Source of the DNA: Candidatus Chisholmbacteria bacterium RIFCSPHIGHO2_01_FULL_52_32
Lineage (GTDB): Bacteria > Patescibacteriota > Microgenomatia > UBA1400 > Chisholmbacteraceae
NCBI GenBank assembly: GCA_001816585.1
Contig: MHCJ01000006.1
Location: 40-64,039, forward strand
DNA: 64,000 nt
Direction of reading: 5' to 3'
Shown here: piece by piece, positions 1-64,000 of the stretch
Layout: every line of letters begins with the position of its first letter
How positions within the stretch are numbered: the stretch's first letter is position 1
The notes under the pieces: model-generated
Told to the model about the DNA's origin: nothing
What the model saw: the letters and a program-made list of their open reading frames with translations, nothing else
Database searches by the model: none
Made by a program: the position numbers and the translations under genes

Positions 1-980
1 TTCCCCTTGATAGTCCTTGATTTCCCTTGATACCCCTTGGCGGCGTCCAAGCCGCCCGCGCTCACCTGGAAGTACTTCAGGAACAATTCCAGCGTATCCG
101 GGTAGGGGACGAAGTCCGCATCAAACACGACGATGAATTCCGCTCTGGGGTCAGTGGCTTTGAGGGCTTCTTTGAGTGCTCCTCCCTTGAAGCCTGCCCG
201 GGTATCTCTATGGAGAAGCTTGATAAGGGGCGTAGAGCCTAGGGCATAGGGCGTAGCGTCTCCCTCTGTATTCTCTGCTCTCTGCTCTCTGCCCTCTGCC
301 CTTAGCCCTAAGCGCTTAGCATTCCATTCTTCGGCAAACTGCCGAACAATGGCCGTGGTCTCATCCGTACTGTCATCGCAGACGATCACTTCATACCGCT
401 CATAATCGAAGGAGCTGCAGGCTTTAAGGAGTCTCTCCACCACCCGCGGTTCGTTGTAGACGGGGAGATGGATGGAGATGAAGGGATACCGCTCAAGCTT
501 CACCTGGGAGACATCGGGCTCCAATCCTCCTCCCCTCTGCTCTTCGCTCTCTGCCATCCGCCCTCCACCCTCAACCCTCGACCCTAAACCCTCTCCTCTC
601 ATCATCCCTATCCCGAACAGCTTCCCCAACCATCCCGTTTTGAATTTGCCTGCCCTGAGCTTTGTCGAAGGGGAAGGTGAAATTTGAAGTGTATGTGGAA
701 CTTGTGATTGGTCATTGGTGATTTCTTCCGAAGCTTCTCTTGAAAAGCTCAACACGACTGCCAGGGTGAAGTAGTACTTGAGGGAATAAAGGAAGAAGAG
801 AGTGCCGGAAATAAGCGCCAGGGAGGCAAACACCCATCCCAGAGCTTGGATCGAGTTGGTGGCAGTTCCCAAGAGTCTTCCCCATGCGAAAAGCCCAAAG
901 AAGATAAAGATTGAGAGAAGGATAAACGTGGAGAAACGCCGAAGGAGGAGGACCGCTTGCCTCGCCGAAGTCCTGAGCAT
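1..980 (-). CDS. Family 2 glycosyltransferase, CesA/hyaluronan-synthase-like; partial, runs off the window start. N-terminal TM helix after Met at 978-980, then a low-complexity G/E/R linker.
   Basis: Manual minus-strand translation gives ...YPFISIHLPVYNEPRVVERLLKACSSFDYERYEVIVCDDSTDETTAIVRQFAEEW...EFIVVFDADFVPYPDTLELF..., a GT2 DXD-type catalytic region. The frame stays open to position 1. It is missing from the ORF track because there is no stop inside the window. Confidence 0.6.
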   Translation of the reverse strand, partial: MLRTSARQAVLLLRRFSTFILLSIFIFFGLFAWGRLLGTATNSIQALGWVFASLALISGTLFFLYSLKYYFTLAVVLSFSREASEEITNDQSQVPHTLQISPSPSTKLRAGKFKTGWLGKLFGIGMMRGEGLGSRVEGGGRMAESEEQRGGGLEPDVSQVKLERYPFISIHLPVYNEPRVVERLLKACSSFDYERYEVIVCDDSTDETTAIVRQFAEEWNAKRLGLRAEGREQRAENTEGDATPYALGSTPLIKLLHRDTRAGFKGGALKEALKATDPRAEFIVVFDADFVPYPDTLELFLKYFQVSAGGLDAAKGYQGKSRTIKG

Positions 981-1937
981 ATCGAAGGACGGAGGCGGGG
1001 CGGGAGCCCGCGTCGGCACGAACTGCTCCCATACTTGCTTGAGCCGATCTTGCCAGGATAGTGCAGGCCGTACCGCCAATGTTACTGGCGTGTGCGCCTG
1101 GGCGTAAGCTAATCGCCTTTCAAATGTATTCAAACTATATCGTAACAATATATTCTGTATCGCATGATGACCTATATCCGGTATCTGCGCCTTTAGTCGA
1201 TGTACGGAAAGCCGGGGTTCCGCAACCACCGCCTCCAGCACTCGCGAAACGACGATTGGAGGCGTCCAGCGCCGATGCAGATCACCAACCGCATACCGAT
1301 CACCCAAGGATTCAATAAGGAAAGCCTCGCGCAGCTTTGCCTCTTCGTATCGCTGTTTCCAAAAATAGAAAGTCTTCCGACTCACCCGAAATTCCCGACA
1401 AGCCTCACCCACGCGCTTTCCTTCTAAGAGCACAGCTTCAATCAACCGCTTTCGACTATTAGGTAAAAGGCGAAAAGCCCGACGCCCCAAAACATCCGTA
1501 ACCCCCTTCACGGTCTGATGAAGCCGGCTGAACTCCTCACGCTGCGAAGCCGTAGAAAGATCAAGTTCTTTGAGTAAAGTGTGGATGGCGTGATGGCCAA
1601 TTTCCTTTCCGCAGTTGCGTAGCGCTTGACAGATCTGTCTGCTACTCCACTCGGGGTGGGAAACCACAAAACGAAGGACAAATCGCCGGAACTTGCTCCG
1701 ACGCTCCCGTGGGTGTTCGGAGCCCATAGGGTAGCGAAACTGAAGGGCCAAGCGACTCCCCCGCCCCCGACGTCCCTCCCACAACCGCTTCCAGCAGTAG
1801 AAGGTTTTTCGCGAAATGCCATTCTCCCGGCAAACAAGCGAAACCGGCTTCTTTTCCTCAAGTACAAGCCTCAAGATTCGCTCACGAACATGCGCAGGAA
1901 AACGTTTGAAGCGGTGCAATTTGAATGGGGCAGACAT
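981..1937 (-). CDS. Two tandem copies of an IS481-family-transposase-like N-terminal DNA-binding module (HTH plus integrase N-terminal HTH). No DDE catalytic domain. Same frame as the downstream GT2 with no intervening stop.
   Basis: Translated codon by codon from Met 1935-1937. Rep1 is RERILRLVLEEKKPVSLVCRENGISRKTFYCWKRL...VVSHPEWSSRQICQALRNCGKEIGHHAIHTLLKEL and rep2 is RKRLIEAVLLEGKRVGEACREFRVSRKTFYFWKQRY...RRWTPPIVVSRVLEAVVAEPRLSVHRLKAQIPDIGHHAIQNILLRY. There is no stop until 1974-1976 (TAG) upstream of the Met. Confidence 0.4.
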
Positions 1938-2410
1938 CCAAATTCGTCCAATCTTTAACCGATTGAGCTGAGTCTAATGGGCAGTGTTGTTCTCAGGCCT
2001 ATGTTAAGTGTTACCAACCATGGGTACTCTTGTCAAGTAGCCGAGGGGTTAAAATTCCATGATTTTTCACGGCCGAAAAAAAGTGCAAATTACGGCCAAA
2101 AAACCAGACGGAAATATACAGGAGAAGAAAAGCTATAAGCCAGTATAGAATTCAATGCTATAGAGTCTTAGAGAATATAATATAGTGTCTATGAGTGAAG
2201 TATCTCCACAACCCGAGAGAAGTCAATTCCAGAGGAAAAGCAAAGCCTAAAGAAGGCTAACTCCCTTCCCTCTTCCACTCAACAACCCCAAGAATCCAAA
2301 ACAGTCTCCGAATCCAACCAAACAGAGAAAAAATCAAAAAACCAGCTGAATTGAGGAAAGAATGTCCTTCTTTTCAGAAGAGAACACGCTCCAGTCCCCC
2401 TAAAACGCCT

Positions 2411-2740
2411 TCAAGAGAGCTGGGGATACTTTTCTAACTCCTGGGAACGGCAAATAAAGCAGTGCGTCCGCGTGTACCGGAAGCTTACAGCCCGCACCAC
2501 CAGCTCATAGACAGAAGAAAGACAAAGTGATACTCCGGTAAAAAGAAAGCCAAGCCCGAGGATGTACGACAAAGGCGAAGGAAGCGTTTGGAGCAAATAG
2601 TAACCAAGGAGAGCCAACAGTAGAAAAGAACCAGACAGGATACTGTATTTGACGGCCCCAACGAAACCCACCAGAAGGTGATGCCACCAAACGTGATTCC
2701 CTGTCAAGAACGCCTTTTCCATCACTCCTATTATCCGCAA
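2411..2740 (-). CDS. Hypothetical small membrane protein.
   Basis: ORF-track entry with hydrophobic segments. An overlapping alternative frame (2505..2828) exists. AT-rich surroundings. Confidence 0.25.
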   Translation of the reverse strand: MRIIGVMEKAFLTGNHVWWHHLLVGFVGAVKYSILSGSFLLLALLGYYLLQTLPSPLSYILGLGFLFTGVSLCLSSVYELVVRAVSFRYTRTHCFICRSQELEKYPQLS

Positions 2741-2856
2741 GGTTGAATGATGCTGTCAACCAAAGACAACCTGGAAGCTTCAAACAATAAACGAACAAGA
2801 AATGTCTCCAAAACATTGGAAGAGGCAAGTATGATAAAACCCTGGATGAAAGAAAA

Positions 2857-3594
2857 CTACTGAAGTGCCTGGTCGATCATGCTTTTGAAGTTTGCAAACG
2901 GCATCGCCCCAACCAGAATCTTCCCGTTGATATAAAAGCCCGGTGTCCCCCCGATCCCAAGCTCCTGAGCTAAGGCAACATCCTTCAACACTTGATCTTG
3001 ATGGGTACCATCCTTAAGACAGGCCGAAAGCTCTCCGCCATTAAGCCCGAGCGAACTCCCAAAGCCAAGGAACGCATCCGTCGGATCTCCGGTCGACCAT
3101 TCCTCCTGTTTCCCAAACAGGAGATCATGCATTTCCCAATACTTTCCCTGATCCCCGGCGCATCGTGCAAGCTGGGCTGCCGAAGGGGCATTAGGATGAT
3201 TCGGTAGTGGAAAATCCCGAACGAGATATTTGACCTTGCCCGTCTGAATGTAGTCCTTCTCAATCTGCGGCAGCGTTTCATCGAAATGTCTCTTACAATA
3301 GGGACACTGATAATCGGTGAACTCAACGATCGTAACCCGCGCGCCATCTTTACCTTGGGAAACAGCTGACTCGGAGATAACCCTCTGCCACTGTTCTTCG
3401 GAAAGAGTCTCTGAAGCCTGTGGCTGTGCCGATCCGACTTGCTGATTTTGCGCTCCTGGTGTCTGTACGGAAGATCCCGCAGGGGATCCCCCCTTCTTAA
3501 GCAACTCCACTTGCCCTTGGTACCGTCCCAGCAAAAACACCACTACAATCAGAAGTCCAACAAGCAGAGGCAGAAGTTTTACAGGAATTTTCAT
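2857..3594 (-). CDS. DsbA-like thiol:disulfide oxidoreductase with thioredoxin fold and an N-terminal signal/TM.
   Basis: CPYC active-site motif (DYQCPYCKRHF) and an N-terminal hydrophobic segment. Confidence 0.75.
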   Translation of the reverse strand: MKIPVKLLPLLVGLLIVVVFLLGRYQGQVELLKKGGSPAGSSVQTPGAQNQQVGSAQPQASETLSEEQWQRVISESAVSQGKDGARVTIVEFTDYQCPYCKRHFDETLPQIEKDYIQTGKVKYLVRDFPLPNHPNAPSAAQLARCAGDQGKYWEMHDLLFGKQEEWSTGDPTDAFLGFGSSLGLNGGELSACLKDGTHQDQVLKDVALAQELGIGGTPGFYINGKILVGAMPFANFKSMIDQALQ

Positions 3595-3661
3595 AACAGA
3601 GTCCCCACTATACGCGACAAGAAAAACCCTGTCAATAAGCGTGAAGAGGAGCGTGTAGGGT

Positions 3662-4978
3662 TTAGAAATTCCCTTTGCCCTCTGCCCTATGCCCCCTTAG
3701 CATCATTGCATCCGCCACCCGTTGCACCGCTAGGATGTACGCCGCCGTGTGGAGGTCAACCTTCTTTTCCTGGGCCAATTCCCAAACAGCCGCAAAGGCA
3801 GCCTCCATGATCTCTCCTAATCGTTCAAACACCAATGTTTTTGTCCAATAGTATCCGGACAGATTCTGGACCCATTCAAAATAGGAGGCCGTCACTCCTC
3901 CGGCATTCGCGAGGATGTCGGGAACCAGGACGACGCCTTTCTTTCGAAGCACCACGGCAGCGGCTTCCGTCACAGGTCCATTAGCCATCTCAATGATCGC
4001 CTTGGCTCGAACCGACTGAACGTTATGGATGCCAATTACTCCCTCCATCGCTGCCGGTACCAGCACATCGACATCAAGTGTCAATAGCTCGTCGTCCGAT
4101 ATCGCCTTTCCATGACGAAGATCACAAACGGACCCGACGCAATAACAGCTGGCGATCTTCCCTTTCTCTTCCTTACAAGCCAGGGTTAGCTGTGGATTCA
4201 ATCCCTTGGGCACGGATACGGCTCCTTTGCTATCTCCTGCAGCCACAACGGTAAACCCTGCCTTATCCGCAAAGTGGGCAAACCAGTATCCGACATTCCC
4301 GAAACCCTGGATTGCGATGGTCGCGTGTCGCTTTTTCAGACCGAGTTTCGCGGCCAGGAGCTTAAGGATAATCGACCCGCCAAATCCGGTTGCCTCTTCT
4401 CTCCCTAACGAACCGCCCAATGCTACCGGCTTCCCCGTAATAACTGCGTAAGGGCTTTCATCATTTTGACTTTTGACTTTTGACTTTTGACTTTGAATTT
4501 TTTGGTACTCATCCACCATCCAAGCCATAATCTGGGCATTCGTATTCAGATCCGGCGCCGGGACATCCTTCCATGCCCCAAAATAGGGCGCAAACACCCG
4601 CATGTAGGCTCGGGAAAGGCGTTCAAGCTCGCCCGATGAAAGGGTCTTGGGATCAACCACAACACCACCCTTCGCCCCGCCGAAAGGGATACCGACCACG
4701 GCGCACTTCCAGGTCATCCACAGGGAAAGCGCCTTCATCTCTGCCTCATTCACTTGAGGGTGATAGCGGATCCCTCCCTTAAACGGGCCCCTGGCATCGT
4801 TGTGTTGGCTGCGAAATGCGGGGAACTTCCGTATCTTCCCGTCATCCATCTTCACGGATAGCAACTTCCTAATAAATCTTTTCGGAAACTTAAGTTGCTC
4901 AACCATGTCCGCCGGAGCATCCAGATACGGCCTCGCTTCCTCAAGCTGTTTGATAGCATCCTGGTATGGATTCTCCAT
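3662..4978 (-). CDS. gdhA: Glutamate dehydrogenase, NAD(P)+ dependent.
   Basis: Full-length GDH signatures: KGGIRYHP, the GIPFGGAKGG glycine-rich region, and an NAD-binding GFGNVG. It carries an in-frame repeat insert, QKSKVKSQ. Confidence 0.9.
   Translation of the reverse strand: MENPYQDAIKQLEEARPYLDAPADMVEQLKFPKRFIRKLLSVKMDDGKIRKFPAFRSQHNDARGPFKGGIRYHPQVNEAEMKALSLWMTWKCAVVGIPFGGAKGGVVVDPKTLSSGELERLSRAYMRVFAPYFGAWKDVPAPDLNTNAQIMAWMVDEYQKIQSQKSKVKSQNDESPYAVITGKPVALGGSLGREEATGFGGSIILKLLAAKLGLKKRHATIAIQGFGNVGYWFAHFADKAGFTVVAAGDSKGAVSVPKGLNPQLTLACKEEKGKIASCYCVGSVCDLRHGKAISDDELLTLDVDVLVPAAMEGVIGIHNVQSVRAKAIIEMANGPVTEAAAVVLRKKGVVLVPDILANAGGVTASYFEWVQNLSGYYWTKTLVFERLGEIMEAAFAAVWELAQEKKVDLHTAAYILAVQRVADAMMLRGHRAEGKGNF
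4464..4503. repeat. Tandem heptamer repeat (TTTTGAC)x4 plus degenerate units, inside gdhA and in frame. Encodes SQKSKVKSQN.
   Basis: Direct reading: ttttgacttttgacttttgacttttgactttgaattttttg. Confidence 0.85.
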
Positions 4979-5019
4979 TTATCTCCTAATCTTTGCTAAT
5001 TTTGAACTTTAAGCTGTCT

Positions 5020-6012
5020 TCACCAACTCTGCATACTACCCGTCAGGTACTTCTCGACATCAAGTGCAGCCATACACCCCATTCCCGCCGCGGTCACTGC
5101 CTGCCGGTATCGAAAATCAACCACATCCCCGGCCCCGAAAACACCCTGAACTGAAGTCATGGTCGGATAGTCCTCAAGCCACGTTTTTTGGGGTATATCG
5201 CTCCAGGAAGAAGTCAGTTTGGTCACCAAATAGCCCTTTTGATCAAGTTCGACCTGTCCGTCAAAGATGGATGTCTCCGGAACATGACCAATGGAAATAA
5301 ATAGTCCGTCAGTCGCAAGTTCCTCCTTTTTACCGGTCTTTGTATCCTCAACGGTAATCGCCTCAAGTTTCTTTTCTCCCGTCACCCCAACCACTTGACT
5401 GTTCCAACGTGACTTGACGCGATCTTTATGGCCTTCAAGGACCCGCTCTTGCATGATTTTGGAGGCGCGTAGCGTATCTCTTCGATGAATCAAGGTCACC
5501 GACCGGGCATACCGGACAAGAGCTAAAACCTCTTCCATCGCGGCATCCCCGCCGCCAACCACAAAGGTCACCTTATCCTTGAAGAATGCGGCATCGCAAA
5601 CCGCGCAGGTCGAGACCCCCCGCCCCAAGAGCCGCTCTTCACCGACTCCGAGTAGCCGTGCCCTTGCCCCCGTCGCGATGATAACTGCCTTCCCAAGGTA
5701 TTCCTTACGCTCATTTCCCTGATCAGTCCAAATCCGAAATGGCTGTTTGGAAAAATCAACGCCTGAAGCGGTCACATCGAAGATTTCTGCCCCAAACCGC
5801 TTCGCCTGCTCCCGCATCGAAGCCATGAGTTCAGGTCCTAAAATCCCCCGCTGGAAGCCGGGGTAATTTTCAACCTCGGTCGTCAACATTAATTGGCCTC
5901 CGTGCTTTTCCCCTGCAAGCACCACAGGCGAAAGCTTCGCCCGAGCCAGATAGAGACCTGCAGTATATCCTGCCGGGCCCGAACCGATGATGACAACATC
6001 GTAAATTCGCAT
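5020..6012 (-). CDS. trxB: Thioredoxin-disulfide reductase.
   Basis: Two-domain FAD/NAD(P) fold with GSGPAG and redox-active CAVCD. Confidence 0.85.
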   Translation of the reverse strand: MRIYDVVIIGSGPAGYTAGLYLARAKLSPVVLAGEKHGGQLMLTTEVENYPGFQRGILGPELMASMREQAKRFGAEIFDVTASGVDFSKQPFRIWTDQGNERKEYLGKAVIIATGARARLLGVGEERLLGRGVSTCAVCDAAFFKDKVTFVVGGGDAAMEEVLALVRYARSVTLIHRRDTLRASKIMQERVLEGHKDRVKSRWNSQVVGVTGEKKLEAITVEDTKTGKKEELATDGLFISIGHVPETSIFDGQVELDQKGYLVTKLTSSWSDIPQKTWLEDYPTMTSVQGVFGAGDVVDFRYRQAVTAAGMGCMAALDVEKYLTGSMQSW

Positions 6013-6031
6013 AGCGCGTAGAGCAAAGAGC

Positions 6032-6382
6032 TTAGCGAAGAGACCTCTTAAAAGAAACTAACTTACGCGACAACATATCTGCTTTTTCGTAAAGATGATG
6101 TCTTTCCCTCTCCTTTAAGTATCCTTGCTTTTCGGCAATAAGCAAATGAGATGCTGTTTCAAACAAGCTCTTACGAGCATAATCTAAATAGTTCTTGTTG
6201 TCTTTTATCGTAGCTGCCGCTGAACCCTCTGCAATATTCGCAGGGATAGAAACAGCACTCCTCCATATCTGAGCGGTTAAACTGAAGAGCTCGCTTTTCG
6301 GCCATAACTTGGTCAAGAGATAAACTTCGCTGACAAAGTCGGCCGCCAGCCTCCAAACATCCAAAGTCTCAAACCGAAACAT
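6032..6382 (-). CDS. Four-helix-bundle protein (23S rRNA intervening-sequence-protein-like family).
   Basis: 116 aa. The motif content (WRLAADF..., ...IAEG...) resembles the family of proteins encoded within 23S rRNA intervening sequences. Recognised from memory, not searched. Confidence 0.55.
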   Translation of the reverse strand: MFRFETLDVWRLAADFVSEVYLLTKLWPKSELFSLTAQIWRSAVSIPANIAEGSAAATIKDNKNYLDYARKSLFETASHLLIAEKQGYLKERERHHLYEKADMLSRKLVSFKRSLR

Positions 6383-6412
6383 ACTCTTTCCCTACGCTCT
6401 CTGCCCTATGCC

Positions 6413-6739
6413 CTATGCCACTTTCTTGATCAATTCTTCGTACCCGGCCTTTCCACCGAACCCAATCTTCCGCTCCACCTCTTTCCCGTCCTTAAAAAGG
6501 ATAACGGTCGGAATACTCATCACTCCATGGACGACCGCCTGCCCATTGTTCTCATCCACATTAAGCTTCCCGATCTTAACCTTCCCGGCATACATTTGGG
6601 AAAGCTCATCGACAACCGGCGCGGCCATCCGACAGGGCCCGCACCACTCCGCCCAAAAATCCACCAATACAGGCAGAGGGCTCTTCAAAACCTCCTCCTC
6701 AAAGTTCTCATCAGTAATAGTGACAGTGGTAACCGCCAT
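6413..6739 (-). CDS. trxA: Thioredoxin.
   Basis: WCGPC active site, 108 aa. Confidence 0.9.
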   Translation of the reverse strand: MAVTTVTITDENFEEEVLKSPLPVLVDFWAEWCGPCRMAAPVVDELSQMYAGKVKIGKLNVDENNGQAVVHGVMSIPTVILFKDGKEVERKIGFGGKAGYEELIKKVA

Positions 6740-6787
6740 ATCGAACTTCCTTTCTCGCTCTGCTAACTCTAATCTTAAATCTTTCTC

Positions 6788-7027
6788 TCAGCTTATCCGA
6801 AACAACGTCTGGATCATCCGCGCAAACCGCTCATTTTCTTTCCCTGACCGCGCGCAGCGAATCGCTTCTCCCGAGAGAACCATTTTCCCAACCTCGGCCA
6901 AAGCAGACCGTACCGCTCCAATCTGCTGGGAAAGCTCCATACATTCTCGCCGCTCAAGGTACATCTTCCGGATACCGGCGATTTGCCCCTCAATCCTTCG
7001 TAGTCGTATCTCAATCGGGTCAGTCAT
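6788..7027 (-). CDS. CsoR/RcnR/FrmR-family metal-sensing transcriptional repressor.
   Basis: 79 aa with RLRRIEGQIAGIRKM and conserved Cys/His positions typical of DUF156. Confidence 0.65.
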   Translation of the reverse strand: MTDPIEIRLRRIEGQIAGIRKMYLERRECMELSQQIGAVRSALAEVGKMVLSGEAIRCARSGKENERFARMIQTLFRIS

Positions 7028-7133
7028 ATTGAAAGTTAGTAACTTTTAACTTTTGACTTTAAACTTTTAACTGTTGAAATACTCCCCCCCAGTATATAGC
7101 CGAAGCTTCATCCTGTCAAGGAAGAAATAAACC

Positions 7134-7466
7134 CTATTTCAACCGCCGGTCTAAGGAAATAAACTTCCGCAGCACCCTGGTAAAAAACACATCCGCCCGG
7201 GCCATCTTCCTCCGTGCCGAGGAAACCGTCTGCGCGGTCACGTTTAAAGCGCGTATGACCTCCTCGTACTTCCCTTTCCCTTCTATGCGCTTGTAAAGCT
7301 CTAATCGCTTCGCAAGCATGGTGAGTTCCTGACGTGTAAAAAATTCCAAAAAAAATGCTTCAGCCTCCTGCCAATTCCCCAAAGATGAGAACGCTAAAAA
7401 AAGCTTCTCCAACAACCGTTGTTCCGAATCAAACGAAAGTGGCCTCTTTACACTCACCCTCGCCAT
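7134..7466 (-). CDS. YerC/YecD-family, TrpR-like DNA-binding protein.
   Basis: 110 aa. The pattern LEKLFLAFSSL...EAEAFFLEFFTRQELTMLAKRLELYK matches this family. Confidence 0.55.
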   Translation of the reverse strand: MARVSVKRPLSFDSEQRLLEKLFLAFSSLGNWQEAEAFFLEFFTRQELTMLAKRLELYKRIEGKGKYEEVIRALNVTAQTVSSARRKMARADVFFTRVLRKFISLDRRLK

Positions 7467-7520
7467 AACTCCTCCCGCACATCTAATATATCAGACCACA
7501 GAAGTCTGGAGTAAGATCCA

Positions 7521-7620
7521 ATGCGAATTGGCGGGACCGTTCACGGGGCAGGTTTTCTTGGTTACTTCTTTGCCTGAACAAAGAAGTAACTGTCATTCTT
7601 GTGTAAAAAAATAAAAGAAA
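7521..7620. repeat. Partial copy (3' portion) of the roughly 190-bp repeat family (C4).
   Basis: ...ccgttcacggggcaggttttcttggttacttctttgcctgaacaaagaagtaactgtcattcttg matches the 3' ends of the copies at 11497, 12476 and 37735. Confidence 0.5.
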
Positions 7621-7627
7621 GAATCGT

Positions 7628-8356
7628 TTAAGAAAGAAGTAACCACGAAGCCAATAACACCAACACCACCCCCAAAGACAGCTTCATCCATTTCTCCGCC
7701 CGGTGTTCCCACTCCTTAATCTCAACGATCCGCCTTCCCTTCCACACCACGATGAGGATCACGATAAGGGGAAGGACAAAAAGGAGGTTGTAGTAGAGAA
7801 AATAGGCAATAACCAACGGCAAGGAAAAACCGGACTGGGCCAAAATCGTCGCCGTGCCAACATAGAGAGGCAGCGAGCATGGCGTTTCAAGCACGGTCAC
7901 CAAAACCCCCAGGACGACCACCGCGGGCAACGAAGCCTTCTCAACCAAACTCATAAGCTTCGCTTTGCTTGCCGTGGGAATCCGAAGGTGAATCGGCAAA
8001 TGCGGCCAAAAGAAGTCTTTGATCTGTATCAGGCCGGCGATCAGCAGCGCCGCCCCGATAGTTTTGTTGAGGGCTGACGAGGCCAAGCTTAAATTGAGCC
8101 TTGAAATCGTTTCGTAGAATGCAAGACCAATGACAAGGTACGTCGCAAAAATCGAACCAATGTAAACAGCTCCCGTGATAAGCACCTTCTCCGGTTTCTT
8201 GGCAAACACTAAAAGGTACCCCAAAAGCATCACCATCATCCCGATGGCACAAGGGTTAATCCCATCCACCAACCCCGCAATCGTTACCAAGGGAAAGCTT
8301 ACCAACCCACCTTGGCGTTCAAGGTAACACCCAACCGCCGTGCAATCTCCAATCAT
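7628..8356 (-). CDS. CcdA/DsbD-family cytochrome-c-biogenesis and disulfide-transfer transmembrane protein.
   Basis: Polytopic membrane protein, 242 aa, with conserved Cys in TM segments (GINPCAIG... and ETPCSLP). Confidence 0.65.
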   Translation of the reverse strand: MIGDCTAVGCYLERQGGLVSFPLVTIAGLVDGINPCAIGMMVMLLGYLLVFAKKPEKVLITGAVYIGSIFATYLVIGLAFYETISRLNLSLASSALNKTIGAALLIAGLIQIKDFFWPHLPIHLRIPTASKAKLMSLVEKASLPAVVVLGVLVTVLETPCSLPLYVGTATILAQSGFSLPLVIAYFLYYNLLFVLPLIVILIVVWKGRRIVEIKEWEHRAEKWMKLSLGVVLVLLASWLLLS

Positions 8357-8468
8357 GATCCCCCTCGTAAACTACAATCTCTGCATGATAACACATCAGC
8401 AGTATTTTTGAGCACCATAGAAACAGTACCCTTGGAATATCGCGTGAAACCCGCCGTAGTCCCGAGCA

Positions 8469-9416
8469 ATGTCGAGGGGCGAAGAAGGGTATCCCTTCAT
8501 TGATCCCTTGCCAAGAACGGCTTACAATGAACTCGTGAAGAAACCACCCGTGGTATCACAACCCCTTGCTTTTAAAACCCCTCCCGACGACCAACCCTCA
8601 GAAGATTTCTTCGAAGAAGCCGCCCTTTCCGGCGAGATAAAACCGCCGAAGAGGAAAATACATAAAGCCGATCTTCTCATTTGGCTTGGGATCGGTATCA
8701 TGTTTATCCTGTTTCTTGCCACCCGATATTATCGTATGGCCAGGCTGAGTAAGTCCCTATCAATACCACCCTTCTTCCAAGCCACCCCCACTCCCAATCC
8801 AACCGCCGACTGGAAAACACATCGAAGTGAAAAGTTTATGGTAGAGCTGAAATACCCTCCCGATTGGGAATTGCACGACAGTACAAATCAAGAAAATCCA
8901 TATTTACAAATTATAAAACGTGGTCCTTCAGGCTCCGAGCTTGATTGGACCGATGGTTCAGTGCTTAGCATCTCTATGACTGACTCTATTGAAGTCAATC
9001 TTGAAAAAGAATTTGTCTTACCTCATGATATCGTCGAAAAAATGAACCCAAAAGTATTTAGCTTCAATGGTTGGCAAGGATATAGACATAGTAAGTTCTT
9101 TGATTCTCCTGAAAATCGTCCCGAAAACTATTTTGAAGAGATTATCGCAACAAACACATCGCAGTCTGGAAAGATATTCAGAATCACTTGGTCCCAGATG
9201 AATGCCAATAACGGACTGACAGCAGAAAAATATCTTTTCCCGATCCTCTCCAGCTTCAAATTTCTAGACGAAAAGGCTGAAAATGCGAAGTGTGCTCAAG
9301 ACTCCGATTGTCAGAGCATCTGTGACGTATGCAGAGAAGGAGTCTGTAAGTACCAACTCGGCTGCCATCCGCTGCCCGATGAACTACGTTACGAAGAGAC
9401 ACCAACGATCGAATAG
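8469..9416 (+). CDS. Hypothetical single-pass membrane protein with a C-terminal Cys-rich module.
   Basis: One of the few plus-strand genes. One TM helix (LLIWLGIGIMFILFLA). The C-terminus reads CAQDSDCQSICDVCREGVCKYQLGC. Confidence 0.45.
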   Translation: MSRGEEGYPFIDPLPRTAYNELVKKPPVVSQPLAFKTPPDDQPSEDFFEEAALSGEIKPPKRKIHKADLLIWLGIGIMFILFLATRYYRMARLSKSLSIPPFFQATPTPNPTADWKTHRSEKFMVELKYPPDWELHDSTNQENPYLQIIKRGPSGSELDWTDGSVLSISMTDSIEVNLEKEFVLPHDIVEKMNPKVFSFNGWQGYRHSKFFDSPENRPENYFEEIIATNTSQSGKIFRITWSQMNANNGLTAEKYLFPILSSFKFLDEKAENAKCAQDSDCQSICDVCREGVCKYQLGCHPLPDELRYEETPTIE

Positions 9417-9432
9417 AAACTCTCAGTAGAAC

Positions 9433-9903
9433 CTACTCTCCCTCGAGAACCACCGGATCCCCAAGCTTCACCCCATGCCGCTCGGCCCAACCGCTGTTGA
9501 CCTCAAGCACCCACGTGGCCGGCAACCAGGTTGAGACCCGGGTCTCCGTACCATCCTCCCCTTCCCCCGGCGCTGGCACTTTGTGGGCAATATCAACCAC
9601 CTTCCCCTGATTGATAAACAGCATATCCAAAGGAAAGCGCATACCCTTCATCCAAAACGTCCGCCGCACCGACTCATCGGAGACAAATAACATCCCCTCT
9701 TCTTCTAAAAGACTCTCCCGACCGGAAAGCCCCTGACTCCATTCCTCCGGCGTCTTCGCCATTTCAACCGCAACCACATTCTCCCCAATCCGCAAACGGC
9801 CCATTTCAACAGGCACAATCCTCTCAAACTTACCGAAGCGTATAACTCCGGCTATAATGATCACTATAAAGAGAAGAAGGATAAATAATTTAGTTCCTCT
9901 CAT
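9433..9903 (-). CDS. DUF192-family protein.
   Basis: 156 aa with an N-terminal TM/signal. The motif content (GLSGR...LEEEGMLFV, ...MKGMRFPLDMLFI...) is DUF192-like. Confidence 0.5.
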   Translation of the reverse strand: MRGTKLFILLLFIVIIIAGVIRFGKFERIVPVEMGRLRIGENVVAVEMAKTPEEWSQGLSGRESLLEEEGMLFVSDESVRRTFWMKGMRFPLDMLFINQGKVVDIAHKVPAPGEGEDGTETRVSTWLPATWVLEVNSGWAERHGVKLGDPVVLEGE

Positions 9904-10840
9904 ACGACCTTTTTCTATTCAATGAGTATAATAATAACCCACCAAGAACAATCGATAAAACACCCATCCCCTGGGCAACATTAATCCCAAAAATAGCCCA
10001 CTGACTAATCCGTAACACCTCAAGCCCAAATCGACCCGCCCCATACAGTATAAGATACACGAAAAAATAGCTCCCTGCATGCAAGCGGAACCTCTTCCTC
10101 CAAATCAAAAACAGAACACCGAAAACGCCAAGCGAATACAGCGATTCGTAGAGGAAAAGGGGATGAAAATGGGTAAAATCCTCAAAACCGGCCATCCGAA
10201 ACTCGGGCGGGATAAAAAGACCCCAGGGAAGATCAGTCGGTTTCCCGTAGAGCTCCCGATTAAAAAAGTTTCCCCACCTCCCGATCGCCTGCCCAATCGG
10301 CAAGCCGAACGCCGCCAGATCAGAAAAAGCTAAAAATCGGTTCCTTACGCATTCAGAAAAGAGCGCGGACGTCTTTTCGTGCAGCGAACTACGGCCAGGC
10401 TGAAAGCCTGCCAGGCTTAACAACGAAGAAAGCTTCTCTAACCAAACCTTAGGAAACAAACGAAAAGTATGTCCGCGCTCACGACGGCATAACCACCAGC
10501 AAAACATCCACAATCCAAAGATCCCTCCGGCAATCGCCCCAAAAATCCCAAGCCCCCCCGTCCAAAGAGCGGGAATCAGGGCGAGGTGTTCCCGATAGTA
10601 CTCCCACAGATCGACTACATGATAGATACGCGCCCCAACAATCCCAGGTACCACCACCCACCACAACGATCCCCAAACATCGTTTGGGGATAATTCGAAT
10701 TTCGAATTTCGAATTTCGAATTTTCGCGCGAAGCGCGAGGCCACCCAAAATCCGACCAGAATCCCCAGTCCTACGAGAAGACCATAGGGGTGAATCATCA
10801 GTGAGAAAGTTTCCATTCTGCTTCCTCTATTGTAGCCCAA
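9890..10840 (-). CDS. lgt: Prolipoprotein diacylglyceryl transferase.
   Basis: Polytopic, with the Lgt signature region (...GRWGNFFNRELYGKPTDLPWGL...). An in-frame repeat insert, ARKFEIRNSKFEL, sits near the N-terminus. Confidence 0.8.
   Translation of the reverse strand: MGYNRGSRMETFSLMIHPYGLLVGLGILVGFWVASRFARKFEIRNSKFELSPNDVWGSLWWVVVPGIVGARIYHVVDLWEYYREHLALIPALWTGGLGIFGAIAGGIFGLWMFCWWLCRRERGHTFRLFPKVWLEKLSSLLSLAGFQPGRSSLHEKTSALFSECVRNRFLAFSDLAAFGLPIGQAIGRWGNFFNRELYGKPTDLPWGLFIPPEFRMAGFEDFTHFHPLFLYESLYSLGVFGVLFLIWRKRFRLHAGSYFFVYLILYGAGRFGLEVLRISQWAIFGINVAQGMGVLSIVLGGLLLYSLNRKRSYERN
10693..10726. repeat. Tandem heptamer repeat (ATTCGAA)x4, inside lgt and in frame.
   Basis: taattcgaatttcgaatttcgaatttcgaattttcg. 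Confidence 0.85.
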
Positions 10841-10854
10841 TCAAAAAAAAGGAA

Positions 10855-11433
10855 TCACAAAAGAAGGAGGTTGAGCAGCCCAAATCCACCAGTGAGGATC
10901 CACACAAACGTCCGTTGTTCTTCGGGTGAAACCTCTCGGGAAACCATCCAAAACAACCAGGAATTGAGGTGCTGCGGCCGCGTGAGCTGATCGCGCCAGA
11001 TATCGTAGACGAGGTGAACCATCAACCCGAGCGCAATCCCTTTCCCAAACAATCCCGAGGTTGAGGTGATCGCAAAGAACAGCACGGGAATAAAAACCAA
11101 CGCAAATACACCATTGCGAAAAGCCAGGTGGTACTGCTCTCCTCGACGAAGGAGAAGAGTTTGGAGTGCTTCCCGAAGTTTCCTTTGTCCCACCAACGAG
11201 GAAACCTGTTGCGAAAGCTGCTCGTGCGGCCGAGTGGCGTATACATGGATCACTCGGTCAAGGCCTAGAAGCGCCATTCCGATTGCGCCCCCGACCCAAA
11301 GTCCTACAAGATCAAACATCCCCCGAACGCTCCCGGGCCACTCCCACCGAAGAAGCATAAAGACAATCAAATAGACAACTAGCACACGGACATGCTCAGA
11401 AATCAACTTACGCATACTATTACTGTAGCACAA
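10855..11433 (-). CDS. Hypothetical polytopic membrane protein.
   Basis: 192-aa ORF with several hydrophobic helices. No recognised motif. Confidence 0.4.
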   Translation of the reverse strand: MCYSNSMRKLISEHVRVLVVYLIVFMLLRWEWPGSVRGMFDLVGLWVGGAIGMALLGLDRVIHVYATRPHEQLSQQVSSLVGQRKLREALQTLLLRRGEQYHLAFRNGVFALVFIPVLFFAITSTSGLFGKGIALGLMVHLVYDIWRDQLTRPQHLNSWLFWMVSREVSPEEQRTFVWILTGGFGLLNLLLL

Positions 11434-11496
11434 CTAAACTCCACGCAACAAGAAACCCCGGCAACAAACCAAGTACCCTTTGAGCGGCTTCTTTGT

Positions 11497-11700
11497 TCTT
11501 CATTCCCCTTTGAACGCAGCAATTCAAGACGAGCCGAGCGAAGACCATTAAAAAAGCGACCACTGTTCGACGAGCCTTTAGAGCGAGAAGTTTGGTCGCA
11601 TAGTCTAAAGGGAGGCGAAGTCCTGAATGACCGTTCAAGGGGCACCCTTTCTTGGTTCCTTCTTTGGGTGAGCAAAGAAGGAACTGCCATTCTTGGGCAC
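11497..11700. repeat. Copy C1 of a repeat family of about 190 bp. The 5' end ccctttgaacgcagc... is complementary to the internal ...cgttcaagggg, and a stem-loop closes the 3' end.
   Basis: Aligns along its whole length with the copies at 12476-12665 and 37735-37920. Confidence 0.55.
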
Positions 11701-11752
11701 ACAAAGAAAGTGGCTTTTTTTGGACAAGAGAAGAAACGGCCAGCCATCCCCT

Positions 11753-12037
11753 TTACCGCCGGACCTCAAAACCCCGAAGTGCCTCTGGTTTCTCCCAAGA
11801 AACATCAACCTTGCTCACCTTGGCAGACGGGCTCCCCTCCCAACACCAAGCGATCATTTCGTTGACCGCCGTCTTCTCCCCCTCAAACGCCGCCTCCACC
11901 CTTCCATCCGGAAGATTCCGGACCCATCCGGATAGCCCCAATGCCTGTGCCTCCTTCTGGGTATAGGCGCGAAAGAACACGCCTTGAACGAGGCCGGAAA
12001 TAACAACCTGTGCGCGAACCCGCATAATAATTACCAA
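11753..12037 (-). CDS. acyP: Acylphosphatase.
   Basis: 94 aa with VQGVFFR and GWVRNLPDGRVE motifs. Confidence 0.8.
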   Translation of the reverse strand: MVIIMRVRAQVVISGLVQGVFFRAYTQKEAQALGLSGWVRNLPDGRVEAAFEGEKTAVNEMIAWCWEGSPSAKVSKVDVSWEKPEALRGFEVRR

Positions 12038-12128
12038 TAATACAAATCCGACAAATAGTACAAATCAATCTTTATCTATATTCAATTTTTTTCTTTGGCA
12101 GAAATAATGATGCTCGACACGATTTTCG

Positions 12129-12458
12129 CTATTTCTTTCCCTTCTTGGCGGAGTTATTCCACAGACATCTCCCCAAATCCACATGCATCTCATCTCGAAA
12201 ACTCACTCCCTCAGCCTGCAACCTCCTTCGCTGCTCCGTCGCTCCGTCAAAGACAAAATTCGGCGCCAGTCTGCCGTTTCGGTCCACCACCCGGTGACAT
12301 GGCACCTTTGGATCGTTATTCGCATGCATTGCATGCCCGACCCTCCGCGCATCCCGTGTACCTAATGCCCTCGCGACCTCGCCATACGTTGTCACTCGGC
12401 CTCGCGGAATCTTCTTCACAACCCTGTAAACATCCTTAAAAAAACTCATAGATTCCAA
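12129..12458 (-). CDS. MGMT-family (O6-alkylguanine-DNA alkyltransferase DNA-binding domain) protein.
   Basis: 109 aa with the PCHRVV active-site motif and a HTH (TYGEVARALG). Confidence 0.7.
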   Translation of the reverse strand: MESMSFFKDVYRVVKKIPRGRVTTYGEVARALGTRDARRVGHAMHANNDPKVPCHRVVDRNGRLAPNFVFDGATEQRRRLQAEGVSFRDEMHVDLGRCLWNNSAKKGKK

Positions 12459-12475
12459 ATAAGTGTGTTTATGTT

Positions 12476-12665
12476 ACCCCTTTGAACGCAGCTACTCAAG
12501 ATGAGACGAGCGAATTCTAATAAGAAGTCATCGACTGTTCGACGAAGTGTTTACCACGAGGAGTTTGATGACATTGATGAGCGAGGCGAAATCCTGAGAG
12601 AACGTTCAGTGGGGTGCGCTTCTTTGGTTACTTTCTTGCGCAAACAAGAAAGTAACTTAATCCGC
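12476..12665. repeat. Copy C2 of the roughly 190-bp repeat family. Its 3' hairpin overlaps the stop of the CvpA-CAP gene.
   Basis: cccctttgaacgcagctactcaagatgagacgagcgaat...cgttcagtggggtgcgcttctttggttactttcttgcgcaaacaagaaagtaac. Confidence 0.55.
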
Positions 12666-13631
12666 AAACACCTGCACAAACATCTTCCCGTACGTCCCGC
12701 CATCAATGACCCCGATTCCGATCCGCTGAAATTCTGGGTCCAGGATATTCCGCCGGTGTCCCTCACTCTGCATCAATCCTTCATGCGCCATCTCAAGGGT
12801 CGGTGCGAGTGCCAGATTCTCCCCTGCCACAAGATACATCAGCCCTGCCTCACGCAGACGGTTTCCCACATCTTTCCCTTCTGGACTGACGTGGGAAAAG
12901 TACCCCCGCTCAAACATATCCGTAGCGTGGGCTCGGGCGACACCAACGATCGCCGGATCCCACAAGAGAGCCTTGACACCCCGCTCTTCCCGCTCACGAT
13001 TCACCAACCCAAACATCGCAAGCTCCGTCTTCTCATCAATGCGAAGCGAAGGTTTTGTAACTTCAAACCCGAGTTTAATCCGCTCCGTCCCTTTCGGCTC
13101 AACAGTCAGGAAGGAGAGGGTTTCTTGGATCGCCTCGCCGAATACGGCATCGAGCTGTCGCTCAAGCGTACTTGTCCGTCGGACTAGAAAACCCCCGATT
13201 CTACTTTCAAAGATCGTCTGTTTAACCTCCGGACGCAGTGGAAGGGAAGTCGCAAGTGTCAACAGTACAGCGCTCACAATCAACCCATTGATGAGCGACG
13301 GGAAAAGACCGAGAAGATTCCGCCAAAGTCGGGAGAGCTTCTTTGTAGGAAGTTCCTTGAGAGCCCCAACGAGAACAACGGTGAGGGTTGCGTGGGAGAG
13401 AAGATAAACAAACAGAAATCCGATGACGTTTGCGATGCCGCGGGATAACAGAAAAAGCTGGGAAAAGAGCTCGGCAGACCTCGGATAAAAACGGAGAGCG
13501 AACACAAATGCCCCGAGAAAGGCGATAAGATCGGCGACCAAAATAAAAAAACCCTCATCCCACGCATCGACAATCCAGATAAAAAGAATAAGCAGAATGA
13601 GAAGGTCAACAATATTTCCCTGAAACAGCAT
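12657..13631 (-). CDS. CvpA-family membrane domain fused to a C-terminal CAP/SCP (PR-1-like) domain.
   Basis: N-terminal MLFQGNIVDLLILLILFIWIVDAW... is CvpA-like with 4 TM helices. The C-terminal GYFSHVSPEG...GENLA...HR is CAP-like. Confidence 0.55.
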   Translation of the reverse strand: MLFQGNIVDLLILLILFIWIVDAWDEGFFILVADLIAFLGAFVFALRFYPRSAELFSQLFLLSRGIANVIGFLFVYLLSHATLTVVLVGALKELPTKKLSRLWRNLLGLFPSLINGLIVSAVLLTLATSLPLRPEVKQTIFESRIGGFLVRRTSTLERQLDAVFGEAIQETLSFLTVEPKGTERIKLGFEVTKPSLRIDEKTELAMFGLVNREREERGVKALLWDPAIVGVARAHATDMFERGYFSHVSPEGKDVGNRLREAGLMYLVAGENLALAPTLEMAHEGLMQSEGHRRNILDPEFQRIGIGVIDGGTYGKMFVQVFAD

Positions 13632-13723
13632 AAGGAATAATTGCTATATTGCAAAATGGTTAAATTGTTAAAAAACAATTCAACAATGAGCGAACTGATG
13701 TGAGCGGTAACAATATAACAATT

Positions 13724-14029
13724 TCATTTGTTCTCCTCATACAACGGCTCCCCTTTCTTCAACTTGGTCAATGCCCACATAAAGAGCTTTGCTTTGGAAC
13801 GCACGTTCCGAGCGTCCTTCACAAACGTCCGCGCCTGCTCGAGGTGGGCACGATTGGATACTTTGGCCAATTTGATGTAGAGGCTCTTATTCCGCTCATC
13901 GGAAAGCTCCATCGCTAAGCGATACCCATAATCCTGGAACTCCTGGGTAATATACTTCTTTTTATCCCAGTCGTATTCAAGGAGAAGTTTACCGATTGAT
14001 TGGAATTTCGCGTCCCGCTTCCTGCCCAT
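13724..14029 (-). CDS. Hypothetical protein.
   Basis: 101-aa ORF-track entry, basic, no recognised motif. Confidence 0.3.
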   Translation of the reverse strand: MGRKRDAKFQSIGKLLLEYDWDKKKYITQEFQDYGYRLAMELSDERNKSLYIKLAKVSNRAHLEQARTFVKDARNVRSKAKLFMWALTKLKKGEPLYEENK

Positions 14030-14060
14030 ATCTGCTCCCGGTGGTATAACTCAGGCAACG

Positions 14061-14606
14061 TCATTCGCTTACCAACCCGAGAATTCCACCAAACTCCAGA
14101 ACTACCTGATCAGTCACCTGTTGTATAAGCGCCTGTTCTTCTTCCGTAAACCGCTGCAGGACATACGCCTCTCCGGTCGTCCTCTGCTCTTCCATGCCCT
14201 TCGCCCTATGCTCTATGCCGATACGAATATGCCAGAATCCCTCCGAACCCAATTCTCTATAGATCGATTGAAGTCCCTGATGTACTTTCGGCCCTTTCCC
14301 AAATTGAATCTTGTACTTCCCAAGCGGAATATCTAAATCATCATGCACGACATAAAGATTAGACTTGGAAACCTTGTAAAACCGAACCAACTTCCCGACA
14401 GCCACTCCAGATCGATTCATAAACGTCTGTGGTTTCGCCAATAAAACATCATCTACCTGGAACACCAAGCTCATATACTTTTCATTGATTTTGAATTTTG
14501 AATTTTGAAGCGTTGCTGCTAGCTCCTCCACCACCAAAAATCCGACATTGTGTCTGGTGCCAACATATTTCCCTCCCGGATTCCCCAAACCAACGACAAG
14601 TTTCAT
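14061..14606 (-). CDS. pth: Peptidyl-tRNA hydrolase.
   Basis: MKLVVGLGNPG...GTRHNVGF...HDDLD signatures. Contains two in-frame repeat inserts, QNSKFKIN and an AKGMEEQR-type segment. Confidence 0.85.
   Translation of the reverse strand: MKLVVGLGNPGGKYVGTRHNVGFLVVEELAATLQNSKFKINEKYMSLVFQVDDVLLAKPQTFMNRSGVAVGKLVRFYKVSKSNLYVVHDDLDIPLGKYKIQFGKGPKVHQGLQSIYRELGSEGFWHIRIGIEHRAKGMEEQRTTGEAYVLQRFTEEEQALIQQVTDQVVLEFGGILGLVSE
14486..14510. repeat. Tandem heptamer repeat (TTTTGAA-like), inside pth and in frame.
   Basis: tgattttgaattttgaattttgaag. Confidence 0.8.
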
Positions 14607-14607
14607 A

Positions 14608-15243
14608 TCACGAAGCAGAAAGTATCCGCTTCACCTCCTCATCGGTCACCTGCCCAAATTCACGATAGAATTGTCCGACGGCAGAAAACCACTCCGGTTT
14701 ATCAAGACATATCGTGCGATCGGCTAACCGTTCAAGTCTGGTCATGGAATCCCGCGCTCCCGTCGGAACAGCCAGAATGATCTCTTTTGGGCGCTGGGTC
14801 CGAAGCCAGGAAAGCGCCGCTTCAAGTGTTGCGCCGGTCGCAACGCCGTCATCAACAACAATCACCACTTTCTCCTTGAGCACTAGGGATCGCCCCTCTC
14901 GAAATATCCGAATGTACTCCTGAATTGTCCGGGAAACCCGTCTCATCTCCCTCGGAAGATCTTCCTTCTCGATCCCAAGCTTGGAAAGAAGTTCCTCTTC
15001 AAAAATCGGCTTCCCGTCTTCAGCCATCGCCCCTATTGCCAATTCCGCATTGGAAGGTGCCCCAATTTTCTTGGTTACAATAACATCCAAAGGAAGATGA
15101 AGTGTTCGGGAAACCTCATATCCGACCACAACTCCCCCACGGGGTACGGCCAATACCAATGCATTCGGATGGTTGGAGTAGGAGAAAAGCTCCCTGGAAA
15201 GAAGTCGTCCAGCTTCTTTCCGGTCGCTAAAGACCTTTGCCAT
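14608..15243 (-). CDS. Phosphoribosyltransferase-family protein.
   Basis: PRPP-binding motif VVIVVDDGVATGATL. 211 aa. Confidence 0.65.
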   Translation of the reverse strand: MAKVFSDRKEAGRLLSRELFSYSNHPNALVLAVPRGGVVVGYEVSRTLHLPLDVIVTKKIGAPSNAELAIGAMAEDGKPIFEEELLSKLGIEKEDLPREMRRVSRTIQEYIRIFREGRSLVLKEKVVIVVDDGVATGATLEAALSWLRTQRPKEIILAVPTGARDSMTRLERLADRTICLDKPEWFSAVGQFYREFGQVTDEEVKRILSAS

Positions 15244-15248
15244 GTCGT

Positions 15249-15590
15249 TTACAGTCCGAATTGCTTTCCCAAACGCTGAATATGCGGACCTAAAACAGGC
15301 AGTTCAAACCGCTCGCCTTGATATGCCTTGACAATACAAACCAGCCAAAACACAAACATCAAAAGGCCCCAAAAGGGTAAGACAATCCATCCGACAATCG
15401 GAATGACCGTGAGGACAATCCACCCCACTACCCACACCAGCGACAGCCCAATCGATTGCACCGCATGGAAATGGACAAACTCGTCACCCTTACGCATTGC
15501 CAACATCACAATCCCGGTGATAAGACCAAGGACATAGGAAAGTGCTGCAGCGGTATTCCTTGGCAGGGTAACGTCTTCTTTTTCCGCCAT
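15249..15590 (-). CDS. DUF4870-like small membrane protein.
   Basis: 113 aa with hydrophobic helices and a ...HFHAVQS... motif. Confidence 0.5.
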   Translation of the reverse strand: MAEKEDVTLPRNTAAALSYVLGLITGIVMLAMRKGDEFVHFHAVQSIGLSLVWVVGWIVLTVIPIVGWIVLPFWGLLMFVFWLVCIVKAYQGERFELPVLGPHIQRLGKQFGL

Positions 15591-15824
15591 AATCTCGTCT
15601 CACCACCTTTCTAGCACCATAATATATTTCGATAGTCGCAGCCCCGTACTGGAGCCTGATTTTTGAAACGGCTGGACTCGCCTCGATTCGAGTCGAAGCG
15701 GGTAAGCGGTTTTCAAAAATTCAAGCGACTAGTTCTGGGGCAAGCACCGTAAAAAATCACAAAGAGTATATTGCTCCAACTCTACCATTCGTCCCTCTGA
15801 ACATCAAGGTTTGCCCCCGACCCT

Positions 15825-15935
15825 TACTCCCTATTTATCCTGAGCGGACTTGTCCTGAGTGACCTGTGGAGAGCCAAGCTGAACCAAATCGAAGGAGTCG
15901 AAGGACTCCATATTTATGCTGAGCGGAGTCGAAGG
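15825..15935. repeat. Interspersed element, copy A: ...atcctgagcggacttgtcctgagtgacctgtggagagccaagctgaaccaaatcgaaggagtcgaaggactcc... plus a duplicated tail.
   Basis: About 85% identical over roughly 75 bp to 33157-33235. Shares its core with segments inside nnr (26583-26628) and nrdJ (46312-46340). Confidence 0.65.
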
Positions 15936-15939
15936 ACTC

Positions 15940-17331
15940 CTAAAACAACGACATCTGAGTATCGGGCTCCGAAGCTTCTTCTCCAAAGATCTCAACCTTC
16001 CCAAAAACTCCATCGTAGCCAGGGCGGATTGAAATATTACCGTTTCGTACTTTTCGAATCGCCTCCCCTAAACGCTCTCCTTTAAACCGGGCTAATTCCT
16101 CAAGGGAAATCTGAAGCAGCACTGCAAACTCGCTTCCGAACTTTGTAACCAAAGAATGGTACTCACTAAGTACAGTATTACTTGATACACCAGAATGATA
16201 AACTTCACTTAATATCTCCAGCAGGGGAACAAGCATGACAAAAGGCGGCCGCGTTTCGTCTGACGGATGAGAAAGAGAAGTCACACCAACTGTATCCGAC
16301 TTCCGCGCGGTCGTTAAAGCGAATAACTCGTGATCGCTTAACTGGTCAACCCTGTACATCACCCCGACCGTCAGCGGTCTCCCGCAGACATGGCAGATAA
16401 CCCCTCGCTTTCGTGTCTCCTCCGGCGATTGAATAACCCCACAACTGCGATGTCCATCATAATGGTACTTCCCCTCCTCCGGATAGAATTCGATTGTAGA
16501 GGCAATCTGAAGCTTCCCCTCGTTCCTCCCCAAAAAACGTTCCGCAATCGCCCAATAAATATCGTTGTATTCAAAATTTGTCATTTGTAATTTGTCATTT
16601 GTCATTCCGTTTTTCTCCTGAAAAACGGTGGCCTCTCTTCCCAATTTCGGCCCGGAGTGGGCATCAGAGAATGACACGATCGCCCGCCTTTGAAGCTCGC
16701 TGATCCTCCAGTTCATAAGGGGGTCCGAAGAAAGACCGGTTTCCACCGCAAAAATCGATCCCGCCAAGTCCCCGAAACAGTCATCAATGGAGTCAAAGCC
16801 ACTTTTCGAGCCGTACAGACTAAACCACGGCGTCCACGCATGAGCCGGAATCACAAGACATCGCTGACTGACGGAAAACGCGATTTCTGCAATATCTCTT
16901 GCGGAAAGCCCGACAATGGGCCGGCCATCGGAGGCAAGATTACACCCCCGCTTCAAAAGCTCTGCGTTGATCCGCTCTGCTATCGCAAAGTCGGGAGCAA
17001 ACACAAGGGTATGAACCCTATGCGACTTTCCTCCCTGCGTGTAGATACTCGATATCTCCGCCGAAAGCAAAAACTTCACCTCACCCTGATCTCCTGGTCC
17101 CACCGCAACTTTTGACTTTTGACTTTCAACTTTTAACTGATAGATGCCCTCGCTCACCTCCTCAAGTTGACTTTGGATCTCCCGAAACCAAAGCGTATGC
17201 ATCCAATCTCCAGTGGCAACCAGATCAATACCCTTTCTCCTCGCCCATGACACAATTTCCGAAAGATCCATATTTTTTGAAACTGCCCGGGAATATTTTG
17301 AGTGAAGTTGAAGATCGGCGATAAGTTCCAC
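15940..17331 (-). CDS. PHP-domain (polymerase/histidinol-phosphatase-like) metal-dependent phosphoesterase.
   Basis: The N-terminal ADLQLHSKYSRA...DLVATGDWMH is a PHP signature. Two in-frame heptamer inserts: LKVESQKSKV and MTNDKLQMTNFE. Confidence 0.6.
   Translation of the reverse strand: MELIADLQLHSKYSRAVSKNMDLSEIVSWARRKGIDLVATGDWMHTLWFREIQSQLEEVSEGIYQLKVESQKSKVAVGPGDQGEVKFLLSAEISSIYTQGGKSHRVHTLVFAPDFAIAERINAELLKRGCNLASDGRPIVGLSARDIAEIAFSVSQRCLVIPAHAWTPWFSLYGSKSGFDSIDDCFGDLAGSIFAVETGLSSDPLMNWRISELQRRAIVSFSDAHSGPKLGREATVFQEKNGMTNDKLQMTNFEYNDIYWAIAERFLGRNEGKLQIASTIEFYPEEGKYHYDGHRSCGVIQSPEETRKRGVICHVCGRPLTVGVMYRVDQLSDHELFALTTARKSDTVGVTSLSHPSDETRPPFVMLVPLLEILSEVYHSGVSSNTVLSEYHSLVTKFGSEFAVLLQISLEELARFKGERLGEAIRKVRNGNISIRPGYDGVFGKVEIFGEEASEPDTQMSLF
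16576..16607. repeat. Tandem heptamer repeat (ATTTGTC/ATTTGTA), inside the PHP gene and in frame.
   Basis: atttgtcatttgtaatttgtcatttgtcattc. Confidence 0.8.
17108..17138. repeat. Tandem heptamer repeat (ACTTTTG/ACTTTCA/ACTTTTA), inside the PHP gene and in frame.
   Basis: acttttgacttttgactttcaacttttaact. Confidence 0.8.
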
Positions 17332-17382
17332 ACGTCCTCCAAACGCTGTCTATAGTATCATACAGAAGGAGGCTGGACGATC

Positions 17383-18261
17383 ATGGAAAATAAACCGTTT
17401 TTCTCAATCATCATTCCTACCTTAAACGAGGCGACCACCCTCCCGGTCCTCCTAAAAGACCTTACTAATCAGACCTGGAAGGACGTTGAAATCCTGATCG
17501 TTGATGCCAACTCGGAAGACAAAACCAACCAGAAAGCGGAATCCTTCCGAAAATATTTCGCTGGCCTCAAAATCATCATCAGCCAACAGCGAAACGTCGC
17601 CTACCAACGGAACTTAGGCGCCAAAAACGCGAAAGCAGATTGGATCATCTTCATGGACGCAGACAATCGGATTCCCCCATACTTTCTTCAAGGGGTGAAG
17701 TACCGACTTGAGGCTTTAAATCCTGACATCTTGTCAACTTGGATCCAAGCGGAAACAAGCGACACCAAAGACCAAGCGATCGCCACGATCGTGAATCTCT
17801 ATATTGAGATGCAGAAAACCACGAACAAACCCTCCGTCCTTGAGGCAATGATGTGTTTTAAAAAAGACGTGTTCCTTCGTCTTGGAGGATTTGAAACTTC
17901 AAGAAACTGGGGAGAAGGGGGTGAAATCCTCGAGAGGGCACTCCGAAAAAAGTTCCGCTTTGAAGTCGTCAGGGACCCAAAATTCACCTACTCGCTCAGA
18001 CGCTTACGCGCGCAAGGAACCTTGAAGAGCACCCGTACTGTTGCCAGACTTGAGCTTGCCCGGCTCCTATCAAAAAGGCTTCCGAAACAGAAGTTAAAAT
18101 TTCTCTACCCAATGGAAGGCGGCGCGTATTTTAAACAGCCCACCGAAAAGCAGGTCTCAAGGTTAAGAAGACTTGTCCAACGACTCTATCGCGGGACACC
18201 AGACGATAGAGAGCAGCCAAAGCACTGGTTCCTTGACCGTCTGTTTGGCAAGAAAGCATAA
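17383..18261 (+). CDS. Family 2 glycosyltransferase.
   Basis: FSIIIPTLNE...ILIVDANSED...DAD motifs (GT-A fold). Confidence 0.8.
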   Translation: MENKPFFSIIIPTLNEATTLPVLLKDLTNQTWKDVEILIVDANSEDKTNQKAESFRKYFAGLKIIISQQRNVAYQRNLGAKNAKADWIIFMDADNRIPPYFLQGVKYRLEALNPDILSTWIQAETSDTKDQAIATIVNLYIEMQKTTNKPSVLEAMMCFKKDVFLRLGGFETSRNWGEGGEILERALRKKFRFEVVRDPKFTYSLRRLRAQGTLKSTRTVARLELARLLSKRLPKQKLKFLYPMEGGAYFKQPTEKQVSRLRRLVQRLYRGTPDDREQPKHWFLDRLFGKKA

Positions 18262-18290
18262 CAGTCCTTGAAGAAAAAAAGACGATCCCT

Positions 18291-19316
18291 CTACAACAGA
18301 GTAACGATGTTGGAGAAGAACCGAGACAGGGAAAAACCGCTGATTTTGAAGAATTCAAAGAACACAAATAGGACATAGATTAACAAAAGCAAGACTCCTT
18401 CCCATCGCTCAAGCTGGTGCTTCGTGGAAGCAAGCATCCAAAACACCCCGAACACCACGACGAAGGCAACGGTCGCCAGAAGATACGGATGGAAACCCCC
18501 GTCAAGCACAATCGGATGGATGAGAGCAGTAATACCGAGAATGACGGTTGAATTAGCCACTACACTCCCCAGGAGATTCCCGTAGACCATCGCGGCTTGA
18601 TGATTTCTGACGGCTTCAACTTCAAAGGCAAATTCCGGCAATGTTGTCCCGATGGCTAAGAAAACGATGCCCATAAGAATAACAGGAATGCCTAACAACT
18701 CTGCAAGGTTGGTAGACGTCCGAACCAAAAGATCCCCGGAAAGCATGAGAATAAAAAGCCAAAAGACAAGCCAAACAAGATGCTTCCTGGTCCGCTTTTG
18801 GTTGAGCTTAAGAAGAATCCGATGCCAGAAAGGGCCCAAAGCATCCTGGTGTGATGCAAGATGCTCCGTCTTGCCGCGGAGGATCGTCATCGAATACCAA
18901 AGATAGACAACAAGTAAGATCAGCGCGTCGATTCGGGAGAGCGAGTTATCGACTAACAGAAGTAAAGGCAGGCTACCGGCCAGAAAAACCAGGAGCAGCT
19001 CGCGCCGTAAAAAATCGCCAACCACACGGATGGAGCCCCCCAGAACCGCCGCACCCCCCACGACCAATGAAATATTCGAAATGTTACTCCCCAACACGTT
19101 CCCCAGGGAAAGGGACGGTCTTCCCTCGATAGCAGAGGCAATACCGACCACAAGCTCCGGGAGGCTCGTTGCAAACGCCACGAGGAATGCCGTAAGTCCA
19201 AAAGCGCTTAGCTTGGTCATCTGTGAGAGTACCCGAAGTTCGGAAACAAGGTGGTCTGTCGCCCGAACAAGAAGGTAACCAAACAAAGCAATCAAAAGAA
19301 AATAAAGAAGAATCAC
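18291..19316 (-). CDS. Ca2+/Na+ antiporter, CaCA (YrbG-like) family.
   Basis: Two internal repeats of hydrophobic alpha-repeat motifs (GNVLGSNISNISLVVG and GTTLPEFAFEV). Confidence 0.7.
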   Translation of the reverse strand: MILLYFLLIALFGYLLVRATDHLVSELRVLSQMTKLSAFGLTAFLVAFATSLPELVVGIASAIEGRPSLSLGNVLGSNISNISLVVGGAAVLGGSIRVVGDFLRRELLLVFLAGSLPLLLLVDNSLSRIDALILLVVYLWYSMTILRGKTEHLASHQDALGPFWHRILLKLNQKRTRKHLVWLVFWLFILMLSGDLLVRTSTNLAELLGIPVILMGIVFLAIGTTLPEFAFEVEAVRNHQAAMVYGNLLGSVVANSTVILGITALIHPIVLDGGFHPYLLATVAFVVVFGVFWMLASTKHQLERWEGVLLLLIYVLFVFFEFFKISGFSLSRFFSNIVTLL

Positions 19317-19329
19317 GATCCTCCATGAA

Positions 19330-21900
19330 TTACGTAATCCGCTCTGTCAAGGGAGTTGTAAGCCGCCTTTTTGAGAAAATCCATTTCGTACATTCAATAA
19401 TCACAATAACTATCAACGCCTCAAGGAAAACCCACAGCCATTCGAAAGGAGTGAGTGGCCTAGTCATCAGCAAACTCTGGAAAAACGGAATATAGAGCGC
19501 CGTGAGTTGGAAGAGGAACCCTCCGAGAACAGCAAGAAGAAGCCATGGGTTTGAGAAAAATTTGGTCTGCCAAATGGGCGATCGCAAAGAACGTGCAGAA
19601 AATACATAGATTAATGAGTTTGCTCCGAGCATCGAGAATGCAACAGTGCGGGCGGAATAAACATCTCCAGAGGTTCGCCAGAACCAGTAAAAAGCGATAA
19701 GCGTAACAACACCGGTAACTGCAGAAATGAGGAGGATGAGAAGCTTGATTTCCGAGTTGACCAACGGTTCACGCGGGTCTCTGGGCCTCTGCCGCATCAA
19801 ATCTCCTTCCCTCGGCTCGACGGTCAAAGCTAAGTTAGGAAAGCCATCACTGATAAGGTTTATCCAAAGAATCTGTGCCGCAGTCAAAGGCAAAGGGATT
19901 CGCAGAAGGAGTGATCCCATCACGAGCGTCACCTCTGAAAAGCTGTCGGAAAGAAGGTAAAGAATCACCTTCCGCAGATTCTCAAATATCCCTCTCCCCT
20001 CCTCGACCGCAGCGGCGATTGTCGAAAAGTTGTTGTCTAAAAGAACCATATCCGCGGTCTCCTTTGCCACGTCAGTTGCCCCGGAAACCACAATCCCCAC
20101 ATCGGCACGTTTGAGCGCAGGCGCATCGTTTACTCCGTCACCGGTCATCGCAACTACCTCCCCATTCGCCTGTAAGGCCTCAACGATTGAAAGTTTCTGC
20201 ACGGGATCAATACGAGAAAATAGGACGATATCCCGAACACGACCTCGAAGTTCGTCCAAAGACAGCGTTTCAAGCTCCGATCCCTCCATAACCAAAGGAA
20301 AACGCGCTCGAAGCTTGTCTTTTTGAGTAAGCAGTCCGAGCTGCTCTAAAACCGCCTCCGCCGTAGCCCGATGATCACCAGTGATGACTTTAACCGTAAT
20401 ACCGGCTTTCTTGGCCTCAGCAAACGCTTCGCTCACCCCTGCCCGTATCGGATCCTCATGAACAACAATACCAACCCAGGTTAAGCCGCTCCGGACACTC
20501 TTCTTCGTCAACTTCCGCTCTCCATCTTTTCTCGGACGGACGGCAAAACCAACGATCCTTAGACCCTTCAAGCCGTACTGTTCAAACTTACGCATCCACC
20601 GGTGTTTGGTCGATCCCGGCATGCTGCAGAAAGACAACACCACTTCCGGTGCACCCATCACAAACACACGCCCGTCATAGAGTTTCGCCGTAAATTTCTC
20701 CGTTGGCGAAAACGGAATGGCATCAACCCGCTCAGAAGCCTCAGCAATATGGGAAGGATCGACATTTTTCCGTTCTCGCACCCAATCCCAAATTGCAATT
20801 TCCAAAGGATCACGCTGGTCATTTGCCAAAACCGCAGCCTGAATCCCTACCTCCTCATCGACGAACTCAGCCTTCGTCACTCGCATCACGCCTTCGGTCA
20901 AAGTTCCGGTTTTATCGACACAAATGACGGTCACACTTCCCAAGGTTTCTGCTGCCATGAGCTTTCGAACCAAGGCCTTACGTCGTAAGATCCGTTGCAT
21001 CCCGATTGCAAGGATGGCCGTCAGAGAAACAGCCATTCCTTCAGGAATCGCTGCAACGGCAATTGCAACAGAAGTGGTAAATATGGAAAGGAAAGATTCG
21101 CCGACCAGGAGACCGGTCGCAAAGATCACAAAAGCGGTAATCCCGACAAAGACAGCCAGTTGATTGGAAAAGCGATCAATGCGTTTCTGAAGCGGAGTTG
21201 GCTCCTGAACCGTTTCCTCCAAAGACCGAGCAATCTTTCCGACCTCCGTTTTGTTACCGGTAACCACAACCAAGATTGTTGCCGTTCCGGAAGAAACAAT
21301 GGTTCCGGCAAAAACCCTCTCCTCACGCACCAACCCCTTCCACCGCTCCTGCAAATCCTCCACATCCTCCCCATCAAAATCTTTCAACCGCGTTCTCCTC
21401 TTTAAAACAGGCACCGATTCCCCCGTGAGGATCGCCTCCGTAACGGTAAAGTCATCCTCTTCGGCAACAACGCCGTCTGCAGGAATCCGATCGCCCAGCC
21501 CGACAAAACAAATATCCCCCGGGACGATGTCGGGAGCTTCAACCGTCTGCCGTCTTCCCTCTCGTATCACGATCGCTTTCGGGGTCAGGATCGCACGCAG
21601 AGCAGCGAGTGCCCGTTGAGCCTTCCGTTCCTGATAGAACCCGAGGATTGTATTCACCCCGACCGCAAGGCTTATCACCCCGGTATCCACGAAATCACCA
21701 AGAAGAGAAGTAATAAACGCGGCAAAAATGAGGATGTAGATGAGCGGAGAACGGAACTGTGACCAAAGCAGGGTAAGTTCCCCGACCTCCTTGTGGTGGT
21801 CGATCATGTTAGGACCAAACCGACTCAGACGCTGGCGAACCTCAACTTCCCGCAGTCCCTGTTTGAAAAACAGCCCGAAGCCTTTCTTATCCTTCACCAT
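19330..21900 (-). CDS. Cation-transporting P-type ATPase (type II, Ca/Mg-like).
   Basis: DKTGTLT phosphorylation motif, TGES actuator motif, and the MTGDGVNDAPAL and GDGVNDA hinge. Confidence 0.85.
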   Translation of the reverse strand: MVKDKKGFGLFFKQGLREVEVRQRLSRFGPNMIDHHKEVGELTLLWSQFRSPLIYILIFAAFITSLLGDFVDTGVISLAVGVNTILGFYQERKAQRALAALRAILTPKAIVIREGRRQTVEAPDIVPGDICFVGLGDRIPADGVVAEEDDFTVTEAILTGESVPVLKRRTRLKDFDGEDVEDLQERWKGLVREERVFAGTIVSSGTATILVVVTGNKTEVGKIARSLEETVQEPTPLQKRIDRFSNQLAVFVGITAFVIFATGLLVGESFLSIFTTSVAIAVAAIPEGMAVSLTAILAIGMQRILRRKALVRKLMAAETLGSVTVICVDKTGTLTEGVMRVTKAEFVDEEVGIQAAVLANDQRDPLEIAIWDWVRERKNVDPSHIAEASERVDAIPFSPTEKFTAKLYDGRVFVMGAPEVVLSFCSMPGSTKHRWMRKFEQYGLKGLRIVGFAVRPRKDGERKLTKKSVRSGLTWVGIVVHEDPIRAGVSEAFAEAKKAGITVKVITGDHRATAEAVLEQLGLLTQKDKLRARFPLVMEGSELETLSLDELRGRVRDIVLFSRIDPVQKLSIVEALQANGEVVAMTGDGVNDAPALKRADVGIVVSGATDVAKETADMVLLDNNFSTIAAAVEEGRGIFENLRKVILYLLSDSFSEVTLVMGSLLLRIPLPLTAAQILWINLISDGFPNLALTVEPREGDLMRQRPRDPREPLVNSEIKLLILLISAVTGVVTLIAFYWFWRTSGDVYSARTVAFSMLGANSLIYVFSARSLRSPIWQTKFFSNPWLLLAVLGGFLFQLTALYIPFFQSLLMTRPLTPFEWLWVFLEALIVIVIIECTKWIFSKRRLTTPLTERIT

Positions 21901-21954
21901 AATTCTCCCCGCCCACTTCTCTCTTTTCTATTCATTACGAATCTCACACCTACA

Positions 21955-22095
21955 AACTTCCAAAGGAGAGCGCGGAACAAATTTCGCAGGTCGCATCGGC
22001 CAGTCCGCCAGCTGGCGGACTGGCTAGCATCCCGAACACGAAAAGCCGACCAAAACCGAACCTTGTGCGACCAAGAAATTTCCGTTAAACGATCT
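21955..22095. repeat. Intergenic element R1 of about 140 bp, with a perfect 10-bp-stem palindrome ccagtccgccagctggcggactgg.
   Basis: Shares aaaggagagcgcggaacaaatttcgc...ggccagtccgccagctggcggactgg...gcgaccaagaaatttccgtt with the copy at 63535-63675. Confidence 0.6.
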
Positions 22096-22113
22096 CCGCA
22101 AACACCCCAATCC

Positions 22114-23880
22114 CTACTTGCCCTGCAACTGGTAAAGCGTGCTCACTTCTGCCATTGTCGTTGCCTGCCCGGGACCTTTATCATCGCGGAAGCGTACGAG
22201 CCTTGGAAACCGCAAAGCGAGCCCGGCGGAGTGTACCGGAGAGCGAGTGATGTTATCAGCCGCAATCTCAACCACAAGTGAAGGACGGGTCCAAATATCT
22301 GGCGCAAGAGTCTTCCCGATGTCTCCGTACTCCTTCGGCTTATCCGAAACAGCCAAACGATCAGCCCGAAGCCTCAGCTCTTTCCATTGTTCATCCGAAA
22401 GTCCGGTACCGATTTTGGAAATGGTGACAAAGTGCCCGCCTTTCGGAATCCCAACCAAAAAACCTCCGATGCCAAAACTCGCCCTTTTCCCCCGACCGCG
22501 ATAATAGCCCATCACGACGCAATCTAACGTATCGGAAAGCCCGGCAGTTCTCTCCTCAGCTTCCTTGTACTTCACCCAACTCCACCCACGTCTGCCCGGA
22601 GAGTATGGGGCGTTCCACTTTTTAACCACCGCTCCTTCTAGCCCCGCCGTAAGTTGCTTGGCATGAAACTGACGAAGCACGTTCGGATCTTCGGTCACGA
22701 TGCGCTCGGTCTTCATTAACACTTTCCCTCCAGCAAGAGTCTGCTCAAGAAGGGCGGCCCGATTGGAAAGAGGCAGATGAAGGAGGCTCCTTCCGTCCTT
22801 ATAAAGAATGTCAAAAACGAAAAACCGCAAAGGGACTTTCGCTGCTGCTTCGAGAATCGCGTGCTTCCGCTTTCTGGTGATGATCTCTTGAAACGGGAGA
22901 ATTTTACCGGAAGAAGTATCATACGAAACGGCCTCACTATCCAAAATAACTTCACGGGCAGACAGATCAGCGGTAATCCTCCCAAGCTCCGGAAACATAA
23001 ACGACACTTCCTCCAAATTCCGCGTAAACGCCCTCAAGAACACTCCCTTCGCTTTGCCCTTTGCGCTTTGCCCTTTGCGCTTTGCCCAGTGTATCTGCAC
23101 CCGCTGTCCGTCGTATTTTGGTTCCACCGCCACCCTGCCCATTTTCGCAATCATTTCTTGAGGAGATTTTAGCCGCTGGCAGAGTGCCGGCATAACGGGA
23201 ACACCGAGCTTCGCCGCAATACCCGAAAGGCCTGAAACGCCCTTTTTCTTAAAAAGCGCCGCAATCGCTCCGATATCAGCCCGCACGAAATAGGCCTGCT
23301 CAAGCCGCGGCCGCAAAGTTTTCGTTCCCGTCTTCATCCACGAAAGCGCGTCCAAAATAGTCACATCCGAAAACCCCAGTCGAAGTCGACCCAACACCAT
23401 CCGGACAACATATTTGCAGCTTACTGAATCGAGTTCATGAAGAAGCAAAACAAGTCCTTCTATCTTCCGCTGTTGACTCCCCTCCCCGTTTTCTTCCGCA
23501 ATCTTCCGCAATCTCCCATAGACCTCTAACATGGACAGTTTTGAGCTTCGAGTTGTAGCTATAACTTTTAACTTTTCACTTTTAACTTTTAACTTTTCTG
23601 CCACTTCCCCCAAATCCCCGACCTCCTTATACGTTTCCCTGACCCGATCTTCAGAAACGTTAAAAGCCTGCCCGATCACCCGAATGATCATCTTTTCTGC
23701 CAGCTGAAATTCTAATGGCTCGTAAAGCGGCGCCAATCTTCCCAAGGAAAGATAACAGAGAATAGCAATTTCCGTACTGGAAGCAGAGGAAAATAAATCA
23801 GCCAGAACCTCAGTGATTGCAAGTCGTGAGGTTATCCCTTCGAGTTTGGCAAAAAAGGAAGACAGTGTTGCAAAAGTCAT
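22114..23880 (-). CDS. ATP-dependent DNA ligase.
   Basis: Motif I KYDGQR (adenylation lysine) and an OB-fold C-terminus. Contains two in-frame repeat inserts: SAKGKAKG and KLKVKSEKLKV. Confidence 0.85.
   Translation of the reverse strand: MTFATLSSFFAKLEGITSRLAITEVLADLFSSASSTEIAILCYLSLGRLAPLYEPLEFQLAEKMIIRVIGQAFNVSEDRVRETYKEVGDLGEVAEKLKVKSEKLKVIATTRSSKLSMLEVYGRLRKIAEENGEGSQQRKIEGLVLLLHELDSVSCKYVVRMVLGRLRLGFSDVTILDALSWMKTGTKTLRPRLEQAYFVRADIGAIAALFKKKGVSGLSGIAAKLGVPVMPALCQRLKSPQEMIAKMGRVAVEPKYDGQRVQIHWAKRKGQSAKGKAKGVFLRAFTRNLEEVSFMFPELGRITADLSAREVILDSEAVSYDTSSGKILPFQEIITRKRKHAILEAAAKVPLRFFVFDILYKDGRSLLHLPLSNRAALLEQTLAGGKVLMKTERIVTEDPNVLRQFHAKQLTAGLEGAVVKKWNAPYSPGRRGWSWVKYKEAEERTAGLSDTLDCVVMGYYRGRGKRASFGIGGFLVGIPKGGHFVTISKIGTGLSDEQWKELRLRADRLAVSDKPKEYGDIGKTLAPDIWTRPSLVVEIAADNITRSPVHSAGLALRFPRLVRFRDDKGPGQATTMAEVSTLYQLQGK
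23052..23086. repeat. Tandem heptamer repeat (CTTTGCC/CTTTGCG)x5, inside the ligase gene and in frame. Encodes an AKGKAKG-type peptide.
   Basis: ctttgccctttgcgctttgccctttgcgctttgcc. Confidence 0.85.
23563..23598. repeat. Tandem heptamer repeat (AACTTTT/CACTTTT), inside the ligase gene and in frame.
   Basis: aacttttaacttttcacttttaacttttaacttttc. Confidence 0.85.
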
Positions 23881-24144
23881 GACCCTAAACCCTCTACCCT
23901 AAACCCTCTACCCTCATTCAATTTAAATCTGCCGCAAAACGATATACGCGAGAATAACAACAACGATAAACAGGGACCCAAATATCAAGCTTAACCATCC
24001 TCCTAAATCACTCTTAACAAGTTTGTGCAAGCCCTCCCCGATAAGGGTAAACCCAAACAGGCTTGGAATAATAAGGACCATATAAAGTAACTGAGGATCA
24101 GAAAAATCAATCATCCGCCTCCGCTGTTTATGGACGCCTTCGTG

Positions 24145-25314
24145 CTACGCTGCCAACACGTAGAACGAACCCTTCGTTACCCCACGCCTTTTAATGACTC
24201 TTTTTCGAATGAGATCGTTAAAATCACGAATGAGGGTATCTCTCGAAACCTTCGGCAAAAGCCGGCGAGCGATCCCTACGGTTAACCGTCCTTCGTTGGC
24301 TTGCATCGCTTCCAAAAGGGCAATTTGGCGCTCGGAAAGCGCCACCTGCCTTCCCCCAAGCTCTCCCTTTAAACGCAAGTCCTGCGAAAGCTTGAGAACC
24401 TGAGTTTTTACGCGCGAAAGCTCTGCGGCCAACCCCAGTGTGAAGTATTCAAGCCAAGGGGTCAAGTCATACCCCCCGCGTGCGACGTGCTGCAAAGCGG
24501 TGTAGTATTCACTGCTTTGGCGATCAAAATATTCCTCAATCGAAAAAAACCGCTTGACATCGTAGCCTTCTCGCAAAAGAACCAAAAGAGCAAAGGCACG
24601 CGCCGTACGACCGTTACCATCGGTGAATGGATGAATCCGCACGAGTTCATAATGAACCACGCCTGCCTTAAGAACCGCATGGTGTCCCTTTGTTTCCGCG
24701 CTATTGAGCCAGGAAAAAAGGTCCGCCATCTGATACGGGACTTCCACGGCCGGGGGTGGTCGAAAGGTTACCGCGAGCGTTGCAGCATCCTTCACCACCA
24801 CCTGAACCGTACGGTACGCCCCCCCTACTTCGGGCGGAAGAATCCGATCAACGGTCGTCGCATGGATCTTCTTAAGGATAGCTTCCGTGTATGTAGTAAA
24901 AGAAGTATCCTCTGAGATCGAGTCAAGATAACCCATCACATTTCGATAATTAATGACTTCTTGGATATCACGGTCGCGTGCCACGATCTCTGCTTTTGAG
25001 GCAGCCATCCAAGGCTCGTCTACCGGAGAGTACACGGCAACCAAACGTTCTGCCTCCGCCCGCGACAATGGATTTCCTTCAAGATGCGTTCCGTGGTGAA
25101 CTGTTCTAACCAGTGCATCGGTGCGGAATCTTGCTTCCCATGCCGGAACCAATGCAGCGTTCTCAATGACTTCCCTCGCCGCCTCGATGTGTCCGATGTT
25201 GGAAAGAATCGCCGTTGTTATGGTATAGTTTGGGGAGAACATCGCCGTAATTGTTGCATATACTGCATCAATTGACAATACCAAGAAAAGCTCCGGGATC
25301 ACAACCCATGGCAA
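24145..25314 (-). CDS. Fic-family protein (AMPylation/Fido domain).
   Basis: Canonical Fic motif HPFTDGNGRTAR. 389 aa with a C-terminal wHTH-like region. Confidence 0.75.
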   Translation of the reverse strand: MPWVVIPELFLVLSIDAVYATITAMFSPNYTITTAILSNIGHIEAAREVIENAALVPAWEARFRTDALVRTVHHGTHLEGNPLSRAEAERLVAVYSPVDEPWMAASKAEIVARDRDIQEVINYRNVMGYLDSISEDTSFTTYTEAILKKIHATTVDRILPPEVGGAYRTVQVVVKDAATLAVTFRPPPAVEVPYQMADLFSWLNSAETKGHHAVLKAGVVHYELVRIHPFTDGNGRTARAFALLVLLREGYDVKRFFSIEEYFDRQSSEYYTALQHVARGGYDLTPWLEYFTLGLAAELSRVKTQVLKLSQDLRLKGELGGRQVALSERQIALLEAMQANEGRLTVGIARRLLPKVSRDTLIRDFNDLIRKRVIKRRGVTKGSFYVLAA

Positions 25315-25607
25315 TAAACCAAAAATTCACTCGCGACACTAAAAATCTCCCCCAAGAAATCGTGAAGCAGATGTTAACGCTCGCAACTTCTGGATTTGGC
25401 CTCGTTGCAGCGTTAGCATGGAACGAATTCATCAAAGAGGCGATACAAGTCTACATCAAGCCCTACGTCCCGAAAGGATCAACGGTTGTGTCGCTTTTTA
25501 TCTACGCCATGATTGTAACAAGCCTTGCTGTTATGGTGACACTTCAATTAACTAAATTAAAAGCAAGACTTGAACGGGATGAAGGCTTGACGAAAAAGAA
25601 AGTCTAA
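25308..25607 (+). CDS. Hypothetical small membrane protein.
   Basis: The plus ORF from MAINQKF... has two hydrophobic helices. Start chosen to avoid overlapping fic. Confidence 0.4.
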   Translation: MAINQKFTRDTKNLPQEIVKQMLTLATSGFGLVAALAWNEFIKEAIQVYIKPYVPKGSTVVSLFIYAMIVTSLAVMVTLQLTKLKARLERDEGLTKKKV

Positions 25608-25635
25608 ACTTGGGCAGACGTTACCGATGCCGTCT

Positions 25636-26208
25636 TCAGGAAAGCGGAACTTCTGAAATCTTTTGGTATTCCGATCCTTGAGGATGAAGAATGCTTTGAT
25701 AGATAACCACCCGATCGATCAAAGAAAGTTCGGAGAACGCACCAACATCAAGCTTCTGAAGTTGTCTTCCAAGTTCCTTCTGGGCTCGAAACCGAACATC
25801 CGTCTGCATCCTCCCAATCGTCAAGTGGGGCGCCCAACCCCGTTTTTCATCGGGAAATCCTCTACTTACTAACGCTCCTGCAACTTGTCTCCGCAATCGA
25901 ACCAACTCCTGCTGATCCCCCTTAATACCCAACCAAACAACCCGAGGCTTAAGGTAATCCGGAAACACTCCAAGATAACCCAAGCGAATCGAAAAGGGCA
26001 CAATACTCTTCGCCCCCTCCGTAACCGCCTCAACAACCCGCGAAACCATGTCTTCTTCAGTCCACCCCACAAAGAAAAGCGTAAGATGAAGTTTTTCCGG
26101 TTTCTCCCATCGAACCAACCACCGCTTTGAGGAGAGCTTCTGAATCAAACGTTCAAGCTCCCTCCTCGCTCTCTCGCCCAAATCAACCGCCACAAACACT
26201 CGAATCAT
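25636..26208 (-). CDS. RNA 2',3'-cyclic phosphodiesterase / 2'-5' RNA ligase (LigT/ThpR, 2H family).
   Basis: Two H-x-T/S-x motifs: KLHLTLFFVG and PHLTIGR. Confidence 0.75.
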   Translation of the reverse strand: MIRVFVAVDLGERARRELERLIQKLSSKRWLVRWEKPEKLHLTLFFVGWTEEDMVSRVVEAVTEGAKSIVPFSIRLGYLGVFPDYLKPRVVWLGIKGDQQELVRLRRQVAGALVSRGFPDEKRGWAPHLTIGRMQTDVRFRAQKELGRQLQKLDVGAFSELSLIDRVVIYQSILHPQGSEYQKISEVPLS

Positions 26209-26211
26209 AAA

Positions 26212-27237
26212 TCAATACGCCAACACTTCCTTCATCACCGCTGGAACTTCCGCCACTAAATCACCCGCATTAAAGTACGGTCCGACACGCCGAAACAACC
26301 GATCCCCCGCTTGCTTGTTGATAAAGCTCCCCGCCTTCGCCGCCAAAAACGCCTCGTCCTTACAATACAGCGCACCGACCAGTCCCGCCAACACATCTCC
26401 CGTTCCTCCTTTCGTCATCCCCTCATTCCCCCCTTCCACTACCACACACTCCTCTCCCCAACAAATAATATCTTTTTTCCCCTTCAACAACACCGTCACT
26501 CCCCCAAGATATTTGGAAACCTCCCCAACCAAATGGGCCAACTGTCCATCGTTAATTTTTAATTTTGAACTGTAATTTTGCTTGCCCTGAGCGAACTTGT
26601 CCTGAGCCTCGTCGAAGGAGTCGAAGGGAACTTTAAATATTAAACTTTTAATTTTACTCAGCAGTCTCCGAAACTCTCCCCCATGCGGCGTAACGATCAT
26701 GTTATCATTGAAAAGTCCCGGATCAACTTCCTGCAATGCCCCTCCGTCAATCACCCACCGCTTACCGGGAAACTTCTGCAAAAGCCCGTTTACGATCTCC
26801 TCCGTAGGTTGCTCCCCTACCTCCAATCCCTCCCTTCGCGGCATCCCCGGCCCGATCACCACACAATCATCTTCCAAAATATATTCTTCAACCCTCTCCC
26901 ACGGCACCACAATCCCGTTCCAAAACTTCTCCTTCGTTCTCTTCCGCACAAGGTCATTATTTTCCATTGCCGGCGAAGAGAAATGAACCAAGTCAACAAT
27001 CCGACTTGCCACATCCGCGGTCCAAAAGATCGAAGAATGAAAAAGCTTGCTCCCTCCGATAACCAGAAGCCTCCCATTCTGACCCTTATGGGAATCTGCT
27101 GGAGGACGGTAAAGTCCCTGAAGATCTGCTGGTCCAATAGTTTTCATGACAACTTCAAAAAAACCGCTTCTCCCCCCATTATACCCCAAGGCCATTCTCT
27201 GGCCGCCTTTGGTATAATTCACGCCATGCATCGCCAA
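26212..27237 (-). CDS. ADP-dependent (S)-NAD(P)H-hydrate dehydratase domain protein (Nnr C-terminal / carbohydrate-kinase-like).
   Basis: ...LLVIGGS... and GGTGDVLAG motifs. Contains a composite insert of about 110 bp in frame, KIKSLIFKVPFDSFDEAQDKFAQGKQNYSSKLKIN. Confidence 0.65.
   Translation of the reverse strand: MAMHGVNYTKGGQRMALGYNGGRSGFFEVVMKTIGPADLQGLYRPPADSHKGQNGRLLVIGGSKLFHSSIFWTADVASRIVDLVHFSSPAMENNDLVRKRTKEKFWNGIVVPWERVEEYILEDDCVVIGPGMPRREGLEVGEQPTEEIVNGLLQKFPGKRWVIDGGALQEVDPGLFNDNMIVTPHGGEFRRLLSKIKSLIFKVPFDSFDEAQDKFAQGKQNYSSKLKINDGQLAHLVGEVSKYLGGVTVLLKGKKDIICWGEECVVVEGGNEGMTKGGTGDVLAGLVGALYCKDEAFLAAKAGSFINKQAGDRLFRRVGPYFNAGDLVAEVPAVMKEVLAY
26553..26662. repeat. Composite insert inside nnr: AT-rich heptamer repeats flanking a copy of the cctgagcgaa...gtcgaaggagtcgaagg element core.
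   Basis: gttaattttttaattttgaactgtaattttg, then cttgccctgagcgaacttgtcctgagcctcgtcgaaggagtcgaagggaac, then tttaaatattaaacttttaattttac. Read in frame on the minus strand. Confidence 0.75.
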
Positions 27238-28254
27238 GAAGCGCCGGAAACATCATTCTCACCCCTTGAGGCGTTTAGCGACACCCTCTCCCGCTATGCG
27301 CAACTCATTGGTCACACCGACCCGCTTTCCCCTTCCGAGGCAGCAACTCTCATCGCAAAACATTCGGGAACGTCAAGCTTGCCAGAAAAAACCACGGTCT
27401 CGAATAATATGAAACATCTCCTCCACGTTCTTCATGAGGAGGATGCGCAGATTCCCCCGGATGTTGTCATGTTCGCGCTTGACAGAGAAATGGACAAAGC
27501 AGAAATGCGAAGTCGCTTCGGATGGAAAGAAGTCACACTCCCCCAAGCCGCACGGGTTCTGGCAGTTCTTGGCGAACCGGTTGATCCGGGTCCTGCCTCC
27601 CAAATGGAAGCCAGACTGAAAGCGGCGTACCCTACCATATCCCAGTTGTTTCGCAGAAAGGCAAATAACACGGAACCGTCCATCCCGGCTCGATTCTTTC
27701 TCGAATTATTCGCGACCATTCTTCCGGACGAACAAGAACGAGCCCTCGTTGAGGCTGGGATAAGAAAATACGGTTTTAGCCCAACAGAATATGCCTGCCT
27801 CTACCTTACCGCTCGAGGAAAAACGAATGAAGAAATCACTGAAATCCTAGAATTCAAGTGGCAAAACGTAAAAAATCATGAACACAACCTGCTTGAAAAA
27901 ATTTGGGAAACAGGAAACACCGCCGTATACGACAGAACTCAACTCAGCCAGGTCGCCGTCCAAGAAGGCCTCGTCCCGTATTCCCTGCTGGTCAATTTGC
28001 CTGAGGCCGGAAAAACCGGAAATCTTGGGTTGCTCTCACCCAGAGAAGCAGAAGTGCTCCAGTTCATCACCATCGGTTTAGCCAACAAACAAATCGCTCA
28101 ACAATTGGTAATCTCGTCCCAAACCGTTAAAAATCATGTCACTGCAATCCTCGACAAACTCGAATGCCAAAACCGCACCGCCGCATCGCTTATCTGGCAC
28201 ATCGCCGCGCGTACCGGGCAACCAGAATTGAGGAAAAACAATGGAAGACCCTAG
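27226..28254 (+). CDS. LuxR-family transcriptional regulator with two tandem LuxR-type HTH domains.
   Basis: The C-terminal LSPREAEVLQFITIGLANKQIAQQLVISSQTVKNHVTAILDKL and the upstream TEYACLYLTARGKTNEEITEILEFKWQNVKNHEHNLLEKI are both HTH-like. The annotated plus ORF's 5' part is antisense to nnr, so the start was trimmed to Met 27226. Confidence 0.5.
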   Translation: MHRQEAPETSFSPLEAFSDTLSRYAQLIGHTDPLSPSEAATLIAKHSGTSSLPEKTTVSNNMKHLLHVLHEEDAQIPPDVVMFALDREMDKAEMRSRFGWKEVTLPQAARVLAVLGEPVDPGPASQMEARLKAAYPTISQLFRRKANNTEPSIPARFFLELFATILPDEQERALVEAGIRKYGFSPTEYACLYLTARGKTNEEITEILEFKWQNVKNHEHNLLEKIWETGNTAVYDRTQLSQVAVQEGLVPYSLLVNLPEAGKTGNLGLLSPREAEVLQFITIGLANKQIAQQLVISSQTVKNHVTAILDKLECQNRTAASLIWHIAARTGQPELRKNNGRP

Positions 28255-29384
28255 TCTTTCTGGCTTTGGTGAAGCTCCACAACCTCAATCCCCTTTGTCT
28301 GTCCAACCAGGTGAAGATCGGTCGTGGTCATAATCGTCTGCTGATGCGGAAGAATTCTTAACACCAAGGCCCGATGGTCATGATCAAGCTCCGACAGGAT
28401 ATCATCTAAAAGAAGTACCGGCCGTTCCCCGATTGTCTGTGACACATAGGAAAGCTCCGCAAGCTTCAACCACAGTACTGCCAATCGCTGCTCTCCTCTT
28501 GAACCATACAGCGCAAGATCCCGACCTCTACTTGTTACTTGTCTCTTGTCACTTGTTACTATCTGAAAGTCATCTTTATGCGGCCCAACCAAGGTATATC
28601 CGACCGCCACTTCCTGCTCAGCGTACTGCAAAAGTCTACTCGCAGAAACAACGGAGCTGTCGTAGGTCACCCGAAAGGAATCAATCTCTGCATCAAAACG
28701 GTTGATCGCTTCAACAAATGCCATTCGCTTTTGCGTCAAGACTTGGCCGTGTTTGATAATCAGCTGGTCCCAGAAGGCAAGGTGGGTTCGCGCAGTCCCT
28801 TCCTCCCGAATGGCATCGAGTAGCCTATTGCGTCGCACCAATGCCTTCTCGTAGGAAACCAAGCTCCGCCGATACTCGCGATCAATCTGCGATAAAACCA
28901 CATCCAAGAAAGCCCGTCGTACGGATGGACTGCCGAGGATAAGCTCCAAATCTTCAGGCCGGAATACCACGACGACCAACCGCCCGACATAATCGGAATA
29001 ACGCTTGGGAACTTCATCGATGCGATAGCGTCGTTTTGCAACCCGTTTTCCCTGAAGTTCCCCTCTTGTCAAAAGCACCTCAAGCTCAACCGAAGGGCCG
29101 GTATCGCCATCAGTCGCGGGTAATAATTGCTCAACCTTGCCTGTCACACGCGCCAACTCCTTGGTAAAAAGGATCATCTCCTCGGTCTTCTGTGCCCGAA
29201 AACTCCGCCCCGTGGCTAAAAGAGAGATTGCCTCCAAAACATTGGTCTTCCCCATGGCATTATTCCCTACAAGAAGGGTAGTGTTCGTTCCGAAACGAAA
29301 GGTCTTCCTTTCGTAACTGCGGAAGTTTTCTAAGGTAAGCGACAAGAGCTGCATAGTGGAGAAATATAGGAAACGGAAAGCCAA
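28251..29384 (-). CDS. recF: DNA replication and repair protein RecF.
   Basis: Walker A GNNAMGKTN, an SMC-like signature region, and Walker B LLLDD. An in-frame insert VTSDKRQVTSRG is encoded by a heptamer repeat. Confidence 0.85.
   Translation of the reverse strand: MAFRFLYFSTMQLLSLTLENFRSYERKTFRFGTNTTLLVGNNAMGKTNVLEAISLLATGRSFRAQKTEEMILFTKELARVTGKVEQLLPATDGDTGPSVELEVLLTRGELQGKRVAKRRYRIDEVPKRYSDYVGRLVVVVFRPEDLELILGSPSVRRAFLDVVLSQIDREYRRSLVSYEKALVRRNRLLDAIREEGTARTHLAFWDQLIIKHGQVLTQKRMAFVEAINRFDAEIDSFRVTYDSSVVSASRLLQYAEQEVAVGYTLVGPHKDDFQIVTSDKRQVTSRGRDLALYGSRGEQRLAVLWLKLAELSYVSQTIGERPVLLLDDILSELDHDHRALVLRILPHQQTIMTTTDLHLVGQTKGIEVVELHQSQKD
28529..28560. repeat. Tandem heptamer repeat (ACTTGTT/ACTTGTC-like), inside recF and in frame.
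   Basis: tacttgttacttgtctcttgtcacttgttact. Confidence 0.8.
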
Positions 29385-29412
29385 AAACTGTTAAAAGCCT
29401 TGAAATGATGAG

Positions 29413-29468
29413 GTGTAATTTTGAATTTTTAACTGCAATTTTTAACTTTTAATTTTGAATTTTAAACT
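29413..29468. repeat. Intergenic AT-rich heptamer tandem repeat between recF and mutM.
   Basis: gtaattttgaatttttaactgcaatttttaacttttaattttgaattttaaac. Confidence 0.8.
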
Positions 29469-30316
29469 TATCTCTGGCACGTTGTGCAGAAGTACGTCCC
29501 TCTCCCTCCCATCATCGTTTTCTTGATAGTGCCGGAGCAGCCTTCCCGTAGGCATCGCTTCCCTTCCCGATCATACACCATATAGTGCTCCTGATATTGT
29601 CCTTTTCGGCCCAACACATCCCGGTACGCATTCGTACTCGATCCCCCATACTTCATTCCCTCCTCAAAAACCCTAAGGGTACACTCAAAAAGCACCTTTG
29701 CCTCTGAAGAAGCAAGCTGACGAGCTTTTCTGTCCGGCCGGATCTTCGCGCAAAACAGTGATTCATTCGCGTAAATGTTCCCCACGCCGGAAATCCGTTC
29801 CTGATCCATCAAAAGAAGTTTTACCGGCCGACCGATTTTGCGCAATATCGCCTCAAACTGCTGCGCATTGAGGGTCTTGCCCGGCTCAGGTCCTAATTTG
29901 GCCACAAACGGAAGCCTGTTAACCTCCGAAGTCTTGACCGCCTGTACCCATCCGAATCGCCGAATATCATTGAAATAGAGCTTATCGCCGCCCCGGAAAG
30001 TAAATACCACATGGGTATGCTTGCCTGGAAGTGTAGTTAAATCCTCGTCAACCTTAAGATGCGCCGGCTGTTTCTTCCCTCGATAAATAAGCCTGCCAGT
30101 CATCTTAAGGTGAATAGCCAAACTAAAAGCGTTCGAAAGATCGATACAAAGCATCTTGCCAAACCGCCGTACACCAAGAACCCTCCCGCCGATCACCCGC
30201 TTTAAGTCCGATCGGGTGACCTTTGGGGTGATCACTTCAACAGCAGTAATGGTTGAATCTGAAATGTAACGGGAGAGTCCACGACCAAGGAGTTCAACCT
30301 CCGGGAGTTCAGGCAT
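29468..30316 (-). CDS. mutM: Formamidopyrimidine-DNA glycosylase.
   Basis: N-terminal MPELPEVE (catalytic Pro2/Glu3), an H2TH region, and a C-terminal zinc finger CxxC...CxxC. Confidence 0.85.
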   Translation of the reverse strand: MPELPEVELLGRGLSRYISDSTITAVEVITPKVTRSDLKRVIGGRVLGVRRFGKMLCIDLSNAFSLAIHLKMTGRLIYRGKKQPAHLKVDEDLTTLPGKHTHVVFTFRGGDKLYFNDIRRFGWVQAVKTSEVNRLPFVAKLGPEPGKTLNAQQFEAILRKIGRPVKLLLMDQERISGVGNIYANESLFCAKIRPDRKARQLASSEAKVLFECTLRVFEEGMKYGGSSTNAYRDVLGRKGQYQEHYMVYDREGKRCLREGCSGTIKKTMMGGRGTYFCTTCQR

Positions 30317-30770
30317 AGGGGGAAAGTCGGGCCAAACGTGCGTGCCGTTTTGCTTGAATCATTCGCCAACTCTGGAGGGTCCCAATCCAAATAGGCAGCC
30401 AAGAAAAATTCTTCTTCATGCGGTAGTTATGGAACGCATCGGTCGAAAGATGCGTCCAGTACCCAAATGCCCACACCCACGTCAGCGGTGTGTAATAGAC
30501 CAAAACGGTGAAGATAATCCCGAATTCCAAAGTATGGAAAAGGTAAAACCGCTGCCTTCGGTTATCCCAATCTTTTCTGACAAGCTTCGAGACCTTTCTG
30601 TAAGAAAGGGTCCGTTCCATAAAGATATGGTAGAGAAAGTGATCTGCGTCGATGAGAAAGCTTGCAATGACCGCAGGGGAAAGTGTTGAAAAAAGAACCG
30701 GAAGACCGGCAATCTTCAGAGCTGCAACGCCTAAGATCGTATTCGCCACCGCATGCCGTCTGTAATGCAT
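30309..30770 (-). CDS. Membrane-bound metal-dependent hydrolase-like protein (YdjM/DUF457-like).
   Basis: 153 aa, hydrophobic, with DADH and H..D motifs. Confidence 0.4.
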   Translation of the reverse strand: MHYRRHAVANTILGVAALKIAGLPVLFSTLSPAVIASFLIDADHFLYHIFMERTLSYRKVSKLVRKDWDNRRQRFYLFHTLEFGIIFTVLVYYTPLTWVWAFGYWTHLSTDAFHNYRMKKNFSWLPIWIGTLQSWRMIQAKRHARLARLSPYA

Positions 30771-30926
30771 AAATTGAAGCCTCCCCGGCTTAAAAGGCCA
30801 ATGTTTCCTTCAATGGTTAGGCTGAAACCCCGTACCGACCAGTCTGATCCAGTCTGACTGGGCAACCACGTTTGACGCGGCTGGTCTGGTACTGGGGTAA
30901 AGTATACCAGTTATAGAGGAAAGCGA

Positions 30927-32069
30927 CTACACGACCTTCCCTTTCGTCACGCACTGCTCCACAAATTCCCTCATCTCCCGCTTGAAGCGCTCCTTAGAAA
31001 ACCTCTGCGCCTCTTTCTGTATCTCTTCAACTTTAAACTTTTCACTTTGAACTTTGAACTTTCTTATCGCCCCAACCAACCCCTCAACGGTATAGTCATC
31101 GAAAAAGACACCGGTCTTACCCTCGACAACCGACTCAACGTACCCTCCGCCGCGATAGGCCACCACCGGCGTCCCGTAGGCCATCGCTTCAACCGGCGTA
31201 ATTCCAAAATCCTCGTCCTCTGCCGTGGCAAGAAATGCCCGAGCTCCGGCGTACAGCTCGGCCAAACGCTCATCGGCTACTTCCCCGAGAAACTCAATAG
31301 TATCCCCTGCCATCTGCCGTAAACGCCTTCCCGCCGACCCCCACCCTGCCGGTTTGCCGACGATCTTCAGGGATATACGCATCCGGTTCGCGGCTTCGAC
31401 GGCAAGCTCCAGCCCCTTCCCACCCACAATCCTCGAAACAACCAGATAATAGTCTCTACCATCTTGTTTCTTGTTTCTTGTTACATGTTTCTGTATCTCA
31501 ACCGGCGGATAAATCACCGTTGCCTCTTTGCGGTAGAACTTCTCAATCCGCTTCGCAACATTCTTCGAATTCGCTACAAAAAAATCCACTCGTTGGGCCG
31601 CCCGAAAATCGTACATTCTCAGGAAATGTCCGACAATCATCCCGTACACCCGCACCGGCCAATATCGGCGCCACTCAACCGAAGTTTGATACCCGTAGAG
31701 GTACCTTGGTGGCGTGTGGCAGTAACAAACCTCAACCGTATTCGGCCCCCTTCGAAATCCTTTCGTGATATACCAGTTTGCACTTGAGATCACAACATCA
31801 TAGTTTGAATAATTAAACTGCCTCCATACCAAAGGGGAAAGAAACCGTAAAGGGCTGGCAAGTCGCGAGGCAAAGGGAATCCAATGGAACCAAGAAACTC
31901 GAATATCTTTATCTCGGAAGCGCTCCCAAGCGGAAGAGTTTCGTAAGTAGTACGCCGTATAAATCGGCGCTTCCTGCCAGATTTCACTCAAGGCCAGAAG
32001 TACCCGCTCCGCCCCACCAAATTCATGAAGATAGTCATGAACCAGTGCAACACGCAACGTATCTCTCAT
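30927..32069 (-). CDS. Glycosyltransferase, GT-B fold (GT4-like).
   Basis: The C-terminal E-x7-E region (EDEDFGITPVEAMAYGTPVV) is typical of GT4. Two in-frame heptamer inserts: KFKVQSEKFKV and TRNKKQD. Confidence 0.8.
   Translation of the reverse strand: MRDTLRVALVHDYLHEFGGAERVLLALSEIWQEAPIYTAYYLRNSSAWERFRDKDIRVSWFHWIPFASRLASPLRFLSPLVWRQFNYSNYDVVISSANWYITKGFRRGPNTVEVCYCHTPPRYLYGYQTSVEWRRYWPVRVYGMIVGHFLRMYDFRAAQRVDFFVANSKNVAKRIEKFYRKEATVIYPPVEIQKHVTRNKKQDGRDYYLVVSRIVGGKGLELAVEAANRMRISLKIVGKPAGWGSAGRRLRQMAGDTIEFLGEVADERLAELYAGARAFLATAEDEDFGITPVEAMAYGTPVVAYRGGGYVESVVEGKTGVFFDDYTVEGLVGAIRKFKVQSEKFKVEEIQKEAQRFSKERFKREMREFVEQCVTKGKVV
31030..31064. repeat. Tandem heptamer repeat (ACTTTRA/ACTTTTC-like), inside the GT4 gene and in frame.
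   Basis: actttaaacttttcactttgaactttgaactttc. Confidence 0.8.
31462..31492. repeat. Tandem heptamer repeat (TCTTGTT), inside the GT4 gene and in frame.
   Basis: tcttgtttcttgtttcttgttacatgtttc. Confidence 0.8.
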
Positions 32070-32092
32070 TACTCCTTACTCCTTACACCTCC

Positions 32093-33061
32093 CTAAAACA
32101 TCTCCTCCTGCACCATCTGCTCAAACGAATCGTCAGGAAGACGGGGGATTAAGGTGGTAAATTCGAGCGCTCGGAACTTCTCGACAGCCTTTTCCTTATC
32201 GTAATCCGAAACAACACACTTCCCAAGATCAAGCACGATGGGAGCATCGGTCGCAATCGTAGCAAGCTTCATGGAAAGATGAGCAGACTCCTTTCCATCG
32301 GCCAATTTCTGAAACACCGCTTCACCAAATTTCGTTTTGATTTCTTTAAGGTGGTGATAAACCCTGCCCAAGTCACCGTAGGTTTGAATAAGCGTTGTTG
32401 CTGTCTTTGGTCCGATGCCCTTTACCCCGGGAATTTCATCTGATGAATCTCCGGCAAGTGCTTTAAAATCGGTCAGCTGCTGCGGAGTCAGCCCATACCG
32501 CTCCATCACGACATCGACATCCCAAAGCGTTGCTGCCTGTTTTCCCCTTCCGGGAGTGTAGACCACCACGCGTTTCCCCTCCACGAGTTGCAGAGCATCG
32601 CGATCCCCTGTTACAATCACAACTTCAATATCATTTTTTTTCCCTCTGCCTTTCACCCTTTGCCCTTTGCCGTGAGCCGCTTGTTTCACGAGCGTTGCAA
32701 TCACATCATCCGCTTCATACCCTTCCAGCGAAAAAATTGGGATATTGAGGATCGACACGATCTCCCAAACCCGTTCCTGTTGACTCGCAAGGTCGGCCGG
32801 CATCTCTGGCCGATGGGCCTTATAGCCCTTGTACTCCACATGGCGAAAGGTCGGTTTGTCCCGATCGAAGCAAACCACAAGGTGGGAAGGCGAAAGCTCG
32901 CGAATGACAGAAAGAAGAATGTTGGTAAATCCATAGACGGCGTTAATCAATTCCCCTTTTCTCGTCGTCAGGGGCGGGTACGCATGAAAGGCCCGGAATA
33001 GCACCGAATGTCCATCAATCAGAACCAGTCGCTTTTGTTGATCGGATTTTCCTCGATTCAT
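32093..33061 (-). CDS. Stand-alone 5'-3' exonuclease (DNA polymerase I N-terminal-domain-like, FEN family).
   Basis: ...LVLIDGHSVLFRAFHA... plus an H3TH region (GIGPKTA). An in-frame insert HGKGQRVKGRGKK is encoded by a CTTTGCC-type repeat at 32648-32672. Confidence 0.8.
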   Translation of the reverse strand: MNRGKSDQQKRLVLIDGHSVLFRAFHAYPPLTTRKGELINAVYGFTNILLSVIRELSPSHLVVCFDRDKPTFRHVEYKGYKAHRPEMPADLASQQERVWEIVSILNIPIFSLEGYEADDVIATLVKQAAHGKGQRVKGRGKKNDIEVVIVTGDRDALQLVEGKRVVVYTPGRGKQAATLWDVDVVMERYGLTPQQLTDFKALAGDSSDEIPGVKGIGPKTATTLIQTYGDLGRVYHHLKEIKTKFGEAVFQKLADGKESAHLSMKLATIATDAPIVLDLGKCVVSDYDKEKAVEKFRALEFTTLIPRLPDDSFEQMVQEEMF

Positions 33062-33097
33062 AAAGGTAATTCTATCACAAGCCCCCAGAGGAAAAAG

Positions 33098-33122
33098 AAA
33101 ACCTCCGCTTCTCTCGGAGGCT
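33098..33122 (-). terminator. Rho-independent terminator downstream of ftsH.
   Basis: On the minus strand, a hairpin cctccgagagaagcggagg followed by a U-rich tract. Confidence 0.4.
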
Positions 33123-33156
33123 CAAGTATTGCCGAAAATCTCCATTTCTTATTTAA

Positions 33157-33235
33157 TCCTGAGCGAACGCGTCTTGAGTGACCTGTGGTGAGCGAAGTCG
33201 AACCAAATCGAAGGAGTCGAAGGACTATTCACCCT
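33157..33235. repeat. Interspersed element, copy B: aatcctgagcgaacgcgtcttgagtgacctgtggtgagcgaagtcgaaccaaatcgaaggagtcgaaggact.
   Basis: About 85% identical to 15838-15912. Confidence 0.65.
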
Positions 33236-33291
33236 GATCCGCCAACCCTGTTACCGTCTGGTACAGGGCCAGCTGGCGCACGAAGGACTTC

Positions 33292-35208
33292 CTAGTCTCT
33301 ACCCTTTTCTCCCGAAGGCGGTTGCGCCTTTGGCATCCCCATGATCTTCTCAAACTCTTCTCCGTCTAAAGATTCCTTCTTCACAAGCTCTGCAGCAACA
33401 GCATCAAGTTGCTCTCGATATTTGGTCAAAATCTTTACAGCTTCTTTGTAAGCTACATCAACGATTTTCTTGATCTCCACATCAACCTTCGCCTGCATCT
33501 CCTGAGAAAGCTGGCTTGGTTCAACGATCGCTCGCCCCCATTCGGAGGCATCCCATTGCGGTCCCAAGTTGACGGGTCCGATATCGCTCATCCCGTAATC
33601 CTCAACCATACTTCGCGCAATCCGGGTCACTTTATCGATATCGCTTGCCGCGCCCCCCGTCAATTCCGAAAATACCAGCTCCTCAGCCGCCCGTCCTCCC
33701 AAAAGAGTCTTGATCGTATCCAAAAGCTCACTCCTTGTTTGGGTATACTTATCCTTCTCCGGAGGCATGAGGGTAAATCCAAGCGCGAGTCCCCGCGAAA
33801 CGATGCTAACCCGATGCACGCGATCGGAATACGAGGAAAGATGCCCGACCACGGCGTGTCCACCCTCATGATATGCCGTCATTCGCCGTTCATAATCGCC
33901 CTGGAGTCTCTTCTTTTCCGGTCCCAACTTCACCTTGGTTGCCGCCTCCTCGATATCGCTCGTATCCACGGAGTGTTTATCAACCCGCGCCGCCAAAATT
34001 GCCGCTTCGTTGAGCATATTCTCAAGGTCAGCTCCAGAAAACCCAACCGTCCGTTTGGCAACTTTATCCCAATCAACATCTCGGGAAATCGGCTTCCCCT
34101 TCGCATGAATGAGAAGCACGCGCTTTCGCTCTTCGATATCGGGAAGGTCAAGGGTGACTCGTCGATCGAACCGCCCGGGCCGTAAAAGCGCAGGATCCAA
34201 AAGATCCCCGCGATTCGTCGCTGCAAGCACAATCACATTGTCATTCGGAGTAAATCCATCCATTTCAACTAAAATTTGATTTAAGGTCTGCTCGCGTTCA
34301 TCATGGCCTCCGGCAACTCCCAATCCGCGGACCCGACCAATCGCATCAATCTCATCGATAAAAATGATGGCGGGAGATGACCGCTTTGCAGTATCAAACA
34401 GATCCCGCACCCTGGATGCCCCAACGCCGACAAGCATTTCCATAAACTCTGACCCTGCCATGGAGAAAAAGGGGACCCCCGCCTCCCCCGCGACCGCCCG
34501 CGCGAGTAAGGTCTTCCCGGTTCCGCTTGGTCCAACCAAAAGAACGCCTTTGGGAGTCCGCGCACCCAATCGGCTGTATTTCCGAGGATGCTTAAGGAAA
34601 TCCACCACCTCTTCAAGCTCCTTCTTTGCTTCGGCCACCCCACCGACATCGGCAAAGGTCACCGTCTGTCGGCCCTTTGAAAAGAGTTTGGCTTTGCTCC
34701 GACCGAAGGTAAACAGACTGTCTTGGGCTCCCCTCGCTTGCCTGATCAAAAAGAGGAAAAATAATCCCATGAAGAGAAGGGGTAAAACCGTTCCCGCGAT
34801 GTCCCACCAAACCCGTCCCATGCTCTGATCATGTACCTCAATCGTCACGGACTGGGGATCGACATCTGAGTTCTTCAAAATCTCTACCAACGTCTCGTTT
34901 CCTTCCTTCCGCGAGGTTCGCTGTTCTCCCCCTCGATAGGTCAAAATGAGACGCTCCCCGTCCACCCCAACCTTCTCCACCCGCGAGTTACCGATGTCCG
35001 AGATTGCTTGAGATAATGGAATCTCCTCAGTTACAGACTTCGCCGCGAGGAATGAAAGAATAAACGGGGTAAAAAGAAAGAGCAGAATCACCCACAGAAA
35101 AATCCGCTTCGGGTTGAAATGAAGCCGCAGTTCCATCCGCCGCATCTTCCGGGGCATTTGGGGTGGTTGGGGTGGTTGAGGTGGAGGGACAGTTTGTTGG
35201 TCTTCCAT
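33292..35208 (-). CDS. ftsH: ATP-dependent zinc metalloprotease FtsH.
   Basis: AAA Walker A GPSGTGKT, the second region of homology, and zinc-binding HEGGH. The ORF-track start (35289) overlaps the upstream gene, so Met 35208 is the more likely start. A PPQ-encoding 9-nt tandem repeat lies at the 5' end. Confidence 0.9.
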
Positions 35209-35212
35209 AACT

Positions 35213-35575
35213 TTATCGAATGGTTGTTCCTGGGACAACCTCCTCTTGAGGGCTGATGAGGATCGGCTTTTCTTCACAGTCCGCTGCAAGCAGCATCCCG
35301 GAAGAAGTTAGCCCTCGAATCTCTTTCTCCTCTAAATTAACCACAACAACAATCTGCTTTCCCACTAGATCCGAGGTCGTATGGCTTTTTCGAAGCCCTG
35401 CTATCAACTGCCGCTTCCCGACTTCACCTAAATCAACAGTAATCTTTAAAAGGTTATCCGCACCCTCAACAGGATCCGCGGTTTGTATGGTACCAACCCG
35501 CAGATCAAGCCTGGAAAAATCGGAAAACGGGATTGTGGCCTTCACTGTGGAAGTATACCACAGCGAAACGGACAA
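35213..35575 (-). CDS. tRNA-binding-domain protein (CsaA/EMAP/Myf-like OB fold).
   Basis: 120 aa with ...LDLRVG.I......P.ADKL......DLGE... and ...LLAAD.... Matches tRNA-binding proteins. Confidence 0.6.
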   Translation of the reverse strand: MSVSLWYTSTVKATIPFSDFSRLDLRVGTIQTADPVEGADNLLKITVDLGEVGKRQLIAGLRKSHTTSDLVGKQIVVVVNLEEKEIRGLTSSGMLLAADCEEKPILISPQEEVVPGTTIR

Positions 35576-35609
35576 CGGAATCGAAATTCCATAAAAGAAA
35601 CAGAAAAAA

Positions 35610-36599
35610 TCATCCTAAACCAACCTTCCCCCGCACTCTATCAAGTGTCTCCCTGGCAATACGCCGGGCTTTTTCGGAACCCTCACGAAGCACCCGATCA
35701 ACATACGGCTGATCCTCCGTAAGCAAGTTCCGACGGCGCTGGAACGGCTCAAGCTCCCGGTGAATCGCCTCAGAAAGCTCATCCTTCAAAGCTTGATACC
35801 GAATCCCCTCCGACCGATACTGCGCTTCACACGTCCGCCTCCGATCCTCTCCCATAAACAACCCAACCAACACCAGAAGGTTCGCCACCCCTCCTTTCTC
35901 AGGGACTTTCTCTCCCTTCCCTGAATCGGTCGGGACCGTAGCCAGCCGCTTGCGAATCGTAGAAAGGTCATCGGTGAGCGTGATATAACTCCCCGAAACA
36001 GACTTGCTCATTTTACCCTCCCCAACCAGGCTCGGAACATATCCCCCCGACGTCTCAAACCGCTGCGGCTCGGGAAAATCCGTGCCGTAGGTTTGGTTCA
36101 TCTTACGGGCAATCTCCCTGGCAATCTCAAGGTGCGGCTCCTGATCAACCCCAACCGGCACCAGCTCCGCCTTGTAAGCAAGGATATCTGCCGCCATCAG
36201 AATTGGATAGTTCAAAAGTGCCATCGTCACGGCTTTGGGGTATTGCTTGACCTTATCCTTAAATGTTGGCAAGTGCTGCATGCGGGCAACGGAAACAACC
36301 GTAGCAAAATAGAAGGCAAGCTCCGTATGCTCCGGCACATCCGATTGAGCAAAGATGATGCTGCGTTTTGGATCCAACCCGGCTGCCAGATAATCCATGA
36401 CAACTTCCCGTCGGTTGACCCGCAGCTCCTCGGGATCGTACGGGGTTGTCATCGTATGCAAATCCGCAATCATGTACAGGGTTTCGTAGTCGGGATTATC
36501 CTGCAAGGAAAGCATACCTTTCACAGCCCCAAGGTAATTCCCGAGGTGTAATCGTCCGGTTGCGCGGATACCTGATAATACCCGTTTCTTCCCGCTCAT
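35610..36599 (-). CDS. trpS: Tryptophan--tRNA ligase.
   Basis: Class I HIGH (GRLHLGNY) and KMSKS motifs. 329 aa. Confidence 0.9.
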   Translation of the reverse strand: MSGKKRVLSGIRATGRLHLGNYLGAVKGMLSLQDNPDYETLYMIADLHTMTTPYDPEELRVNRREVVMDYLAAGLDPKRSIIFAQSDVPEHTELAFYFATVVSVARMQHLPTFKDKVKQYPKAVTMALLNYPILMAADILAYKAELVPVGVDQEPHLEIAREIARKMNQTYGTDFPEPQRFETSGGYVPSLVGEGKMSKSVSGSYITLTDDLSTIRKRLATVPTDSGKGEKVPEKGGVANLLVLVGLFMGEDRRRTCEAQYRSEGIRYQALKDELSEAIHRELEPFQRRRNLLTEDQPYVDRVLREGSEKARRIARETLDRVRGKVGLG

Positions 36600-36635
36600 A
36601 GTGCTCCTACTTTATCATAATATGAGCCCCAGTCT

Positions 36636-36839
36636 TCAATACTGTCCTGGAGCATCTCCACTAATGCGATGGATTTCTTCTCGGACATCGGCTAACCTCT
36701 GCGCCACCGCTTTAACGGTATCATGGTCGTTGTTCTCAACAGCCTGAAACAGTGCCGCATCAAGCACAACAAGCTGTTGTCCGAGAACGTCAGGGGCCTG
36801 AGTTTCTTCCACACCTCTCCGTCCGCTTTCCATTACCAT
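36636..36839 (-). CDS. Hypothetical small protein between the candidate T-box leader and trpS.
   Basis: 67-aa ORF with non-repetitive composition. Confidence 0.25.
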   Translation of the reverse strand: MVMESGRRGVEETQAPDVLGQQLVVLDAALFQAVENNDHDTVKAVAQRLADVREEIHRISGDAPGQY

Positions 36840-36871
36840 ATTTTCTCACCTCCTTTCAAGCAATTGGCCAT

Positions 36872-37170
36872 AAAAAAACCCTTACGGATTTCCAAACGAT
36901 TATTGGAAACCTGCAAGGGCCCTTCAATTCCGCTTTAGGGCGGTGCCACCTCGCTTTTCCCTGTGAGATAAGCAAGCTATCTCACGGGACTCATTCATGA
37001 CGTGCTCCGCGAGTATACCCCGAGTTTATCGAGGGGCGACACACGCTGCAGTCTTTCTACGGTTTCGCCTCCGTCCCGCTATTTTGGCGGACAGCTCCCC
37101 GGTCCCAACCTTACCGGATCATCGCTTTTGTTCACTTATGGTAACGATCTTATTGTACAAAACTTGTCAA
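36872..37170 (-). promoter_or_regulatory. Candidate T-box riboswitch leader, Trp-type, ending in an intrinsic terminator, upstream of trpS.
   Basis: The minus-strand RNA contains AAAAGCGAGGUGGCACCGCCC, which matches the T-box core GGUGGNACCGC. The UGGC segment would pair with the tRNA-Trp 3' end GCCA. A long hairpin plus U7 terminator follows (cccuugcagg...ccguaaggguuuuuuu). A GAUGA K-turn-like motif lies upstream. Stem I and the specifier were not rigorously folded. Confidence 0.4.
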
Positions 37171-37176
37171 GCTCTG

Positions 37177-37249
37177 TGCTAGGGGTGGGATTCGAACCCA
37201 CGACCTATCGCTTATGAAACGACCGCTCTGCCACTGAGCTACCCTAGCA
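37177..37249 (-). tRNA. tRNA with anticodon CAU, either elongator Met or Ile2/lysidine. They cannot be distinguished by eye.
   Basis: Minus-strand cloverleaf: GCUAGGG / UA / GCUC-AGUGGCAGA-GAGC / GUCGU-UUCAUAA-GCGAU / AGGUC / GUGGG-UUCGAAU-CCCAC / CCCUAGC-A. Confidence 0.85.
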
Positions 37250-37261
37250 ACACCTCAAAAT

Positions 37262-37295
37262 TGTACCAAAAAGAAAGCCCCGAAAGAAATCAGGG
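37262..37295 (-). terminator. Intrinsic terminator immediately downstream of tRNA-fMet.
   Basis: Minus strand: aagccc-ugauuucuuuc-ggggcuu followed by ucuuuuugg. Confidence 0.45.
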
Positions 37296-37578
37296 CTTGA
37301 GTGTTGCGGGGCCAGGAGTTGAACCTGGTCTGCGAGATTATGCGTGTTGTTTTCTCCAGTTTCCTGGAGTACCGGACTATGTCTTAACCCGTTAGATAAT
37401 CATAATCACATATCTAATGGGTTCCTGGCGTATAGTCTCTACGGATTCCCATTCAAGGTCTTTCCTCGGCGTTGCCGTACTCAGTTCATGAGGGTAGGTT
37501 TCGCCGATATAGCCAGGTGCACTCCATCAATTACTCGATAGAGGGCCCATCATTGAGCCTCACGTGCTACCGTACACT
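37296..37578 (-). tRNA. Initiator tRNA-fMet (CAU) interrupted by a group I intron in the anticodon loop.
   Basis: 5' exon CGCGGGGUAGUGUACGGUAGCACGUGAGGCU. 3' exon CAUAAUCUCGCAGACCAGGUUCAACUCCUGGCCCCGCAA. The C1 x A72 mismatch and the CGCGGGG...CCCCGCAA acceptor are initiator hallmarks (compare E. coli tRNAfMet CGCGGGG...CCCCCGCAACCA). The spliced anticodon loop is CUCAUAA. Confidence 0.7.
37335..37547 (-). ncRNA. Group I intron of about 213 nt inserted between U33 and C34 of tRNA-fMet.
   Basis: The 5' exon ends in U (the P1 U-G pair) and the intron ends in G. The core elements resemble the R and S elements as I recall them from group I introns such as Tetrahymena's (written from memory): GUAGAGACUAUACG against an R-like ucAGAGACUAnA, and UAAGACAUAGUCCGG against an S-like AAGAUAUAGUCC. 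An IGS-like GGGCCCUC can pair with the exon end GAGGCU. Confidence 0.65.
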
Positions 37579-37734
37579 ACCCCGCGCGTTGTCAAAACGA
37601 GCCAATTTTACCAAATTCCTCTGGAAAAATCAACCTAAAAAAACGTCTCTCTCTAAACGCATTTCAATTGGACCAAGAAGCATGAAGTATTGAGTAAGAA
37701 GGAAATAAACTCGCTTTGGGGATCTCTTCTTGAA

Positions 37735-37920
37735 TACCCTTTGAACGCAGCTACTCGAGAACGACGTGAGCGAATACCATTAAGATGTCATCGACTGTCC
37801 GACGAAGGGTTTATCCCGAGAAGTTTGATGACAAAGGATGAGCGAACGAGCTCCCGAGAGACCGTTCACTGGGGCGTCATTCTTTGGTTACTTTCTTAGA
37901 CGAGTAAGAAAGTAATAAAT
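37735..37920. repeat. Copy C3 of the roughly 190-bp repeat family.
   Basis: accctttgaacgcagctactcgagaacgacgtgagcgaat...cgttcactggggcgtcattctttggttactttcttagacgagtaagaaagtaat. Confidence 0.55.
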
Positions 37921-38036
37921 CTGCTTGGGAAAAAGAATAAAAACTAATTTGGGAAACTAAACAAGAGACAGCATCCCTTAAGAACAACAATCTCGCCCTC
38001 CAGCAGTCAGAGTCAAACTCACGACGAGTTTGGGTG

Positions 38037-38417
38037 TTATCTGAAGAAACCGAACACTTGAGCCCACTTCTCCCAATTCGCCAAGTCCTCTTTCGCACTG
38101 TTTTGGTCTTTGTCGGAAGTAGGCCCCGCCTGTCCTGTCTGATCGTTATCAGGCGGAAGAAGCATGACGACCTCTCCGGGTTTTCCCATCAAGAGCTTCT
38201 CCCTCGCCTCCTTCTCAACGAATTCATCGCCCGAAACATACTGGAGCTTCTCCGCCAAGTCCCGTTGCTCCTGCTCAAGTTTTGCTACCTCGGCCTCCTC
38301 CTGAATGATCCGCTCCCGCTTAGATAGAAGATCCAGAAGATCCCTTGAGAGGGCAACGATGAAATAGATCCCAAGAAGCAGTGCCAAAATACTAAAGGCT
38401 TGTCGGCGCATTGACAC
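38037..38417 (-). CDS. FtsB/DivIC-like septum-formation initiator.
   Basis: N-terminal TM, a coiled coil, and ...YVSGDEFVEKEAREKLLMGKPGEVVM..., the family signature. Confidence 0.6.
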   Translation of the reverse strand: MSMRRQAFSILALLLGIYFIVALSRDLLDLLSKRERIIQEEAEVAKLEQEQRDLAEKLQYVSGDEFVEKEAREKLLMGKPGEVVMLLPPDNDQTGQAGPTSDKDQNSAKEDLANWEKWAQVFGFFR

Positions 38418-38476
38418 ACATCCTCGTCAATGGTATTATAAGATAGTTTATTACAGGATAATAAGGCGTAAACGGT

Positions 38477-39355
38477 ATGAATGGGTCCAATTCCCTATCC
38501 CTTAAGCAGTCACGCGAAGAATTCATTGCAGACCTCCGCGCAAAAAAGCGTGCAACCGCTACCATTCTAGCATATGGGAAAGATATCGAGCAGCTTGCCG
38601 AGTTTCTCGAAAAAACCGAGATCACCTCAACAGAAGCAATCACCCCGGAGCACATCAAAGCCTTTACGCTCAACTTAGGGAAACTCAACTACACTGCCAA
38701 ATCCATCTCTAGAAAAATTAATTCTATCAAGTCCTTCTTTCGATTTCTAAAGGCTAAAGAGTATATCGAAACAAATCCCACCACCGCGATCGTTCATCCG
38801 CGTTACGACGTCAAGCCACCAAGAGTTCTTTCAAAGATGGAATACCGGGCCCTTCGCGATGCCTGTCGTTCGGACACGAGAATCTCTTCAATTGTAGAGA
38901 TGCTCCTGCAAACCGGAATACGGATCGGCGAACTCGCCAACCTGAGAATTGAGGACCTTGATCTTGAAAAAAGCGCCATGACCATCCAACCATACGAATC
39001 GCACGGGCTCCGAACCGTACCCCTCACAAGAGCCGCCCACAAAGCCCTCGAAGACTATATCGAAGAACGTCCGAAAACACGGGAGAAAACACTCTTTGTC
39101 ACCAAAACCGGCCGCCCATTCCTCGTCCGGAACATCAGAGCAGCCATTGATCGCTACTTCAAGCTGGCAGGGATAAAAGATGCGAAAGTCAATGACCTCC
39201 GCCACACCTTCATTGCCCAACAGTTGATCGCCGGAACGCCGTTGGTATATATTTCAAAGCTCGTTGGCCACAAACGGCTCTCCACTACCGAAAAATACCT
39301 CAAGGTCATCAGCGAAAAAGTGGAAAAAGACGAAGTGAAACTGGAAGAGCTCTAA
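38477..39355 (+). CDS. Tyrosine site-specific recombinase, XerC/XerD-like.
   Basis: 292 aa with an N-terminal core-binding domain and a catalytic R...HxxR...Y (LRHTF...TEKYLKV). Confidence 0.75.
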   Translation: MNGSNSLSLKQSREEFIADLRAKKRATATILAYGKDIEQLAEFLEKTEITSTEAITPEHIKAFTLNLGKLNYTAKSISRKINSIKSFFRFLKAKEYIETNPTTAIVHPRYDVKPPRVLSKMEYRALRDACRSDTRISSIVEMLLQTGIRIGELANLRIEDLDLEKSAMTIQPYESHGLRTVPLTRAAHKALEDYIEERPKTREKTLFVTKTGRPFLVRNIRAAIDRYFKLAGIKDAKVNDLRHTFIAQQLIAGTPLVYISKLVGHKRLSTTEKYLKVISEKVEKDEVKLEEL

Positions 39356-39356
39356 T

Positions 39357-39593
39357 CTACCAATCCCGAAGCTTCTTCATCGCCCGATATCGCAGCCGCA
39401 CATGCTCAAGCACCCGTTCTTCTCCGGTCTCTTCATTACGAACGGTTATCGTCACCAAGGGCGTATCTTCGTTCATTGAAGCTTCCTGTGTCCAAAATTC
39501 ATCCCAGAAGGCCTGATCAGCTGGATCGCTTGTCAAAAAAAACTCCTCTTCCTCGGAAAACGTCAGATCGCTGAACCTCCGCTTCGCCATGTT
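39357..39593 (-). CDS. Hypothetical small acidic protein.
   Basis: ORF-track entry. Likely start MAKRRF. Confidence 0.3.
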   Translation of the reverse strand, partial: NMAKRRFSDLTFSEEEEFFLTSDPADQAFWDEFWTQEASMNEDTPLVTITVRNEETGEERVLEHVRLRYRAMKKLRDW

Positions 39594-39651
39594 CCTCACT
39601 ATAACACACAATCAAAGCGAGCAAAAGAAGGAAAAGAAATAAACACGATTG

Positions 39652-39723
39652 TGCGCCCGCTTGGATTCGAACCAAGGACATCTACTTTATAAGAGTAGCG
39701 CTCTGCCGCTGAGCTACGGGCGC
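39652..39723 (-). tRNA. tRNA-Ile with anticodon UAU (reads AUA).
   Basis: Minus-strand cloverleaf: GCGCCCG / UA / GCUC-AGCGGCAGA-GC / CUACU-CUUAUAA-AGUAG / AUGUC / CUUGG-UUCGAAU-CCAAG / CGGGCGC-A. Positions 34-36 are UAU. Confidence 0.75.
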
Positions 39724-39865
39724 TCGCTGCCGGAGGAATTATACCACCGACCCCTCTACCCTACTTGCCCGACGAAGCATCCAGAATGGAGTCTTGACTA
39801 ATGATCAAGACGGAATCTCTGGAGCAGAGGCGGGAACCCTATACGCTAAACGCTAGACGCTATTC

Positions 39866-42193
39866 CTACAGCCTGGACCTCTTCGCCACATCCGCCTCAA
39901 TCTCAGTCCGGTCCTTCCCGTACTTAAGCCTTGAAAGCTGACGGATCATCTCTCCGACTTTGGGATTCCGCAGTCTTCGCTCCTCTTCCACATCCTTGGT
40001 TAAATCCATCGAAAACGGCGGCATGGGCTCGTTATTCACCACGGTTTTTATGTAGACGTTGAACCGTTCGACATTCACCAAATCCCCTTCGGTAAAGGTC
40101 GGGGTAAACTCATGTTGAAGGAAATTTGCGTCCGACACACCAACCCGGAAGGTAACCAAACTTCCCACATTTCCGAACACAGCCTGTTTCACCTCTTCCT
40201 CAACCTGCCCAATGAATTGGTTGGCAACCGTCAGGTTCAGTTTATACTTCCTCGCTTCGGAAAGAATGACCGCAAAATCCGGTGTCGCAAAGTTCTGGAA
40301 CTCATCAACATAGAGGTAAAAATCGCGTCGTTGTTCCTCCGGAACATCCTGACGGCTCATCGCCGCAATAAGGATCTTCGGCACCAGGATAAGCCCCAAG
40401 AAGTTGCTGTTTTCTTCCCCGATCTTCCCCTTCGCAAGGTTTATAAGAAGTATTTTTCCCTCATCCATCACGTTTCGGAAATTGAATGCGCTCGCAGATT
40501 GCCCGATGATATTTCGCATCATCTTGTCTGTGACAAACCGCCCGAATTTCGAGACGATGTAGTCCAACACCTCGGATTTATGGAAGTCTGCCGTCTGGGC
40601 AATCTGGTCCGTCCAATAACGCCTGACGATCGGATCGCGGACCTTGGGAAGCAATTCCTGAACATACTTAGAATCGGTGAGCACCCGCACCACCTCAACA
40701 AACGTGTTGCCCGGTTCGCTCATTACGGTAAGCATCGCATTGCGGATCGCGTGCTCAAACCGCGGTCCGATAATCCCCGTCTTATGGGGATCGTAGAGCT
40801 TGTACATGAGGCCAATGAGCGAGGAAACCACGAAATGCTTCTGTTCTTCGGTTTCTGCTTCAAGCATGTTAAGCCCCATCGGCCGTTCGGTGTCGGAAGG
40901 ATCAAAGTAGATTACATCCTCCGCCCGCTCGGGAGGAATAAGCTCCAAGATCTGCTCAACCATGTCATGGGGATCAATAAAACACACCCCTTTCCCCGCC
41001 CGGATGTCTTGCATAATCATGTCTTTTAAGAATTCCGACTTCCCCGTCCCCGTTTTCCCGATGATGTACATGTGCCGCCTGCGGTCATCATCGGCGATGT
41101 AGACCTTCCGTGTCACCCCCCGGTAGGCGCTCTTCCCAAGGTAAAGTCCCTCTAAAGGAATCTGTGCCGGTGCCGGTGCCCTTTTCGCCATCAGCCAAAA
41201 GATGTGGGGGGTTTCCACCTGCTTGTTGGGAAAATGCATGATGGTTGCCAACTCTTCACTCGAGAGGACCGACCGCTTCCCAAAAAACGGCTGGTACCGG
41301 TAAATAAAATCAATCATGAATAAACGCCGAAGCCAAATCCGCGCCTTCTCGAAGCCGTTCTGATCCGAGGAAAACTGGGAAAATGCCCCGATGATGTTCC
41401 GAAGATGAGCCTCCGCCGACTGCTGCGATGTGGATGAAACGACGATGCGAATAGTTGTTTCAAAGCCTGGTTTTGCAACCTTATTCTCAATGGCTTCCAA
41501 GGTTTTTGCATCCACCATATATCTGGCTTTCTCGGGATCCGCCTCCTGAGCCTTAGTTTTAGCAACATAAGAAGCTCCCGCACTCTGCCAGGATTTTGAA
41601 GCGGGACTGATAAGGATTTGCAGCACCGCTCCTTCATCATCACCCATCTTCGCCAGTGCCGAGGTAACCGAACTCAACGGATCAGTGGGAAGTTCCTTAT
41701 ACACCTTCAGCGGTAAGTGAGAAGACGAACGAATTTTAAGCTGAGCATAAGCAACTTTCCCGGTTTCTGAAAAAATATTGTACTCATCAACTTCCTTAAC
41801 TTCTGCTCCGGGATATGCCCCATGGATCTGCTTTTCAACCAAATCGCGGAGCTCCATCGGACAGACAACCATGAAACGGATATCCTCTTTCCGGGCTACA
41901 ATCTCAAAGGAGAAGTGATCCTCAGGTTTAAACCAGGAAAAGAAACCGACTTTTTTAACGGAGAACAAACTGGCGAGCATCTGCTCAGCAACATCGATCT
42001 TGAGTTCGTTATCCCTCGGCACCGCAACCTGCAAAACCACCGATCCGAGCGAGTACTCTTCCCTCCTCCGGTAACGGATCCATTGAAACAGAAGATAGAA
42101 AAGGGCAACCAACCCCACGATCCCAACGGCCGCAATAATCATCAGGGTAACAAAGAAGAATGCTGTTCCGACCGGATCACTCACTCTCGGCAT
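39866..42193 (-). CDS. Membrane-anchored P-loop ATPase of the FtsK/HerA-TraD/VirD4 superfamily (AAA-like, DUF87 / type-IV coupling-protein-like).
   Basis: 775 aa with an N-terminal TM helix. Walker A IIGKTGTGKSEF near the middle and Walker B LYVDEFQNF. The family assignment is from architecture only. Confidence 0.45.
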   Translation of the reverse strand: MPRVSDPVGTAFFFVTLMIIAAVGIVGLVALFYLLFQWIRYRRREEYSLGSVVLQVAVPRDNELKIDVAEQMLASLFSVKKVGFFSWFKPEDHFSFEIVARKEDIRFMVVCPMELRDLVEKQIHGAYPGAEVKEVDEYNIFSETGKVAYAQLKIRSSSHLPLKVYKELPTDPLSSVTSALAKMGDDEGAVLQILISPASKSWQSAGASYVAKTKAQEADPEKARYMVDAKTLEAIENKVAKPGFETTIRIVVSSTSQQSAEAHLRNIIGAFSQFSSDQNGFEKARIWLRRLFMIDFIYRYQPFFGKRSVLSSEELATIMHFPNKQVETPHIFWLMAKRAPAPAQIPLEGLYLGKSAYRGVTRKVYIADDDRRRHMYIIGKTGTGKSEFLKDMIMQDIRAGKGVCFIDPHDMVEQILELIPPERAEDVIYFDPSDTERPMGLNMLEAETEEQKHFVVSSLIGLMYKLYDPHKTGIIGPRFEHAIRNAMLTVMSEPGNTFVEVVRVLTDSKYVQELLPKVRDPIVRRYWTDQIAQTADFHKSEVLDYIVSKFGRFVTDKMMRNIIGQSASAFNFRNVMDEGKILLINLAKGKIGEENSNFLGLILVPKILIAAMSRQDVPEEQRRDFYLYVDEFQNFATPDFAVILSEARKYKLNLTVANQFIGQVEEEVKQAVFGNVGSLVTFRVGVSDANFLQHEFTPTFTEGDLVNVERFNVYIKTVVNNEPMPPFSMDLTKDVEEERRLRNPKVGEMIRQLSRLKYGKDRTEIEADVAKRSRL

Positions 42194-42326
42194 ATCTGAT
42201 AACCTTCCCTCTCTTTGCTCTCCCAGTGAAGTAACGCTCCGCGTACTTCACGGGATCCCGTGAGATATAAAAGTTATCTCACTGGGATCTGCTCTACGCC
42301 CTATGCTCTATGCTCTAAGCTCTCTG

Positions 42327-42827
42327 CTATTTCTTCCCAAGAGCATATTTCTTTGCCATCCGAATGCACCACTCCGCCAGCCAGCGAATGCTGTCAAACA
42401 GCTTGTAATGAAGTCCCTTCTTAATGCCCGTATCGTCAAGCGGCAACGTGACACTCACTGCCTGCGGCGCTGCCGGGGAAACAATCGGCTTCCCCTTATG
42501 AACGATAACCGGCGGTTCCGCCACCTCATCCTTTTCCACCCGCTCAAGCCATCCCTCCACATCCGGAGGAAGCTCCTTGGGAGGACCAATTTCAACAATC
42601 GGATGTGTTTCCGTCGGACTCACTCCTGTACTTGGTTCCTTCTCTTTTGCGGCCGTCGGTTGACCTGCCTGTGGTTGAGAGCCTGACGGCGCCTCAATCA
42701 CCTTCCCCGCCTCTTGCGGTACCACCCCGGCTTGATCTGTTTGTGACGAAGGCGGCCCAACGGAAGAAGGCTGTGCACTTGAAGGTAATCCGCCCTCAGC
42801 ATTCCCTTGCCCACCAGGTGTATCCAT
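42327..42827 (-). CDS. Hypothetical Pro/Gln-rich protein.
   Basis: 166-aa ORF with low-complexity P/Q/S-rich N-terminal two thirds. Confidence 0.35.
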   Translation of the reverse strand: MDTPGGQGNAEGGLPSSAQPSSVGPPSSQTDQAGVVPQEAGKVIEAPSGSQPQAGQPTAAKEKEPSTGVSPTETHPIVEIGPPKELPPDVEGWLERVEKDEVAEPPVIVHKGKPIVSPAAPQAVSVTLPLDDTGIKKGLHYKLFDSIRWLAEWCIRMAKKYALGKK

Positions 42828-42921
42828 ACCCCTCCATCATAGCACACCAAAAGAGGGCTCTCGAAATGATCACGCTTGAAAAAGACTACCCGAAGAGAAA
42901 GGTTAATATTCGAAGTTATCC

Positions 42922-43401
42922 TTAAGGTTGCCGCGCAAGCTCCAGCTCCAACCAATTGAAAAACGTATTGTCAAGCTCGGCAATGGACTCCCACGTATCA
43001 TCTTCAATATCACCAGCATTGGCACCCACCCTACCGATCGTCCTCCAGCTTTTCTCGGGTTCCGATTCGAGGTTATAACACGCATGAATTCCTTGAGATT
43101 CAACGGTTACCTTAATAGCCGAAGACGGAGACAAAACCTTAGCATGTGGACTTCTGGGATCTGTCTCAATTTCCACATTGGTTCGAACTGAACTATAGCG
43201 ACCCACATTGCGCATCTTATCAACAGATAATTTCCAATACGAAGAGGACTGAGTTTGTCCCAATATCCGATCGGCAATTCCAATCCGTTGCTGTTCTCCC
43301 TGCTCCCGAAGCAAGGTAACCAGTCGTTCTCGAATAGGTTGTACTACCCGAAGTGCTTGATCCCTTTGGCCTTCGATCGCTTCAAGTTTGTTAAACACCA
43401 T
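42922..43401 (-). CDS. Hypothetical protein.
   Basis: 159-aa ORF with no recognised motif. Confidence 0.35.
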   Translation of the reverse strand: MVFNKLEAIEGQRDQALRVVQPIRERLVTLLREQGEQQRIGIADRILGQTQSSSYWKLSVDKMRNVGRYSSVRTNVEIETDPRSPHAKVLSPSSAIKVTVESQGIHACYNLESEPEKSWRTIGRVGANAGDIEDDTWESIAELDNTFFNWLELELARQP

Positions 43402-43425
43402 AGTCGCATAAGTTTATCATATCGG

Positions 43426-44025
43426 TCAAAAATCCAAGCCCTTCACGGCTTTCCTGCCCCGATCATACGGATGCTTGATTTTTCGCATCTCGGTCACCAG
43501 ATCCGCAAGCTCCACAATTTTTGGATGTGCACCTCTTCCTGTCAACACCAAATGTGTCTTCTCCCTATCAGAAATTAGGTCAATTAGAGCACTTAGGTCA
43601 ATTAAGCCGTCAGAGACGGCGTTATTAACCTCATCCAAAATCAGCATATCAACCTGTCCTACCAGCTCCTTTGCTTTCCGAAGTGCCGCCTTCGCCGCTT
43701 TCTTATGCTCATTCTCCCCCGCCCGATCCACAACCACCCCACCGCCAGCAATCGGAGCGGTTTTGATCTGCCTTCCTCTCTGATTCATAATTCCTGATTC
43801 ATAATTCGTGATTCTAAAACCCACACCCATTGGAAATACCTTGAAGTTAGGAAATTGATCCGCTAATCGATACTCGGAAACATCCCAGTCTCTGCTCTTG
43901 TACCAACAAACCATCACAACCGTCATTCCGGAGAGTGCCGCCCGCACCCCTACTCCCAACGCAGCAGAAGTTTTCCCCTTTCCGTTCCCTGTGAATACGT
44001 AAACAAGTCCTTTTTGAATAGTCAT
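43426..44025 (-). CDS. Cob(I)yrinic acid a,c-diamide (corrinoid) adenosyltransferase, CobA/BtuR type.
   Basis: P-loop GNGKGKTSAALG... and a CobA-type N-terminus. Contains an in-frame 14-nt x2 tandem duplication (RITNYESGIMNQ). Confidence 0.7.
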   Translation of the reverse strand: MTIQKGLVYVFTGNGKGKTSAALGVGVRAALSGMTVVMVCWYKSRDWDVSEYRLADQFPNFKVFPMGVGFRITNYESGIMNQRGRQIKTAPIAGGGVVVDRAGENEHKKAAKAALRKAKELVGQVDMLILDEVNNAVSDGLIDLSALIDLISDREKTHLVLTGRGAHPKIVELADLVTEMRKIKHPYDRGRKAVKGLDF

Positions 44026-44112
44026 TCTAAACCCTAGACGCTAAACCCTAAACGCTACTGACAATTGTTGCATTTTTCTCCACTTATCGTTGCATCCAGA
44101 CGAAAAGTGCTT

Positions 44113-44517
44113 CTATTTGTCCCTCAACCGTCTCTGGGCCAGCCGAAGGATGGCTCCGATTCGGACATCTCCGCCATCGAAAAACCGCCGCACGTCATCG
44201 CTGTACTTGGTAATCCAATCCGACAATGCCTCAGGCGTTTCCTTTGCTAAATATTCCACAACCTGTTGACAGGAGATGACCGTTTTTTTCGTTAATGGCG
44301 TACCATCGTTAGGTCGTACTATTCCCATGGCATCAAGTCCCTGCGACATAAGGACTTGTTCAACCGCTCTCCGTCGTGCATCCTCAATACCTCGCCGTGG
44401 TCCTTCCCGCTCCCCGAAGTAGTGATTCACCAATCCGGAAAAGAGCTCTTCGGGAGATAATGGCTCTTGGACAGTTCGGTCTCGACTTATAGAAAGCTCA
44501 TCTCTTGCTTCTGTCAT
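44113..44517 (-). CDS. Hypothetical protein.
   Basis: 134-aa ORF. Confidence 0.35.
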   Translation of the reverse strand: MTEARDELSISRDRTVQEPLSPEELFSGLVNHYFGEREGPRRGIEDARRRAVEQVLMSQGLDAMGIVRPNDGTPLTKKTVISCQQVVEYLAKETPEALSDWITKYSDDVRRFFDGGDVRIGAILRLAQRRLRDK

Positions 44518-44567
44518 CGTTGTTGATTATATCGTTTATAAGTAGACAAACCTTTCGATGTCCCTCG

Positions 44568-45182
44568 TTAACTCAAATATCCCGTCTTCTCAAACACAAT
44601 CCTCGGAACATCACGTTTAAGCGTAAATCCATGTTTCCGTAGCAATGTTTGAAGAACCACAAGCGGCAGTCCCACGACATTCGTAAAGCTTCCGCGAACG
44701 TCAGAAACAAATCCCTTTGCCCCCATCTGGATCGCATACCCTCCCCCTTTATCAAGCGGTTCACCCGTTGCCACGTAATCGTTGATCTCCTCATCAGACA
44801 AAGTTCGGAACGTGACAGCCGTTTCCTCCGCCGCCGACACGCTCTTTTTTGTCAAGGCATCAACCACCGCTATCCCGGTGTACACCGCATGTGTCTTCCC
44901 GGAAAGCTTTTTTAAAATCCGCACCGCATCCCTTTCATCCTTCGGCTTCCCAATAGTTTCCCCACCAACAGAAACAACGGTATCCGCTCCAATAACGAGT
45001 CCCTCCGAACGCATCTCAGCAACGAAACGGGCTTTCAAAAGCGAAAGTTTGAAAACGAGCTTTCGGGGATCTCTCAGGGAAATTTTCCGCTCGTCAAAAT
45101 AGGAAGGGACGACAGCAAATGGAACTCCCAGCCAAGATAAAAGCTCGCGCCGACGTTCTGATGACGAAGCTAAAATAAGCAT
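44568..45182 (-). CDS. maf: Maf-family nucleoside-triphosphate pyrophosphatase.
   Basis: MLILASSSERRRELL...GADTVV...GKP motifs. Confidence 0.8.
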   Translation of the reverse strand: MLILASSSERRRELLSWLGVPFAVVPSYFDERKISLRDPRKLVFKLSLLKARFVAEMRSEGLVIGADTVVSVGGETIGKPKDERDAVRILKKLSGKTHAVYTGIAVVDALTKKSVSAAEETAVTFRTLSDEEINDYVATGEPLDKGGGYAIQMGAKGFVSDVRGSFTNVVGLPLVVLQTLLRKHGFTLKRDVPRIVFEKTGYLS

Positions 45183-45271
45183 AGTCGGTGGATAGTATTC
45201 GAGAGAAGTATAACAGGACCTAAGAAATCCGCAGGAAAGCTGCAGGAAGGAAAACCTCCGAAACAGCGACC

Positions 45272-47587
45272 CTACACTTCACAAACGCTGTACCCGCACA
45301 GCTGGCACTTTGAACAACCCTCGGTAAACGACATCGGTCCGCCGCATTCCGGACACTTGCCCCCTTCCGTCTCACCCACCCCAAAAGAGGCCGCCCGTAC
45401 CGCAAGCGGTGTGACAGAAAGTTTGCTCTGAATCCGAACACTCTTCGATTCCTTCTCAAGGATCTGCACCGACTTGCTTTTATCCCGATAGATCGTGATC
45501 CCTTTACACCCCATCTTCCAGGCTAACCGATAGGCCTTTTCGACATCCTCGATCACTGCCGATTCCGGAAAGTTGATCGTCTTGGAAACCGCATTATCGG
45601 TGTATTCCTGAAACGCCCCCTGCATTCGCACATGCCATTCTGGAGAAATATCATGGGCAGTCCGGAAAACATCCTTTATCCACTGTGGAATACCCAAAAC
45701 GGAGGTAACGCTCCCCGTTTTTGAGACTTCATGAAGGAGAGGTTCAATTGCGCTCCGCTCACCGTTTCCAACCGCACCAGCCAGCGCCTGTTCAAAAGAA
45801 GTGTTCATATACGTCAACCCTTCCTGATCTACAACGTTTTTCACAAATGAAAGAGCAAAGATCGGCTCGATCCCGGATGAGCAATCGGCAACCATGCTGA
45901 TCGTCCCTGTGGGGGCTATGGTCGTGACGGCAACATTCCGCACTTTCACTCGCTTCCCCAAATGCGGATGCTTTCGTGCAAAGTCGCTCTTCTCCCATAG
46001 CGGGAACGCACCCTTCTCCGCAGCAATCCTCGCGCTTTCATCCCATCCGATCCTCTGAATGAACTGCGCCACTTTCTTTGCCAAACGAACAGCTTCCTCG
46101 CTGTCGTATCGGACACGAAGCGAAACTAATAAATCCGCCCATCCCATCACCCCGAGGCCAATCCGACGGACATTATGTGCCATGGCGCTGATTTGAGGAA
46201 TGGGATAAAAACTCGCATCAATCCCGTCATCCAAGAACCGTACCGCTATTCGCACGACCTCCTCCAACCGCTTCCAATCAATGAGGTCTTCTGTTTTACC
46301 CTTTGCCCTTTGCCCGCTTGTCCTGAGCGAAGTCGAAGGATTGCCCTTTGCCTTTTTAACAAACTTCCCCAAATTAACAGACCCTAAGTTGCACACGTCA
46401 AACGGATGAAGCGGTTGTTCCCCGCAAACATTGGTTGCCGTAATAGGCCCAAGAGCCTTAAGAAGCGGGTTATCTCGATTGATCGCATCAAGATAAATCA
46501 TTCCCGGATCGCCGGTTTTCCATGCCAAAGCAACAGCCTGGTCAAACACCGTCCGCGCCTTCGTTCGCCGTACGACCGCGCCCGTACGCGGATTCACCAA
46601 ATCCCAATGACCATCCTTCTCAACCGCTCCCATGAACGCATCACTCGCCCCCACCGAAATATTGAAGTTGCCAATTTCCCCTTCCTGCGTCTTGCAGGTG
46701 ATAAATTCAAAAATATCCGGGTGGTCGGCATTCAGGATGCCCATGTTAGCCCCGCGGTGGCGCCCTCCAAGCATCACGATCTCCGTCGCCGCATCAAACG
46801 CCTTCATAAACGAAACGGGCCCTGAGGCAAATCCGCCGCCACCGACCGCATCTCCGTTCGGTCGAAGCTTGGAAAAATTGTAACCAGTCCCCCCACCCGA
46901 CTGATGAATGAGTGCTGTCCACTTCACCGCATCAAAAATTGCCTCCATGTCATCCTCAACCGGTAACACGAAGCAATTTGCGAGTAGCCCCCGTTTTTGC
47001 CCGGCTCCCCGAAAGTAACAACCTGCCGGAACAAAAGAAAACGTGCTCATTATCTCGCTAAATTTTTGCTCCCAAGCCTTACGCTGACGCTTCTCGACTG
47101 CGGAAACACAAGCAGCCACTCGCTCCACCGCTTGTCGGGGCGTTTCAACCACATTCCCCCGTTCATCTTTGAGAAGATAACGCCTGGCCATTGCCTTGAG
47201 AGCATTGACGGACATCCCGAGGTCATCCTCAACGCCCAACACGTTCCGCACTGTCCGCAGCTCCGCTTGTCGTTGTCGGAAGAGGATGTACGCCTTCGCC
47301 GTACGGTAGTGAGACCCCGCCATCAATACCTGCTCTACGATATCCTGCACCTGCTCAACAGTCGGAATCACCTTTCTCGCCCCTCGAAGCCCTGGCGAAG
47401 TGGGGCCATTGGTTCGCCGGAGAAGTTCAATCACAATACTCGTCAGCCGCTTCGCTTCAATTTCCCCGAACTCGCCGGTTACAGCCGAAGATTTTAAGAT
47501 CGCAATGGTGATCTTGGCGGGATCAAACGCTACCACCCCTCCATCGCGCTTTCTGATCTGCTTAATGGCGAAAGCGTTATCTGCCAT
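45272..47587 (-). CDS. nrdJ: Class II (adenosylcobalamin-dependent) ribonucleotide reductase, paralog 1, with an N-terminal ATP-cone and C-terminal Zn-ribbon.
   Basis: ATP-cone (IRKRDGGVVAFDPAKI), a catalytic core with NLGSVNL, the PTGTIS motif, and a C-terminal CPECGG...C..C..C. An in-frame insert AKGNPSTSLRTSGQRAKGK matches the interspersed repeat core. Confidence 0.85.
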   Translation of the reverse strand: MADNAFAIKQIRKRDGGVVAFDPAKITIAILKSSAVTGEFGEIEAKRLTSIVIELLRRTNGPTSPGLRGARKVIPTVEQVQDIVEQVLMAGSHYRTAKAYILFRQRQAELRTVRNVLGVEDDLGMSVNALKAMARRYLLKDERGNVVETPRQAVERVAACVSAVEKRQRKAWEQKFSEIMSTFSFVPAGCYFRGAGQKRGLLANCFVLPVEDDMEAIFDAVKWTALIHQSGGGTGYNFSKLRPNGDAVGGGGFASGPVSFMKAFDAATEIVMLGGRHRGANMGILNADHPDIFEFITCKTQEGEIGNFNISVGASDAFMGAVEKDGHWDLVNPRTGAVVRRTKARTVFDQAVALAWKTGDPGMIYLDAINRDNPLLKALGPITATNVCGEQPLHPFDVCNLGSVNLGKFVKKAKGNPSTSLRTSGQRAKGKTEDLIDWKRLEEVVRIAVRFLDDGIDASFYPIPQISAMAHNVRRIGLGVMGWADLLVSLRVRYDSEEAVRLAKKVAQFIQRIGWDESARIAAEKGAFPLWEKSDFARKHPHLGKRVKVRNVAVTTIAPTGTISMVADCSSGIEPIFALSFVKNVVDQEGLTYMNTSFEQALAGAVGNGERSAIEPLLHEVSKTGSVTSVLGIPQWIKDVFRTAHDISPEWHVRMQGAFQEYTDNAVSKTINFPESAVIEDVEKAYRLAWKMGCKGITIYRDKSKSVQILEKESKSVRIQSKLSVTPLAVRAASFGVGETEGGKCPECGGPMSFTEGCSKCQLCGYSVCEV
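46297..46352. repeat. In-frame insert inside nrdJ paralog 1: CTTTGCC heptamers flanking the cctgagcgaagtcgaagga element core.
   Basis: ccctttgccctttgcccgcttgtcctgagcgaagtcgaaggattgccctttgcc. Confidence 0.75.
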
Positions 47588-47622
47588 AATCGCTGGAAAT
47601 GAATTTGGATAGTAGAAATTGG

Positions 47623-48051
47623 TTATTTGTCATTCTCGCCCTCAGCGAGAGGATGTCCTCCTCTGTACTTTGCTTTAATCCGATAGTAGTGCCGCCAACG
47701 CTCCGCTTCGGACGCGTCGCTTGCAAAGATTTTTTCAGGATACTTCTCCTCATTCTTCCTCATCTTCATCTCAAACGCGTGGGCTAAATCGATATGTAAA
47801 CTCTCCGCCATGACGAGCACCCACCAGAGAACATCCGCCAATTCATCGCAGATGGGCCCATAAAGCCTGGCTTCCTTTCTTACTTCATCTCCCGTTTTCC
47901 ATTGAAAATGTTCCAAAAGCTCGGTTGCCTCCAGAACCACGCTCAACGCGATGTCTTTTGGATCCTCACCGGTCCACTTCCTTCGTTGACGAAACTGAAG
48001 GACCTGCTTCTTAAGCTCTTCAACCTTCGTCTTTTCATCATTCATCGACAT
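47623..48051 (-). CDS. MazG-like nucleotide pyrophosphohydrolase.
   Basis: EATELLEHF...ELADVLWWV is the MazG EExxE motif region. Confidence 0.7.
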   Translation of the reverse strand: MSMNDEKTKVEELKKQVLQFRQRRKWTGEDPKDIALSVVLEATELLEHFQWKTGDEVRKEARLYGPICDELADVLWWVLVMAESLHIDLAHAFEMKMRKNEEKYPEKIFASDASEAERWRHYYRIKAKYRGGHPLAEGENDK

Positions 48052-48063
48052 ATTCCTCCTTTC

Positions 48064-48513
48064 TTAGTCCTTACTCCCGACTCGTAAATAATCCTCCACA
48101 ATCCTGTTATGATCAAAGGCGAGGCGTGGGAGTTCATCCAAAGCGAACCACTTCGCCTCCAATGCATCATCACCGAATTGTAGCACCCCACCAATAATCA
48201 ATACCTCATACACAACGGTCACCCGCTGCAACGTATCACGGCGTGGATCGGAATAGACACCAAGAAACTTCCCCACTCGTCCGCTCAGTCCGGCTTCCTC
48301 AGAAAACTCCCTCAAAACCGCCTCCTCCGCATCCTCATCCCAATCCAAGAGTCCGCCCGGCAATGCCCACTTTCCCCGGTCCGGTTCGTTCCCGCGTTTG
48401 ATGAGAAGTACCTTTCCATCGGAAACCGCCAAGCCGTCCACTGCAATATTACGTAAATATCTGTTCCCGCAAACCCCGCACTTCTCCCCTCGCTGCAATC
48501 GAACGGTTCCCAT
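48064..48513 (-). CDS. NUDIX hydrolase.
   Basis: Nudix box GGLLDWDEDAEEAVLREFSEEAG. Confidence 0.8.
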   Translation of the reverse strand: MGTVRLQRGEKCGVCGNRYLRNIAVDGLAVSDGKVLLIKRGNEPDRGKWALPGGLLDWDEDAEEAVLREFSEEAGLSGRVGKFLGVYSDPRRDTLQRVTVVYEVLIIGGVLQFGDDALEAKWFALDELPRLAFDHNRIVEDYLRVGSKD

Positions 48514-48516
48514 ATC

Positions 48517-48553
48517 TCTAACTTTTAACTTTTCACTTTAAACTTTAAACTTT
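48517..48553. repeat. AT-rich heptamer tandem repeat, intergenic and overlapping the nrdJ paralog 2 stop.
   Basis: aacttttaacttttcactttaaactttaaactttaca. Confidence 0.8.
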
Positions 48554-50821
48554 ACAGTAGCTATATCCGCAATTCGCGCACGTCGCACACCCTTCGCTAT
48601 ACGTGAGTTCGCTACCGCACTCCGGACAAGCTGTCCCTTCCCTTGACGCCTTCTCTCCCATCGACCGGGGTACTTTCGCTTCCGCAAGGTTCAACACTTG
48701 ATCCGTCTTGCTTCCGTCCCGATAAATAGTAATACCCTTGCACCCGAGCCTCCAGGCCAAAAGGTAGGCCTCTCGGACATCCCGGGCACTTGCTCCTTGA
48801 CGAAAGTTGATCGTTTTTGAAACCGAGTTATCGCAGTGTTTCTGCCACGCAGCTTGAATCTTCACATGCCAAGGCCAGTCGATGTCGTGGGTCGTAACGA
48901 ATACGTCCCGCATCCGCTTCGGCAGTCCCCGAAGACCGAGAAGATGGCCAAACTTGCTGAGGTGCTTGAACACATCCTCCCTGGTAACAGAAAGGGGGCG
49001 ACTCGCAATCTGCGCCTCCAGTACTTCCGAGAATACCGGATCAACGATGGTTAACGACTTCGTTGGACGATTCTTGCGATCGTCCTCATAGAAGGTACGC
49101 CGGGTAGTGAGGAGGGAAAACACCGGTTCAATTCCCGAAGAGCAATTGGCAAAAAGACTGATAGTTCCCGTAGGAGCTATGGTCAGCATCGTGGCATTCC
49201 GATAGCGCTCCGACGTCCCCGAATAAAAGCTCATGTCAAAATTGGGGAACACCCCGCGCTTCTTCGCCAACTCCAAAGAGGCGGCTTCCGCCTCCTTCTG
49301 AATGAACTTTCCCAAATGATCGGCCATCTGAACAGCCAAAGAAGAGTTATAAGGGATTCCCATACGGTACAAAAGATGGGCAAATCCCATGACCCCCAAC
49401 CCGATCTTCCGATTCCCAAACCGTACGATCCGCTCAATTTCAGGCAGAACGTAGGTATTCGCCTCAATCATGTCATCCAAAAAGCGAATCACCGTCCGAA
49501 CCGTCCTCCCCAACTCATCCCAATCAACTTCCCACCCAAATGGGTCATCGGCTTTCTTTCTCCGAAGGTGCGAGGAGAGGACGATGGAGGAAAGATTACA
49601 GCTTTCAAAGGGTAATAGCGGCTGTTCCCCGCAGGGATTTGTCGCATCAAGCTTCCCCAGTGTCGGTGTCGGATTGTCCTGCTCTAGTCGATCCAAAAAG
49701 ATCATCCCCGGATCCCCGGTTTTGTGGGCAAATTCGACAATTGCCCAAAAAAGCTCTGAGGCCTTCATGGTTTTTTGCACTTCTCCCGTTCGCGGATTCG
49801 TAAGATTCCACGGCTTTCCCTTCACCACCGCCTCCATAAATGCATCCGGCGCGCCCACGGAAATGTTGAAATTTTTGATGTTTCCGTCCGTCGCTTTAAT
49901 CTTGACGAATTCCAAAAGGTCAGGATGATCGGCATTGAGAATGGCCATGTTCCCCCCCTGTCGCTTTGCTCCCTGAAGAATCTTAGACAGTGCCGCCGAA
50001 TAGGCCTGCAGAAAGTCAACCGGACCGCTGGCTGCCCCCGGAACGTTTTTGACCTTATCGCCCCGCGGCCGGATCTTCGAGAAGTTGAATCCCGTACCGC
50101 CGTTGTTCTTATGGACTAAAGCCGCCTCCCCCAACGTCTTAAAAATCGCCGCAATACTATCCTCAATCCCCAACACAAAACAGGCAGACAGCTGTCCCGT
50201 TCCCCCGTCGTTACCCGCCTCAAACATCGCCTTTCCCGAACAAATAAAGCGGAAGTTGACCATGCGGTCAAAAAACTCCCGTGCCGTCCGCTCCACATCC
50301 CGTTCATCCCCCCAGGCAATCTCTGCCTTGGCGATAGATCGTGCCACCCGCCAAAGCATCTGCCCCGCAGACTCGACCGGCCGTCCCTTCATGTCGGTAC
50401 GGACATACCGTTTTGTCACAACCGCAAGAGAGTGATCCGCCAAAACGGGTTCCCGGATCTGCCAAGTGTCTTTCCTTTGCCCCTTATGAGTCCCGTACAA
50501 AATATAGTACTTGGCTGTCGCAAAATACCCGGCTTTGGCTATCGCAGGTTCAACGAGGTTTCGTATCTCAAGAACGGTAACCAGTCGCCGATCCCGAAGA
50601 TCGCTACGGAGCACGTTGATAACTCCATCGATGATCCCCTGAGCCCCGGCCTCTGAATACTCACCGGTGTCCGATCCGGCTGCCACCACACTCGCCTCAA
50701 TCTTCGAAAGTAAAAATGGCTCAATCCGTCCGTCTTTCTTGCGAACCTGCAAAGATTTTGGGAAAGGTTGTTTGCGAAAACCGAAAGGTTGAACGGGTTT
50801 TCGAGGGTAAAGTAGCTGCAT
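48545..50821 (-). CDS. nrdJ: Class II ribonucleotide reductase, paralog 2, with an ATP-cone and C-terminal Zn-ribbon.
   Basis: ATP-cone (VRKKDGRIEPF), NLSSIVL, PTGTIS and CPECGS...C..C..C. Confidence 0.85.
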   Translation of the reverse strand: MQLLYPRKPVQPFGFRKQPFPKSLQVRKKDGRIEPFLLSKIEASVVAAGSDTGEYSEAGAQGIIDGVINVLRSDLRDRRLVTVLEIRNLVEPAIAKAGYFATAKYYILYGTHKGQRKDTWQIREPVLADHSLAVVTKRYVRTDMKGRPVESAGQMLWRVARSIAKAEIAWGDERDVERTAREFFDRMVNFRFICSGKAMFEAGNDGGTGQLSACFVLGIEDSIAAIFKTLGEAALVHKNNGGTGFNFSKIRPRGDKVKNVPGAASGPVDFLQAYSAALSKILQGAKRQGGNMAILNADHPDLLEFVKIKATDGNIKNFNISVGAPDAFMEAVVKGKPWNLTNPRTGEVQKTMKASELFWAIVEFAHKTGDPGMIFLDRLEQDNPTPTLGKLDATNPCGEQPLLPFESCNLSSIVLSSHLRRKKADDPFGWEVDWDELGRTVRTVIRFLDDMIEANTYVLPEIERIVRFGNRKIGLGVMGFAHLLYRMGIPYNSSLAVQMADHLGKFIQKEAEAASLELAKKRGVFPNFDMSFYSGTSERYRNATMLTIAPTGTISLFANCSSGIEPVFSLLTTRRTFYEDDRKNRPTKSLTIVDPVFSEVLEAQIASRPLSVTREDVFKHLSKFGHLLGLRGLPKRMRDVFVTTHDIDWPWHVKIQAAWQKHCDNSVSKTINFRQGASARDVREAYLLAWRLGCKGITIYRDGSKTDQVLNLAEAKVPRSMGEKASREGTACPECGSELTYSEGCATCANCGYSYCKV

Positions 50822-50881
50822 AGGCGATGAAGAATGGAAGCAAAAATAGCTTTATTAAATAACAAAGAACAAAGAGCCAAA

Positions 50882-52852
50882 CTAGGTCGAGCTGCAAAAA
50901 CTATAGGAGCAGTTTGGGCAAGTCGCACAGCCTTCATGAAAGACCATCGGCGTTTTACACTCCGGGCAAAGACCGCTATCTCCATTGGTCACCACGTAGT
51001 GATGGGAAACACCCCCATTCCCTCCCTCTCGATGCCCATTTCCGGAAGGGAAAGAATCTGCCGCTGCGACCATGGCTTTGGAGGCGGCAACGGTATCAAC
51101 GGTTTCCGACGCCGCAGTCCCTTGCCCCAAATGCAGCACCTGCTGATCCCGACTCCGATCCCGATAAATCGTAATCCCCATGCATCCGCTCTCGTAAGCG
51201 GAAAGGTAGGCCTGGTAAACATCCTCAACCGTTGCCGATGAGGGCAAATTGATGGTCTTTGAAACCGCACTATCCACATGGTGTTGCCACGCCGCTTGCA
51301 TCCGGACATGCCACCCATAGGAAATGTCATGGCTGGTAACGAAAACCTTTGCTAAATCCAAAGGAACGCCGGAAACACCTTGGCAGCCTCCCGTCCTTGA
51401 GACTTCATCCAAAATGCGATTAAAGACGGGTCGCTGCCGAACGCGCCGCGACAATGCCCGCGAAAACGCGGCGTTGAACTCAACCATCTCGGTCTTTCCG
51501 ATTTCAAGGATGTTGCGGCGGGTGTATGACAAGGCAAACAGGGGCTCAATGCCCGACGAACAGGAAGCTAAGATACTGATCGTCCCCGTCGGAGCAATCG
51601 TGGTAATGGTCGAATTCCGGATTGCTTGGTATCCTTCCTTCTCCCATCGGCTGCCGCGAAATGCCGGGAAAGAACCTCGTGATCGGCCCAGGACAACCGA
51701 TTCTTCACGAGCCACCCGTTCGATGAACCTGGCCAACCTCTCGGCCAAAACCAACCCGCGCGTCGAGTTATAAGGAATACCAAGGTCAACGAGAAGATCC
51801 GCAAAACCCATGACCCCCAACCCGATCTTGCGGGTCTTGAGAGACATCTCCGTAATCTCGGAAAGGGGATAATCACAAACGTCAATCACGTTATCCAAAA
51901 ACTTAACGGCCAGCCGTACGGTCCGCTCCAGTTTTCTGAAATCGACGCTCCTCTTTCCCCCTGCCACGCGGACGAACTTTGCCAGATTCACCGACCCTAA
52001 GTTGCAGCTCTGATAGGGCAAAAGGGGCTGCTCCCCACAAGGATTCGTCGCCTCAATCTCCCCAAGGTGGCGGATAGGGCAGGCTGCATTCATGCGGTCC
52101 AAAAAGACCAAGCCAGGATCCGCCACCTTCCATGCATTCTCACTGATAAGGTCAAGAATCGTCCGGGCAGCCACCTCACGAACAACTTTCCCGTCGTGAG
52201 GATCAATGAGGCTATACGTAGTGCCCTCGGAGACAGCCTCCATGAAGCGATCGGTAATCCCAACCGATACGTTGAAGTTCGTCAACCTCCCCCCATCCCT
52301 CTTTGCAGCAATGAATTCCTCGATATCGGGGTGATCAACGCGCAAAATTCCCATCATCGCCACCCGTCGACTCGAACCCTCGTTAATGACTTGTGCCATA
52401 TGATCAAAGAGGTCCATAAACGAAACCGGACCCGATGCCACCCCGCCGGTGGTCGAAACCGGAGATCCCCGCGGACGTAATTTGGAAAAAGAATACCCGA
52501 CACCCCCGCCGGTCCTAAGGACCAAGGCAGCATCATGGAGTGTCTTAAAAATACTCTCCAAGGTATCCTCAATCGGCAGGACAAAACACGCTGACAGTTG
52601 CCGAAAGCCATTGCGTCCCGCATGCATCAAGGTCGGCGAATTCGGCAAAAACTGAAAATCCGTCATGATTTCATAGAACGCGTGCGCATCCAGGGAAACG
52701 TCCTCTCCATAGGTTCCGCTTGCAGAAGCGACGCCATTGGCAACCCGCTTAAACATCTGTTCAGGGGTTTCAACGACATTCCCCGCCTGATCGCGACGCA
52801 GGTAATCGCGCTTCTTTAGAACGGTAATGGCATTCTCCGACAAACGAATCAT
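50882..52852 (-). CDS. nrdJ: Class II ribonucleotide reductase, paralog 3, with no ATP-cone and a C-terminal Zn-ribbon.
   Basis: Starts directly in the catalytic domain. NLGSVNL, PTGTIS and CPECKT...C..C..C. Confidence 0.8.
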   Translation of the reverse strand: MIRLSENAITVLKKRDYLRRDQAGNVVETPEQMFKRVANGVASASGTYGEDVSLDAHAFYEIMTDFQFLPNSPTLMHAGRNGFRQLSACFVLPIEDTLESIFKTLHDAALVLRTGGGVGYSFSKLRPRGSPVSTTGGVASGPVSFMDLFDHMAQVINEGSSRRVAMMGILRVDHPDIEEFIAAKRDGGRLTNFNVSVGITDRFMEAVSEGTTYSLIDPHDGKVVREVAARTILDLISENAWKVADPGLVFLDRMNAACPIRHLGEIEATNPCGEQPLLPYQSCNLGSVNLAKFVRVAGGKRSVDFRKLERTVRLAVKFLDNVIDVCDYPLSEITEMSLKTRKIGLGVMGFADLLVDLGIPYNSTRGLVLAERLARFIERVAREESVVLGRSRGSFPAFRGSRWEKEGYQAIRNSTITTIAPTGTISILASCSSGIEPLFALSYTRRNILEIGKTEMVEFNAAFSRALSRRVRQRPVFNRILDEVSRTGGCQGVSGVPLDLAKVFVTSHDISYGWHVRMQAAWQHHVDSAVSKTINLPSSATVEDVYQAYLSAYESGCMGITIYRDRSRDQQVLHLGQGTAASETVDTVAASKAMVAAADSFPSGNGHREGGNGGVSHHYVVTNGDSGLCPECKTPMVFHEGCATCPNCSYSFCSST

Positions 52853-52864
52853 AACCCTCGCTTT

Positions 52865-53335
52865 TTATGTGACGTGTTTTCCTAAACGCTCTATCTCCCG
52901 CTTAAAATCATCAATATCCTGAAAGTCTCGGTAGACGCTCGCAAAAAGGATGTAACCAACCGGGTCCAATTTGCGAAGCCTGGTCACCACCAACTTCCCG
53001 ATTTCCCAGCTTTTCACTTCCTTATTTGCTCGAGCTCTCAGCTTCTGTTCAACCTCTTCAACCAAAGACTCAATCTGTTCGATCGTTACGGGCCGCTTCC
53101 ACGTCGCCTTCATCAAACCTTTCCGAAGCTTATCCCGGTCAAACGACTCCCTTCTCCCGTCTTTTTTGATCACCACTAAGTCGAGTCCCTCAACCCGCTC
53201 ATACGTTGTAAATCGCTTCGCACATCTCTCGCACTCTCGACGCCGACGGATGCTCTGCTCATCTTCCGAGATTCTGCTCTCAAGGACACTGCTTTCAGTA
53301 GTTCCACAGTAGGGACACTTCATGGAAAATCCCAA
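52865..53335 (-). CDS. nrdR: Transcriptional repressor NrdR.
   Basis: N-terminal Zn-ribbon MKCPYCG...C..C followed by an ATP-cone. 156 aa. Confidence 0.9.
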   Translation of the reverse strand: MGFSMKCPYCGTTESSVLESRISEDEQSIRRRRECERCAKRFTTYERVEGLDLVVIKKDGRRESFDRDKLRKGLMKATWKRPVTIEQIESLVEEVEQKLRARANKEVKSWEIGKLVVTRLRKLDPVGYILFASVYRDFQDIDDFKREIERLGKHVT

Positions 53336-53359
53336 AACTGAAAAACCAGAGTGAAAAAA

Positions 53360-53409
53360 ACACTAAATATAGTGCTCTAATTCAAGCTAGGACACTAACA
53401 CTAGACTGT
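53360..53409 (-). promoter_or_regulatory. Two candidate NrdR boxes upstream of nrdR, about 33 bp centre-to-centre.
   Basis: acactaaatatagtgc (53360-53375) against the NrdR-box consensus acaCwAtATaTwGtgt, and a weaker acactaacactagactgt at 53392-53409. Confidence 0.45.
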
Positions 53410-53575
53410 CAACCACCAATTAATACATCAAACTAGATCGTCTAGAGAAAAGAAGCTGAAACAATGGAATCCCCGTATCCCCCACCAAGTATTCACTACT
53501 CAATGAAAAAAGGAAAAAAATGCTTTCTCAACATTTTATACTCAAAACTTAAAAAAGTGATTGATAATAAAATTC

Positions 53576-54889
53576 TTAAGATTGTACCCTTTCGCACCGG
53601 GGACAACTATTTCCGGTGTATTCCTCCCGACATCGCTCACATCGCTTCTTCCCATTCTCACTCCCGCAAGCGTCTTCCCCCCCAATCCAGCTTTGCGTTA
53701 TCGGATCCCAATATTGACCCGTATCCTCACGGGTCGACGGGTGAAATCCGGCAATTTGGATCTCCCCTGAAAGCAGCGCGTCCATATAACGATCAACATC
53801 CCTACCCTTCTCCTTCGCCCACTGCCGTTGACCAAAAGAGAGCATGCCCCACAGCGTTTTTAAAAAAGCGCGCTTATCTTCCTTAAGCAGCAACCCTAAA
53901 AGCCCTTGAGCATTATCCCGGATCAGCGTACAAACCCGCTCCTCTTGCTCTCGCTCTCCTTCAGCATCAAATTCGAATAAATAGCGTCCGAACCGCTGTC
54001 GAAATAATCCGTCTAAAGCGGCAAGGTACGGCGCCAAGACCGAGTGAACGTGCACATACTCCCCAGCAGTCGAAGGTGATTTCGGCAACCGCTTAAGTTC
54101 CGCGACTTCGGCCGGAAAGCGAAAGGAGCGGGGCGTGCGAACGAGCCACTCGGGAAAAATTGGGCTCTCGACAATCACATCGTCCATGTCAGACAAACGG
54201 GTCATCATGGCATCTTGGGTATGGCTATCCAAAGCATCGATCCCAAAATCAACCCCAAGGGTATGGATGTTTAACAAAAAGGCTCGCTCCCGGTTTGACA
54301 ATCTCCTGTCAACAAACAGGAACCATCCGGCTACCTCAACTTCACAGTCACGCTTGTCGACGACAACCAACGGATTAATGACGTTCCCTTTGGAATCGTA
54401 CTTCGCATACAACTCCGTGGGACTAATAATCACAACTCCTTCACCCACTTCAGAATCAACTAAAGTTGAAAAAGCCTTTTTGAGCCCTTCCCCGACAGCT
54501 TCGGGGTATTGATCAAAATCAAGGTAGCTTTCCAGCTGCTCGCCATATTCATCCAATTGGTAGGCGTAAACACCCCAAGCACCATCAATGTTTCGCATCA
54601 CATACCGCGTTAGCGGCTGTACGGTAAGGGCCCGCTCTCCCACACCATACTCTGAGAGCAGCGCTCGCGACTTGGCGCGCAGGCTCTCTAAAACCGCGGG
54701 CACACCAATGGCTATTCCAACGCGATCAATCACCTCCTGCGTTCTCCGAAGCTCATGATCGAAGTTAAAGATCTTGCCGAACCACGGCTCACTTCCAAAT
54801 CCCGTCCTCGGCAATTCCGCTTGTGCAACTTGAGCCATAACCATCTCCAGTTGACCTTTATTAAACTTCACGCGAGGGAAAGACCCCAT
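53576..54889 (-). CDS. Hypothetical protein with a C-terminal Zn-ribbon.
   Basis: 437 aa, ending in CGSENGKKRCERCREEYTGNSCPRCE. No recognised catalytic motif. Confidence 0.4.
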   Translation of the reverse strand: MGSFPRVKFNKGQLEMVMAQVAQAELPRTGFGSEPWFGKIFNFDHELRRTQEVIDRVGIAIGVPAVLESLRAKSRALLSEYGVGERALTVQPLTRYVMRNIDGAWGVYAYQLDEYGEQLESYLDFDQYPEAVGEGLKKAFSTLVDSEVGEGVVIISPTELYAKYDSKGNVINPLVVVDKRDCEVEVAGWFLFVDRRLSNRERAFLLNIHTLGVDFGIDALDSHTQDAMMTRLSDMDDVIVESPIFPEWLVRTPRSFRFPAEVAELKRLPKSPSTAGEYVHVHSVLAPYLAALDGLFRQRFGRYLFEFDAEGEREQEERVCTLIRDNAQGLLGLLLKEDKRAFLKTLWGMLSFGQRQWAKEKGRDVDRYMDALLSGEIQIAGFHPSTREDTGQYWDPITQSWIGGEDACGSENGKKRCERCREEYTGNSCPRCERVQS

Positions 54890-54902
54890 CTCCGCCGAAA
54901 AG

Positions 54903-54930
54903 ACGACAAAAAACCTTCCCGAAGGAAGGT
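54903..54930 (-). terminator. Intrinsic terminator.
   Basis: Minus strand: aaccuuccuucgggaagguu followed by uuuug. Confidence 0.35.
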
Positions 54931-55291
54931 TTGTAACTTGAACGCTAGCCCCTAATCGCTAGTCGCTACTCTGACTCCTGCTCGGGAGAAACATTGCGCC
55001 CACGACGTTCCTGACTTCCCCGCCCTTCGCGAAGAGCGGGGTTACAGTTGCGGCACAGCCACCAAGTCAGACTTGGTGACCCTGAAGTGATCCGCCAACC
55101 GGCGGATCTCCTTCAGGGCTCCCGACTAGACCTCGCAGTTGCCAGAGGCAACTTAAAGGGAATTCACGGGATTCCGTCGCGGAAACAAAAAGGTTGTCAA
55201 ATGCTAAAACCTAAAGATACCAGCCAAGCTTAAGCGGTGTCAACATGAGAAAGTATCTGAAAATTATCGCCACGGAAAAACCATAAGCCCA

Positions 55292-56032
55292 TTACCCATT
55301 CCCCTCATCTTTTTCATCATCTTTCCCTTCATTGCCTTCTTGTAGCTCCTCACCTTCGCGATCTTCGCTATCCTCAACACCATCGATCTCCTGTTGAATC
55401 TCATCTTGGATCTCACCATCCAAAGATTCTCCCTGGTCATCCACTTTGCTTTCGATTTCTTTATGACTGCGTTCGTTGATCGCAAGTGCTGATTCCACTA
55501 CTGCTTGTGCCTCATCGGGAGTTCGGGACATCACACCCAAAAGCACCTTCTCATGCTGTTCAGTCGCCGCGAAAAGTTGGCGGTAAAAATCCTTTGTGTT
55601 GTCTCCTCGGGTCTCGGCGAGCTTAGCCGCATCAATTGCCTGCGTAAGATACTTCTCTGCCTTCGTTGCCGTGGAAACCGCAAGTCCCACTTTCCCTTTT
55701 TCCGCCAAGGCTAAGGAAGCGGAAATGCGTTTATCCGAATAGTGGAGAAGGAGCTTGGCTCGCGCCAGTGGCTGTCCGGTAAACCACAATTGGATCCGGT
55801 CCCGGGTCATCTTTAAAAAATAAAGGGGGTGATCAGGCAGAAATCCGGGGTAAGGCAACGGGTACTCTTCCGTTTCCGGTTTCATTTCGCTCACGATGAC
55901 CATCTCCTCCTCTGGGGAAGAAGAGGCATCAGCTGCAAGCGTCGCCATTGGAGCCCGTGAACGCCAGATGGAAACTCCGACAACCAAAAGACTAAAACCG
56001 AAAAGAAGGAAAGAAAAAAAAGATCGTTTCAT
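55292..56032 (-). CDS. Secreted or periplasmic hypothetical protein with an acidic, low-complexity C-terminus.
   Basis: N-terminal signal/TM (MKRSFFSFLLFGFSLLVVG) and a C-terminal E/D-rich tail. Confidence 0.45.
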   Translation of the reverse strand: MKRSFFSFLLFGFSLLVVGVSIWRSRAPMATLAADASSSPEEEMVIVSEMKPETEEYPLPYPGFLPDHPLYFLKMTRDRIQLWFTGQPLARAKLLLHYSDKRISASLALAEKGKVGLAVSTATKAEKYLTQAIDAAKLAETRGDNTKDFYRQLFAATEQHEKVLLGVMSRTPDEAQAVVESALAINERSHKEIESKVDDQGESLDGEIQDEIQQEIDGVEDSEDREGEELQEGNEGKDDEKDEGNG

Positions 56033-56103
56033 GCCTTTCTCACCTCCATTCCGAATCCCATTGAAATCGGATAAGAAAAATCTTTAAAAAACGCTCCGGC
56101 CCA

Positions 56104-57345
56104 TTAGACCTTACTCCGAGTACCCAAATAGTCAACAATCACTCGGGCGTAAATCTCCGTGACCTTCCGCAAGCTTTCAAGATCGATCCACTCATTCACC
56201 CCATGATACCCAGCCCCGTCAGGACCAAATCCGGAAACCGTCGGGATGTCATTGGTAACCAGCATCCACGCATCACACCACGGCCCGGACCCCTCGATCT
56301 TCGGAGAAAATCCAAACACTTCCCTAACATGCTTGGCCAAAACCTCCACAACCTCTTCCTTACGGTCGATCTCAACCGATGGGACAAACAAGAGATCGCT
56401 AAGCTCATAGCGAAGACCGGGTATGGAGGTGAGCTTCTCGCGAATCCAAATCTTCACCTGCTTATCGCTGTTTCCTGGCATCAAACGAACATCCCCATAG
56501 GCAACACATTTATCAGGAACCGAATTGATAGACAGACCACCGCTGATCTTCGTCGGAAAAGTGAAAACCGGAGAGCGTCCGATAAAGGCCCGTGCCGGTT
56601 TATAGGGAATCTCTAAGTTCTCTAAAGAAACAATTGCCTTCGCCATATCCAAAATAGCATTCCGTCCCGCTTCCTTCCTCTCCCATGCCCGAATTCCGGT
56701 ATGGATGGCCTCTCCGAACGTGGTGAGACGAAAACGATACCCTCCCCGATTGCCGATGGCAATCTTGGAAGTCCCGGGCTTTCCGATAATCGCCGCCTTC
56801 GCCCGAATCCCCTGCTTTAAAAGGTATGCCGTCCCAAATTCGCTGCAGCCACCGGGTTCTTCGTCAACCACGAATTCAAGGATGAGTCGCCCATCCAAGA
56901 CAACGCCACTATCGATGAGCGCCTTGACGGCGTAGACGTATGCGGAAAGCGTACCTTTCATGTCGGCCGCCCCCACTCCGTAAAGCCTTCCGTCTCGGAT
57001 TGCACCGGAGTGAGGATCAAGCGTATATCCTTCTCCTGCAGGAGTCGTGTCCATGTTACCGTTTAAAATGAGGCTTTTGCGGAACCGCCGCGAACCGACA
57101 TAGCAAAGCACATTCGGCCGTTTTTTCGTCATACCGATCTTCCGGGATTGAAGTCCGAAAGACTGTAGCCGCTTGACGATGAGTTCGGCCACTCCAAGTT
57201 CAATCGGCACCTTGGCACTCGATTGATCGGGAGTATACGGATTCTCGCTTTTCTCTCGCACCAATACCGAAGCAAAACTGGTTTGCTCGGGAAAGTTCTT
57301 AGTAACGGCAGAGGAAATGCGTTGCCAAAGCCGTGAAGAAGCCAT
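56104..57345 (-). CDS. M20-family metallopeptidase (ArgE/DapE/succinyl-diaminopimelate-desuccinylase-like).
   Basis: 413 aa with metal-binding His/Asp/Glu motifs (...GAADMKG... and ...EEPGG...). Confidence 0.7.
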   Translation of the reverse strand: MASSRLWQRISSAVTKNFPEQTSFASVLVREKSENPYTPDQSSAKVPIELGVAELIVKRLQSFGLQSRKIGMTKKRPNVLCYVGSRRFRKSLILNGNMDTTPAGEGYTLDPHSGAIRDGRLYGVGAADMKGTLSAYVYAVKALIDSGVVLDGRLILEFVVDEEPGGCSEFGTAYLLKQGIRAKAAIIGKPGTSKIAIGNRGGYRFRLTTFGEAIHTGIRAWERKEAGRNAILDMAKAIVSLENLEIPYKPARAFIGRSPVFTFPTKISGGLSINSVPDKCVAYGDVRLMPGNSDKQVKIWIREKLTSIPGLRYELSDLLFVPSVEIDRKEEVVEVLAKHVREVFGFSPKIEGSGPWCDAWMLVTNDIPTVSGFGPDGAGYHGVNEWIDLESLRKVTEIYARVIVDYLGTRSKV

Positions 57346-57407
57346 ACCGTGTCCTCCATTCTACCACCAAGAGGGGAAAACTCCAAATCTTCCAGAGGAA
57401 GTAACAC

Positions 57408-58196
57408 CTATGAGAATAGTCCGACCGCCACGGACCAAAACGTATGCGAAAGAATGGGAGCGACCAGGTTTCGAGTCCGAAGCATCAGAATGGCATTACC
57501 CATACCGACAAAAAAGAAGAGGATGAGCTGAATGACGATGAAGGATGCACTGGCATGAGACTCAAACCAAAGAATGGGAAAGTGAAGCAGGGTATAAAGA
57601 AATGCCGTGAGACCCACGCTCTCCCATTCATTTCCAAAAGAATGGTAGAACCGAGAAAGAAAAAATCCCGAAAAAACCATCTGCTCCCAAACCGCCGTCA
57701 TCAAAGATACGCCCAAAAGACTCAACCAAGAAACAGACGTAAAAGGGAGGATGCCGAGGCGCTCTCCTGAAGGAACATATCCTGCGAGCCGTACGGCAAG
57801 GAGGTAAACGACCCCAAGCGTCAAACCAAAATAGATGGACAAGGACAACCTCTCCCGCCGAAATCCAAAAGCTTCAAAGAGAGCCCTACCCCGCTTACCT
57901 TCCCCGACCAGGACGGACAAAACAGGGGGTAAAAAAACCAAAGGCTTAAATATCAACTCCTCAATGATCGTCGGAAATCGAAACAGCAGGCGGTATAAAC
58001 CCCACAGAACAAAAATAACCGCATAGACGGAAATAGTTCTCCGTAGAACCTCTATGCGGGATTCCGGACGGACCAAACCAACTCGTTCTGAAACCGAAAG
58101 GATCAATCTGCGAAACAGAGTGTGAGAGCGCATGGGACGGAAAAAATATTGGAAAATAGGACAACCTCCCGTTACGAATTCATTGTACAATAACAA
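57408..58196 (-). CDS. CPBP-family intramembrane glutamic endopeptidase (CAAX protease-like).
   Basis: Polytopic, with EExxFR-like and FxxxH motifs (...AVWEQMVFSGFF... and ...HFPIL...). Confidence 0.6.
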   Translation of the reverse strand: MLLYNEFVTGGCPIFQYFFRPMRSHTLFRRLILSVSERVGLVRPESRIEVLRRTISVYAVIFVLWGLYRLLFRFPTIIEELIFKPLVFLPPVLSVLVGEGKRGRALFEAFGFRRERLSLSIYFGLTLGVVYLLAVRLAGYVPSGERLGILPFTSVSWLSLLGVSLMTAVWEQMVFSGFFLSRFYHSFGNEWESVGLTAFLYTLLHFPILWFESHASASFIVIQLILFFFVGMGNAILMLRTRNLVAPILSHTFWSVAVGLFS

Positions 58197-58279
58197 AAGG
58201 AATAAACTAAAAATTGGAAAAGGAATGACACCTTACCCTCAAGGTGTATGATAGAAGCCCAAAGTCAAAAACCTGAGCG

Positions 58280-58951
58280 ATGAAAAGGTCAAAACTCCAA
58301 GAAATCAAAGAGTATAAATACAAAAACGTCACCATCTCCGGCATCCCCGGAGCCGGTTCCTCGACCTTAGGGAAAGCCCTGGCAAAAGCAATCGGATGGA
58401 AGTATTTCTCAGGAGGCGACTTTATGCGAGCCTACGCCATCAAAAAAGGATTCTTTAACAAACGGAACAAAGTCCACCATGACGCAACCATCTACGACGA
58501 GGATTTCGACCGAAAGGTTGATTTCGGAATGCGCGAGACCCTCAGTACCAAAAGCGGACAAGTCTTGGAATCCTGGCTTTCAAGCTTTATGGCACAAGGG
58601 ATTAAAGGGACGTTAAAAATCCTGGTCTATTGTTCGGTAGACTCGGTGAGGGTCGACCGCATCGTCAACCGCGACAATATCACCGTTGGTGAGGCAAAAA
58701 AACATATATTCGAGAGAGAGAAAAAGAACACCGAAAAATGGGGCAGGGTCTACAAACACCAATGGCAAGAGTGGGTGGTAGAAAAAGGGCGAGTCGACAA
58801 GACAAAACCAATTTGGTTCTGGTATCCGGAGCTGTATGATGTAGCGATCGACACCTATGGAAACAGCAAGGAAGAAACATTGAGGATCGCCCTCACAGCG
58901 CTCGGAGTAAAAAAACCGATCGATTACCAGAAACTCTTTGCCTCCGAATAA
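58280..58951 (+). CDS. Cytidylate-kinase-like P-loop NMP kinase.
   Basis: P-loop ISGIPGAGSSTLGKALA with a CMP/AAA_17-like fold. Confidence 0.55.
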   Translation: MKRSKLQEIKEYKYKNVTISGIPGAGSSTLGKALAKAIGWKYFSGGDFMRAYAIKKGFFNKRNKVHHDATIYDEDFDRKVDFGMRETLSTKSGQVLESWLSSFMAQGIKGTLKILVYCSVDSVRVDRIVNRDNITVGEAKKHIFEREKKNTEKWGRVYKHQWQEWVVEKGRVDKTKPIWFWYPELYDVAIDTYGNSKEETLRIALTALGVKKPIDYQKLFASE

Positions 58952-58957
58952 ACCTCC

Positions 58958-61429
58958 ATGCGGAAAGCTCAAACGGGTGAATACTCCCCCAAAACAAGGG
59001 ATAAACGAGGAAGATTTGTTCAATCAGAAACTCCCGGAACCGCAACCACGGTTTCGGGATCAGAACCGGAAACACCCCCCGAAAGCAGAAAGAAACCGGA
59101 GAAAACTCAAGCGTATTCATCCGCACCCCTAAACTTGAGCCACAAGGTTGCATGGGGAAAAGCCAAGCTCAGGGAATATTGGTATGTCCTTACCGCACTT
59201 ATACTCATCTGCCTGGCATCCTACCTGTTCATCTTTCGCGATCTGCCCTCCCCTCAAAGACTTCGTCAAGCCGATGCCTTTGCCGCCTCAACCAGAATCT
59301 TTGACCGGAACGGAAAATTGCTGTTTGAGATCTATACGGAACGCAACAGAACACCGGTAACCGTAAAGGAGCTCCCGGAGTATATCAGCTCCGCCCATAT
59401 CGCAATTGAGGATAAAAACTTCTACCACCACCATGGCTTTGCTTCCGAAGGATTGGTAAGAGCAACGGTAAATACCCTGTTTCGCAGAAAGCTCCAGGGC
59501 GGATCGACCATTACCCAACAGCTCGTCAAGACCGCGCTCCTCAGTCCCGAGCGGACCATTCAAAGAAAAATCCGCGAAGCGATCCTGACAATTCTCACCG
59601 AACTCATATACTCGAAAGACCAAATTCTCGAAATGTACTTAAACCATGTTCCGTACGGAGGGACGGCTTGGGGAGTTGAAGCCGCCGCCCAAACGTATTT
59701 CGGAAAACCGGCCAAGGACCTGACTTTAGGTGAAGCCGCCCTCCTCGCTGGCCTTCCCGCTGCTCCCACTCGCTATTCCCCGTTCGGGGCGAATCCCGAA
59801 CTGGCAAAAGAACGCCAAGAGTTGGTCCTCTCCCGCATGGTTGAAGATGGATATATTACGGAGAACGAGAGAGAAACCGCAAAACAAGAACCGGTCAAGC
59901 TCGTCCCTCCGAAGACCGATATCAGGGCCCCCCATTTTGTCCTTTGGGTGAAAGAGCTTCTGGTTGAAACGTACGGCGAGCAAGCGGTCGAAAAAGGCGG
60001 GCTTCACGTCACCACGACCCTCGACCTTGATCTTCAAGAATACGCCGAAGGCACGCTTGCCGCTGAAATAGCCGATCTTGAAAAACTTCGGGTCGGCAAC
60101 GGCGCCGCCCTCATTACGAATCCGAAAACCGGCGAAATTGTAGCCATGGTCGGTTCACGGGACTATTTCGACACCCAACACGACGGCAATGTAAACGTCA
60201 CCACCCGTCCCCGTCAACCCGGAAGCTCAATAAAACCGATAAACTACGCGACGGCCTTCGCGACCGGCCGGCTCACTCCCGCATCCCTGATCCTGGACAT
60301 CCCGACCTGTTTTGTCGTTTCTGGGCAACCACCCTACTGTCCCCGGAACTACGACAACACCTTCCACGGCCCCGTTCAAGTTCGCTTTGCCCTGGGGAAC
60401 TCGTACAACATCCCTGCGGTGAAGGCCCTGGCGGTGAACTCGGTTGAAAATATGATCGCGACGGCCAGTGCCATGGGCATCACCGGCTGGAAAGACCCGA
60501 GTTCCTACGGACTCTCCCTAACCTTGGGAGGGGGAGAGGTACGCATGGTTGATATGGCTGTAGCTTTTGGCGTTTTTGCAAACGAAGGTATCAAAGCCCC
60601 TCTCCATGCAATCCTCAAGGTTGAAGATCAACAGGGAAATATCTTGGAAGAATACAAACCAGAAGAGACTCTTGAGGAAGTCAACCGGCTCAATGAGGCT
60701 GACCAGAAAACAGAGACTGAAAACAGTGAAAAGCAATCGGTGCATCGGGTTCTCCCCCGAGAAATCGCCTACCTTATCTCCCATATCCTCTTAGATAACA
60801 ATGCGCGCGCCGGGGCTTTCGGAACGGATTCCCAACTGGTGATTCGAAACAAAGTCGTCTCCGTCAAAACTGGTACAACAAACGATCTTCGGGACAACTG
60901 GACGATCGGCTTTACTCCAGAAAGGCTTGTTTCCGTCTGGGTTGGGAACAACGATAATACCCCAATGAACCCCTATCTTGTCTCTGGAGTCACGGGCGCA
61001 GCCCCCATTTGGCACAAACTCATGGAGAAAGTGCTCGAGAACGAAAAAGCCCAGTGGCCGGAGAAACCCAAAGGAATCATCGGTTTGGATATCTGCACCA
61101 TCTCAGGGCTTCTTCCCAACCCGGAAAATCCTTGCCCGACCAGACACGAATTCTTTATGAAGGGCTTTGAACCTAAAGAGCTCGATCAATCCCGTCGTGG
61201 GATCCCGATCAAAAAGGACACGGGGCTCCCTCCGAAACAGGGGGATACCGAGAACATCGAGATTCAGGATCATTTCGTCGTTTCCGATCCGTTTCTCAAA
61301 GATTTCTGTTTGGACTGTCCTTGGCCGCAGGAGGTTGATGAAAATGGTCAGCCGACCGGAAAACCTGCCTATCCGCAAACAACGATCGACATAAAAACTG
61401 GAACAGGCACAATCTCCCAAAACCCCTAA
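58958..61429 (+). CDS. Bifunctional class A penicillin-binding protein (transglycosylase plus transpeptidase), PBP1A-like.
   Basis: GT51 motifs (EDKNFYHHHGF, GGSTITQQL) and transpeptidase SxxK (GSSIKP), SxN and KTGT. Confidence 0.85.
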   Translation: MRKAQTGEYSPKTRDKRGRFVQSETPGTATTVSGSEPETPPESRKKPEKTQAYSSAPLNLSHKVAWGKAKLREYWYVLTALILICLASYLFIFRDLPSPQRLRQADAFAASTRIFDRNGKLLFEIYTERNRTPVTVKELPEYISSAHIAIEDKNFYHHHGFASEGLVRATVNTLFRRKLQGGSTITQQLVKTALLSPERTIQRKIREAILTILTELIYSKDQILEMYLNHVPYGGTAWGVEAAAQTYFGKPAKDLTLGEAALLAGLPAAPTRYSPFGANPELAKERQELVLSRMVEDGYITENERETAKQEPVKLVPPKTDIRAPHFVLWVKELLVETYGEQAVEKGGLHVTTTLDLDLQEYAEGTLAAEIADLEKLRVGNGAALITNPKTGEIVAMVGSRDYFDTQHDGNVNVTTRPRQPGSSIKPINYATAFATGRLTPASLILDIPTCFVVSGQPPYCPRNYDNTFHGPVQVRFALGNSYNIPAVKALAVNSVENMIATASAMGITGWKDPSSYGLSLTLGGGEVRMVDMAVAFGVFANEGIKAPLHAILKVEDQQGNILEEYKPEETLEEVNRLNEADQKTETENSEKQSVHRVLPREIAYLISHILLDNNARAGAFGTDSQLVIRNKVVSVKTGTTNDLRDNWTIGFTPERLVSVWVGNNDNTPMNPYLVSGVTGAAPIWHKLMEKVLENEKAQWPEKPKGIIGLDICTISGLLPNPENPCPTRHEFFMKGFEPKELDQSRRGIPIKKDTGLPPKQGDTENIEIQDHFVVSDPFLKDFCLDCPWPQEVDENGQPTGKPAYPQTTIDIKTGTGTISQNP

Positions 61430-61453
61430 ATGGTGTAGTATGGATAAGGCGGT

Positions 61454-61771
61454 ATGGAGAAAAAAAACCTGCTCCAATTCCCATCAATGGCCATCTTCCT
61501 CGCTGAATCGGTGGCAATCCAAAACCCACGCTGCATCGACTTCACGAAAGAGCTCGAAAGTAGCCTCGGCCTCTTCCAACTCGGAGCCCTCGCGCGCTTT
61601 TTTCCCCAAATCGTTGCGGGAACAGCCGCCCTCTTCACATACCTCTTTTTTCTCAAGGCGTTTGCAAAACCCAAAACCCTCCTTGCCCTCGTAAGCCTTC
61701 CGATAACCTACGCTGCGCTCTCCACCCTCATTTCCTACCTTATCCGAGACGTCTTCAGTTACTGTTATTAG
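61454..61771 (+). CDS. Hypothetical small membrane protein, overlapping the PBP gene's 3' end. Possibly spurious.
   Basis: ORF-track entry with hydrophobic segments. Confidence 0.2.
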   Translation: MEKKNLLQFPSMAIFLAESVAIQNPRCIDFTKELESSLGLFQLGALARFFPQIVAGTAALFTYLFFLKAFAKPKTLLALVSLPITYAALSTLISYLIRDVFSYCY

Positions 61772-61802
61772 AAGGGGAAACAACCTTTGCTACAATAACC
61801 CT

Positions 61803-63503
61803 ATGCCAGCCAAAGCCGAAAAGAAAAAGAAAACGGAAAAGCACCGTGCTGCCCGAAAAGACTCCCCTCCCTCGATTCCGGTAGGCACCGCAGAGAAGAT
61901 TCAAGCCGAGACAATGCCGACCGAAAGTGCCACGAAGGAAAAAGGAAGCCCGGGTTTGCCGCCTGAAAACGAACCAGGAAGCACTCCCGAACCGCAAGAA
62001 CAGTTACCGCCGATCGATCTGTCAAGCACCCAAGCTGAACCTGAAACGGAAACGGGAGAAAACCCTCTGACTCAAGTCCAAAGCCTAGCCGAAGAAGCAA
62101 GTAAAGCCCCTCCTCCGATAGACGAAGAGCCAAAGCCTCCGGTAGCCCTGGATCTCCGAAAACCGCCGGCTTGGCACGCGGAATCGGAAACCCCAACGGA
62201 AACTCCGGAAGAGATTCCAAAAGAACAAGCGACGATCGGGGAAGAAGCACAAGAACAGGAAAAAGAACCGCAAGAACAGATAGCCAAGCAGCCGAAAAAA
62301 AAGCTAACCATTGGTTTCATCGCGCTCCTTGTGATCTTTCTTCTTCTGCTTATTGCTGTAATCGTTGCGATAAACCTCATGACGGCCAAACAGGAATTTA
62401 TCTCTCCGGTTCCCGAAGAAACCGGTGTCCTCTCCGTGCAAATCGAAGCCCGGGACACTCAAAAATCAAAGGAAGTGATTGGATTTCTGCCCTACTGGAA
62501 TATCAAAGAGGAAACAAACTTTCGCTACCAGCTTCTGACCCAAATTGCATTCTTCTCATTACAAATCGATGCGGACGGAAATATCAACAAACTCAAAGAA
62601 GATGGGACCGAAGAACCGGGATGGACTGCCTTTAAAGGGCCATCGTTTGGGACAATCTTCCGTAAAGCAAAAGAGTCGGGAGCAAAAGTTATTTTGACCA
62701 TTCAAGCCATGGATCAAGAAACCATCTCCGAAGTCGTCAACGATCCTCTGAAACGAAGCCGAGCGATCGCTCAAACGCTTGAAGCGATATTGACCAAAAA
62801 CCTCGACGGGGTAAACATTGACTTTGAATACGCCGGAGCGCCCAGCGTCAACACAGTCGATAACTTCACCGAGTTTGTTAAGGAATTTAATGGTGAGCTC
62901 CAGGCAAAGAAACCAAACGCCACACTGACCGTCGACGTCTTCGCCGACGCCGTAGCCAAAGTACGACTCTGGGACATACCGGAGTTTGTAGAGGATGTGG
63001 ACCATATCATCATTATGGCCTACGACTTCCATCGTGCCTCATCTTCGGTTGCCGCTCCCGTTGCGCCGATCCGAGGGGCACCAGAATATTGGGAATACGA
63101 CATCGGGAAAGCCCTTACGGAGTTCACAAAAATTGTCCCCATGGAAAAGATCATCCTCGGAGTCCCCTACTATGGGTACGAGTGGAGAACGACCACAGAT
63201 ACGCCATATGCCACAACCTATCCGAAATCCGGATCGCTCGCCACGTTTAAACGAATTCAAACGCTAATCGAAGAAAAAAATCCAAAACTCGATTGGGACG
63301 AAACCGCCCTCGCCCCACGGGTAACATACACCGAAAAAGGAGAAATCTACCAAATCTACTACGAGAATGAAACCTCGCTTGGACTAAAGTACGATTTAGT
63401 AAATCAAAGCGGAATCGCAGGAATTGGTATTTGGGCATTGGGATACGATGGGGAATATCCAAATCTTTGGAATCTCCTTGCAGAAAAATTACCCCGTAAC
63501 TGA
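61803..63503 (+). CDS. GH18-family chitinase-like glycoside hydrolase, with an N-terminal P/E-rich region and a TM anchor.
   Basis: Catalytic DGVNIDFEY (DxxDxDxE), a TM helix (LTIGFIALLVIFLLLLIAVIVAI), and a low-complexity E/P-rich N-terminus. Confidence 0.7.
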   Translation: MPAKAEKKKKTEKHRAARKDSPPSIPVGTAEKIQAETMPTESATKEKGSPGLPPENEPGSTPEPQEQLPPIDLSSTQAEPETETGENPLTQVQSLAEEASKAPPPIDEEPKPPVALDLRKPPAWHAESETPTETPEEIPKEQATIGEEAQEQEKEPQEQIAKQPKKKLTIGFIALLVIFLLLLIAVIVAINLMTAKQEFISPVPEETGVLSVQIEARDTQKSKEVIGFLPYWNIKEETNFRYQLLTQIAFFSLQIDADGNINKLKEDGTEEPGWTAFKGPSFGTIFRKAKESGAKVILTIQAMDQETISEVVNDPLKRSRAIAQTLEAILTKNLDGVNIDFEYAGAPSVNTVDNFTEFVKEFNGELQAKKPNATLTVDVFADAVAKVRLWDIPEFVEDVDHIIIMAYDFHRASSSVAAPVAPIRGAPEYWEYDIGKALTEFTKIVPMEKIILGVPYYGYEWRTTTDTPYATTYPKSGSLATFKRIQTLIEEKNPKLDWDETALAPRVTYTEKGEIYQIYYENETSLGLKYDLVNQSGIAGIGIWALGYDGEYPNLWNLLAEKLPRN

Positions 63504-63534
63504 CACGCATCTCCCAACGAAGAGACCCCCTCTA

Positions 63535-63675
63535 TATCAAAAGGAGAGCGCGGAACAAATTTCGCCGGTTGCTTAGGCCAGTCCGCCAGCTGGCGGACTG
63601 GTATGGAATACAACGAACGCCTGCAAATCGTGATTGCGCCGTTTGCGACCAAGAAATTTCCGTTGCAGGGGTCTC
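63535..63675. repeat. Intergenic element R2, the second copy of the palindrome-containing element.
   Basis: aaaggagagcgcggaacaaatttcgccggttgcttaggccagtccgccagctggcggactgg...gcgaccaagaaatttccgtt. Confidence 0.6.
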
Positions 63676-63742
63676 CGCAGTAAGCGGAACTCGAGCTATA
63701 AACTGCCAGAGTTGCCCATCTGAACTATAATATCCCCAAAAG

Positions 63743-64000
63743 ATGAAAGGAAACCCGTCAGAAACAAGGAAACGGTTGCCAATTGACGGACTGCTAATCA
63801 CCTTTGGTCAGCCATTTTTCCAAGGGATACTGATCGTGCTCTACGGCGCAATCATCGGAATTGCGCTGATCGCCAATGGGCTGGTTCAATTAATGAAACT
63901 GTCGAATGCGCTCACCGTACCAATACGAAAGACACTCTCATCGGTGAAGTCAAGAGTCGCGCGGATCTCAGAAGATCTTACGGCGAAAAGCTCCCTCCAA
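63743..64000 (+). CDS. Partial CDS running off the window end. Hypothetical membrane protein.
   Basis: MKGNPSETRKRLPIDGLLITFGQPFFQGILIVLYGAIIGIALIANG..., preceded by a tataat-like -10 at 63728. Confidence 0.3.
   Translation, partial: MKGNPSETRKRLPIDGLLITFGQPFFQGILIVLYGAIIGIALIANGLVQLMKLSNALTVPIRKTLSSVKSRVARISEDLTAKSSLQ

Follow-up and report, generated by a model that had tools for sequence, protein, structure and literature searches.

The window, that is, the whole 64-kb stretch of DNA that was analysed, contains three full copies and one 3' fragment of a repeated element of about 190 nt, which is formed by a long hairpin followed by a 3' knot. According to Pfam, the open reading frames flanking the copies, in the window as well as at the viral loci described below, are housekeeping or phage structural genes only. 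The initial annotation had placed the repeat at four loci; it is present at all of them, within tighter limits than those proposed. The features are the following (CM, covariance model):

7538–7591, + strand: fragment consisting of the 3' module only (CM search, BLAST)
7538–7548, 7549–7552 and 7553–7559, + strand: remnant of the P1 3' arm, strand a (CAGG) and L1 (TTTTCTT) of the fragment
7560–7591, + strand: hairpin S2 of the fragment, loop CCTGAA
11475–11499, + strand: 5' stub of 25 nt just upstream of copy A (by eye)
11505–11685, + strand: full copy A (CM 196 bits)
11505–11516 and 11632–11642, + strand: 5' and 3' arms of helix P1 of copy A
11517–11631, + strand: long hairpin (P2–P5) of copy A
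11643–11647, + strand: pseudoknot strand a (CACCC) of copy A
11648–11653, + strand: pyrimidine L1 (TTTCTT), the putative third strand of copy A
11654–11685, + strand: hairpin S2 of copy A, loop GGTGAG at 11667–11672, whose GGTG pairs with a
11686–11745, + strand: 3' tail of copy A, ~60 nt, with two degenerate S2-like hairpins (by eye)
12477–12657, + strand: full copy B (CM 190 bits)
12477–12488 with 12603–12614, + strand: P1 of copy B
12615–12619 and 12620–12625, + strand: strand a (TGCGC) and L1 (TTCTTT) of copy B
12626–12657, + strand: hairpin S2 of copy B, loop CGCAAA
37737–37916, + strand: full copy C (CM 174 bits)
37737–37747 with 37863–37874, + strand: P1 of copy C
37875–37878 and 37880–37885, + strand: strand a (CGTC) and L1 (TTCTTT) of copy C
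37886–37916, + strand: hairpin S2 of copy C, loop GACGAG

The window copies, all on the + strand, are 71–80% identical in pairs and match each other by pairwise BLAST within the 64 kb with E = 1e-12 to 1e-41; the 15-mer CCCTTTGAACGCAGC has three exact occurrences. A covariance-model scan of the window returned no copies beyond the known four loci, and no ATG or reading frame is kept across copies. Copy B is tightly packed between genes, its 3' end overlapping the stop codon of the convergent gene 12657–13631 (− strand) and its 5' end lying 18 nt from the start codon of the gene 12129–12458 (− strand). Besides the full copies, there are degraded pieces. The stub at 11475–11499, which reads ACCCTTTGAGCGGC and then TTCTTTGTTCTTC, is a remnant of another copy, and similar stubs are found in L137 and L153. 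The tail hairpins of copy A, the first GCCATTCTTG...CAAAGAAAGTGGC and the second TTTTTTTGGACAAGAGAAGAAAC, were recognised by eye, as was the homology of this tail to those of L123 and of the fragment (7592–7650); it probably arose by tandem repetition of the 3' module and subsequent decay. The degenerate tail of the fragment reaches ~7650 and includes an inverted S2 arm at 7632–7649.

Covarying helices and the 3' pseudoknot

The 5' end of the element, CCCYTTTGAACG, pairs with CGTTCA(N)(N)GGGG to form helix P1. The initial annotation had described complementary termini with the reverse complement about 130 nt downstream. This pairing is real, but the distance is ~111–112 nt and the arms are not terminal, since the 3' arm lies inside the element, ahead of a pseudoknot module of ~45 nt. 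Covariation indicates that P1 closes around a long imperfect hairpin with conserved GA-rich internal loops, in which a distal asymmetric loop, CUGUUYGA ... GAG(A)AGUU, flanks a variable apical hairpin. The covariation anticipated from the window copies became strong once further copies were aligned: among 11 full copies (window plus Chisholmbacteria-like contigs), 95% of the cells pair, compared with 38–48% in slid-alignment controls, both sides have changed in 25 of 51 pairs, and none of 500 shuffles reached the observed values of pairing or double changes. The folding energies give z = −2.3 to −5.4. A variant, L040, was considered as a second architecture and rejected, its middle part being different and forming no closed hairpin (z = −1.2); the best interpretation is a 5' stub together with a 3' module.

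The mispairs indicate which strand folds. In the CPR copies there are 38 G-U pairs (25 without a debatable U8.G pair) versus 9 A-C, and the viral b/b' stems, chosen symmetrically, have 16 G-T versus 2 A-C. As G-U far exceeds A-C, the + strand is the folding strand.

Directly after P1, the 4–5 nt that follow GGGG (strand a) pair with the loop of S2, a hairpin of 12–13 bp, which makes an H-type pseudoknot. The three hairpin stems quoted in the initial annotation were all recovered, with compensated changes, and the 3' hairpin described there is thus one part of a larger knot. All four pairs of the pseudoknot helix have double changes in the 11 full copies. Between a and S2 runs L1, a pyrimidine linker of 6–7 nt such as UUUCUU or UUCUUU, whose lone C always aligns, in parallel register, with the lone G of the S2 purine strand. 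The match is 100% in this register and 50–75% when slid, it is complete in 15 of 16 modules (L152 matches at 6 of 7 positions), and it spans five different purine tracts (AAAGAA, AAGAAA, AAAAGAA, AAAGAAA, AAGAAAA). Since it was the 5' motif that served to recruit these copies, the way of collecting them does not account for the triplex signal. Such a parallel C/G register is what U.A-U and C+.G-C major-groove triples require, and the covariation of the third strand is the signature of a major-groove triple helix, predicted here from sequence. Both the pairing of the loop with an upstream strand and the covarying parallel third strand, which define the class of RNA triple-helix pseudoknots, are found in this prediction. 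Strict-register complementarity of the loop to a at 4 of 4 positions occurs in 10 of 31 viral modules with paired stems versus 2 of 128 pattern hits with unpaired stems.

On the steric side, a loop of 2 nt would have to cross the minor groove of the 4–5-bp pseudoknot helix, which is tight and counts against the model.

Relatives, mobility and gene context

Outside the window, Chisholmbacteria-like contigs from genomes and metagenomes contain about 12 further distinct copies, and viral contigs about 30 distinct 3' modules. The same architecture is found in GC-rich viral contigs and in P2-like prophages of Haemophilus type, where the small-terminase and head-completion genes flank it. In a 15-mer scan of the genome collection, which proved too unspecific, 116 of 118 loci were chance matches and the other two were real Chisholmbacteria contigs; a 14-mer scan of viral contigs gave chance matches only, and BLAST searches with the viral copies found nothing similar among INPHARED phages, PLSDB plasmids or E. 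coli genomes.

Copy C has a syntenic ortholog in L152. Between the two, the 5' domain is 91% identical and the pseudoknot domain 64%, with compensation, while the adjacent FtsB-like coding sequence is 67% identical and the intergenic DNA 28–39%. Of 79 P2-like prophages that are close relatives, 16 have the element in full, 4 have a mini version and 59 have none; in these cases the whole segment is replaced, including the 3' end of the terminase gene, without clean boundaries. The stubs, the deletion derivatives and the patchy presence in prophages show that the element is gained, lost and rearranged.

Such dynamics could reflect a selfish miniature element of the MITE or PATE kind, which is moved in trans and keeps its structure only for mobility. 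The multiple intergenic copies, the 5' stubs, 3'-only copies, mini forms and internal insertions, as well as the patchy distribution across distant hosts with polymorphism in prophages, are in line with it. REP/BIME, ERIC and Correia-type repeats and MITEs are likewise short, ORF-less, multi-copy intergenic palindromes with some truncated or rearranged members. The element differs from them in lacking terminal inverted repeats and target duplications, in its more divergent copies with compensatory changes, in the covariation of pseudoknot and third strand, and in spanning unrelated phyla and phages. The defining marks of a MITE proper are lacking, as the inverted repeats are not at the ends and a conserved 3' module of ~45–110 nt follows the internal arm; the target-site duplications suggested as a check for a MITE are missing from the flanks of 14 distinct copies, where no direct repeat or conserved target was found either. 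Same-genome copies just 71–80% identical, segment replacement instead of clean insertion, an orthologous copy more constrained than its neighbouring gene, and the lack of any transposase, TnpB, IscB or reverse transcriptase in the window and ~40 related loci also speak against this explanation, which we regard as rather improbable. Of the two options of the initial annotation, a functional RNA structure or a MITE, it is the functional structure that is favoured by the excess of G-U over A-C, the covariation of knot and third strand and the orthologous constraint.

The neighbouring genes are unrelated and mostly convergent, and the copies share neither a fixed place in 5'-UTRs nor a class of downstream genes. 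At the CPR loci, the element nearly always runs antisense to the flanking genes and lies on the opposite strand, in the space that separates the stop of one gene from the start of the following one, with gaps down to 0–18 nt. Its reverse complement is therefore certainly within operon transcripts, and a + strand RNA needs its own promoter. The functional form might be the reverse complement in the mRNA of the flanking genes, as an intercistronic or 3'-UTR stabiliser or processing site. The − strand of 12476–12665, the sole copy folded both ways, does fold about equally by nearest-neighbour energy. We consider this highly improbable: the asymmetry between G-U and A-C favours the + strand, the third strand would need a purine-motif triplex, which is unusual in RNA, and the copies in P2-like prophages have the opposite arrangement, in sense with the late genes.

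Consensus scans found no sigma-70-like promoter upstream of the copies. By eye, AT-rich −10-like hexamers lie just upstream and would put the transcription start inside P1. Downstream, on the same strand and within 110 nt, an intrinsic terminator follows 1 of 44 modules versus 6% of random windows. The element itself was discarded as a terminator, S2 being AU-rich and its 3' flank variable and without a U tract; the terminator scan flags only the fragment hairpin 7559–7592, with a tail of 5 T in 8, and the count does not exceed that of shuffles.

Known families and the nature of the element

At gathering thresholds, Rfam 15 has no family matching the element, and in the window it reports a group I intron and two tRNAs only. 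With E ≤ 10, the copies at 11505 and 12477 and the prophage copy gave chance matches to miRNAs and snoRNAs only. No Rfam match in 16 viral loci overlaps the element, and literature searches found no described family. The idea of an integron attC site arose because antisense copies follow small genes and one copy lies 550 nt from a tyrosine recombinase. This recombinase (38477–39355) scores as XerC/XerD/XerA and reaches 68 bits as an integron integrase, the cut-off being 265, and the gene that separates it from the copy is FtsB-like; the idea was rejected on these grounds. The P1 cores are TTTGAAC / GTTCAAR versus RYYYAAC / GTTRRRY for the attC R''/R' cores, and the copies are dispersed among housekeeping genes, unlike integron arrays with one site per cassette. 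SAM-II, SAM-V and preQ1-II are also bacterial H-type pseudoknots with loop 1 in a major-groove triplex, but the element has no conserved ligand pocket, because its triplex sequence slides. A riboswitch of SAM-II or preQ1-II type was discarded on this shift of register and on the inconsistent gene neighbours.

The topology of the triplex pseudoknot is that of the telomerase RNA core. Telomerase RNA has its strands in the same order as the element, with helix 1 followed by a loop 1 that is rich in pyrimidines, occupies the major groove of an A-U-rich helix 2 and runs parallel to the purine strand; in both, a closing helix (P1 here) encloses the neighbouring domain. The element differs in its bacterial and phage hosts, in having neither template region nor TERT, in a helix 2 of 12–13 bp and a loop 3 of 2 nt, and in a C+.G-C triple that moves between copies. 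It could be the partner RNA of a protein encoded elsewhere, either a reverse-transcriptase template of retron, UG27 or DRT kind, whose apical hairpin would be copied, or a scaffold of TnpB/IscB type. UG27 ncRNA units have a similar architecture: they measure ~150–167 nt, with a main hairpin whose asymmetric internal loop has short conserved motifs around a variable central stem; they further contain a basal hairpin and a pseudoknot, and they occur in prophages, where single units are gained and lost (bioRxiv 10.64898/2026.09.22.753630). Both are ~150–190 nt long and diverse in sequence with conserved structure, but the element has no adjacent RT or accessory genes, its copies are dispersed rather than arrayed, the motifs AUCN7UANAG and UUYA are missing from it, and no triple helix is reported for UG27. 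TnpB reRNA (omega RNA) is also multi-copy and mobile-element-associated, with a triplex stem and an apical-loop pseudoknot of ~5 bp (PMC10711439, PMC11844463), specifically a "triplex-loop" whose apical loop makes a 5-nt pseudoknot (PMC10711439). Its pseudoknot partner adjoins the 3' guide, a different topology from that of the element, where the partner is immediately 5' of the third strand. An IS200/IS605 omega/reRNA or PATE was rejected for want of an adjacent tnpB, iscB or tnpA and of similarity to Rfam omega RNAs, even below threshold, and a retron or UG-type template for want of a YxDD ORF with RT-like context in the window or 26 related loci. With no RT (YxDD scan), TnpB or IscB in the window or ~25 loci, we find a partner RNA of this kind quite improbable.

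Another alternative is that the + strand acts as single-stranded DNA, as a priming or single-strand-origin-like site or as the target of a single-strand-specific recombinase or nuclease, in which case DNA instead of RNA would adopt the hairpins, the knot and a T.A-T / C+.G-C triplex. The strand tests do not separate it from RNA, as DNA hairpins also tolerate G-T. The apical hairpins of the viral copies are mini-hairpins of GCGNAGC type (GCGAAGC, GCGTAGC, GCGCAGC), and such hairpins are associated with very stable single-stranded DNA and resemble those known from the origins of ssDNA phages. Pyrimidine-motif triplexes and mirror repeats are classical DNA structures, P2-like phages, which are among the hosts, replicate by a rolling-circle-type mechanism, and the scans gave neither promoter nor terminator. 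Against this, the folding strand in the window, which by skew and gene orientation is the C-rich strand and the leading-strand template, is exposed neither in lagging-strand synthesis nor, in the flanking genes, as the non-template strand; none of the examined copies adjoins an HUH nuclease, Rep, transposase or integron integrase; and the unpaired positions of the 5' domain are 91% conserved, as is typical of RNA-protein or tertiary contacts. We regard a role as single-stranded DNA as unlikely.

On balance, we lean towards the repeats being paralogous copies of an uncatalogued family of structured small RNAs, expressed from the + strand, horizontally spread and ending in a 3' triplex knot. The knot would lock the A-rich 3' strand and, by analogy with ENE, MALAT1 and telomerase-type triplexes, may protect or define the RNA 3' end against 3'-to-5' exonucleases. 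In the ENE/MALAT1/PAN elements, two U-rich strands also clamp an A-rich tract near the 3' end, with a single C+.G-C amid U.A-U triples; they are proposed to block 3' decay and are found in viral and transposable-element RNAs as well. ENEs are not H-type pseudoknots: in them, the U-rich internal loop of a stem captures an A tract or poly(A) further downstream. They belong to eukaryotes or to viruses of eukaryotes, and for the element the protective role is inferred only. The sequence-constrained 5' domain would be the working part, probably a protein-binding platform. The family presumably moves horizontally among CPR chromosomes and P2-like and Mu-like prophages, and it duplicates, swaps 5' and 3' modules among paralogs and decays to stubs and deletion derivatives. 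More tentatively, and with less confidence, this could be the first prokaryotic and phage small-RNA family with a portable telomerase/ENE-like triplex 3' module, a protein-less RNA gene moving between phages and ultra-small CPR bacteria whose conserved 5' hairpin recruits a host or phage protein in trans, possibly a polymerase or a nuclease.

Eukaryotes, their viruses and a few riboswitches provide well-documented cases of triple-helix RNA elements. A triplex pseudoknot that is portable and joined to a conserved long hairpin, with several paralogs per genome, is uncatalogued in Rfam 15 and in our literature searches, and almost no non-coding RNAs of CPR bacteria have been characterised. The three-way covariation makes an unusually clear structural prediction, and the presence of the element in prophages of culturable Haemophilus-type hosts makes it directly testable. 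Should the element work as single-stranded DNA, or serve a protein encoded elsewhere as template or guide, it would point to a new system, mobile or defence-related. Should the module stabilise RNA 3' ends, bacteria would have their own equivalent of ENE/MALAT1, and RNA engineering would gain a compact tool.

Copies in the window and in related contigs

The initial annotation had placed a repeat at four loci. This repeat is real. Its copies detect one another by BLAST within the 64-kb window with E values between 1e-12 and 1e-41. They are mutually 71-80% identical, and the 15-mer CCCTTTGAACGCAGC occurs exactly three times. A full copy consists of a closing helix (P1), a long hairpin (P2-P5) and a 3' module with a strand a, a pyrimidine linker (L1) and a hairpin (S2). 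A covariance model built on 11 copies (R1), as had been advised, recovered the four known copies in the window and no other.

Tight limits of the copies in the window, with adjoining pieces
7538-7591, + strand: 3'-part copy
11475-11499: 5' stub of 25 nt, directly preceding the copy at 11505
11505-11685, + strand: full copy
11686-11745: degenerate extra hairpins, about 60 nt, downstream of the copy at 11505
12477-12657, + strand: full copy
37737-37916, + strand: full copy

A similar degenerate tail follows the 7538 fragment (7592-7650) and is also present in L123 (L-numbers denote loci from related genome, metagenome or viral contigs). Such S2-like hairpins, located past the pseudoknot in a subset of copies (window 11686-11745 and 7592-7650, L123, L141, L142) and showing, for example, GGACAAG or GGACGAG loops and CAAAGAA arms, suggest that the 3' module can duplicate in tandem and then decay.

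Outside the window, a 19-mer taken from the element's 5' end and scanned against metagenomes yielded about a dozen distinct copies. Full copies were found in L122, L127, L132, L142, L145, L150 and L152, together with two 'mini' versions without the distal hairpin (L123 and L141) that are formed by deletion between GAACGA direct repeats. L122, L153 and L137 have inserted extra hairpins, and 5' stubs are present in L137 and L153; the 26-nt stub of the latter (1806-1832, - strand) lies about 110 nt upstream of the ribosomal protein L10 gene (rplJ). L126 (JGI metagenome, contig Ga0209324_10167734) is 100% identical to window positions 11497-11700 and 12476-12665, and related copies are located on two contigs of one Candidatus Chisholmbacteria genome (candidate phyla radiation, Microgenomates) with a GC content of 49%, like that of the window. 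The window, too, stems from a Chisholmbacteria-like genome. The MAG RIFCSPLOWO2_01_FULL_49_14 carries related copies (L040/L048); L040 is rearranged, and its middle forms no closed hairpin. Comparison of the copies reveals that 5' and 3' domains have been shuffled between paralogs. Thus, the 11505 copy, L123 and L127 have one 3' domain in common and differ in their 5' domains, and L132 combines a 5' domain like that of the 11505 copy with a 3' domain like that of the 37737 copy.

A covarying fold with a pseudoknot and a third strand

The paired variation that had been claimed for the hairpin stems extends to other helices of the fold. In a hand-drawn structure of 11 full copies, 95% of the cells pair and 25 of the 51 pairs are changed on both sides, a result equalled by none of 500 shuffles; pairing falls to 38-48% when the partners are slid by one to three columns. 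P1 is formed by CCCCUUUGAACG and CGUUCA(N)GGGG and is invariant in these copies, partly because the search pattern required it, and L137 has a compensated variant (GAGCG/CGCUC). Besides P2, which comprises three segments, P4 and S2, the drawing includes P3 (GCGACCA/UGGUCGC versus GUCAUCG/UGAUGAC) and the apical hairpin P5 (GCC/GGC, GUG/CAC, GGG/CCC, GCG/CGC). Some unpaired stretches are conserved (GAGCGAA on either side of the long hairpin, and CUGUUCGACGAAG ... CGAGAAGUU), which suggests tertiary contacts or contacts with a protein, and we infer a protein partner for the 5' hairpin.

The 4-5 nt after GGGG complement the first part of the S2 loop (its 5' side) in all copies, and the pairs observed are CACC/GGUG, UGCG/CGCA, CGUC/GACG, CAGG/CCUG, CACU/AGUG, GCCC/GGGC, UGCC/GGCA and UGUC/GACA; in the covariation test, four of four pseudoknot pairs show double changes. 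The pyrimidine linker between strand a and S2 complements the S2 purine strand when both are read 5' to 3': UUUCUU occurs with AAAGAA, UUCUUU with AAGAAA, UUUUCUU with AAAAGAA, UUUCUUU with AAAGAAA and UUCUUUU with AAGAAAA. Of 16 modules, 15 show this parallel match over the full length and one shows it at 6 of 7 positions; the antiparallel match, its Watson-Crick competitor, is one base short in most modules. Parallel matching of pyrimidines to purines is what U.A-U and C+.G-C major-groove triples need. Arranged as a, L1, S2 5' arm, a', 2 nt and S2 3' arm, the strands follow the order of an H-type pseudoknot with loop 1 running down the deep groove of helix 2. From A-form geometry, the foot of S2, with its six variable base pairs, would roughly match the span needed by the third strand to rejoin the 5' arm. 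We consider it very probable that the triplex forms physically. By analogy with the ENE/MALAT1 and telomerase-type triplexes, the 3' module might protect or define the 3' end, a role that we propose only tentatively.

Viral relatives, genomic context and mobility

The family spans bacteria of the candidate phyla radiation (CPR) and phages. Viral contigs were scanned with a pattern for the triplex module, which gave many low-complexity matches and 159 distinct modules. In 31 of them the stem foot is complementary as well, a feature not required by the pattern, and strict-register 4/4 pairing of the loop with the upstream strand was found in 10 of these 31 versus 2 of the other 128. Most viral loci with upstream sequence have the same architecture, with a closing helix and a long hairpin followed by a, L1 and S2; the distal loop of the long hairpin is CUGUUUGA-[mini-hairpin]-GAGUU. 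One group belongs to P2-like prophages carrying the Haemophilus uptake signal sequence (USS AAGTGCGGT); there, the element separates the small-terminase gene from the head-completion gene and has the orientation of the late genes. Other loci are on GC-rich contigs, some of which carry P2-like or Mu-like genes, and the adjoining genes are mutually unrelated. The viral and prophage loci matched no Rfam family and, by BLAST, nothing in INPHARED phages, PLSDB plasmids or E. coli genomes. At one end of L278, a 9.9-kb viral contig, two convergent modules (6-50, +; 200-245, -) lie about 170 nt apart, each with a GCCCGC...GCGGGC hairpin behind it, and L431 shares this tail.

At the CPR loci, the gene at the 3' end of the element is convergent in 13 of 15 cases by ORF orientation. 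The element is typically antisense between two genes of the same direction, at the closest 0-18 nt from their stop or start codons. These genes are ordinary, encoding acylphosphatase, a methyltransferase-like DNA-binding protein, a CvpA-CAP fusion, a Trp-repressor-like protein, tryptophanyl-tRNA synthetase and an FtsB-like protein.

A MITE-like selfish repeat is one rival explanation. Among 79 closely related P2-like prophages, 59 are without the element (one of them, L526, with an unrelated insert of about 150 nt), 16 have a full copy and 4 a mini copy. The intergenic site in these near-identical prophages (L484-L563) has at least four alleles (short, full, mini and unrelated insert), which makes it a recombination hot spot for small cargo. 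Within the polymorphic segment the final ~70 nt of the terminase gene are exchanged too, which leaves neither a clean insertion boundary nor a target duplication to be read. Neither the window nor about 40 related loci yielded a transposase, TnpB, IscB, reverse transcriptase or integron integrase. The element could also act as an RNA partner to a reverse transcriptase or nuclease whose gene lies elsewhere; among published systems, the UG27 ncRNA unit comes closest to it in layout.

At one orthologous site the element has been conserved. The copy in L152 is syntenic with the 37737 copy: the same FtsB-like gene lies downstream and, upstream, the same region, with a tRNA gene apparently interrupted by a group I intron. 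Identity between the window and L152 is 91% in the 5' domain, 64% in the pseudoknot domain (where stems are replaced with compensation), 67% in the neighbouring coding sequence and 28-39% in flanking intergenic DNA. Hence sequence constraint on the 5' domain exceeds that on the protein-coding gene beside it, and this comparison argues for a function of the element itself and not merely selfish persistence.

The Rfam group I intron match (37353-37565) apparently splits a tRNA gene at 37305-37585 (- strand) with anticodon loop CU-CAU-AA (Met/Ile2-type CAU); its exons, read by eye, are GCGGGGUAGUGUACGGUAGCACGUGAGGCU... and ...AUAAUCUCGCAGACCAGGUUCAACUCCUGGCCCCGCA. ARAGORN did not report a tRNA at 37305-37585, and the orthologous L152 region looks duplicated or rearranged. 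At 39651-39723 (- strand) lies a tRNA-Ile whose anticodon, UAU, is uncommon in bacteria.

Folding strand and nature of the element

The element is a selected, strand-specific, single-stranded fold with a pseudoknot and a covarying third strand. CPR copies contain 38 G-U pairs versus 9 A-C mismatches (25 versus 9 excluding one debatable pair), and the same count gives 16 versus 2 in viral homologs whose selection treated both strands alike. This excess indicates that the + strand is the one under selection, which bears against an mRNA element on the opposite strand as the functional form, the strand in sense with the neighbouring genes of CPR copies. Moreover, a pyrimidine third strand on the + strand fits the common triplex motif.

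The count is compatible with an RNA and equally with its rival, a single-stranded DNA element. The + strand serves as template both for the leading strand and for the flanking genes, so that it is normally not exposed as single-stranded DNA; this counts for RNA, as does the high conservation of unpaired positions in the 5' domain. Against RNA stand the lack of a consensus promoter upstream of the element in a promoter scan, the lack of enrichment of downstream terminators, the antisense orientation of CPR copies and the apical hairpins of viral copies, which are mini-hairpins of the GCGNAGC type, characteristically stable in DNA. On balance, we think that the element is probably an RNA.

The principle of a triple-helix pseudoknot in structured non-coding RNA is already known. 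The family is absent from Rfam 15 and our literature searches found none of this kind; thus the family itself, the joining of a conserved long hairpin to a portable triplex pseudoknot, and the occurrence in CPR genomes and prophages appear to be undescribed. We class the element as a probable structured non-coding RNA with a triple-helix pseudoknot and, in our opinion, there is a fair chance that the underlying biology is new.

Follow-up and report, generated by a model that had tools for sequence, protein, structure and literature searches.

A self-nesting 24-nt hairpin repeat, probably mobile, in a Candidatus Chisholmbacteria genome and across bacterial phyla

The small dispersed repeats SDR1-8 of Nostocaceae, said to have been described by Elhai et al. 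in 2008, reportedly measure 21-27 nt per unit; some form hairpins, and the repeats are apparently mobile. They are also said to insert precisely at specific short sites (e.g., SDR5 inside HIP1), and reportedly occur nested and among heptameric tandem repeats. We know of no mention, in the description of these repeats, of in-frame insertion into housekeeping proteins or of a link to GIY-YIG genes. Rickettsia palindromic elements (RPEs) are ~100-150 bp long and are not known outside Rickettsia, and REPs, imperfect palindromes of 20-40 nt, are generally lineage-specific and extragenic. At the level of structure, the d(GCGAAGC)-type GNA triloop is a motif of unusually stable DNA minihairpins. SDRs have been reported only from Nostocaceae (PMC5861425). 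In the REP/REPIN-RAYT system, a small nuclease gene is flanked by the repeats on which it supposedly acts (PMC3116915, PMC3733652), and the tags of the REP superfamily are GTAG and CGTC (PMC3733652).

Here, we characterize a repeat in 64,000 nt of contig MHCJ01000006.1 of Candidatus Chisholmbacteria bacterium RIFCSPHIGHO2_01_FULL_52_32 (hereafter the window, i.e., the whole 64-kb stretch of DNA that was analysed). The repeat unit is 24 nt long and consists of a 4-nt tag followed by the 20-nt hairpin TCCTGAGC-GNA-GTCGAAGGA, laid out as TCCT-GAGC-GNA-GTCGA-AGGA with the tag on its 5' side. Approximately 13 modules occupy 7-8 loci in the window, every one on the plus strand and with 3 or 4 of the loci inside ORFs, which bears out the initial annotation in its claim of an interspersed element present within genes as well as between them. 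The pattern CCTGAGC-N(0-60)-TCGAAGG matched seven times at six places (two matches overlap), again on the plus strand only, against a shuffle expectation of 0.05 for gaps of 0-30 nt and 0.00 for gaps of 30-60 nt. The copies, with their host genes and surrounding arrays, are as follows.

649-672, plus strand: single 24-nt module, tag CCTG followed by CCCTGAGCTTTGTCGAAGGG, with a CCC/GGG stem; inside a long minus-strand open frame (the GT2 gene of the initial annotation), translated ...PSTKLRAG...
967-989, plus strand: 23-nt variant, GAAG followed by TCCTGAGCATATCGAAGGA, one base below unit length, in the same open frame (GT2)
8456-8479, plus strand: intergenic module variant, GTAG followed by TCCCGAGCAATGTCGAGGGG, with C-G in place of the T4-A17 pair
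15834-15905, plus strand: 72-nt composite of three modules, loop in loop, directly downstream of the minus-strand gene 15940-17331; outer level 15834-15848 and 15897-15905, middle level 15849-15862 and 15887-15896, inner level 15863-15886 (GGA/ACC arms)
15913-15936, plus strand: solo outer module, TTTA followed by TGCTGAGCGGAGTCGAAGGA
26212-27195, minus strand: host gene nnr, NAD(P)H-hydrate dehydratase of the NnrD type (Pfam Carb_kinase)
26552-26656, plus strand: AT-rich period-7 arrays on either side of the nnr insert
26581-26628, plus strand: 48-nt double nest in nnr, outer module CTTGCCCTGAGCGAA...GTCGAAGGG, inner module CTTGTCCTGAGCCTCGTCGAAGGA
33153-33224, plus strand: second 72-nt triple nest, inner arms GGT/ACC, 66 nt past the ftsH stop
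45272-47587, minus strand: host gene nrdJ paralog 1, class II ribonucleotide reductase with ATP-cone
46295-46351, plus strand: CCCTTTG heptamer array, split by the nrdJ insertion
46317-46340, plus strand: single consensus module in nrdJ paralog 1, CTTG followed by TCCTGAGCGAAGTCGAAGGA

The element is more structured than the initial annotation described. The long copies, to which a size of 70-90 bp and an identity of about 85% had been assigned, are 72-nt composites in which each module holds the next in its loop, to a depth of three; they agree at 88% over 74 nt across all three nest levels (15834-15907 vs 33153-33226). In nnr the nest is twofold and 48 nt long. The two copies reported as miniatures in the GT2 gene are real, but the one given as 651-680 is a full 24-nt unit (649-672), whereas that at 971-989 belongs to the 23-nt variant, which may be a decayed copy. 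Two units, 8456-8479 and 15913-15936, come in addition to those first listed. The stretches 15826-15915 and 15905-15946 have near-identical flanks, and the first alone contains a 48-nt nested insert, between GCGGA and GTCG. The solo module at 15913-15936 is thus a near-identical direct repeat of the outer module lacking the insert, which provides a filled/empty pair within the window itself. Occurrence of one 72-nt composite at two loci points to copying as a single piece. Among the matches listed, 8 of 278 units had both half-units at their flanks, whereas control flanks gave 0 of 273.

Tags in the window are chiefly CTTG or CCTG, and in many other taxa GTCA or CTCA; the conserved left flank is this 4-nt tag, with positions -4 to -1 reading [G/C]TCA or C[C/T]TG. 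Most of the units recovered with the centre left free in the search pattern have a GNA centre, framed as C-GNA-G and mostly GAA, then GCA, GGA, and GTA. It is this centre that the module shares with the d(GCGAAGC) minihairpins, a structural motif and not a genetic element, which may be relevant to the module. Nearly all arm triplets that depart from the consensus can pair with each other by Watson-Crick rules (CCC/GGG 11, TGC/GCA 6, CAC/GTG 5, GTC/GAC 2, and one each of CAT/ATG, CGG/CCG, GGC/GCC, TAC/GTA, and TGG/CCA), and the window adds the stem variants GGT/ACC, C4-G17, and T8-A12. Such complementarity supports a real hairpin: a conserved secondary structure, which the initial annotation had proposed to look for, is indicated at the level of sequence by 4-bp arms that covary as a base-paired stem would. 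Nearest-neighbour folding gave the unit and the composites no excess stability (z between -1.5 and +1.5); the composites had no advantage in folding over shuffled sequence and contain no T-run, and no Rfam family matches the module. A non-canonical fold is proposed from the covariation together with structural chemistry.

These results bear on the reading that the module is not mobile and serves as a functional RNA or DNA signal (terminator, mRNA stabiliser, or protein-binding site). On that reading, the motif would have originated many times through selection or local slippage, and its matches in genes would be coincidental. Such a role would suit the two composites lying just 3' of genes and the single orientation, relative to transcription, of the window copies, and REPs are known to act in 3' UTRs (bioRxiv 10.64898/2026.03.23.713779). 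We consider it very improbable, however, given the nesting of modules, the shuffled-like folding of composites without a T-run, the lack of an Rfam match, and an orientation relative to the enclosing ORF that is random across taxa (37 anti, 33 same, among the matches listed). Clean presence/absence differences of 24 and 48 nt inside conserved genes argue strongly against it as well.

These differences were found in both host genes. The 48-nt insert in nnr encodes PFDSFDEAQDKFAQGK on the gene strand, and the 24-nt insert in nrdJ encodes PSTSLRTS (context ...NPSTSLRTSGQ...) in another frame, in agreement with the initial annotation, which had placed copies in both genes and in different frames. 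Exactly 16 aa of the nnr product are absent from the four closest orthologs and from every other ortholog aligned, and ortholog DNA presents the empty site ...AAAGTT/CAAAAT... where the window has the 48-nt filled site. For nrdJ, one ortholog (P0123) lacks the 8 aa, and in its DNA the (GTGCAAA)4 array runs on unbroken at the point where 24 additional nt stand in the window. The orthologs lacking exactly these 48 nt (nnr) and 24 nt (nrdJ) share 73-76% nucleotide identity with the window genes, consistent with the earlier statement that insertion did not kill the gene. Both inserts lie within period-7 arrays, the heptamer flanks noted before, and in variable loops: the heptamer-derived segment around the nnr insert is itself missing from more distant orthologs, and the nrdJ site is a loop hypervariable among orthologs. 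Target-site duplications, a check that had been suggested, were absent from both empty sites in the nnr and nrdJ orthologs compared. Filled and empty sequences, set side by side, show that modules inserted precisely, duplicating no target sequence, both in two housekeeping genes and in the loops of other modules. The concern that copies might be few or genic matches fortuitous does not hold, as copies are abundant and the genic ones are exact matches. Direct translation of the 24-nt unit is stop-free in five of six frames, and the claim of an element open in several frames stands.

The likeness to RPEs drawn by the initial annotation is functional. In both cases a palindromic repeat sits within protein genes without interrupting the reading frame, proteins that are conserved elsewhere gain a peptide segment from it, and a single element is read in different frames from host to host. 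Membership is another matter: the module is 24 nt long (72-nt nests being its largest forms), nests in itself, is mostly intergenic, and is pan-bacterial, and we take RPEs to be unrelated to it in sequence. The host, which its nnr gene marks as a Microgenomates-like CPR bacterium, and the presence of the core in ~18 phyla, among the matches listed, argue against membership.

The exact 20-mer was present in at least 120 GTDB species genomes from ~18 phyla, including four CPR lineages, among the matches listed, against a chance expectation of about one match in GTDB species genomes; being drawn from those matches, the taxonomic spread is qualitative. Up to 27 matching places occurred per Sphingomonas replicon, no cyanobacterium was among the 120 genome matches listed, and the module is absent from E. 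coli. Across taxa, among the matches listed, units sit preferentially between genes, in period-7 arrays, and at the tips of hairpins or palindromes that predate them, with 27% of units in long open frames vs 71% of random positions and flanks forming a stem of at least 5 bp in 23 of 132 cases vs 4.6 expected.

The module most resembles the cyanobacterial SDRs and REP/REPIN. With the former, as far as they have been described, it shares its 24-nt size, nesting, heptamer context, and lack of an encoded protein, and it differs in being found in a CPR bacterium and in ~18 phyla (among the matches listed). With REP/REPIN it shares a short imperfect hairpin with a conserved tetranucleotide, solo copies, inverted doublets, high copy number, and a small nuclease gene between copies of the repeat; in contrast, its core is identical across phyla, not lineage-specific, its copies nest and occur inside genes, its tags are GTCA or CTTG, not GTAG or CGTC, and its linked gene encodes a UPF0213 nuclease of the GIY-YIG type where REPs have an HUH tyrosine transposase. 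A single-strand-DNA enzyme of the latter kind (RAYT or IS200/IS605 TnpA), recognising the bulged hairpin and the tetranucleotide tag of a REP-type element, would account for the REP-like architecture (4-nt tag and roughly 20-nt imperfect hairpin), for the REPIN-like inverted doublets observed in L136, L153, L175, L176, and L198, and for the lack of target-site duplication, as with IS200/IS605. We regard this as improbable, though, with no Y1 transposase encoded in the window, no Y1 family recurring next to the units in 1.7 Mb of surrounding sequence (representative sequences judged by eye), and orientations balanced with respect to GC skew (103 against 106, among the matches listed), unlike lagging-strand-targeting IS200/IS605. 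A core identical across phyla and found in genes is also at odds with REPs, which are generally lineage-specific and extragenic. Finally, the tags differ from both REP superfamily tags (PMC3733652).

Modules were found beside genes for GIY-YIG proteins. One unit lies 5-20 nt from the start of such a gene in L129, L212, and L230, from three phyla. Of six more neighbourhoods, all independent and from Chthoniobacterales, five have extended units of 27-45 nt in inverted orientation on the two sides of the gene, and in L363, the sixth, only degenerate copies are present. Bracketing of UPF0213 GIY-YIG genes by inverted extended copies extends over Verrucomicrobiota, Bacteroidota, and Alphaproteobacteria, and in L365 and L366 gene-less doublets adjoin a GIY-YIG gene. 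The linked proteins are only 25-42% identical to each other, with the 20-mer identical, and match PDB 1ZG2 and 1YWL, both UPF0213 and placed in a bacterial Slx1-like family (PMC1564403). The GIY-YIG-linked copies are tagged GTCA or CTCA; among the matches listed, no CTTG/CCTG-tagged solo or nested module, the type of the window, was found beside a GIY-YIG gene, and the sole GIY-YIG gene of the CTTG-selected set (L303) has a hairpin of another kind flanking it. Pfam and jackhmmer searches found no nuclease or transposase candidate encoded in the window.

Gene-less inverted doublets share termini and subterminal sequence with the longer form that carries the nuclease gene, which is the usual signature of deletion derivatives and follows the same logic that links MITEs to parent insertion sequences. 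Unlike MITEs, the module inserts without target-site duplication, its smallest mobile form would be a single 24-nt arm and not a pair of terminal inverted repeats (inverted arms are present in doublets of other taxa, and solo units are single-armed), and the protein of the gene-carrying form falls outside known transposase families.

The association could, however, run the other way, with the GIY-YIG gene as a homing parasite of the repeats. Modules would then move by another route: fragile hairpin tips and slipped heptamer arrays might receive them during break repair or templated patching, or a different enzyme might act. The small GIY-YIG genes, free-standing and homing-endonuclease-like, would use dispersed doublets as landing sites and homology arms, as IS elements and introns target REPs. 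We hold this to be rather unlikely. A group II intron lies between two inverted modules in L145, so doublets do attract other selfish elements; the flanking arms offer ready-made homology, insertions prefer places known to be fragile, namely hairpin tips and repeat arrays, and no GIY-YIG gene occurs in the window or, among the matches listed, beside any CTTG-tagged unit. Left unexplained are a 20-mer identical across ~18 phyla amid variable surroundings (among the matches listed) and insert lengths of exactly 24, 48, and 72 nt with a conserved tag, and the subterminal sequence common to gene-less and gene-carrying doublets also tells against it.

On balance, we judge it somewhat more likely than not that the repeat is a non-autonomous mobile DNA module of very small size, with an Slx1-like UPF0213 GIY-YIG nuclease as its putative mobiliser. 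Several observations weigh against this account: the tags of the linked copies (GTCA/CTCA) differ from the CTTG/CCTG class of the window, the window holds no nuclease or transposase gene, and folding energies give the hairpin no support. GIY-YIG nucleases cut DNA, and we know of no joining activity, hence no catalytic precedent, for them. E. coli encodes a UPF0213 protein, YhbQ, yet lacks the module, so any enzyme-hairpin pairing must be subfamily-specific.

Under the mobile-module account, single-stranded or cruciform DNA would let the hairpin extrude and fold compactly, with four Watson-Crick pairs, tandem sheared G.A pairs, a G-C pair, a bulged T, a C-G pair, and the GNA triloop. A structure-specific nuclease would recognise it and cut both at the tag and at the tips of hairpins, and the ligation or repair machinery of the host would insert a module copy at some other nicked tip or at a slipped repeat. 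The standalone Slx1-like UPF0213 protein would be the best candidate because its gene is bracketed by extended inverted module copies, comparable to RAYT and REPIN or to IS transposases and MITE repeats; gene-less doublets and solo 24-mers would be trans-mobilised derivatives. Host genes stay open because 24 nt amounts to eight codons and five of six frames lack stops, and the insertions that are retained are likely only those in tolerant surface loops.

The repeat in the window is genuine: a mobile module of unusually small size, one of the kind of very small hairpin repeats. Its unit is 24 nt long, a 4-nt 5' tag (CTTG or CCTG here) followed by a 20-nt hairpin, and the cleanest copy, CTTG joined to TCCTGAGCGAAGTCGAAGGA, lies in the ribonucleotide reductase gene nrdJ. 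The initial annotation had described an element of 70-90 bp, a size that has to be given up, since both long intergenic copies are triple nests of 72 nt in total, in which modules sit inside one another's loops. The near-identity reported for these two copies (about 85%) holds at 88% across 74 nt (15834-15907 versus 33153-33226). Idiosyncratic variants are common to both composites at each nest level, so the whole 72-nt composite was most likely copied as one piece. The copy in nnr, the NAD(P)H-hydrate dehydratase gene, is a double nest with outer halves CTTGCCCTGAGCGAA and GTCGAAGGG and the inner unit CTTGTCCTGAGCCTCGTCGAAGGA between them. The window also holds a filled and empty pair of sites, in which ACTCCCTATTTATCCTGAGCGGA, 48 nt and GTCGAAGGACTCC are followed directly by ACTCCATATTTATGCTGAGCGGA abutting GTCGAAGGACTCC.

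The signature CCTGAGC...TCGAAGG has seven matches in six places of the window, all on the + strand; from shuffles, 0.05 matches would be expected with the short gap and none with the long one. A structure-aware scan, with a background of about five weak matches per shuffle and none consensus-like, raised the window total to about 13 units at 7-8 loci, again on the + strand only. The two supposed miniature copies near 651-680 and 971-990 are indeed copies; the first is a full 24-nt unit, and the second is a 23-nt variant.

Genic copies and further units in the window
26581-26628, nnr copy, inside the minus-strand NAD(P)H-hydrate dehydratase gene (Pfam Carb_kinase), translates as PFDSFDEAQDKFAQGK
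46317-46340, nrdJ copy, inside the first of three tandem class II RNR genes, translates as PSTSLRTS in a frame differing from that of the nnr copy
649-672, extra unit with CCC/GGG arms, structure-aware scan
967-989, 23-nt variant, structure-aware scan
8456-8479, extra unit, structure-aware scan
15913-15936, extra unit, structure-aware scan

Comparison with orthologs lacking the element showed that the genic copies are insertions of exact length. Homologs of the host proteins carry the names Microgenomates, Chisholmbacteria or Patescibacteria, which places the organism in the candidate phyla radiation (CPR). For nnr, the 16 module-encoded residues are missing from the four closest orthologs (74-79% amino acid identity, MAFFT) and from all other aligned sequences. 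The nearest ortholog at the DNA level (76% nucleotide identity) has an empty site, TTTAAAGTT abutting CAAAATTACAGT, where the window carries 48 extra nt, with a boundary ambiguity of at most 1 nt and no target duplication. An nrdJ ortholog (73% nucleotide identity) has an unbroken (GTGCAAA)4 array, and the window has exactly 24 extra nt within the equivalent array. This clean presence and absence argues that the genic matches are not chance similarity; it also contradicts the reading of the motif as a non-mobile functional signal, which we regard as highly improbable. The nrdJ site, a hypervariable loop among orthologs, is an insertion hotspot; one ortholog (P0132) has there LPFDQLRARQA, which looks like a related module read in another frame.

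Both genic copies lie within period-7 arrays, in keeping with the heptamer repeats first reported around them, and more distant orthologs also lack the heptamer stretch that surrounds the nnr insert. That the two copies are read in different frames and keep the host frame open was likewise borne out: stop codons occur in only one of the six module frames (TGA, + frame 2, by direct translation), all three frames of the strand read by nnr and nrdJ are stop-free, and the insertions are 48 and 24 nt long. A target-site duplication, looked for at the nnr, nrdJ and nested sites, did not emerge as a rule: a TTG repeat surrounds some CTTG-tagged copies but is not present at the nnr or nested sites, and was dropped for that reason. 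Overall, we show that module insertions are precise and without duplication, that they also nest at the loop, and that one whole composite has a second copy.

There is good evidence that the module is a hairpin. Across 1.7 Mb of fetched DNA, the arms around the core TGAGC-NNN-[AG]TCGAA remain Watson-Crick complementary when they depart from consensus (CCC/GGG, TGC/GCA, CAC/GTG, GTC/GAC, CAT/ATG, CGG/CCG, GGC/GCC, TAC/GTA and TGG/CCA), and the window adds GGT/ACC arms in inner nested units and, in middle units, T8-A12 in place of the C8-G12 pair. The conserved secondary structure for which a check had been suggested is thus well supported. The interior is nearly invariant, and the centre consists of 3 nt, which read GNA in most units where the search pattern left the centre free; nested insertions fall within or at the edge of this triplet. 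On grounds of structural chemistry, we propose a compact fold that would comprise four Watson-Crick pairs, tandem sheared G.A pairs, G7-C14, a bulged T13, C8-G12 and a GNA triloop. Under nearest-neighbour models, neither units nor composites folded more stably than shuffles, whether as RNA or as DNA, and a terminator or energetically stable hairpin was rejected on these grounds.

The exact 20-mer occurs at no fewer than 120 loci in GTDB contigs (one genome per species), where about one is expected by chance. Among the matches listed, it is found in Bacteroidota, Alpha- and Gammaproteobacteria, Acidobacteriota, Verrucomicrobiota, Planctomycetota, Chloroflexota, Bacillota, Myxococcota, Desulfobacterota, Gemmatimonadota, Fibrobacterota, Eremiobacterota, KSB1 and four CPR lineages. 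Immediately to its left a 4-nt tag ([G/C]TCA or C[C/T]TG) is conserved, inverted module doublets occur in many taxa, and as many as 27 places match in a single Sphingomonas megaplasmid, none of them annotated. The E. coli genomes searched gave no match, which rules out a fragment of a universal gene (e.g., rRNA). A known RNA family was also set aside: the Rfam gathering scan of the window returned nothing beyond two tRNAs and a group I intron, a permissive scan of 15700-16050 gave no match at modules, and neither did one covering 18 loci in other phyla. A viral search (IMG/VR) with 15 specified bases matched at about chance level by rough estimate, and is hence uninformative on viral carriers.

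Units are depleted from long open frames (27% versus 71% for random positions), although dozens lie within them in both orientations. Orientation showed no bias relative to GC skew among 209 units, which speaks against a replication-tied strand asymmetry, nor relative to the enclosing ORF across taxa; the all-plus-strand pattern of the window (all of its 7-8 loci) may therefore be local. A metagenome scan for the CTTG-tagged form revealed three recurrent contexts among the matches listed: nested in another unit (both halves flank 8 of 278 units versus 0 of 273 controls), at the tip of a hairpin or palindrome unrelated to the module (flanking stems of at least 5 bp in 23 of 132, versus 4.6 expected), and in the interior of period-7 arrays. 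Five metagenome loci (L246, L312, L314, L348 and L358) carry the module in long open frames between conserved flanks, CAAGG on one side and TCGACATC on the other, and read ...DVDPSTALRTSLA...; they represent either an old insertion inherited by one protein family or a longer element variant.

We clustered 5,848 neighbouring ORFs around the matches and obtained generic abundant families with one exception, a small GIY-YIG cluster. The distance between a unit and the GIY-YIG gene start is 5-20 nt in Hyphomonas atlantica, a Spartobacteria MAG (L212) and a Flavobacterium, with further copies downstream of the gene. Homologs of the L212 protein were fetched from six different Chthoniobacterales neighbourhoods; five have a gene of about 100 aa between inverted, extended unit copies (e.g., GTCATCCTGAGCTTGCCGAAGGACCTCCAATATCCTTCC upstream and its reverse complement downstream), and the sixth (L363) has degenerate copies only. 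Gene-less doublets lie beside the GIY-YIG gene at L365 and L366. The linked proteins are 25-42% identical to each other while their 20-mer is identical, and they match PDB 1ZG2 and 1YWL, both UPF0213, a standalone bacterial Slx1-like branch with no role known beyond predicted repair (PMC1564403). Modules are thus physically coupled to UPF0213 genes in three phyla. At another locus (L303, 3150-3780), a UPF0213 gene is flanked by a different, second widespread GTCA-tagged hairpin, GTCATTCC[C/T]GCG-nAA-GC[G/A]GGAATCC, which hints at cognate enzyme-hairpin pairs. Elsewhere the second hairpin hosts 24-nt module insertions in its loop (L296, L343, L361); together with its flanking of the gene, this suggests a superfamily of GTCA-tagged hairpins. 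As a separate observation, Flavobacterium soyae has a short array (L198, 700-1550) of two paralogous UPF0213 genes interleaved with tRNA or tRNA-like genes.

We tentatively entertain, with considerable doubt, that the module is the minimal form of an unrecognised pan-bacterial mobile class, tagged hairpins cut and spread by UPF0213 nucleases. In the mechanism that we consider most likely, a structure-specific nuclease would recognise the extruded hairpin and tag, host repair or ligation would place copies at nicked hairpin tips or slipped repeats elsewhere, and selection would then leave only frame-neutral insertions in tolerant loops. Several points weigh against this mechanism: the 64-kb window has no GIY-YIG nuclease gene, no CTTG-tagged unit was seen beside such a gene, E. 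coli encodes the UPF0213 protein YhbQ yet its searched genomes lack the module, and no DNA joining is known for GIY-YIG enzymes. A less probable alternative is that the GIY-YIG genes simply use the repeats as homing sites. A complete group II intron lies between two inverted modules in a Gammaproteobacteria MAG (L145, 2705-4722), starting about 8 nt past the first copy, so module doublets seem to be landing sites for other selfish elements. Movement by an HUH enzyme of the RAYT or IS200 type is rather unlikely, because no such gene was found in the window (Pfam) or among the clustered neighbours, the module tags are wrong for it, and the modules have no skew bias. Pfam scans of about 50 ORFs in the window detected no transposase; the window does encode an XerC/D-like recombinase, an ATP-dependent DNA ligase, a FEN-like 5'-3' exonuclease, Fpg and RecF.

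Among known families, the likeness to Rickettsia palindromic elements stands for the consequence (i.e., in-frame insertion into proteins) but not for the kind, given that the module differs in size and is not confined to Rickettsia. REP/REPIN-RAYT systems have a similar architecture, but the module departs from them in tag, enzyme and extragenic location. The closest description known is that of the small dispersed repeats of Nostocaceae (Elhai et al. 2008), reportedly 21-27 nt long, nested and set among heptamers. By description only, the module agrees with them in size, nesting and heptamer context. One paper reports these repeats from Nostocaceae only (PMC5861425). In the literature covered, which is incomplete, we found no account of the module sequence, its peptides or a GIY-YIG-repeat partnership, nor of GIY-YIG with REP, REPIN, MITE or inverted repeats; novelty is thus probable rather than certain.

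The window is rich in other repeats. About 35 period-7 tandem arrays, of 3-7 copies each, occur at roughly one per 1.8 kb; the heptamer differs from array to array but is always pyrimidine-rich on the + strand. Housekeeping genes hold many of them, namely those for glutamate dehydrogenase, Lgt, Pth, ATP-dependent DNA ligase, RecF, a GT1 glycosyltransferase, a 5'-3' exonuclease and CobA, and nrdJ. The nnr and nrdJ arrays fill loops variable among orthologs, and in other phyla, too, the module is bordered by arrays of this kind. The window's second repeat family, about 200 nt long and without an Rfam match, combines a conserved core CCCCTTTGAACGCAGCTACTCAAGA...GACCGTTCACTGGGGC... with a terminal hairpin GGTTACTTTCTT...AAGAAAGTAAC. 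One copy adjoins the group I intron, which is some 100 nt away from an intact tRNA-Met gene and not obviously within any annotated gene. A 65-nt repeat (21959-22023 and 63537-63601, 92% identical) ends in the perfect 24-nt palindrome CCAGTCCGCCAGCTGGCGGACTGG. Three tandem class II RNR paralogs, two with ATP-cones, are followed by nrdR (45272-53335, minus strand), an unusual redundancy for a small CPR genome; an ortholog contig (L242) has the same tandem arrangement.

Other repeats and RNA features of the window
4464-4494, 10694-10723, 14488-14509, 16576-16606, 23052-23087, 23562-23597, 28529-28560, 31029-31062, 32638-32671, 43780-43814, examples of period-7 arrays
7380-7640, 11470-11730, 12440-12700, 37700-37960, second repeat family, about 200 nt, 3-4 copies
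37176-37248, minus strand, tRNA-Met
37353-37565, minus strand, group I intron (Rfam, 82.7 bits)
39651-39723, minus strand, tRNA-Ile with genomically encoded TAT anticodon

If true, the UPF0213 mechanism would add a third nuclease-repeat partnership beside IS-MITE and RAYT-REPIN, supply a function for a widespread family, and explain the short peptide motifs FDFAQDK, PSTSLRTS and LSEVEG that are scattered over hypothetical and real proteins of many phyla; it might also account for the period-7 arrays accompanying the modules. UPF0213/Slx1-like GIY-YIG nucleases, very common and with solved structures, are a testable enzyme candidate. In MAGs, modules and their heptamer companions are a source of spurious ORFs, broken short-read assemblies and inflated apparent protein divergence. 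If our reading is correct, a 24-nt unit of one hairpin and no protein can spread within genomes, nest in itself and be common to most bacterial phyla. In streamlined CPR genomes the module gives essential proteins a concrete route to gain loop segments, eight residues each time.

Follow-up and report, generated by a model that had tools for sequence, protein, structure and literature searches.

In the 64-kb stretch of DNA from an uncultured Candidatus Chisholmbacteria bacterium analyzed here (hereafter the window), the gene nnr, predicted to encode a repair enzyme of the housekeeping type, contains a composite, in-frame insert of repeat DNA (Table 1). The nnr ORF (26212..27237, minus strand) is open as far as a TTG at 27237, and its true start is probably M31 at 27147, the place at which homologues start in the orthologue alignment. 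Profile, fold, and motifs identify the product as a predicted NAD(P)HX dehydratase (ADP/ATP-dependent). It matches Pfam PF01256 with 102.3 bits (cutoff 27) over profile positions 1-240 of 242, its AlphaFold model has a ribokinase-like fold (mean pLDDT 91, pTM 0.91), and the best Foldseek matches of this model are solved Nnr/YxkO structures, namely TM0922 (E 7e-20), EF1790, SMU.573, and YxkO. The motifs SHKG, GGS, TPHxGE, and GGxGDVLAG, which form invariant columns in two orthologue alignments (A1 and A3), are all kept in the window nnr.

An insert of 110 bp at 26553-26662, made of heptamers on both sides of one interspersed-element core, had been proposed for this gene. The repeat-derived insert and its flanking heptamers are indeed present, but its extent is 26551..26658, i.e., 108 nt or 36 codons, and the core consists of two 24-nt units, one nested in the other. 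The ORF translation across the site had been quoted exactly (...PHGGEFRRLLSKIKSLIFKVPFDSFDEAQDKFAQGKQNYSSKLKINDGQLAHL...); the insert itself encodes SKIKSLIFKV-PFDSFDEAQDKFAQGK-QNYSSKLKIN, corresponding to residues 164-199 counted from M31.

Table 1 Features of the nnr locus and further copies of the hairpin unit, in window coordinates
Feature	Coordinates	Strand	Description
nnr	26212..27147	(-)	Predicted stand-alone NAD(P)HX dehydratase (YjeF_C / Carb_kinase), 311 aa from M31 (probable start)
Entire repeat-derived in-frame insert in nnr	26551..26658	(-)	108 nt, 36 codons
Heptamer arm, N-terminal side	26629..26658	(-)	AGTAAAA TTAAAAG TTTAATA TTTAAAG TT (coding strand); codes SKIKSLIFKV
Outer unit, 3' part	26620..26628	(+)	GTCGAAGGG
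Inner 24-nt hairpin unit	26596..26619	(+)	CTTGTCCTGAGCCTCGTCGAAGGA; interrupts the outer unit at its apical loop
Outer unit, 5' part	26581..26595	(+)	CTTGCCCTGAGCGAA
Heptamer arm, C-terminal side	26551..26580	(-)	C AAAATTA CAGTTCA AAATTAA AAATTAA C (coding strand); codes QNYSSKLKIN
Second composite	46295..46352		TTTGCCC heptamers + unit CTTGTCCTGAGCGAAGTCGAAGGA + heptamers; in ribonucleotide reductase (RNR) ORF 45272..47587 (-)
RNR unit CTTGTCCTGAGCGAAGTCGAAGGA	46317-46340	(+)	In-frame reading ..GNPSTSLRTSGQRAKGK..
Three hairpin units, each nested in the next	15834..15905	(+)	Intergenic; repeat family D11
Single unit TGCTGAGCGGAGTCGAAGGA	15917..15936	(+)	Intergenic
Three nested units	33153..33224	(+)	Intergenic; repeat family D11, 88% identical to 15834-15907
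Single unit CCTG+CCCTGAGCTTTGTCGAAGGG	649..672	(+)	Within ORF 3..1937 (-)
Single unit TCCTGAGCATATCGAAGGA	971..989	(+)	Within ORF 3..1937 (-)
Diverged unit TCCCGAGCAATGTCGAGGGG	8460..8479	(+)	Just upstream of ORF 8469..9416 (+)

The insert is built of three layers, i.e., a heptamer array, an outer 24-nt hairpin unit, and an inner 24-nt hairpin unit. Both heptamer arms are recovered by TRF (26629-26656 on the N-terminal side, 26552-26566 on the C-terminal side) and belong to repeat families D6 and D14, which tie the N-terminal arm to other arrays of the window. With the core removed, the AT-rich arms form one degenerate array of 60 nt (~8.5 units) with a lag-7 identity of 0.62, a value reached by 1 of 5000 shuffles. 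The outer unit, CTTG + CCCTGAGCGAA|GTCGAAGGG, lies between heptamer units 4 and 5 and is interrupted by the inner unit between GAGCGAA and GTCGAAGG. In-silico deletion of the inner unit (26596-26619) joins 26581-26595 to 26620-26628 as CTTG+CCCTGAGCGAAGTCGAAGGG, which matches exactly the 20-nt consensus pattern that we scanned across public genomes, while the excised inner unit, read directly, is identical to the stand-alone unit at 46317-46340 at 21 of 24 positions. From this nesting, the outer unit is deduced to have been inserted first. Each such insertion preserves the reading frame, since 24 nt correspond to eight codons and the unit is stop-free in five of the six frames.

Comparison to related genomes separates the younger layers from the older one. 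Relative to two members of the sister lineage (L001 and L220), in which the two heptamer arms are contiguous, the 48-nt core is a clean indel that falls on a heptamer unit boundary, with flanks 90-93% identical; the degenerate array itself is common to both lineages. The whole-locus DNA alignment with L220 is noisy (62% identity), and only indels with clear repeat sequence were counted. All members of the lineage's protein cluster that span the site carry the full insert, including OGY17772.1, OGY20740.1, and P0122, a single protein sequence seen on 13 contigs, and the sister-cluster members that cover the site are without the core. These results show a lineage-specific presence of the 48-nt core and, together with the statistics of the array, bear out the proposed repeat origin of the middle of the ORF. 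No single-unit intermediate was present among the cluster members, and a metagenome scan with fixed flanks and a nested gap of 0-30 nt returned 0 matches, from which we take the organism to be absent from that metagenome collection.

Both repeat classes extend well beyond nnr. Exact runs at period 7 were found 11 times in the window, as opposed to 0-2 times at any other period from 4 to 15, and 31 heptamer arrays were identified in total, ~20 of which (roughly two thirds) lie wholly inside long ORFs and in frame. When eight of these host ORFs were scanned against profiles, seven matched housekeeping families (Gdh, Lgt, Pth, DNA ligase, RecF, GT4, and 5'-3' exonuclease), and ORF 15940..17331 had no family match. 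Arrays probably grow and shrink via slipped-strand mispairing. It is plausible that the nnr insert is the largest in-frame insert in the window, as originally stated; a block of arrays within a GT2 domain (228..320, ~93 nt) is of comparable size. Literature searches on CPR bacteria with heptanucleotide repeats, and with SDR or STRR terms, returned nothing on such arrays. The 24-nt element of the nnr core is found at seven further loci in the window, or nine further sites when each nested level is counted, and all confirmed units are in the (+) orientation. Co-occurrence of the two repeat classes in nnr holds, without being unique to this gene: an RNR gene carries a second composite, which is missing from the two RNR paralogues in the window. 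The three nested cases contain inserts of 24, 48, and 48 nt, all at one loop position.

The unit consists of a 4-nt head and a 20-nt hairpin, without coding capacity of its own. In the window, it comprises a CYTG head, a YCCU/AGGR stem of 4-5 bp, and a conserved motif GAGC-NNN-GUCGA. Across 103 distinct diverged copies, stem covariation reached 0.389, compared to 0.165 in shuffles (0 of 500 reached the observed value) and 0.07-0.17 in slid controls, and two stem pairs each displayed 43-44 compensatory double changes. One such change is visible within the window itself, where the innermost unit at 33153..33224 has a TGGT/ACCA stem in place of TCCT/AGGA. This pattern among aligned copies shows a covarying, predicted hairpin in the 24-nt unit. 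The case for the hairpin is carried by covariation, because thermodynamic folding was no better than for shuffled sequence, either for single, double, and triple units as RNA and DNA (z from -0.75 to +1.5) or for the composite. For YCCTGAGCGAAGTCGAAGGR and its RNA form, we propose a fold with tandem G.A pairs and a C-G-closed GAA triloop. Hammerhead, K-turn, and T-loop readings of GAGC-NNN-GUCGA were dropped by eye, as the consensus positions misfit. No relevant Rfam match to the unit was obtained for the whole window at the gathering threshold, nor when the nnr insert, the RNR unit, and one alphaproteobacterial unit were scanned permissively.

The 20-nt hairpin core recurs without mismatch in 90 viral contigs and in at least 120 contigs of genomes that belong to many phyla. 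Conservation extends to the 5' head of the copies but not to their 3' flank; the head follows a general YYYR pattern, with CCTG (50), TTCG (26), GTCA (26), CTCA (20), and CTTG (7) among 218 copies. An inverted partner lies 15-80 nt downstream of 24 of the 202 units (12%) in other genomes. The link between unit and period-7 arrays was not significant in other phyla (3 of 211 unit sites, 1.4%, vs. 11 of 2000 random sites, 0.6%). Neither a target-site duplication nor a common target sequence was definable for the unit, and the scanned ORFs of the 64-kb window included no Y1/HUH, reverse transcriptase, or IS200-like domain. The scan turned up only HTH_Tnp_1 remnants, which lie in ORF 3..1937, and, at 38477..39355, a Xer-type integrase. 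A full-text literature search with the unit sequence or peptide had as its sole match an unrelated zebrafish kidney paper.

Taken together, we consider it likely (probability of roughly 0.8) that the nnr insert is selfish or slippage-derived repeat DNA that built up in three stages within a permissive surface loop of a gene that probably still functions, and that it is translated into a probably disordered excursion of 36 residues. The heptanucleotide array would have arisen or expanded first, in the loop after the TPHGGEFRRLL helix and before the split from the sister lineage, with arrays surviving inside ORFs being those with lengths in multiples of three and stop-free coding strands. A 24-nt hairpin mini-element would then have landed exactly between heptamer units 4 and 5, and a second 24-nt copy would finally have entered the first at its apical loop.

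The position of the insert in the Nnr fold is consistent with this scenario. Alignments with 30-56 orthologues plus solved Nnr structures, which could have placed these residues within the conserved fold, instead left them outside it; the site is not between beta-strands, the position that had been put up for checking. The insert lies between two helices (residues 156-165 and 200-213 of the AlphaFold model), in the loop after the TPHGGE-motif helix and before the helix that precedes the VLLKG strand. The spacing from GEFxRL to VLLKG is ~17 residues in insert-free orthologues (275 aa) vs. 53 in the window nnr, and Thermotoga TM0922 has 20 residues where the window protein has 51 unaligned residues. 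The insert is also the sole low-confidence region of the model, with 10-residue blocks across residues 171-200 averaging pLDDT values of 51-65. We infer that the insert is translated and tolerated in Nnr; the peptide is probably a disordered, hydrophilic excursion, and the insert has the look of junk DNA that the protein tolerates as a floppy loop on its surface.

An adaptive loop, exapted as a functional surface, e.g., for oligomerisation, partner binding, or Nnr regulation, is improbable. Many Microgenomates orthologues carry inserts in this same loop, no recovered copy of the lineage is without the composite, and AlphaFold models residues 178-186, within the part that the units encode, as a short helix, all of which could point to a function. 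Yet the orthologues carry entirely different heptamers at the site, including (YTCAAAA)x8, (CCAAATT)x4, and (GAAATCC)x3, the latter flanking a GC hairpin. Since sequence, length, and even heptamer type differ between orthologues, there is no peptide-level conservation of the insert. The low pLDDT of these residues likewise argues against an adapted surface, as do the identical DNA modules in intergenic regions and, in another frame, in RNR, and the insert-free nnr orthologues found in syntenic genomes.

Decay of nnr into a pseudogene, with repeats marking lost constraint, is very improbable. The invasion of coding sequence by repeats and the reduced genomes of CPR bacteria would be in line with such decay, but the ORF is intact, the lengths of the three layers are all multiples of three (60 + 24 + 24), every invariant Nnr residue is kept, and the structural model is confident. 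The identity of the flanks to those of the sister lineage points to purifying selection, and similar inserts are found in clearly essential genes (pth, lgt, RNR, and DNA ligase).

We give even less credence to a removal or bypass of the insert before the mature protein is formed, whether the stretch acts as a mini-intron, is bypassed in translation, or leaves the protein in an intein-like process. The mRNA does contain hairpin-forming sequence, and a group I intron is present elsewhere in the window; against this, the insert matched no Rfam family, intron, or ribozyme, and an intein, judged by eye, is very unlikely at 36 low-complexity residues. Strict 3n lengths and the lack of stops are the product of selection on translated sequence, and would be needless if the insert were excised.

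Similarly little weight attaches to the heptamer array as a contingency locus that toggles nnr by slippage. A change of one copy of a seven-base unit does shift the frame, and array lengths are polymorphic between lineages. However, unlike in phase-variable contingency loci, the nnr units are degenerate, and slippage is suppressed by this low lag-7 identity; independent assemblies give identical sequence; and the genes hosting arrays are housekeeping or essential. Moreover, the window-specific array indels seen inside ORFs are of 21 and 42 nt and keep the frame, whereas those in intergenic regions are of 29 and 89 nt. Finally, although repeats are easily misassembled, an artefact of assembly or chimerism is effectively refuted by the identical insert in separate assemblies from different pipelines (the window, L002, an ANAN16 scaffold, and L003, a megahit k141 contig), as well as in OGY17772.1, OGY20740.1, and the 13 contigs of P0122.

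If the insert is tolerated repeat DNA, as we favor, then read-through repeat DNA can account for some of the "extra" sequence in CPR proteins, and K/Q/S/N heptad-like peptides along with FDFAQDK, PSTSLRTS, and LSEVEG peptides are segments for annotators and structure predictors to recognise. With three insertion layers kept in a conserved enzyme and a sister lineage without the last two, the nnr locus is a good natural experiment on protein tolerance of insertions. How the units themselves spread is a more speculative matter. The unit may move in a REP-like manner, as a hairpin of single-stranded DNA on which a Y1/HUH-type enzyme acts in trans, a possibility to which we assign somewhat less than even odds. 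A broader and still tentative scenario would see the unit as an undescribed, protein-less mini mobile element, spread over many phyla and carried by phages, that inserts into single-stranded hairpin loops (its own included) and into heptamer arrays, and that, together with a heptamer-generating process, remodels surface loops of essential proteins in Candidatus Chisholmbacteria. If true, the unit would be among the smallest mobile elements known. It represents in any case an uncatalogued hairpin, with a covarying stem and without an Rfam match, and, should it be mobile, the enzyme that moves it could now be sought.

Several known systems share some of these characteristics, the closest being the cyanobacterial SDR elements, REP/REPIN elements, and Rickettsia palindromic elements. 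Cyanobacterial tandem heptamer repeats (STRR) form many dispersed arrays with a strict 7-nt period and unit sequences that differ within one genome, and these arrays are mostly intergenic. The window arrays are likewise dispersed, with a strict 7-nt period and varied unit sequences, but they occur in another phylum and are in the majority located inside ORFs. A probe made of a tandemly repeated heptamer is cited in PMC3542288. Rickettsia palindromic elements (RPE) sit in frame in housekeeping genes that are unrelated to each other, where they are translated as additional peptide segments, at sites that are apparently structurally permissive (PMC10969869). The in-frame insertion of repeats in unrelated housekeeping ORFs of the window is similar. 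Unlike RPE, however, in which a single Rickettsia element of ~100-150 bp encodes a family-specific conserved peptide, the window insert is modular, combining 7-nt arrays and 24-nt units, and the unit is read in frames that differ by gene, i.e., as an SFDFAQDK-type peptide in nnr and as PSTSLRTS in RNR.

REP and REPIN elements are mobilised by RAYT (Y1/HUH) transposases (Bertels & Rainey 2011, PMC3116915). In part, the unit resembles REP sequences: it forms a short, imperfect palindrome, carries a conserved head of 4-5 nt at its 5' but not its 3' side, and occurs as many dispersed copies, which in the window point the same way with respect to replication and transcription. The inverted partners seen at 12% of units in other genomes are reminiscent of REPIN doublets. 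It departs from them in its head (YYYR, such as CCTG, CTTG, GTCA, and TTCG, vs. GTAG or CGTC in REP), in its stem, which measures only 4-6 bp and encloses a strongly conserved internal motif, in its copies inside ORFs, and in the lack of a RAYT (Y1_Tnp) gene among the scanned window ORFs; furthermore, units in the window are nested or single, and never form the inverted doublets of REPINs.

A further likeness in architecture is to the small dispersed repeats SDR1-8 of Nostoc/Anabaena, which reportedly measure 21-27 nt, encode no protein, and form predicted hairpins with compensatory changes; they are also said to be embedded in heptamer arrays, to be self-nested, and to be confined to one subgroup, the heterocystous cyanobacteria. 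By this description, the 24-nt, protein-less unit falls within the SDR size class. It too is embedded in tandem heptamer arrays (in nnr and RNR), self-nested (doubly in nnr, triply at both intergenic D11 loci), and backed as a hairpin by compensatory mutations. Unlike SDRs, the unit is hosted by a CPR bacterium and not by a heterocystous cyanobacterium, its 20-nt core is found across many phyla and viral contigs, far beyond cyanobacteria, and many of the units and arrays here lie in frame within housekeeping ORFs. Were the tentative mobile-element scenario correct, this would represent a Nostoc-like "heptamer + SDR" system in CPR, reliant on a widely shared host or phage enzyme.

The nnr ORF reads through the repeat stretch just as the original prediction had quoted it, and it encodes a stand-alone NAD(P)HX dehydratase: Pfam Carb_kinase (PF01256) matches at 102 bits (cutoff 27), and the top structural matches of an AlphaFold model with an input alignment of 57 orthologues (mean pLDDT 91.2, pTM 0.91) are the solved Nnr/YjeF proteins TM0922 (E 7e-20), EF1790, SMU.573 and YxkO. 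Since orthologues begin at M31 (window 27147), the protein is probably 311 aa long, counted from that residue. A permissive loop of this otherwise fully conserved enzyme gene carries a three-layer insertion, composed of a heptamer array, an outer 24-nt hairpin unit and an inner one, each with a length that is a multiple of 3. The GEFxRL and VLLKG motifs are separated by 53 residues here vs. ~17 in syntenic insert-free orthologues (275 aa, e.g., on contig L126), and alignment to solved structures leaves 51 ORF residues unaligned vs. 20 residues in TM0922. The surplus occupies residues 164-199 of the model, numbered from M31, and pLDDT is 58, 51 and 65 in the 10-residue blocks over residues 171-200, vs. 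85 and 95 in the adjoining blocks. Both the alignments and the low pLDDT thus place the insert residues outside the conserved fold, and the check proposed earlier does not refute the insert. The insert is not placed between conserved beta-strands, a position also raised at that stage, but between two helices of the model (156-165, downstream of the TPHGGE motif, on the N-terminal side, and 200-213, upstream of the VLLKG strand, on the C-terminal side).

Features discussed in the text, with coordinates in the window unless another contig is named
Feature	Position	Strand	Remark
nnr ORF	26212..27237	-	reads ...TPHGGEFRRLLSKIKSLIFKVPFDSFDEAQDKFAQGKQNYSSKLKINDGQLAHLVGE...
Whole insert in nnr	26551..26658	-	108 nt, 36 codons
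Nested 48-nt inserts	15834-15905; 33153-33224		three units each
Array host: glutamate dehydrogenase			array at domain linker
Array host: ATP-dependent DNA ligase			two sites
Other array hosts			Lgt; Pth; RecF; GT4 glycosyltransferase; 5'-3' exonuclease; ribonucleotide reductase (RNR)
Three tandem RNR large-subunit paralogues	45272-47587; 48545-50821; 50882-52852	-	beside NrdR (52865-53335)
Telomere-like arrays (ACCCTAA, CTAAACC)	23882-23915; 39835-39862; 44027-44057		intergenic
644-aa ORF	3-1937	-	heptamer arrays 228-320, 561-593; hairpin units 649-672, 971-989
Group I intron (Rfam RF00028)	37353-37565	-	82.7 bits; 105 nt from complete tRNA gene
tRNA genes	37177-37248; 39652-39723	-	noted with group I intron
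~70-200-nt repeat family	7535-7615; 11494-11709; 12466-12655; 37727-37915		76-92% identical (D9, D10, D17-D19, I7)
65-nt repeat	21959-22023; 63537-63601		92% identical (D16, I2)
23S rRNA intervening-sequence protein gene	6032-6382	-	PF05635, E 9e-33
Unit arrangements in other phyla	L017 357-424; L072 1359-1560; L004 5798-5870		

A repeat insert was correctly recognised at the outset, but its limits (26553-26662, 110 bp) are replaced by the measured 108 nt. DNA alignment with L001, the contig of the closest relative without the middle part (its protein, P0002, is 76-80% identical), yields a single clean 48-nt indel (26581..26628), whose flanks are 90-93% identical in a second sister contig, L220. 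Once these 48 nt are taken out, the 30-nt arms on either side join, on the coding strand, into a single array of 60 nt (AGTAAAA TTAAAAG TTTAATA TTTAAAG / TTCAAAA TTACAGT TCAAAAT TAAAAAT; slash, indel site), with a lag-7 identity of 0.62 (matched by 1 of 5000 shuffles), and the indel separates heptamer unit 4 from unit 5. The 48-nt core, read on the plus strand, is CTTGCCCTGAGCGAA + inner 24 nt CTTGTCCTGAGCCTCGTCGAAGGA + GTCGAAGGG. The inner 24 nt match the stand-alone element CTTGTCCTGAGCGAAGTCGAAGGA (46317-46340) at 21 of 24 positions, and their removal in silico leaves CTTG+CCCTGAGCGAAGTCGAAGGG, a perfect unit. The core, originally read as one interspersed element, is therefore two nested 24-nt units, one inserted into the other's apical loop, and from this nesting the outer unit would have been inserted before the inner one. 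Two other sites carry nested inserts of exactly 48 nt, also after GAGC-NNN; in the innermost unit at 33186, the stem TGGT/ACCA replaces TCCT/AGGA.

Every site-spanning member of the lineage's 90% protein cluster, including NCBI OGY17772.1, OGY20740.1 and P0122 (one sequence, 13 contigs), has the full composite, as do the independent contigs L002 and L003. Through these NCBI records, the cluster assigns the organism to Candidatus Chisholmbacteria, of the CPR's Microgenomates group. Sister-cluster members covering the site (P0002, P0125, P0126) have the heptamer-coded KIKSLKFKVQNYSSKIKI and lack the core, and no single-unit intermediate at the nnr site was found among cluster members or in a scan for the nested gap. 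A scan for the unit in L124-L129, contigs of more distant orthologues, and 20.8 kb of L126 found none. Judged by sequence comparison, the heptamer array appears older than the units in nnr, and the latter appear restricted to this lineage. At the same site, L124 has (YTCAAAA)x8, L125 (CCAAATT)x4, L128 (GAAATCC)x3 on either side of a GC-rich hairpin, and L127 a split unit, ATCCTG...TCGAAGGAT, which encloses further nested hairpins. With such different repeat DNA at one site in distant orthologues, the Nnr loop has repeatedly served as a sink for repeats. Another hypervariable insertion site, after the GPGMxR motif (columns 140-225 of the orthologue alignment A1), holds low-complexity inserts of 20-70 aa in P0058, P0069, P0103, P0104, P0114 and P0115; the window Nnr has no insert there.

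Beyond this lineage, the pattern YCCTGAGCGAAGTCGAAGGR occurs in at least 120 genome contigs (chance expectation in 596 Gb ~4, by our own estimate) and in 90 IMG/VR viral contigs. Groups among the matches listed include Acidobacteriota, Bacteroidota, Alphaproteobacteria, Chloroflexota, Cyanobacteria, Verrucomicrobiota, Planctomycetota, Firmicutes, Saccharibacteria, Curtissbacteria and others. The flanks of the unit are unrelated from site to site, so it is not part of a conserved gene. Conservation of the 5' flank (-4 = C, -3 = T, -2 = Y, -1 = R) and not of the 3' flank indicates a 24-nt layout of head plus hairpin; across 218 sites, heads include CCTG (50), TTCG (26), GTCA (26), CTCA (20) and CTTG (7). 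In 103 distinct diverged copies, picked only by GAGC-NNN-GTCGA and with the retrieval pattern left out, 77% of proposed-stem cells are paired vs. 63% in shuffles, with a covariation score of 0.389 vs. 0.165 in shuffles (reached by 0 of 500; slid controls 0.07-0.17) and 43-44 double changes at each of two stem pairs. Energy-based folding of the unit was not significant, Rfam searches with it gave no matching family, and a literature text search for its sequence found no relevant context. In other genomes, units lie in long ORFs less often than random positions do (54% vs. 92%), 12% of them are followed by an inverted partner at a distance of 15-80 nt, and no general association with heptamers is seen outside this lineage. 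In an alphaproteobacterium, the 20-nt unit forms 24-nt tandem triplets; Sphingobacteriales have it in longer tandem runs, and in Spirochaetales longer palindromes carry it at their tip. Five of its six reading frames are stop-free, and the encoded peptide is of the SFDFAQDK type in nnr and PSTSLRTS in RNR. All confirmed window units read YCCTGAGC... on the plus strand. Plus-strand GC skew is strongly negative throughout the window (-0.09 to -0.21), including the last 6 kb with plus-strand genes, so that the leading strand is probably the minus strand, which is also the coding one for the most part; unit orientations relative to replication and to transcription are inseparable in the window.

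Period 7 characterises this genome stretch: it accounts for 11 exact runs of 2.5 or more copies, against 0-2 at each other period from 4 to 15, with no such period-7 runs in the syntenic L126, and TRF detects 31 heptamer arrays in the 64 kb window vs. 2 in 20.8 kb of L126. Arrays differ widely in heptamer sequence yet keep to a period of 7, suggestive of a generating process that measures length without copying a single template. About 20 arrays lie wholly within long ORFs, in frame, and the majority of host genes are housekeeping. Array indels between the window and L220 are 21 and 42 nt in ORFs vs. 29 and 89 nt in intergenic regions, a pattern that reading-frame selection would produce. The co-occurrence of both repeat classes in nnr stands, although nnr is not alone: the first RNR paralogue holds a composite of this design (TTTGCCC heptamers, unit, heptamers), missing in both other window paralogues. 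The nnr insert may be the largest in-frame one in the window, as stated at the outset, but a GT2 domain contains an array block of similar size (~93 nt, 228-320). The 644-aa ORF containing it combines two IS3-type HTH_Tnp_1/HTH_28 segments with an N-terminal GT2 glycosyltransferase part that runs beyond the window, and may be a read-through chimera held open by stop-free repeats.

Other repeats also mark this stretch. The ~70-200-nt family contains a hairpin (TTACTTTCTTG...CAAGAAAGTAA), has one copy adjoining the group I intron region, and may be a structured RNA or mobile-intron remnant, while the 65-nt repeat, with a perfect 24-25 nt palindrome (CCAGTCCGCCAGCTGGCGGACTGG) at its end, looks like a shared terminator or further dispersed element. 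The 23S rRNA intervening-sequence protein gene lies among ordinary protein-coding genes, and no rRNA gene reaches the Rfam gathering threshold across the whole window.

The nnr insert would have been built in the order heptamer array, outer unit, inner unit. It is very probably translated as a hydrophilic, disordered excursion that is tolerated rather than useful, because the peptide is unconserved between orthologues and the same DNA recurs intergenically and, read in a different frame, within other genes. Arrays would lengthen or shorten by slippage and, within ORFs, probably only frame-preserving, stop-free versions would persist. For the unit, we tentatively favour, at roughly one chance in three, REP-like movement as a single-stranded DNA hairpin via a trans-acting Y1/HUH enzyme, because the hairpin adjoins a conserved 5' head, units insert into hairpin loops and share one strand, and other genomes have REPIN-like doublets; no gene for such an enzyme was found in the ORFs scanned within the 64-kb window, which counts against it. 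The unit may instead move by an RNA-mediated route, as Elhai et al. reportedly proposed for SDRs.

The Nostoc SDR elements, as reported, are the closest behavioural match to the unit. These are said by Elhai et al. to be 21-27 nt long, to form hairpins with compensatory changes, and to be embedded in heptamer arrays and self-nested. All four features compared (length, compensatory hairpin, heptamer embedding, self-nesting) are shared; SDR elements are, however, reportedly restricted to cyanobacteria, whereas the unit extends beyond them. With REP/REPIN elements (PMC3116915), the unit shares the head-plus-palindrome layout but differs in head sequence, in having no doublets in the window, and in that no RAYT gene was found within the 64-kb window. 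The likeness to RPEs (PMC10969869) concerns the outcome only, i.e., in-frame read-through in housekeeping genes. Given these partial likenesses and differences, we do not place the system in the SDR, REP/REPIN or RPE families.
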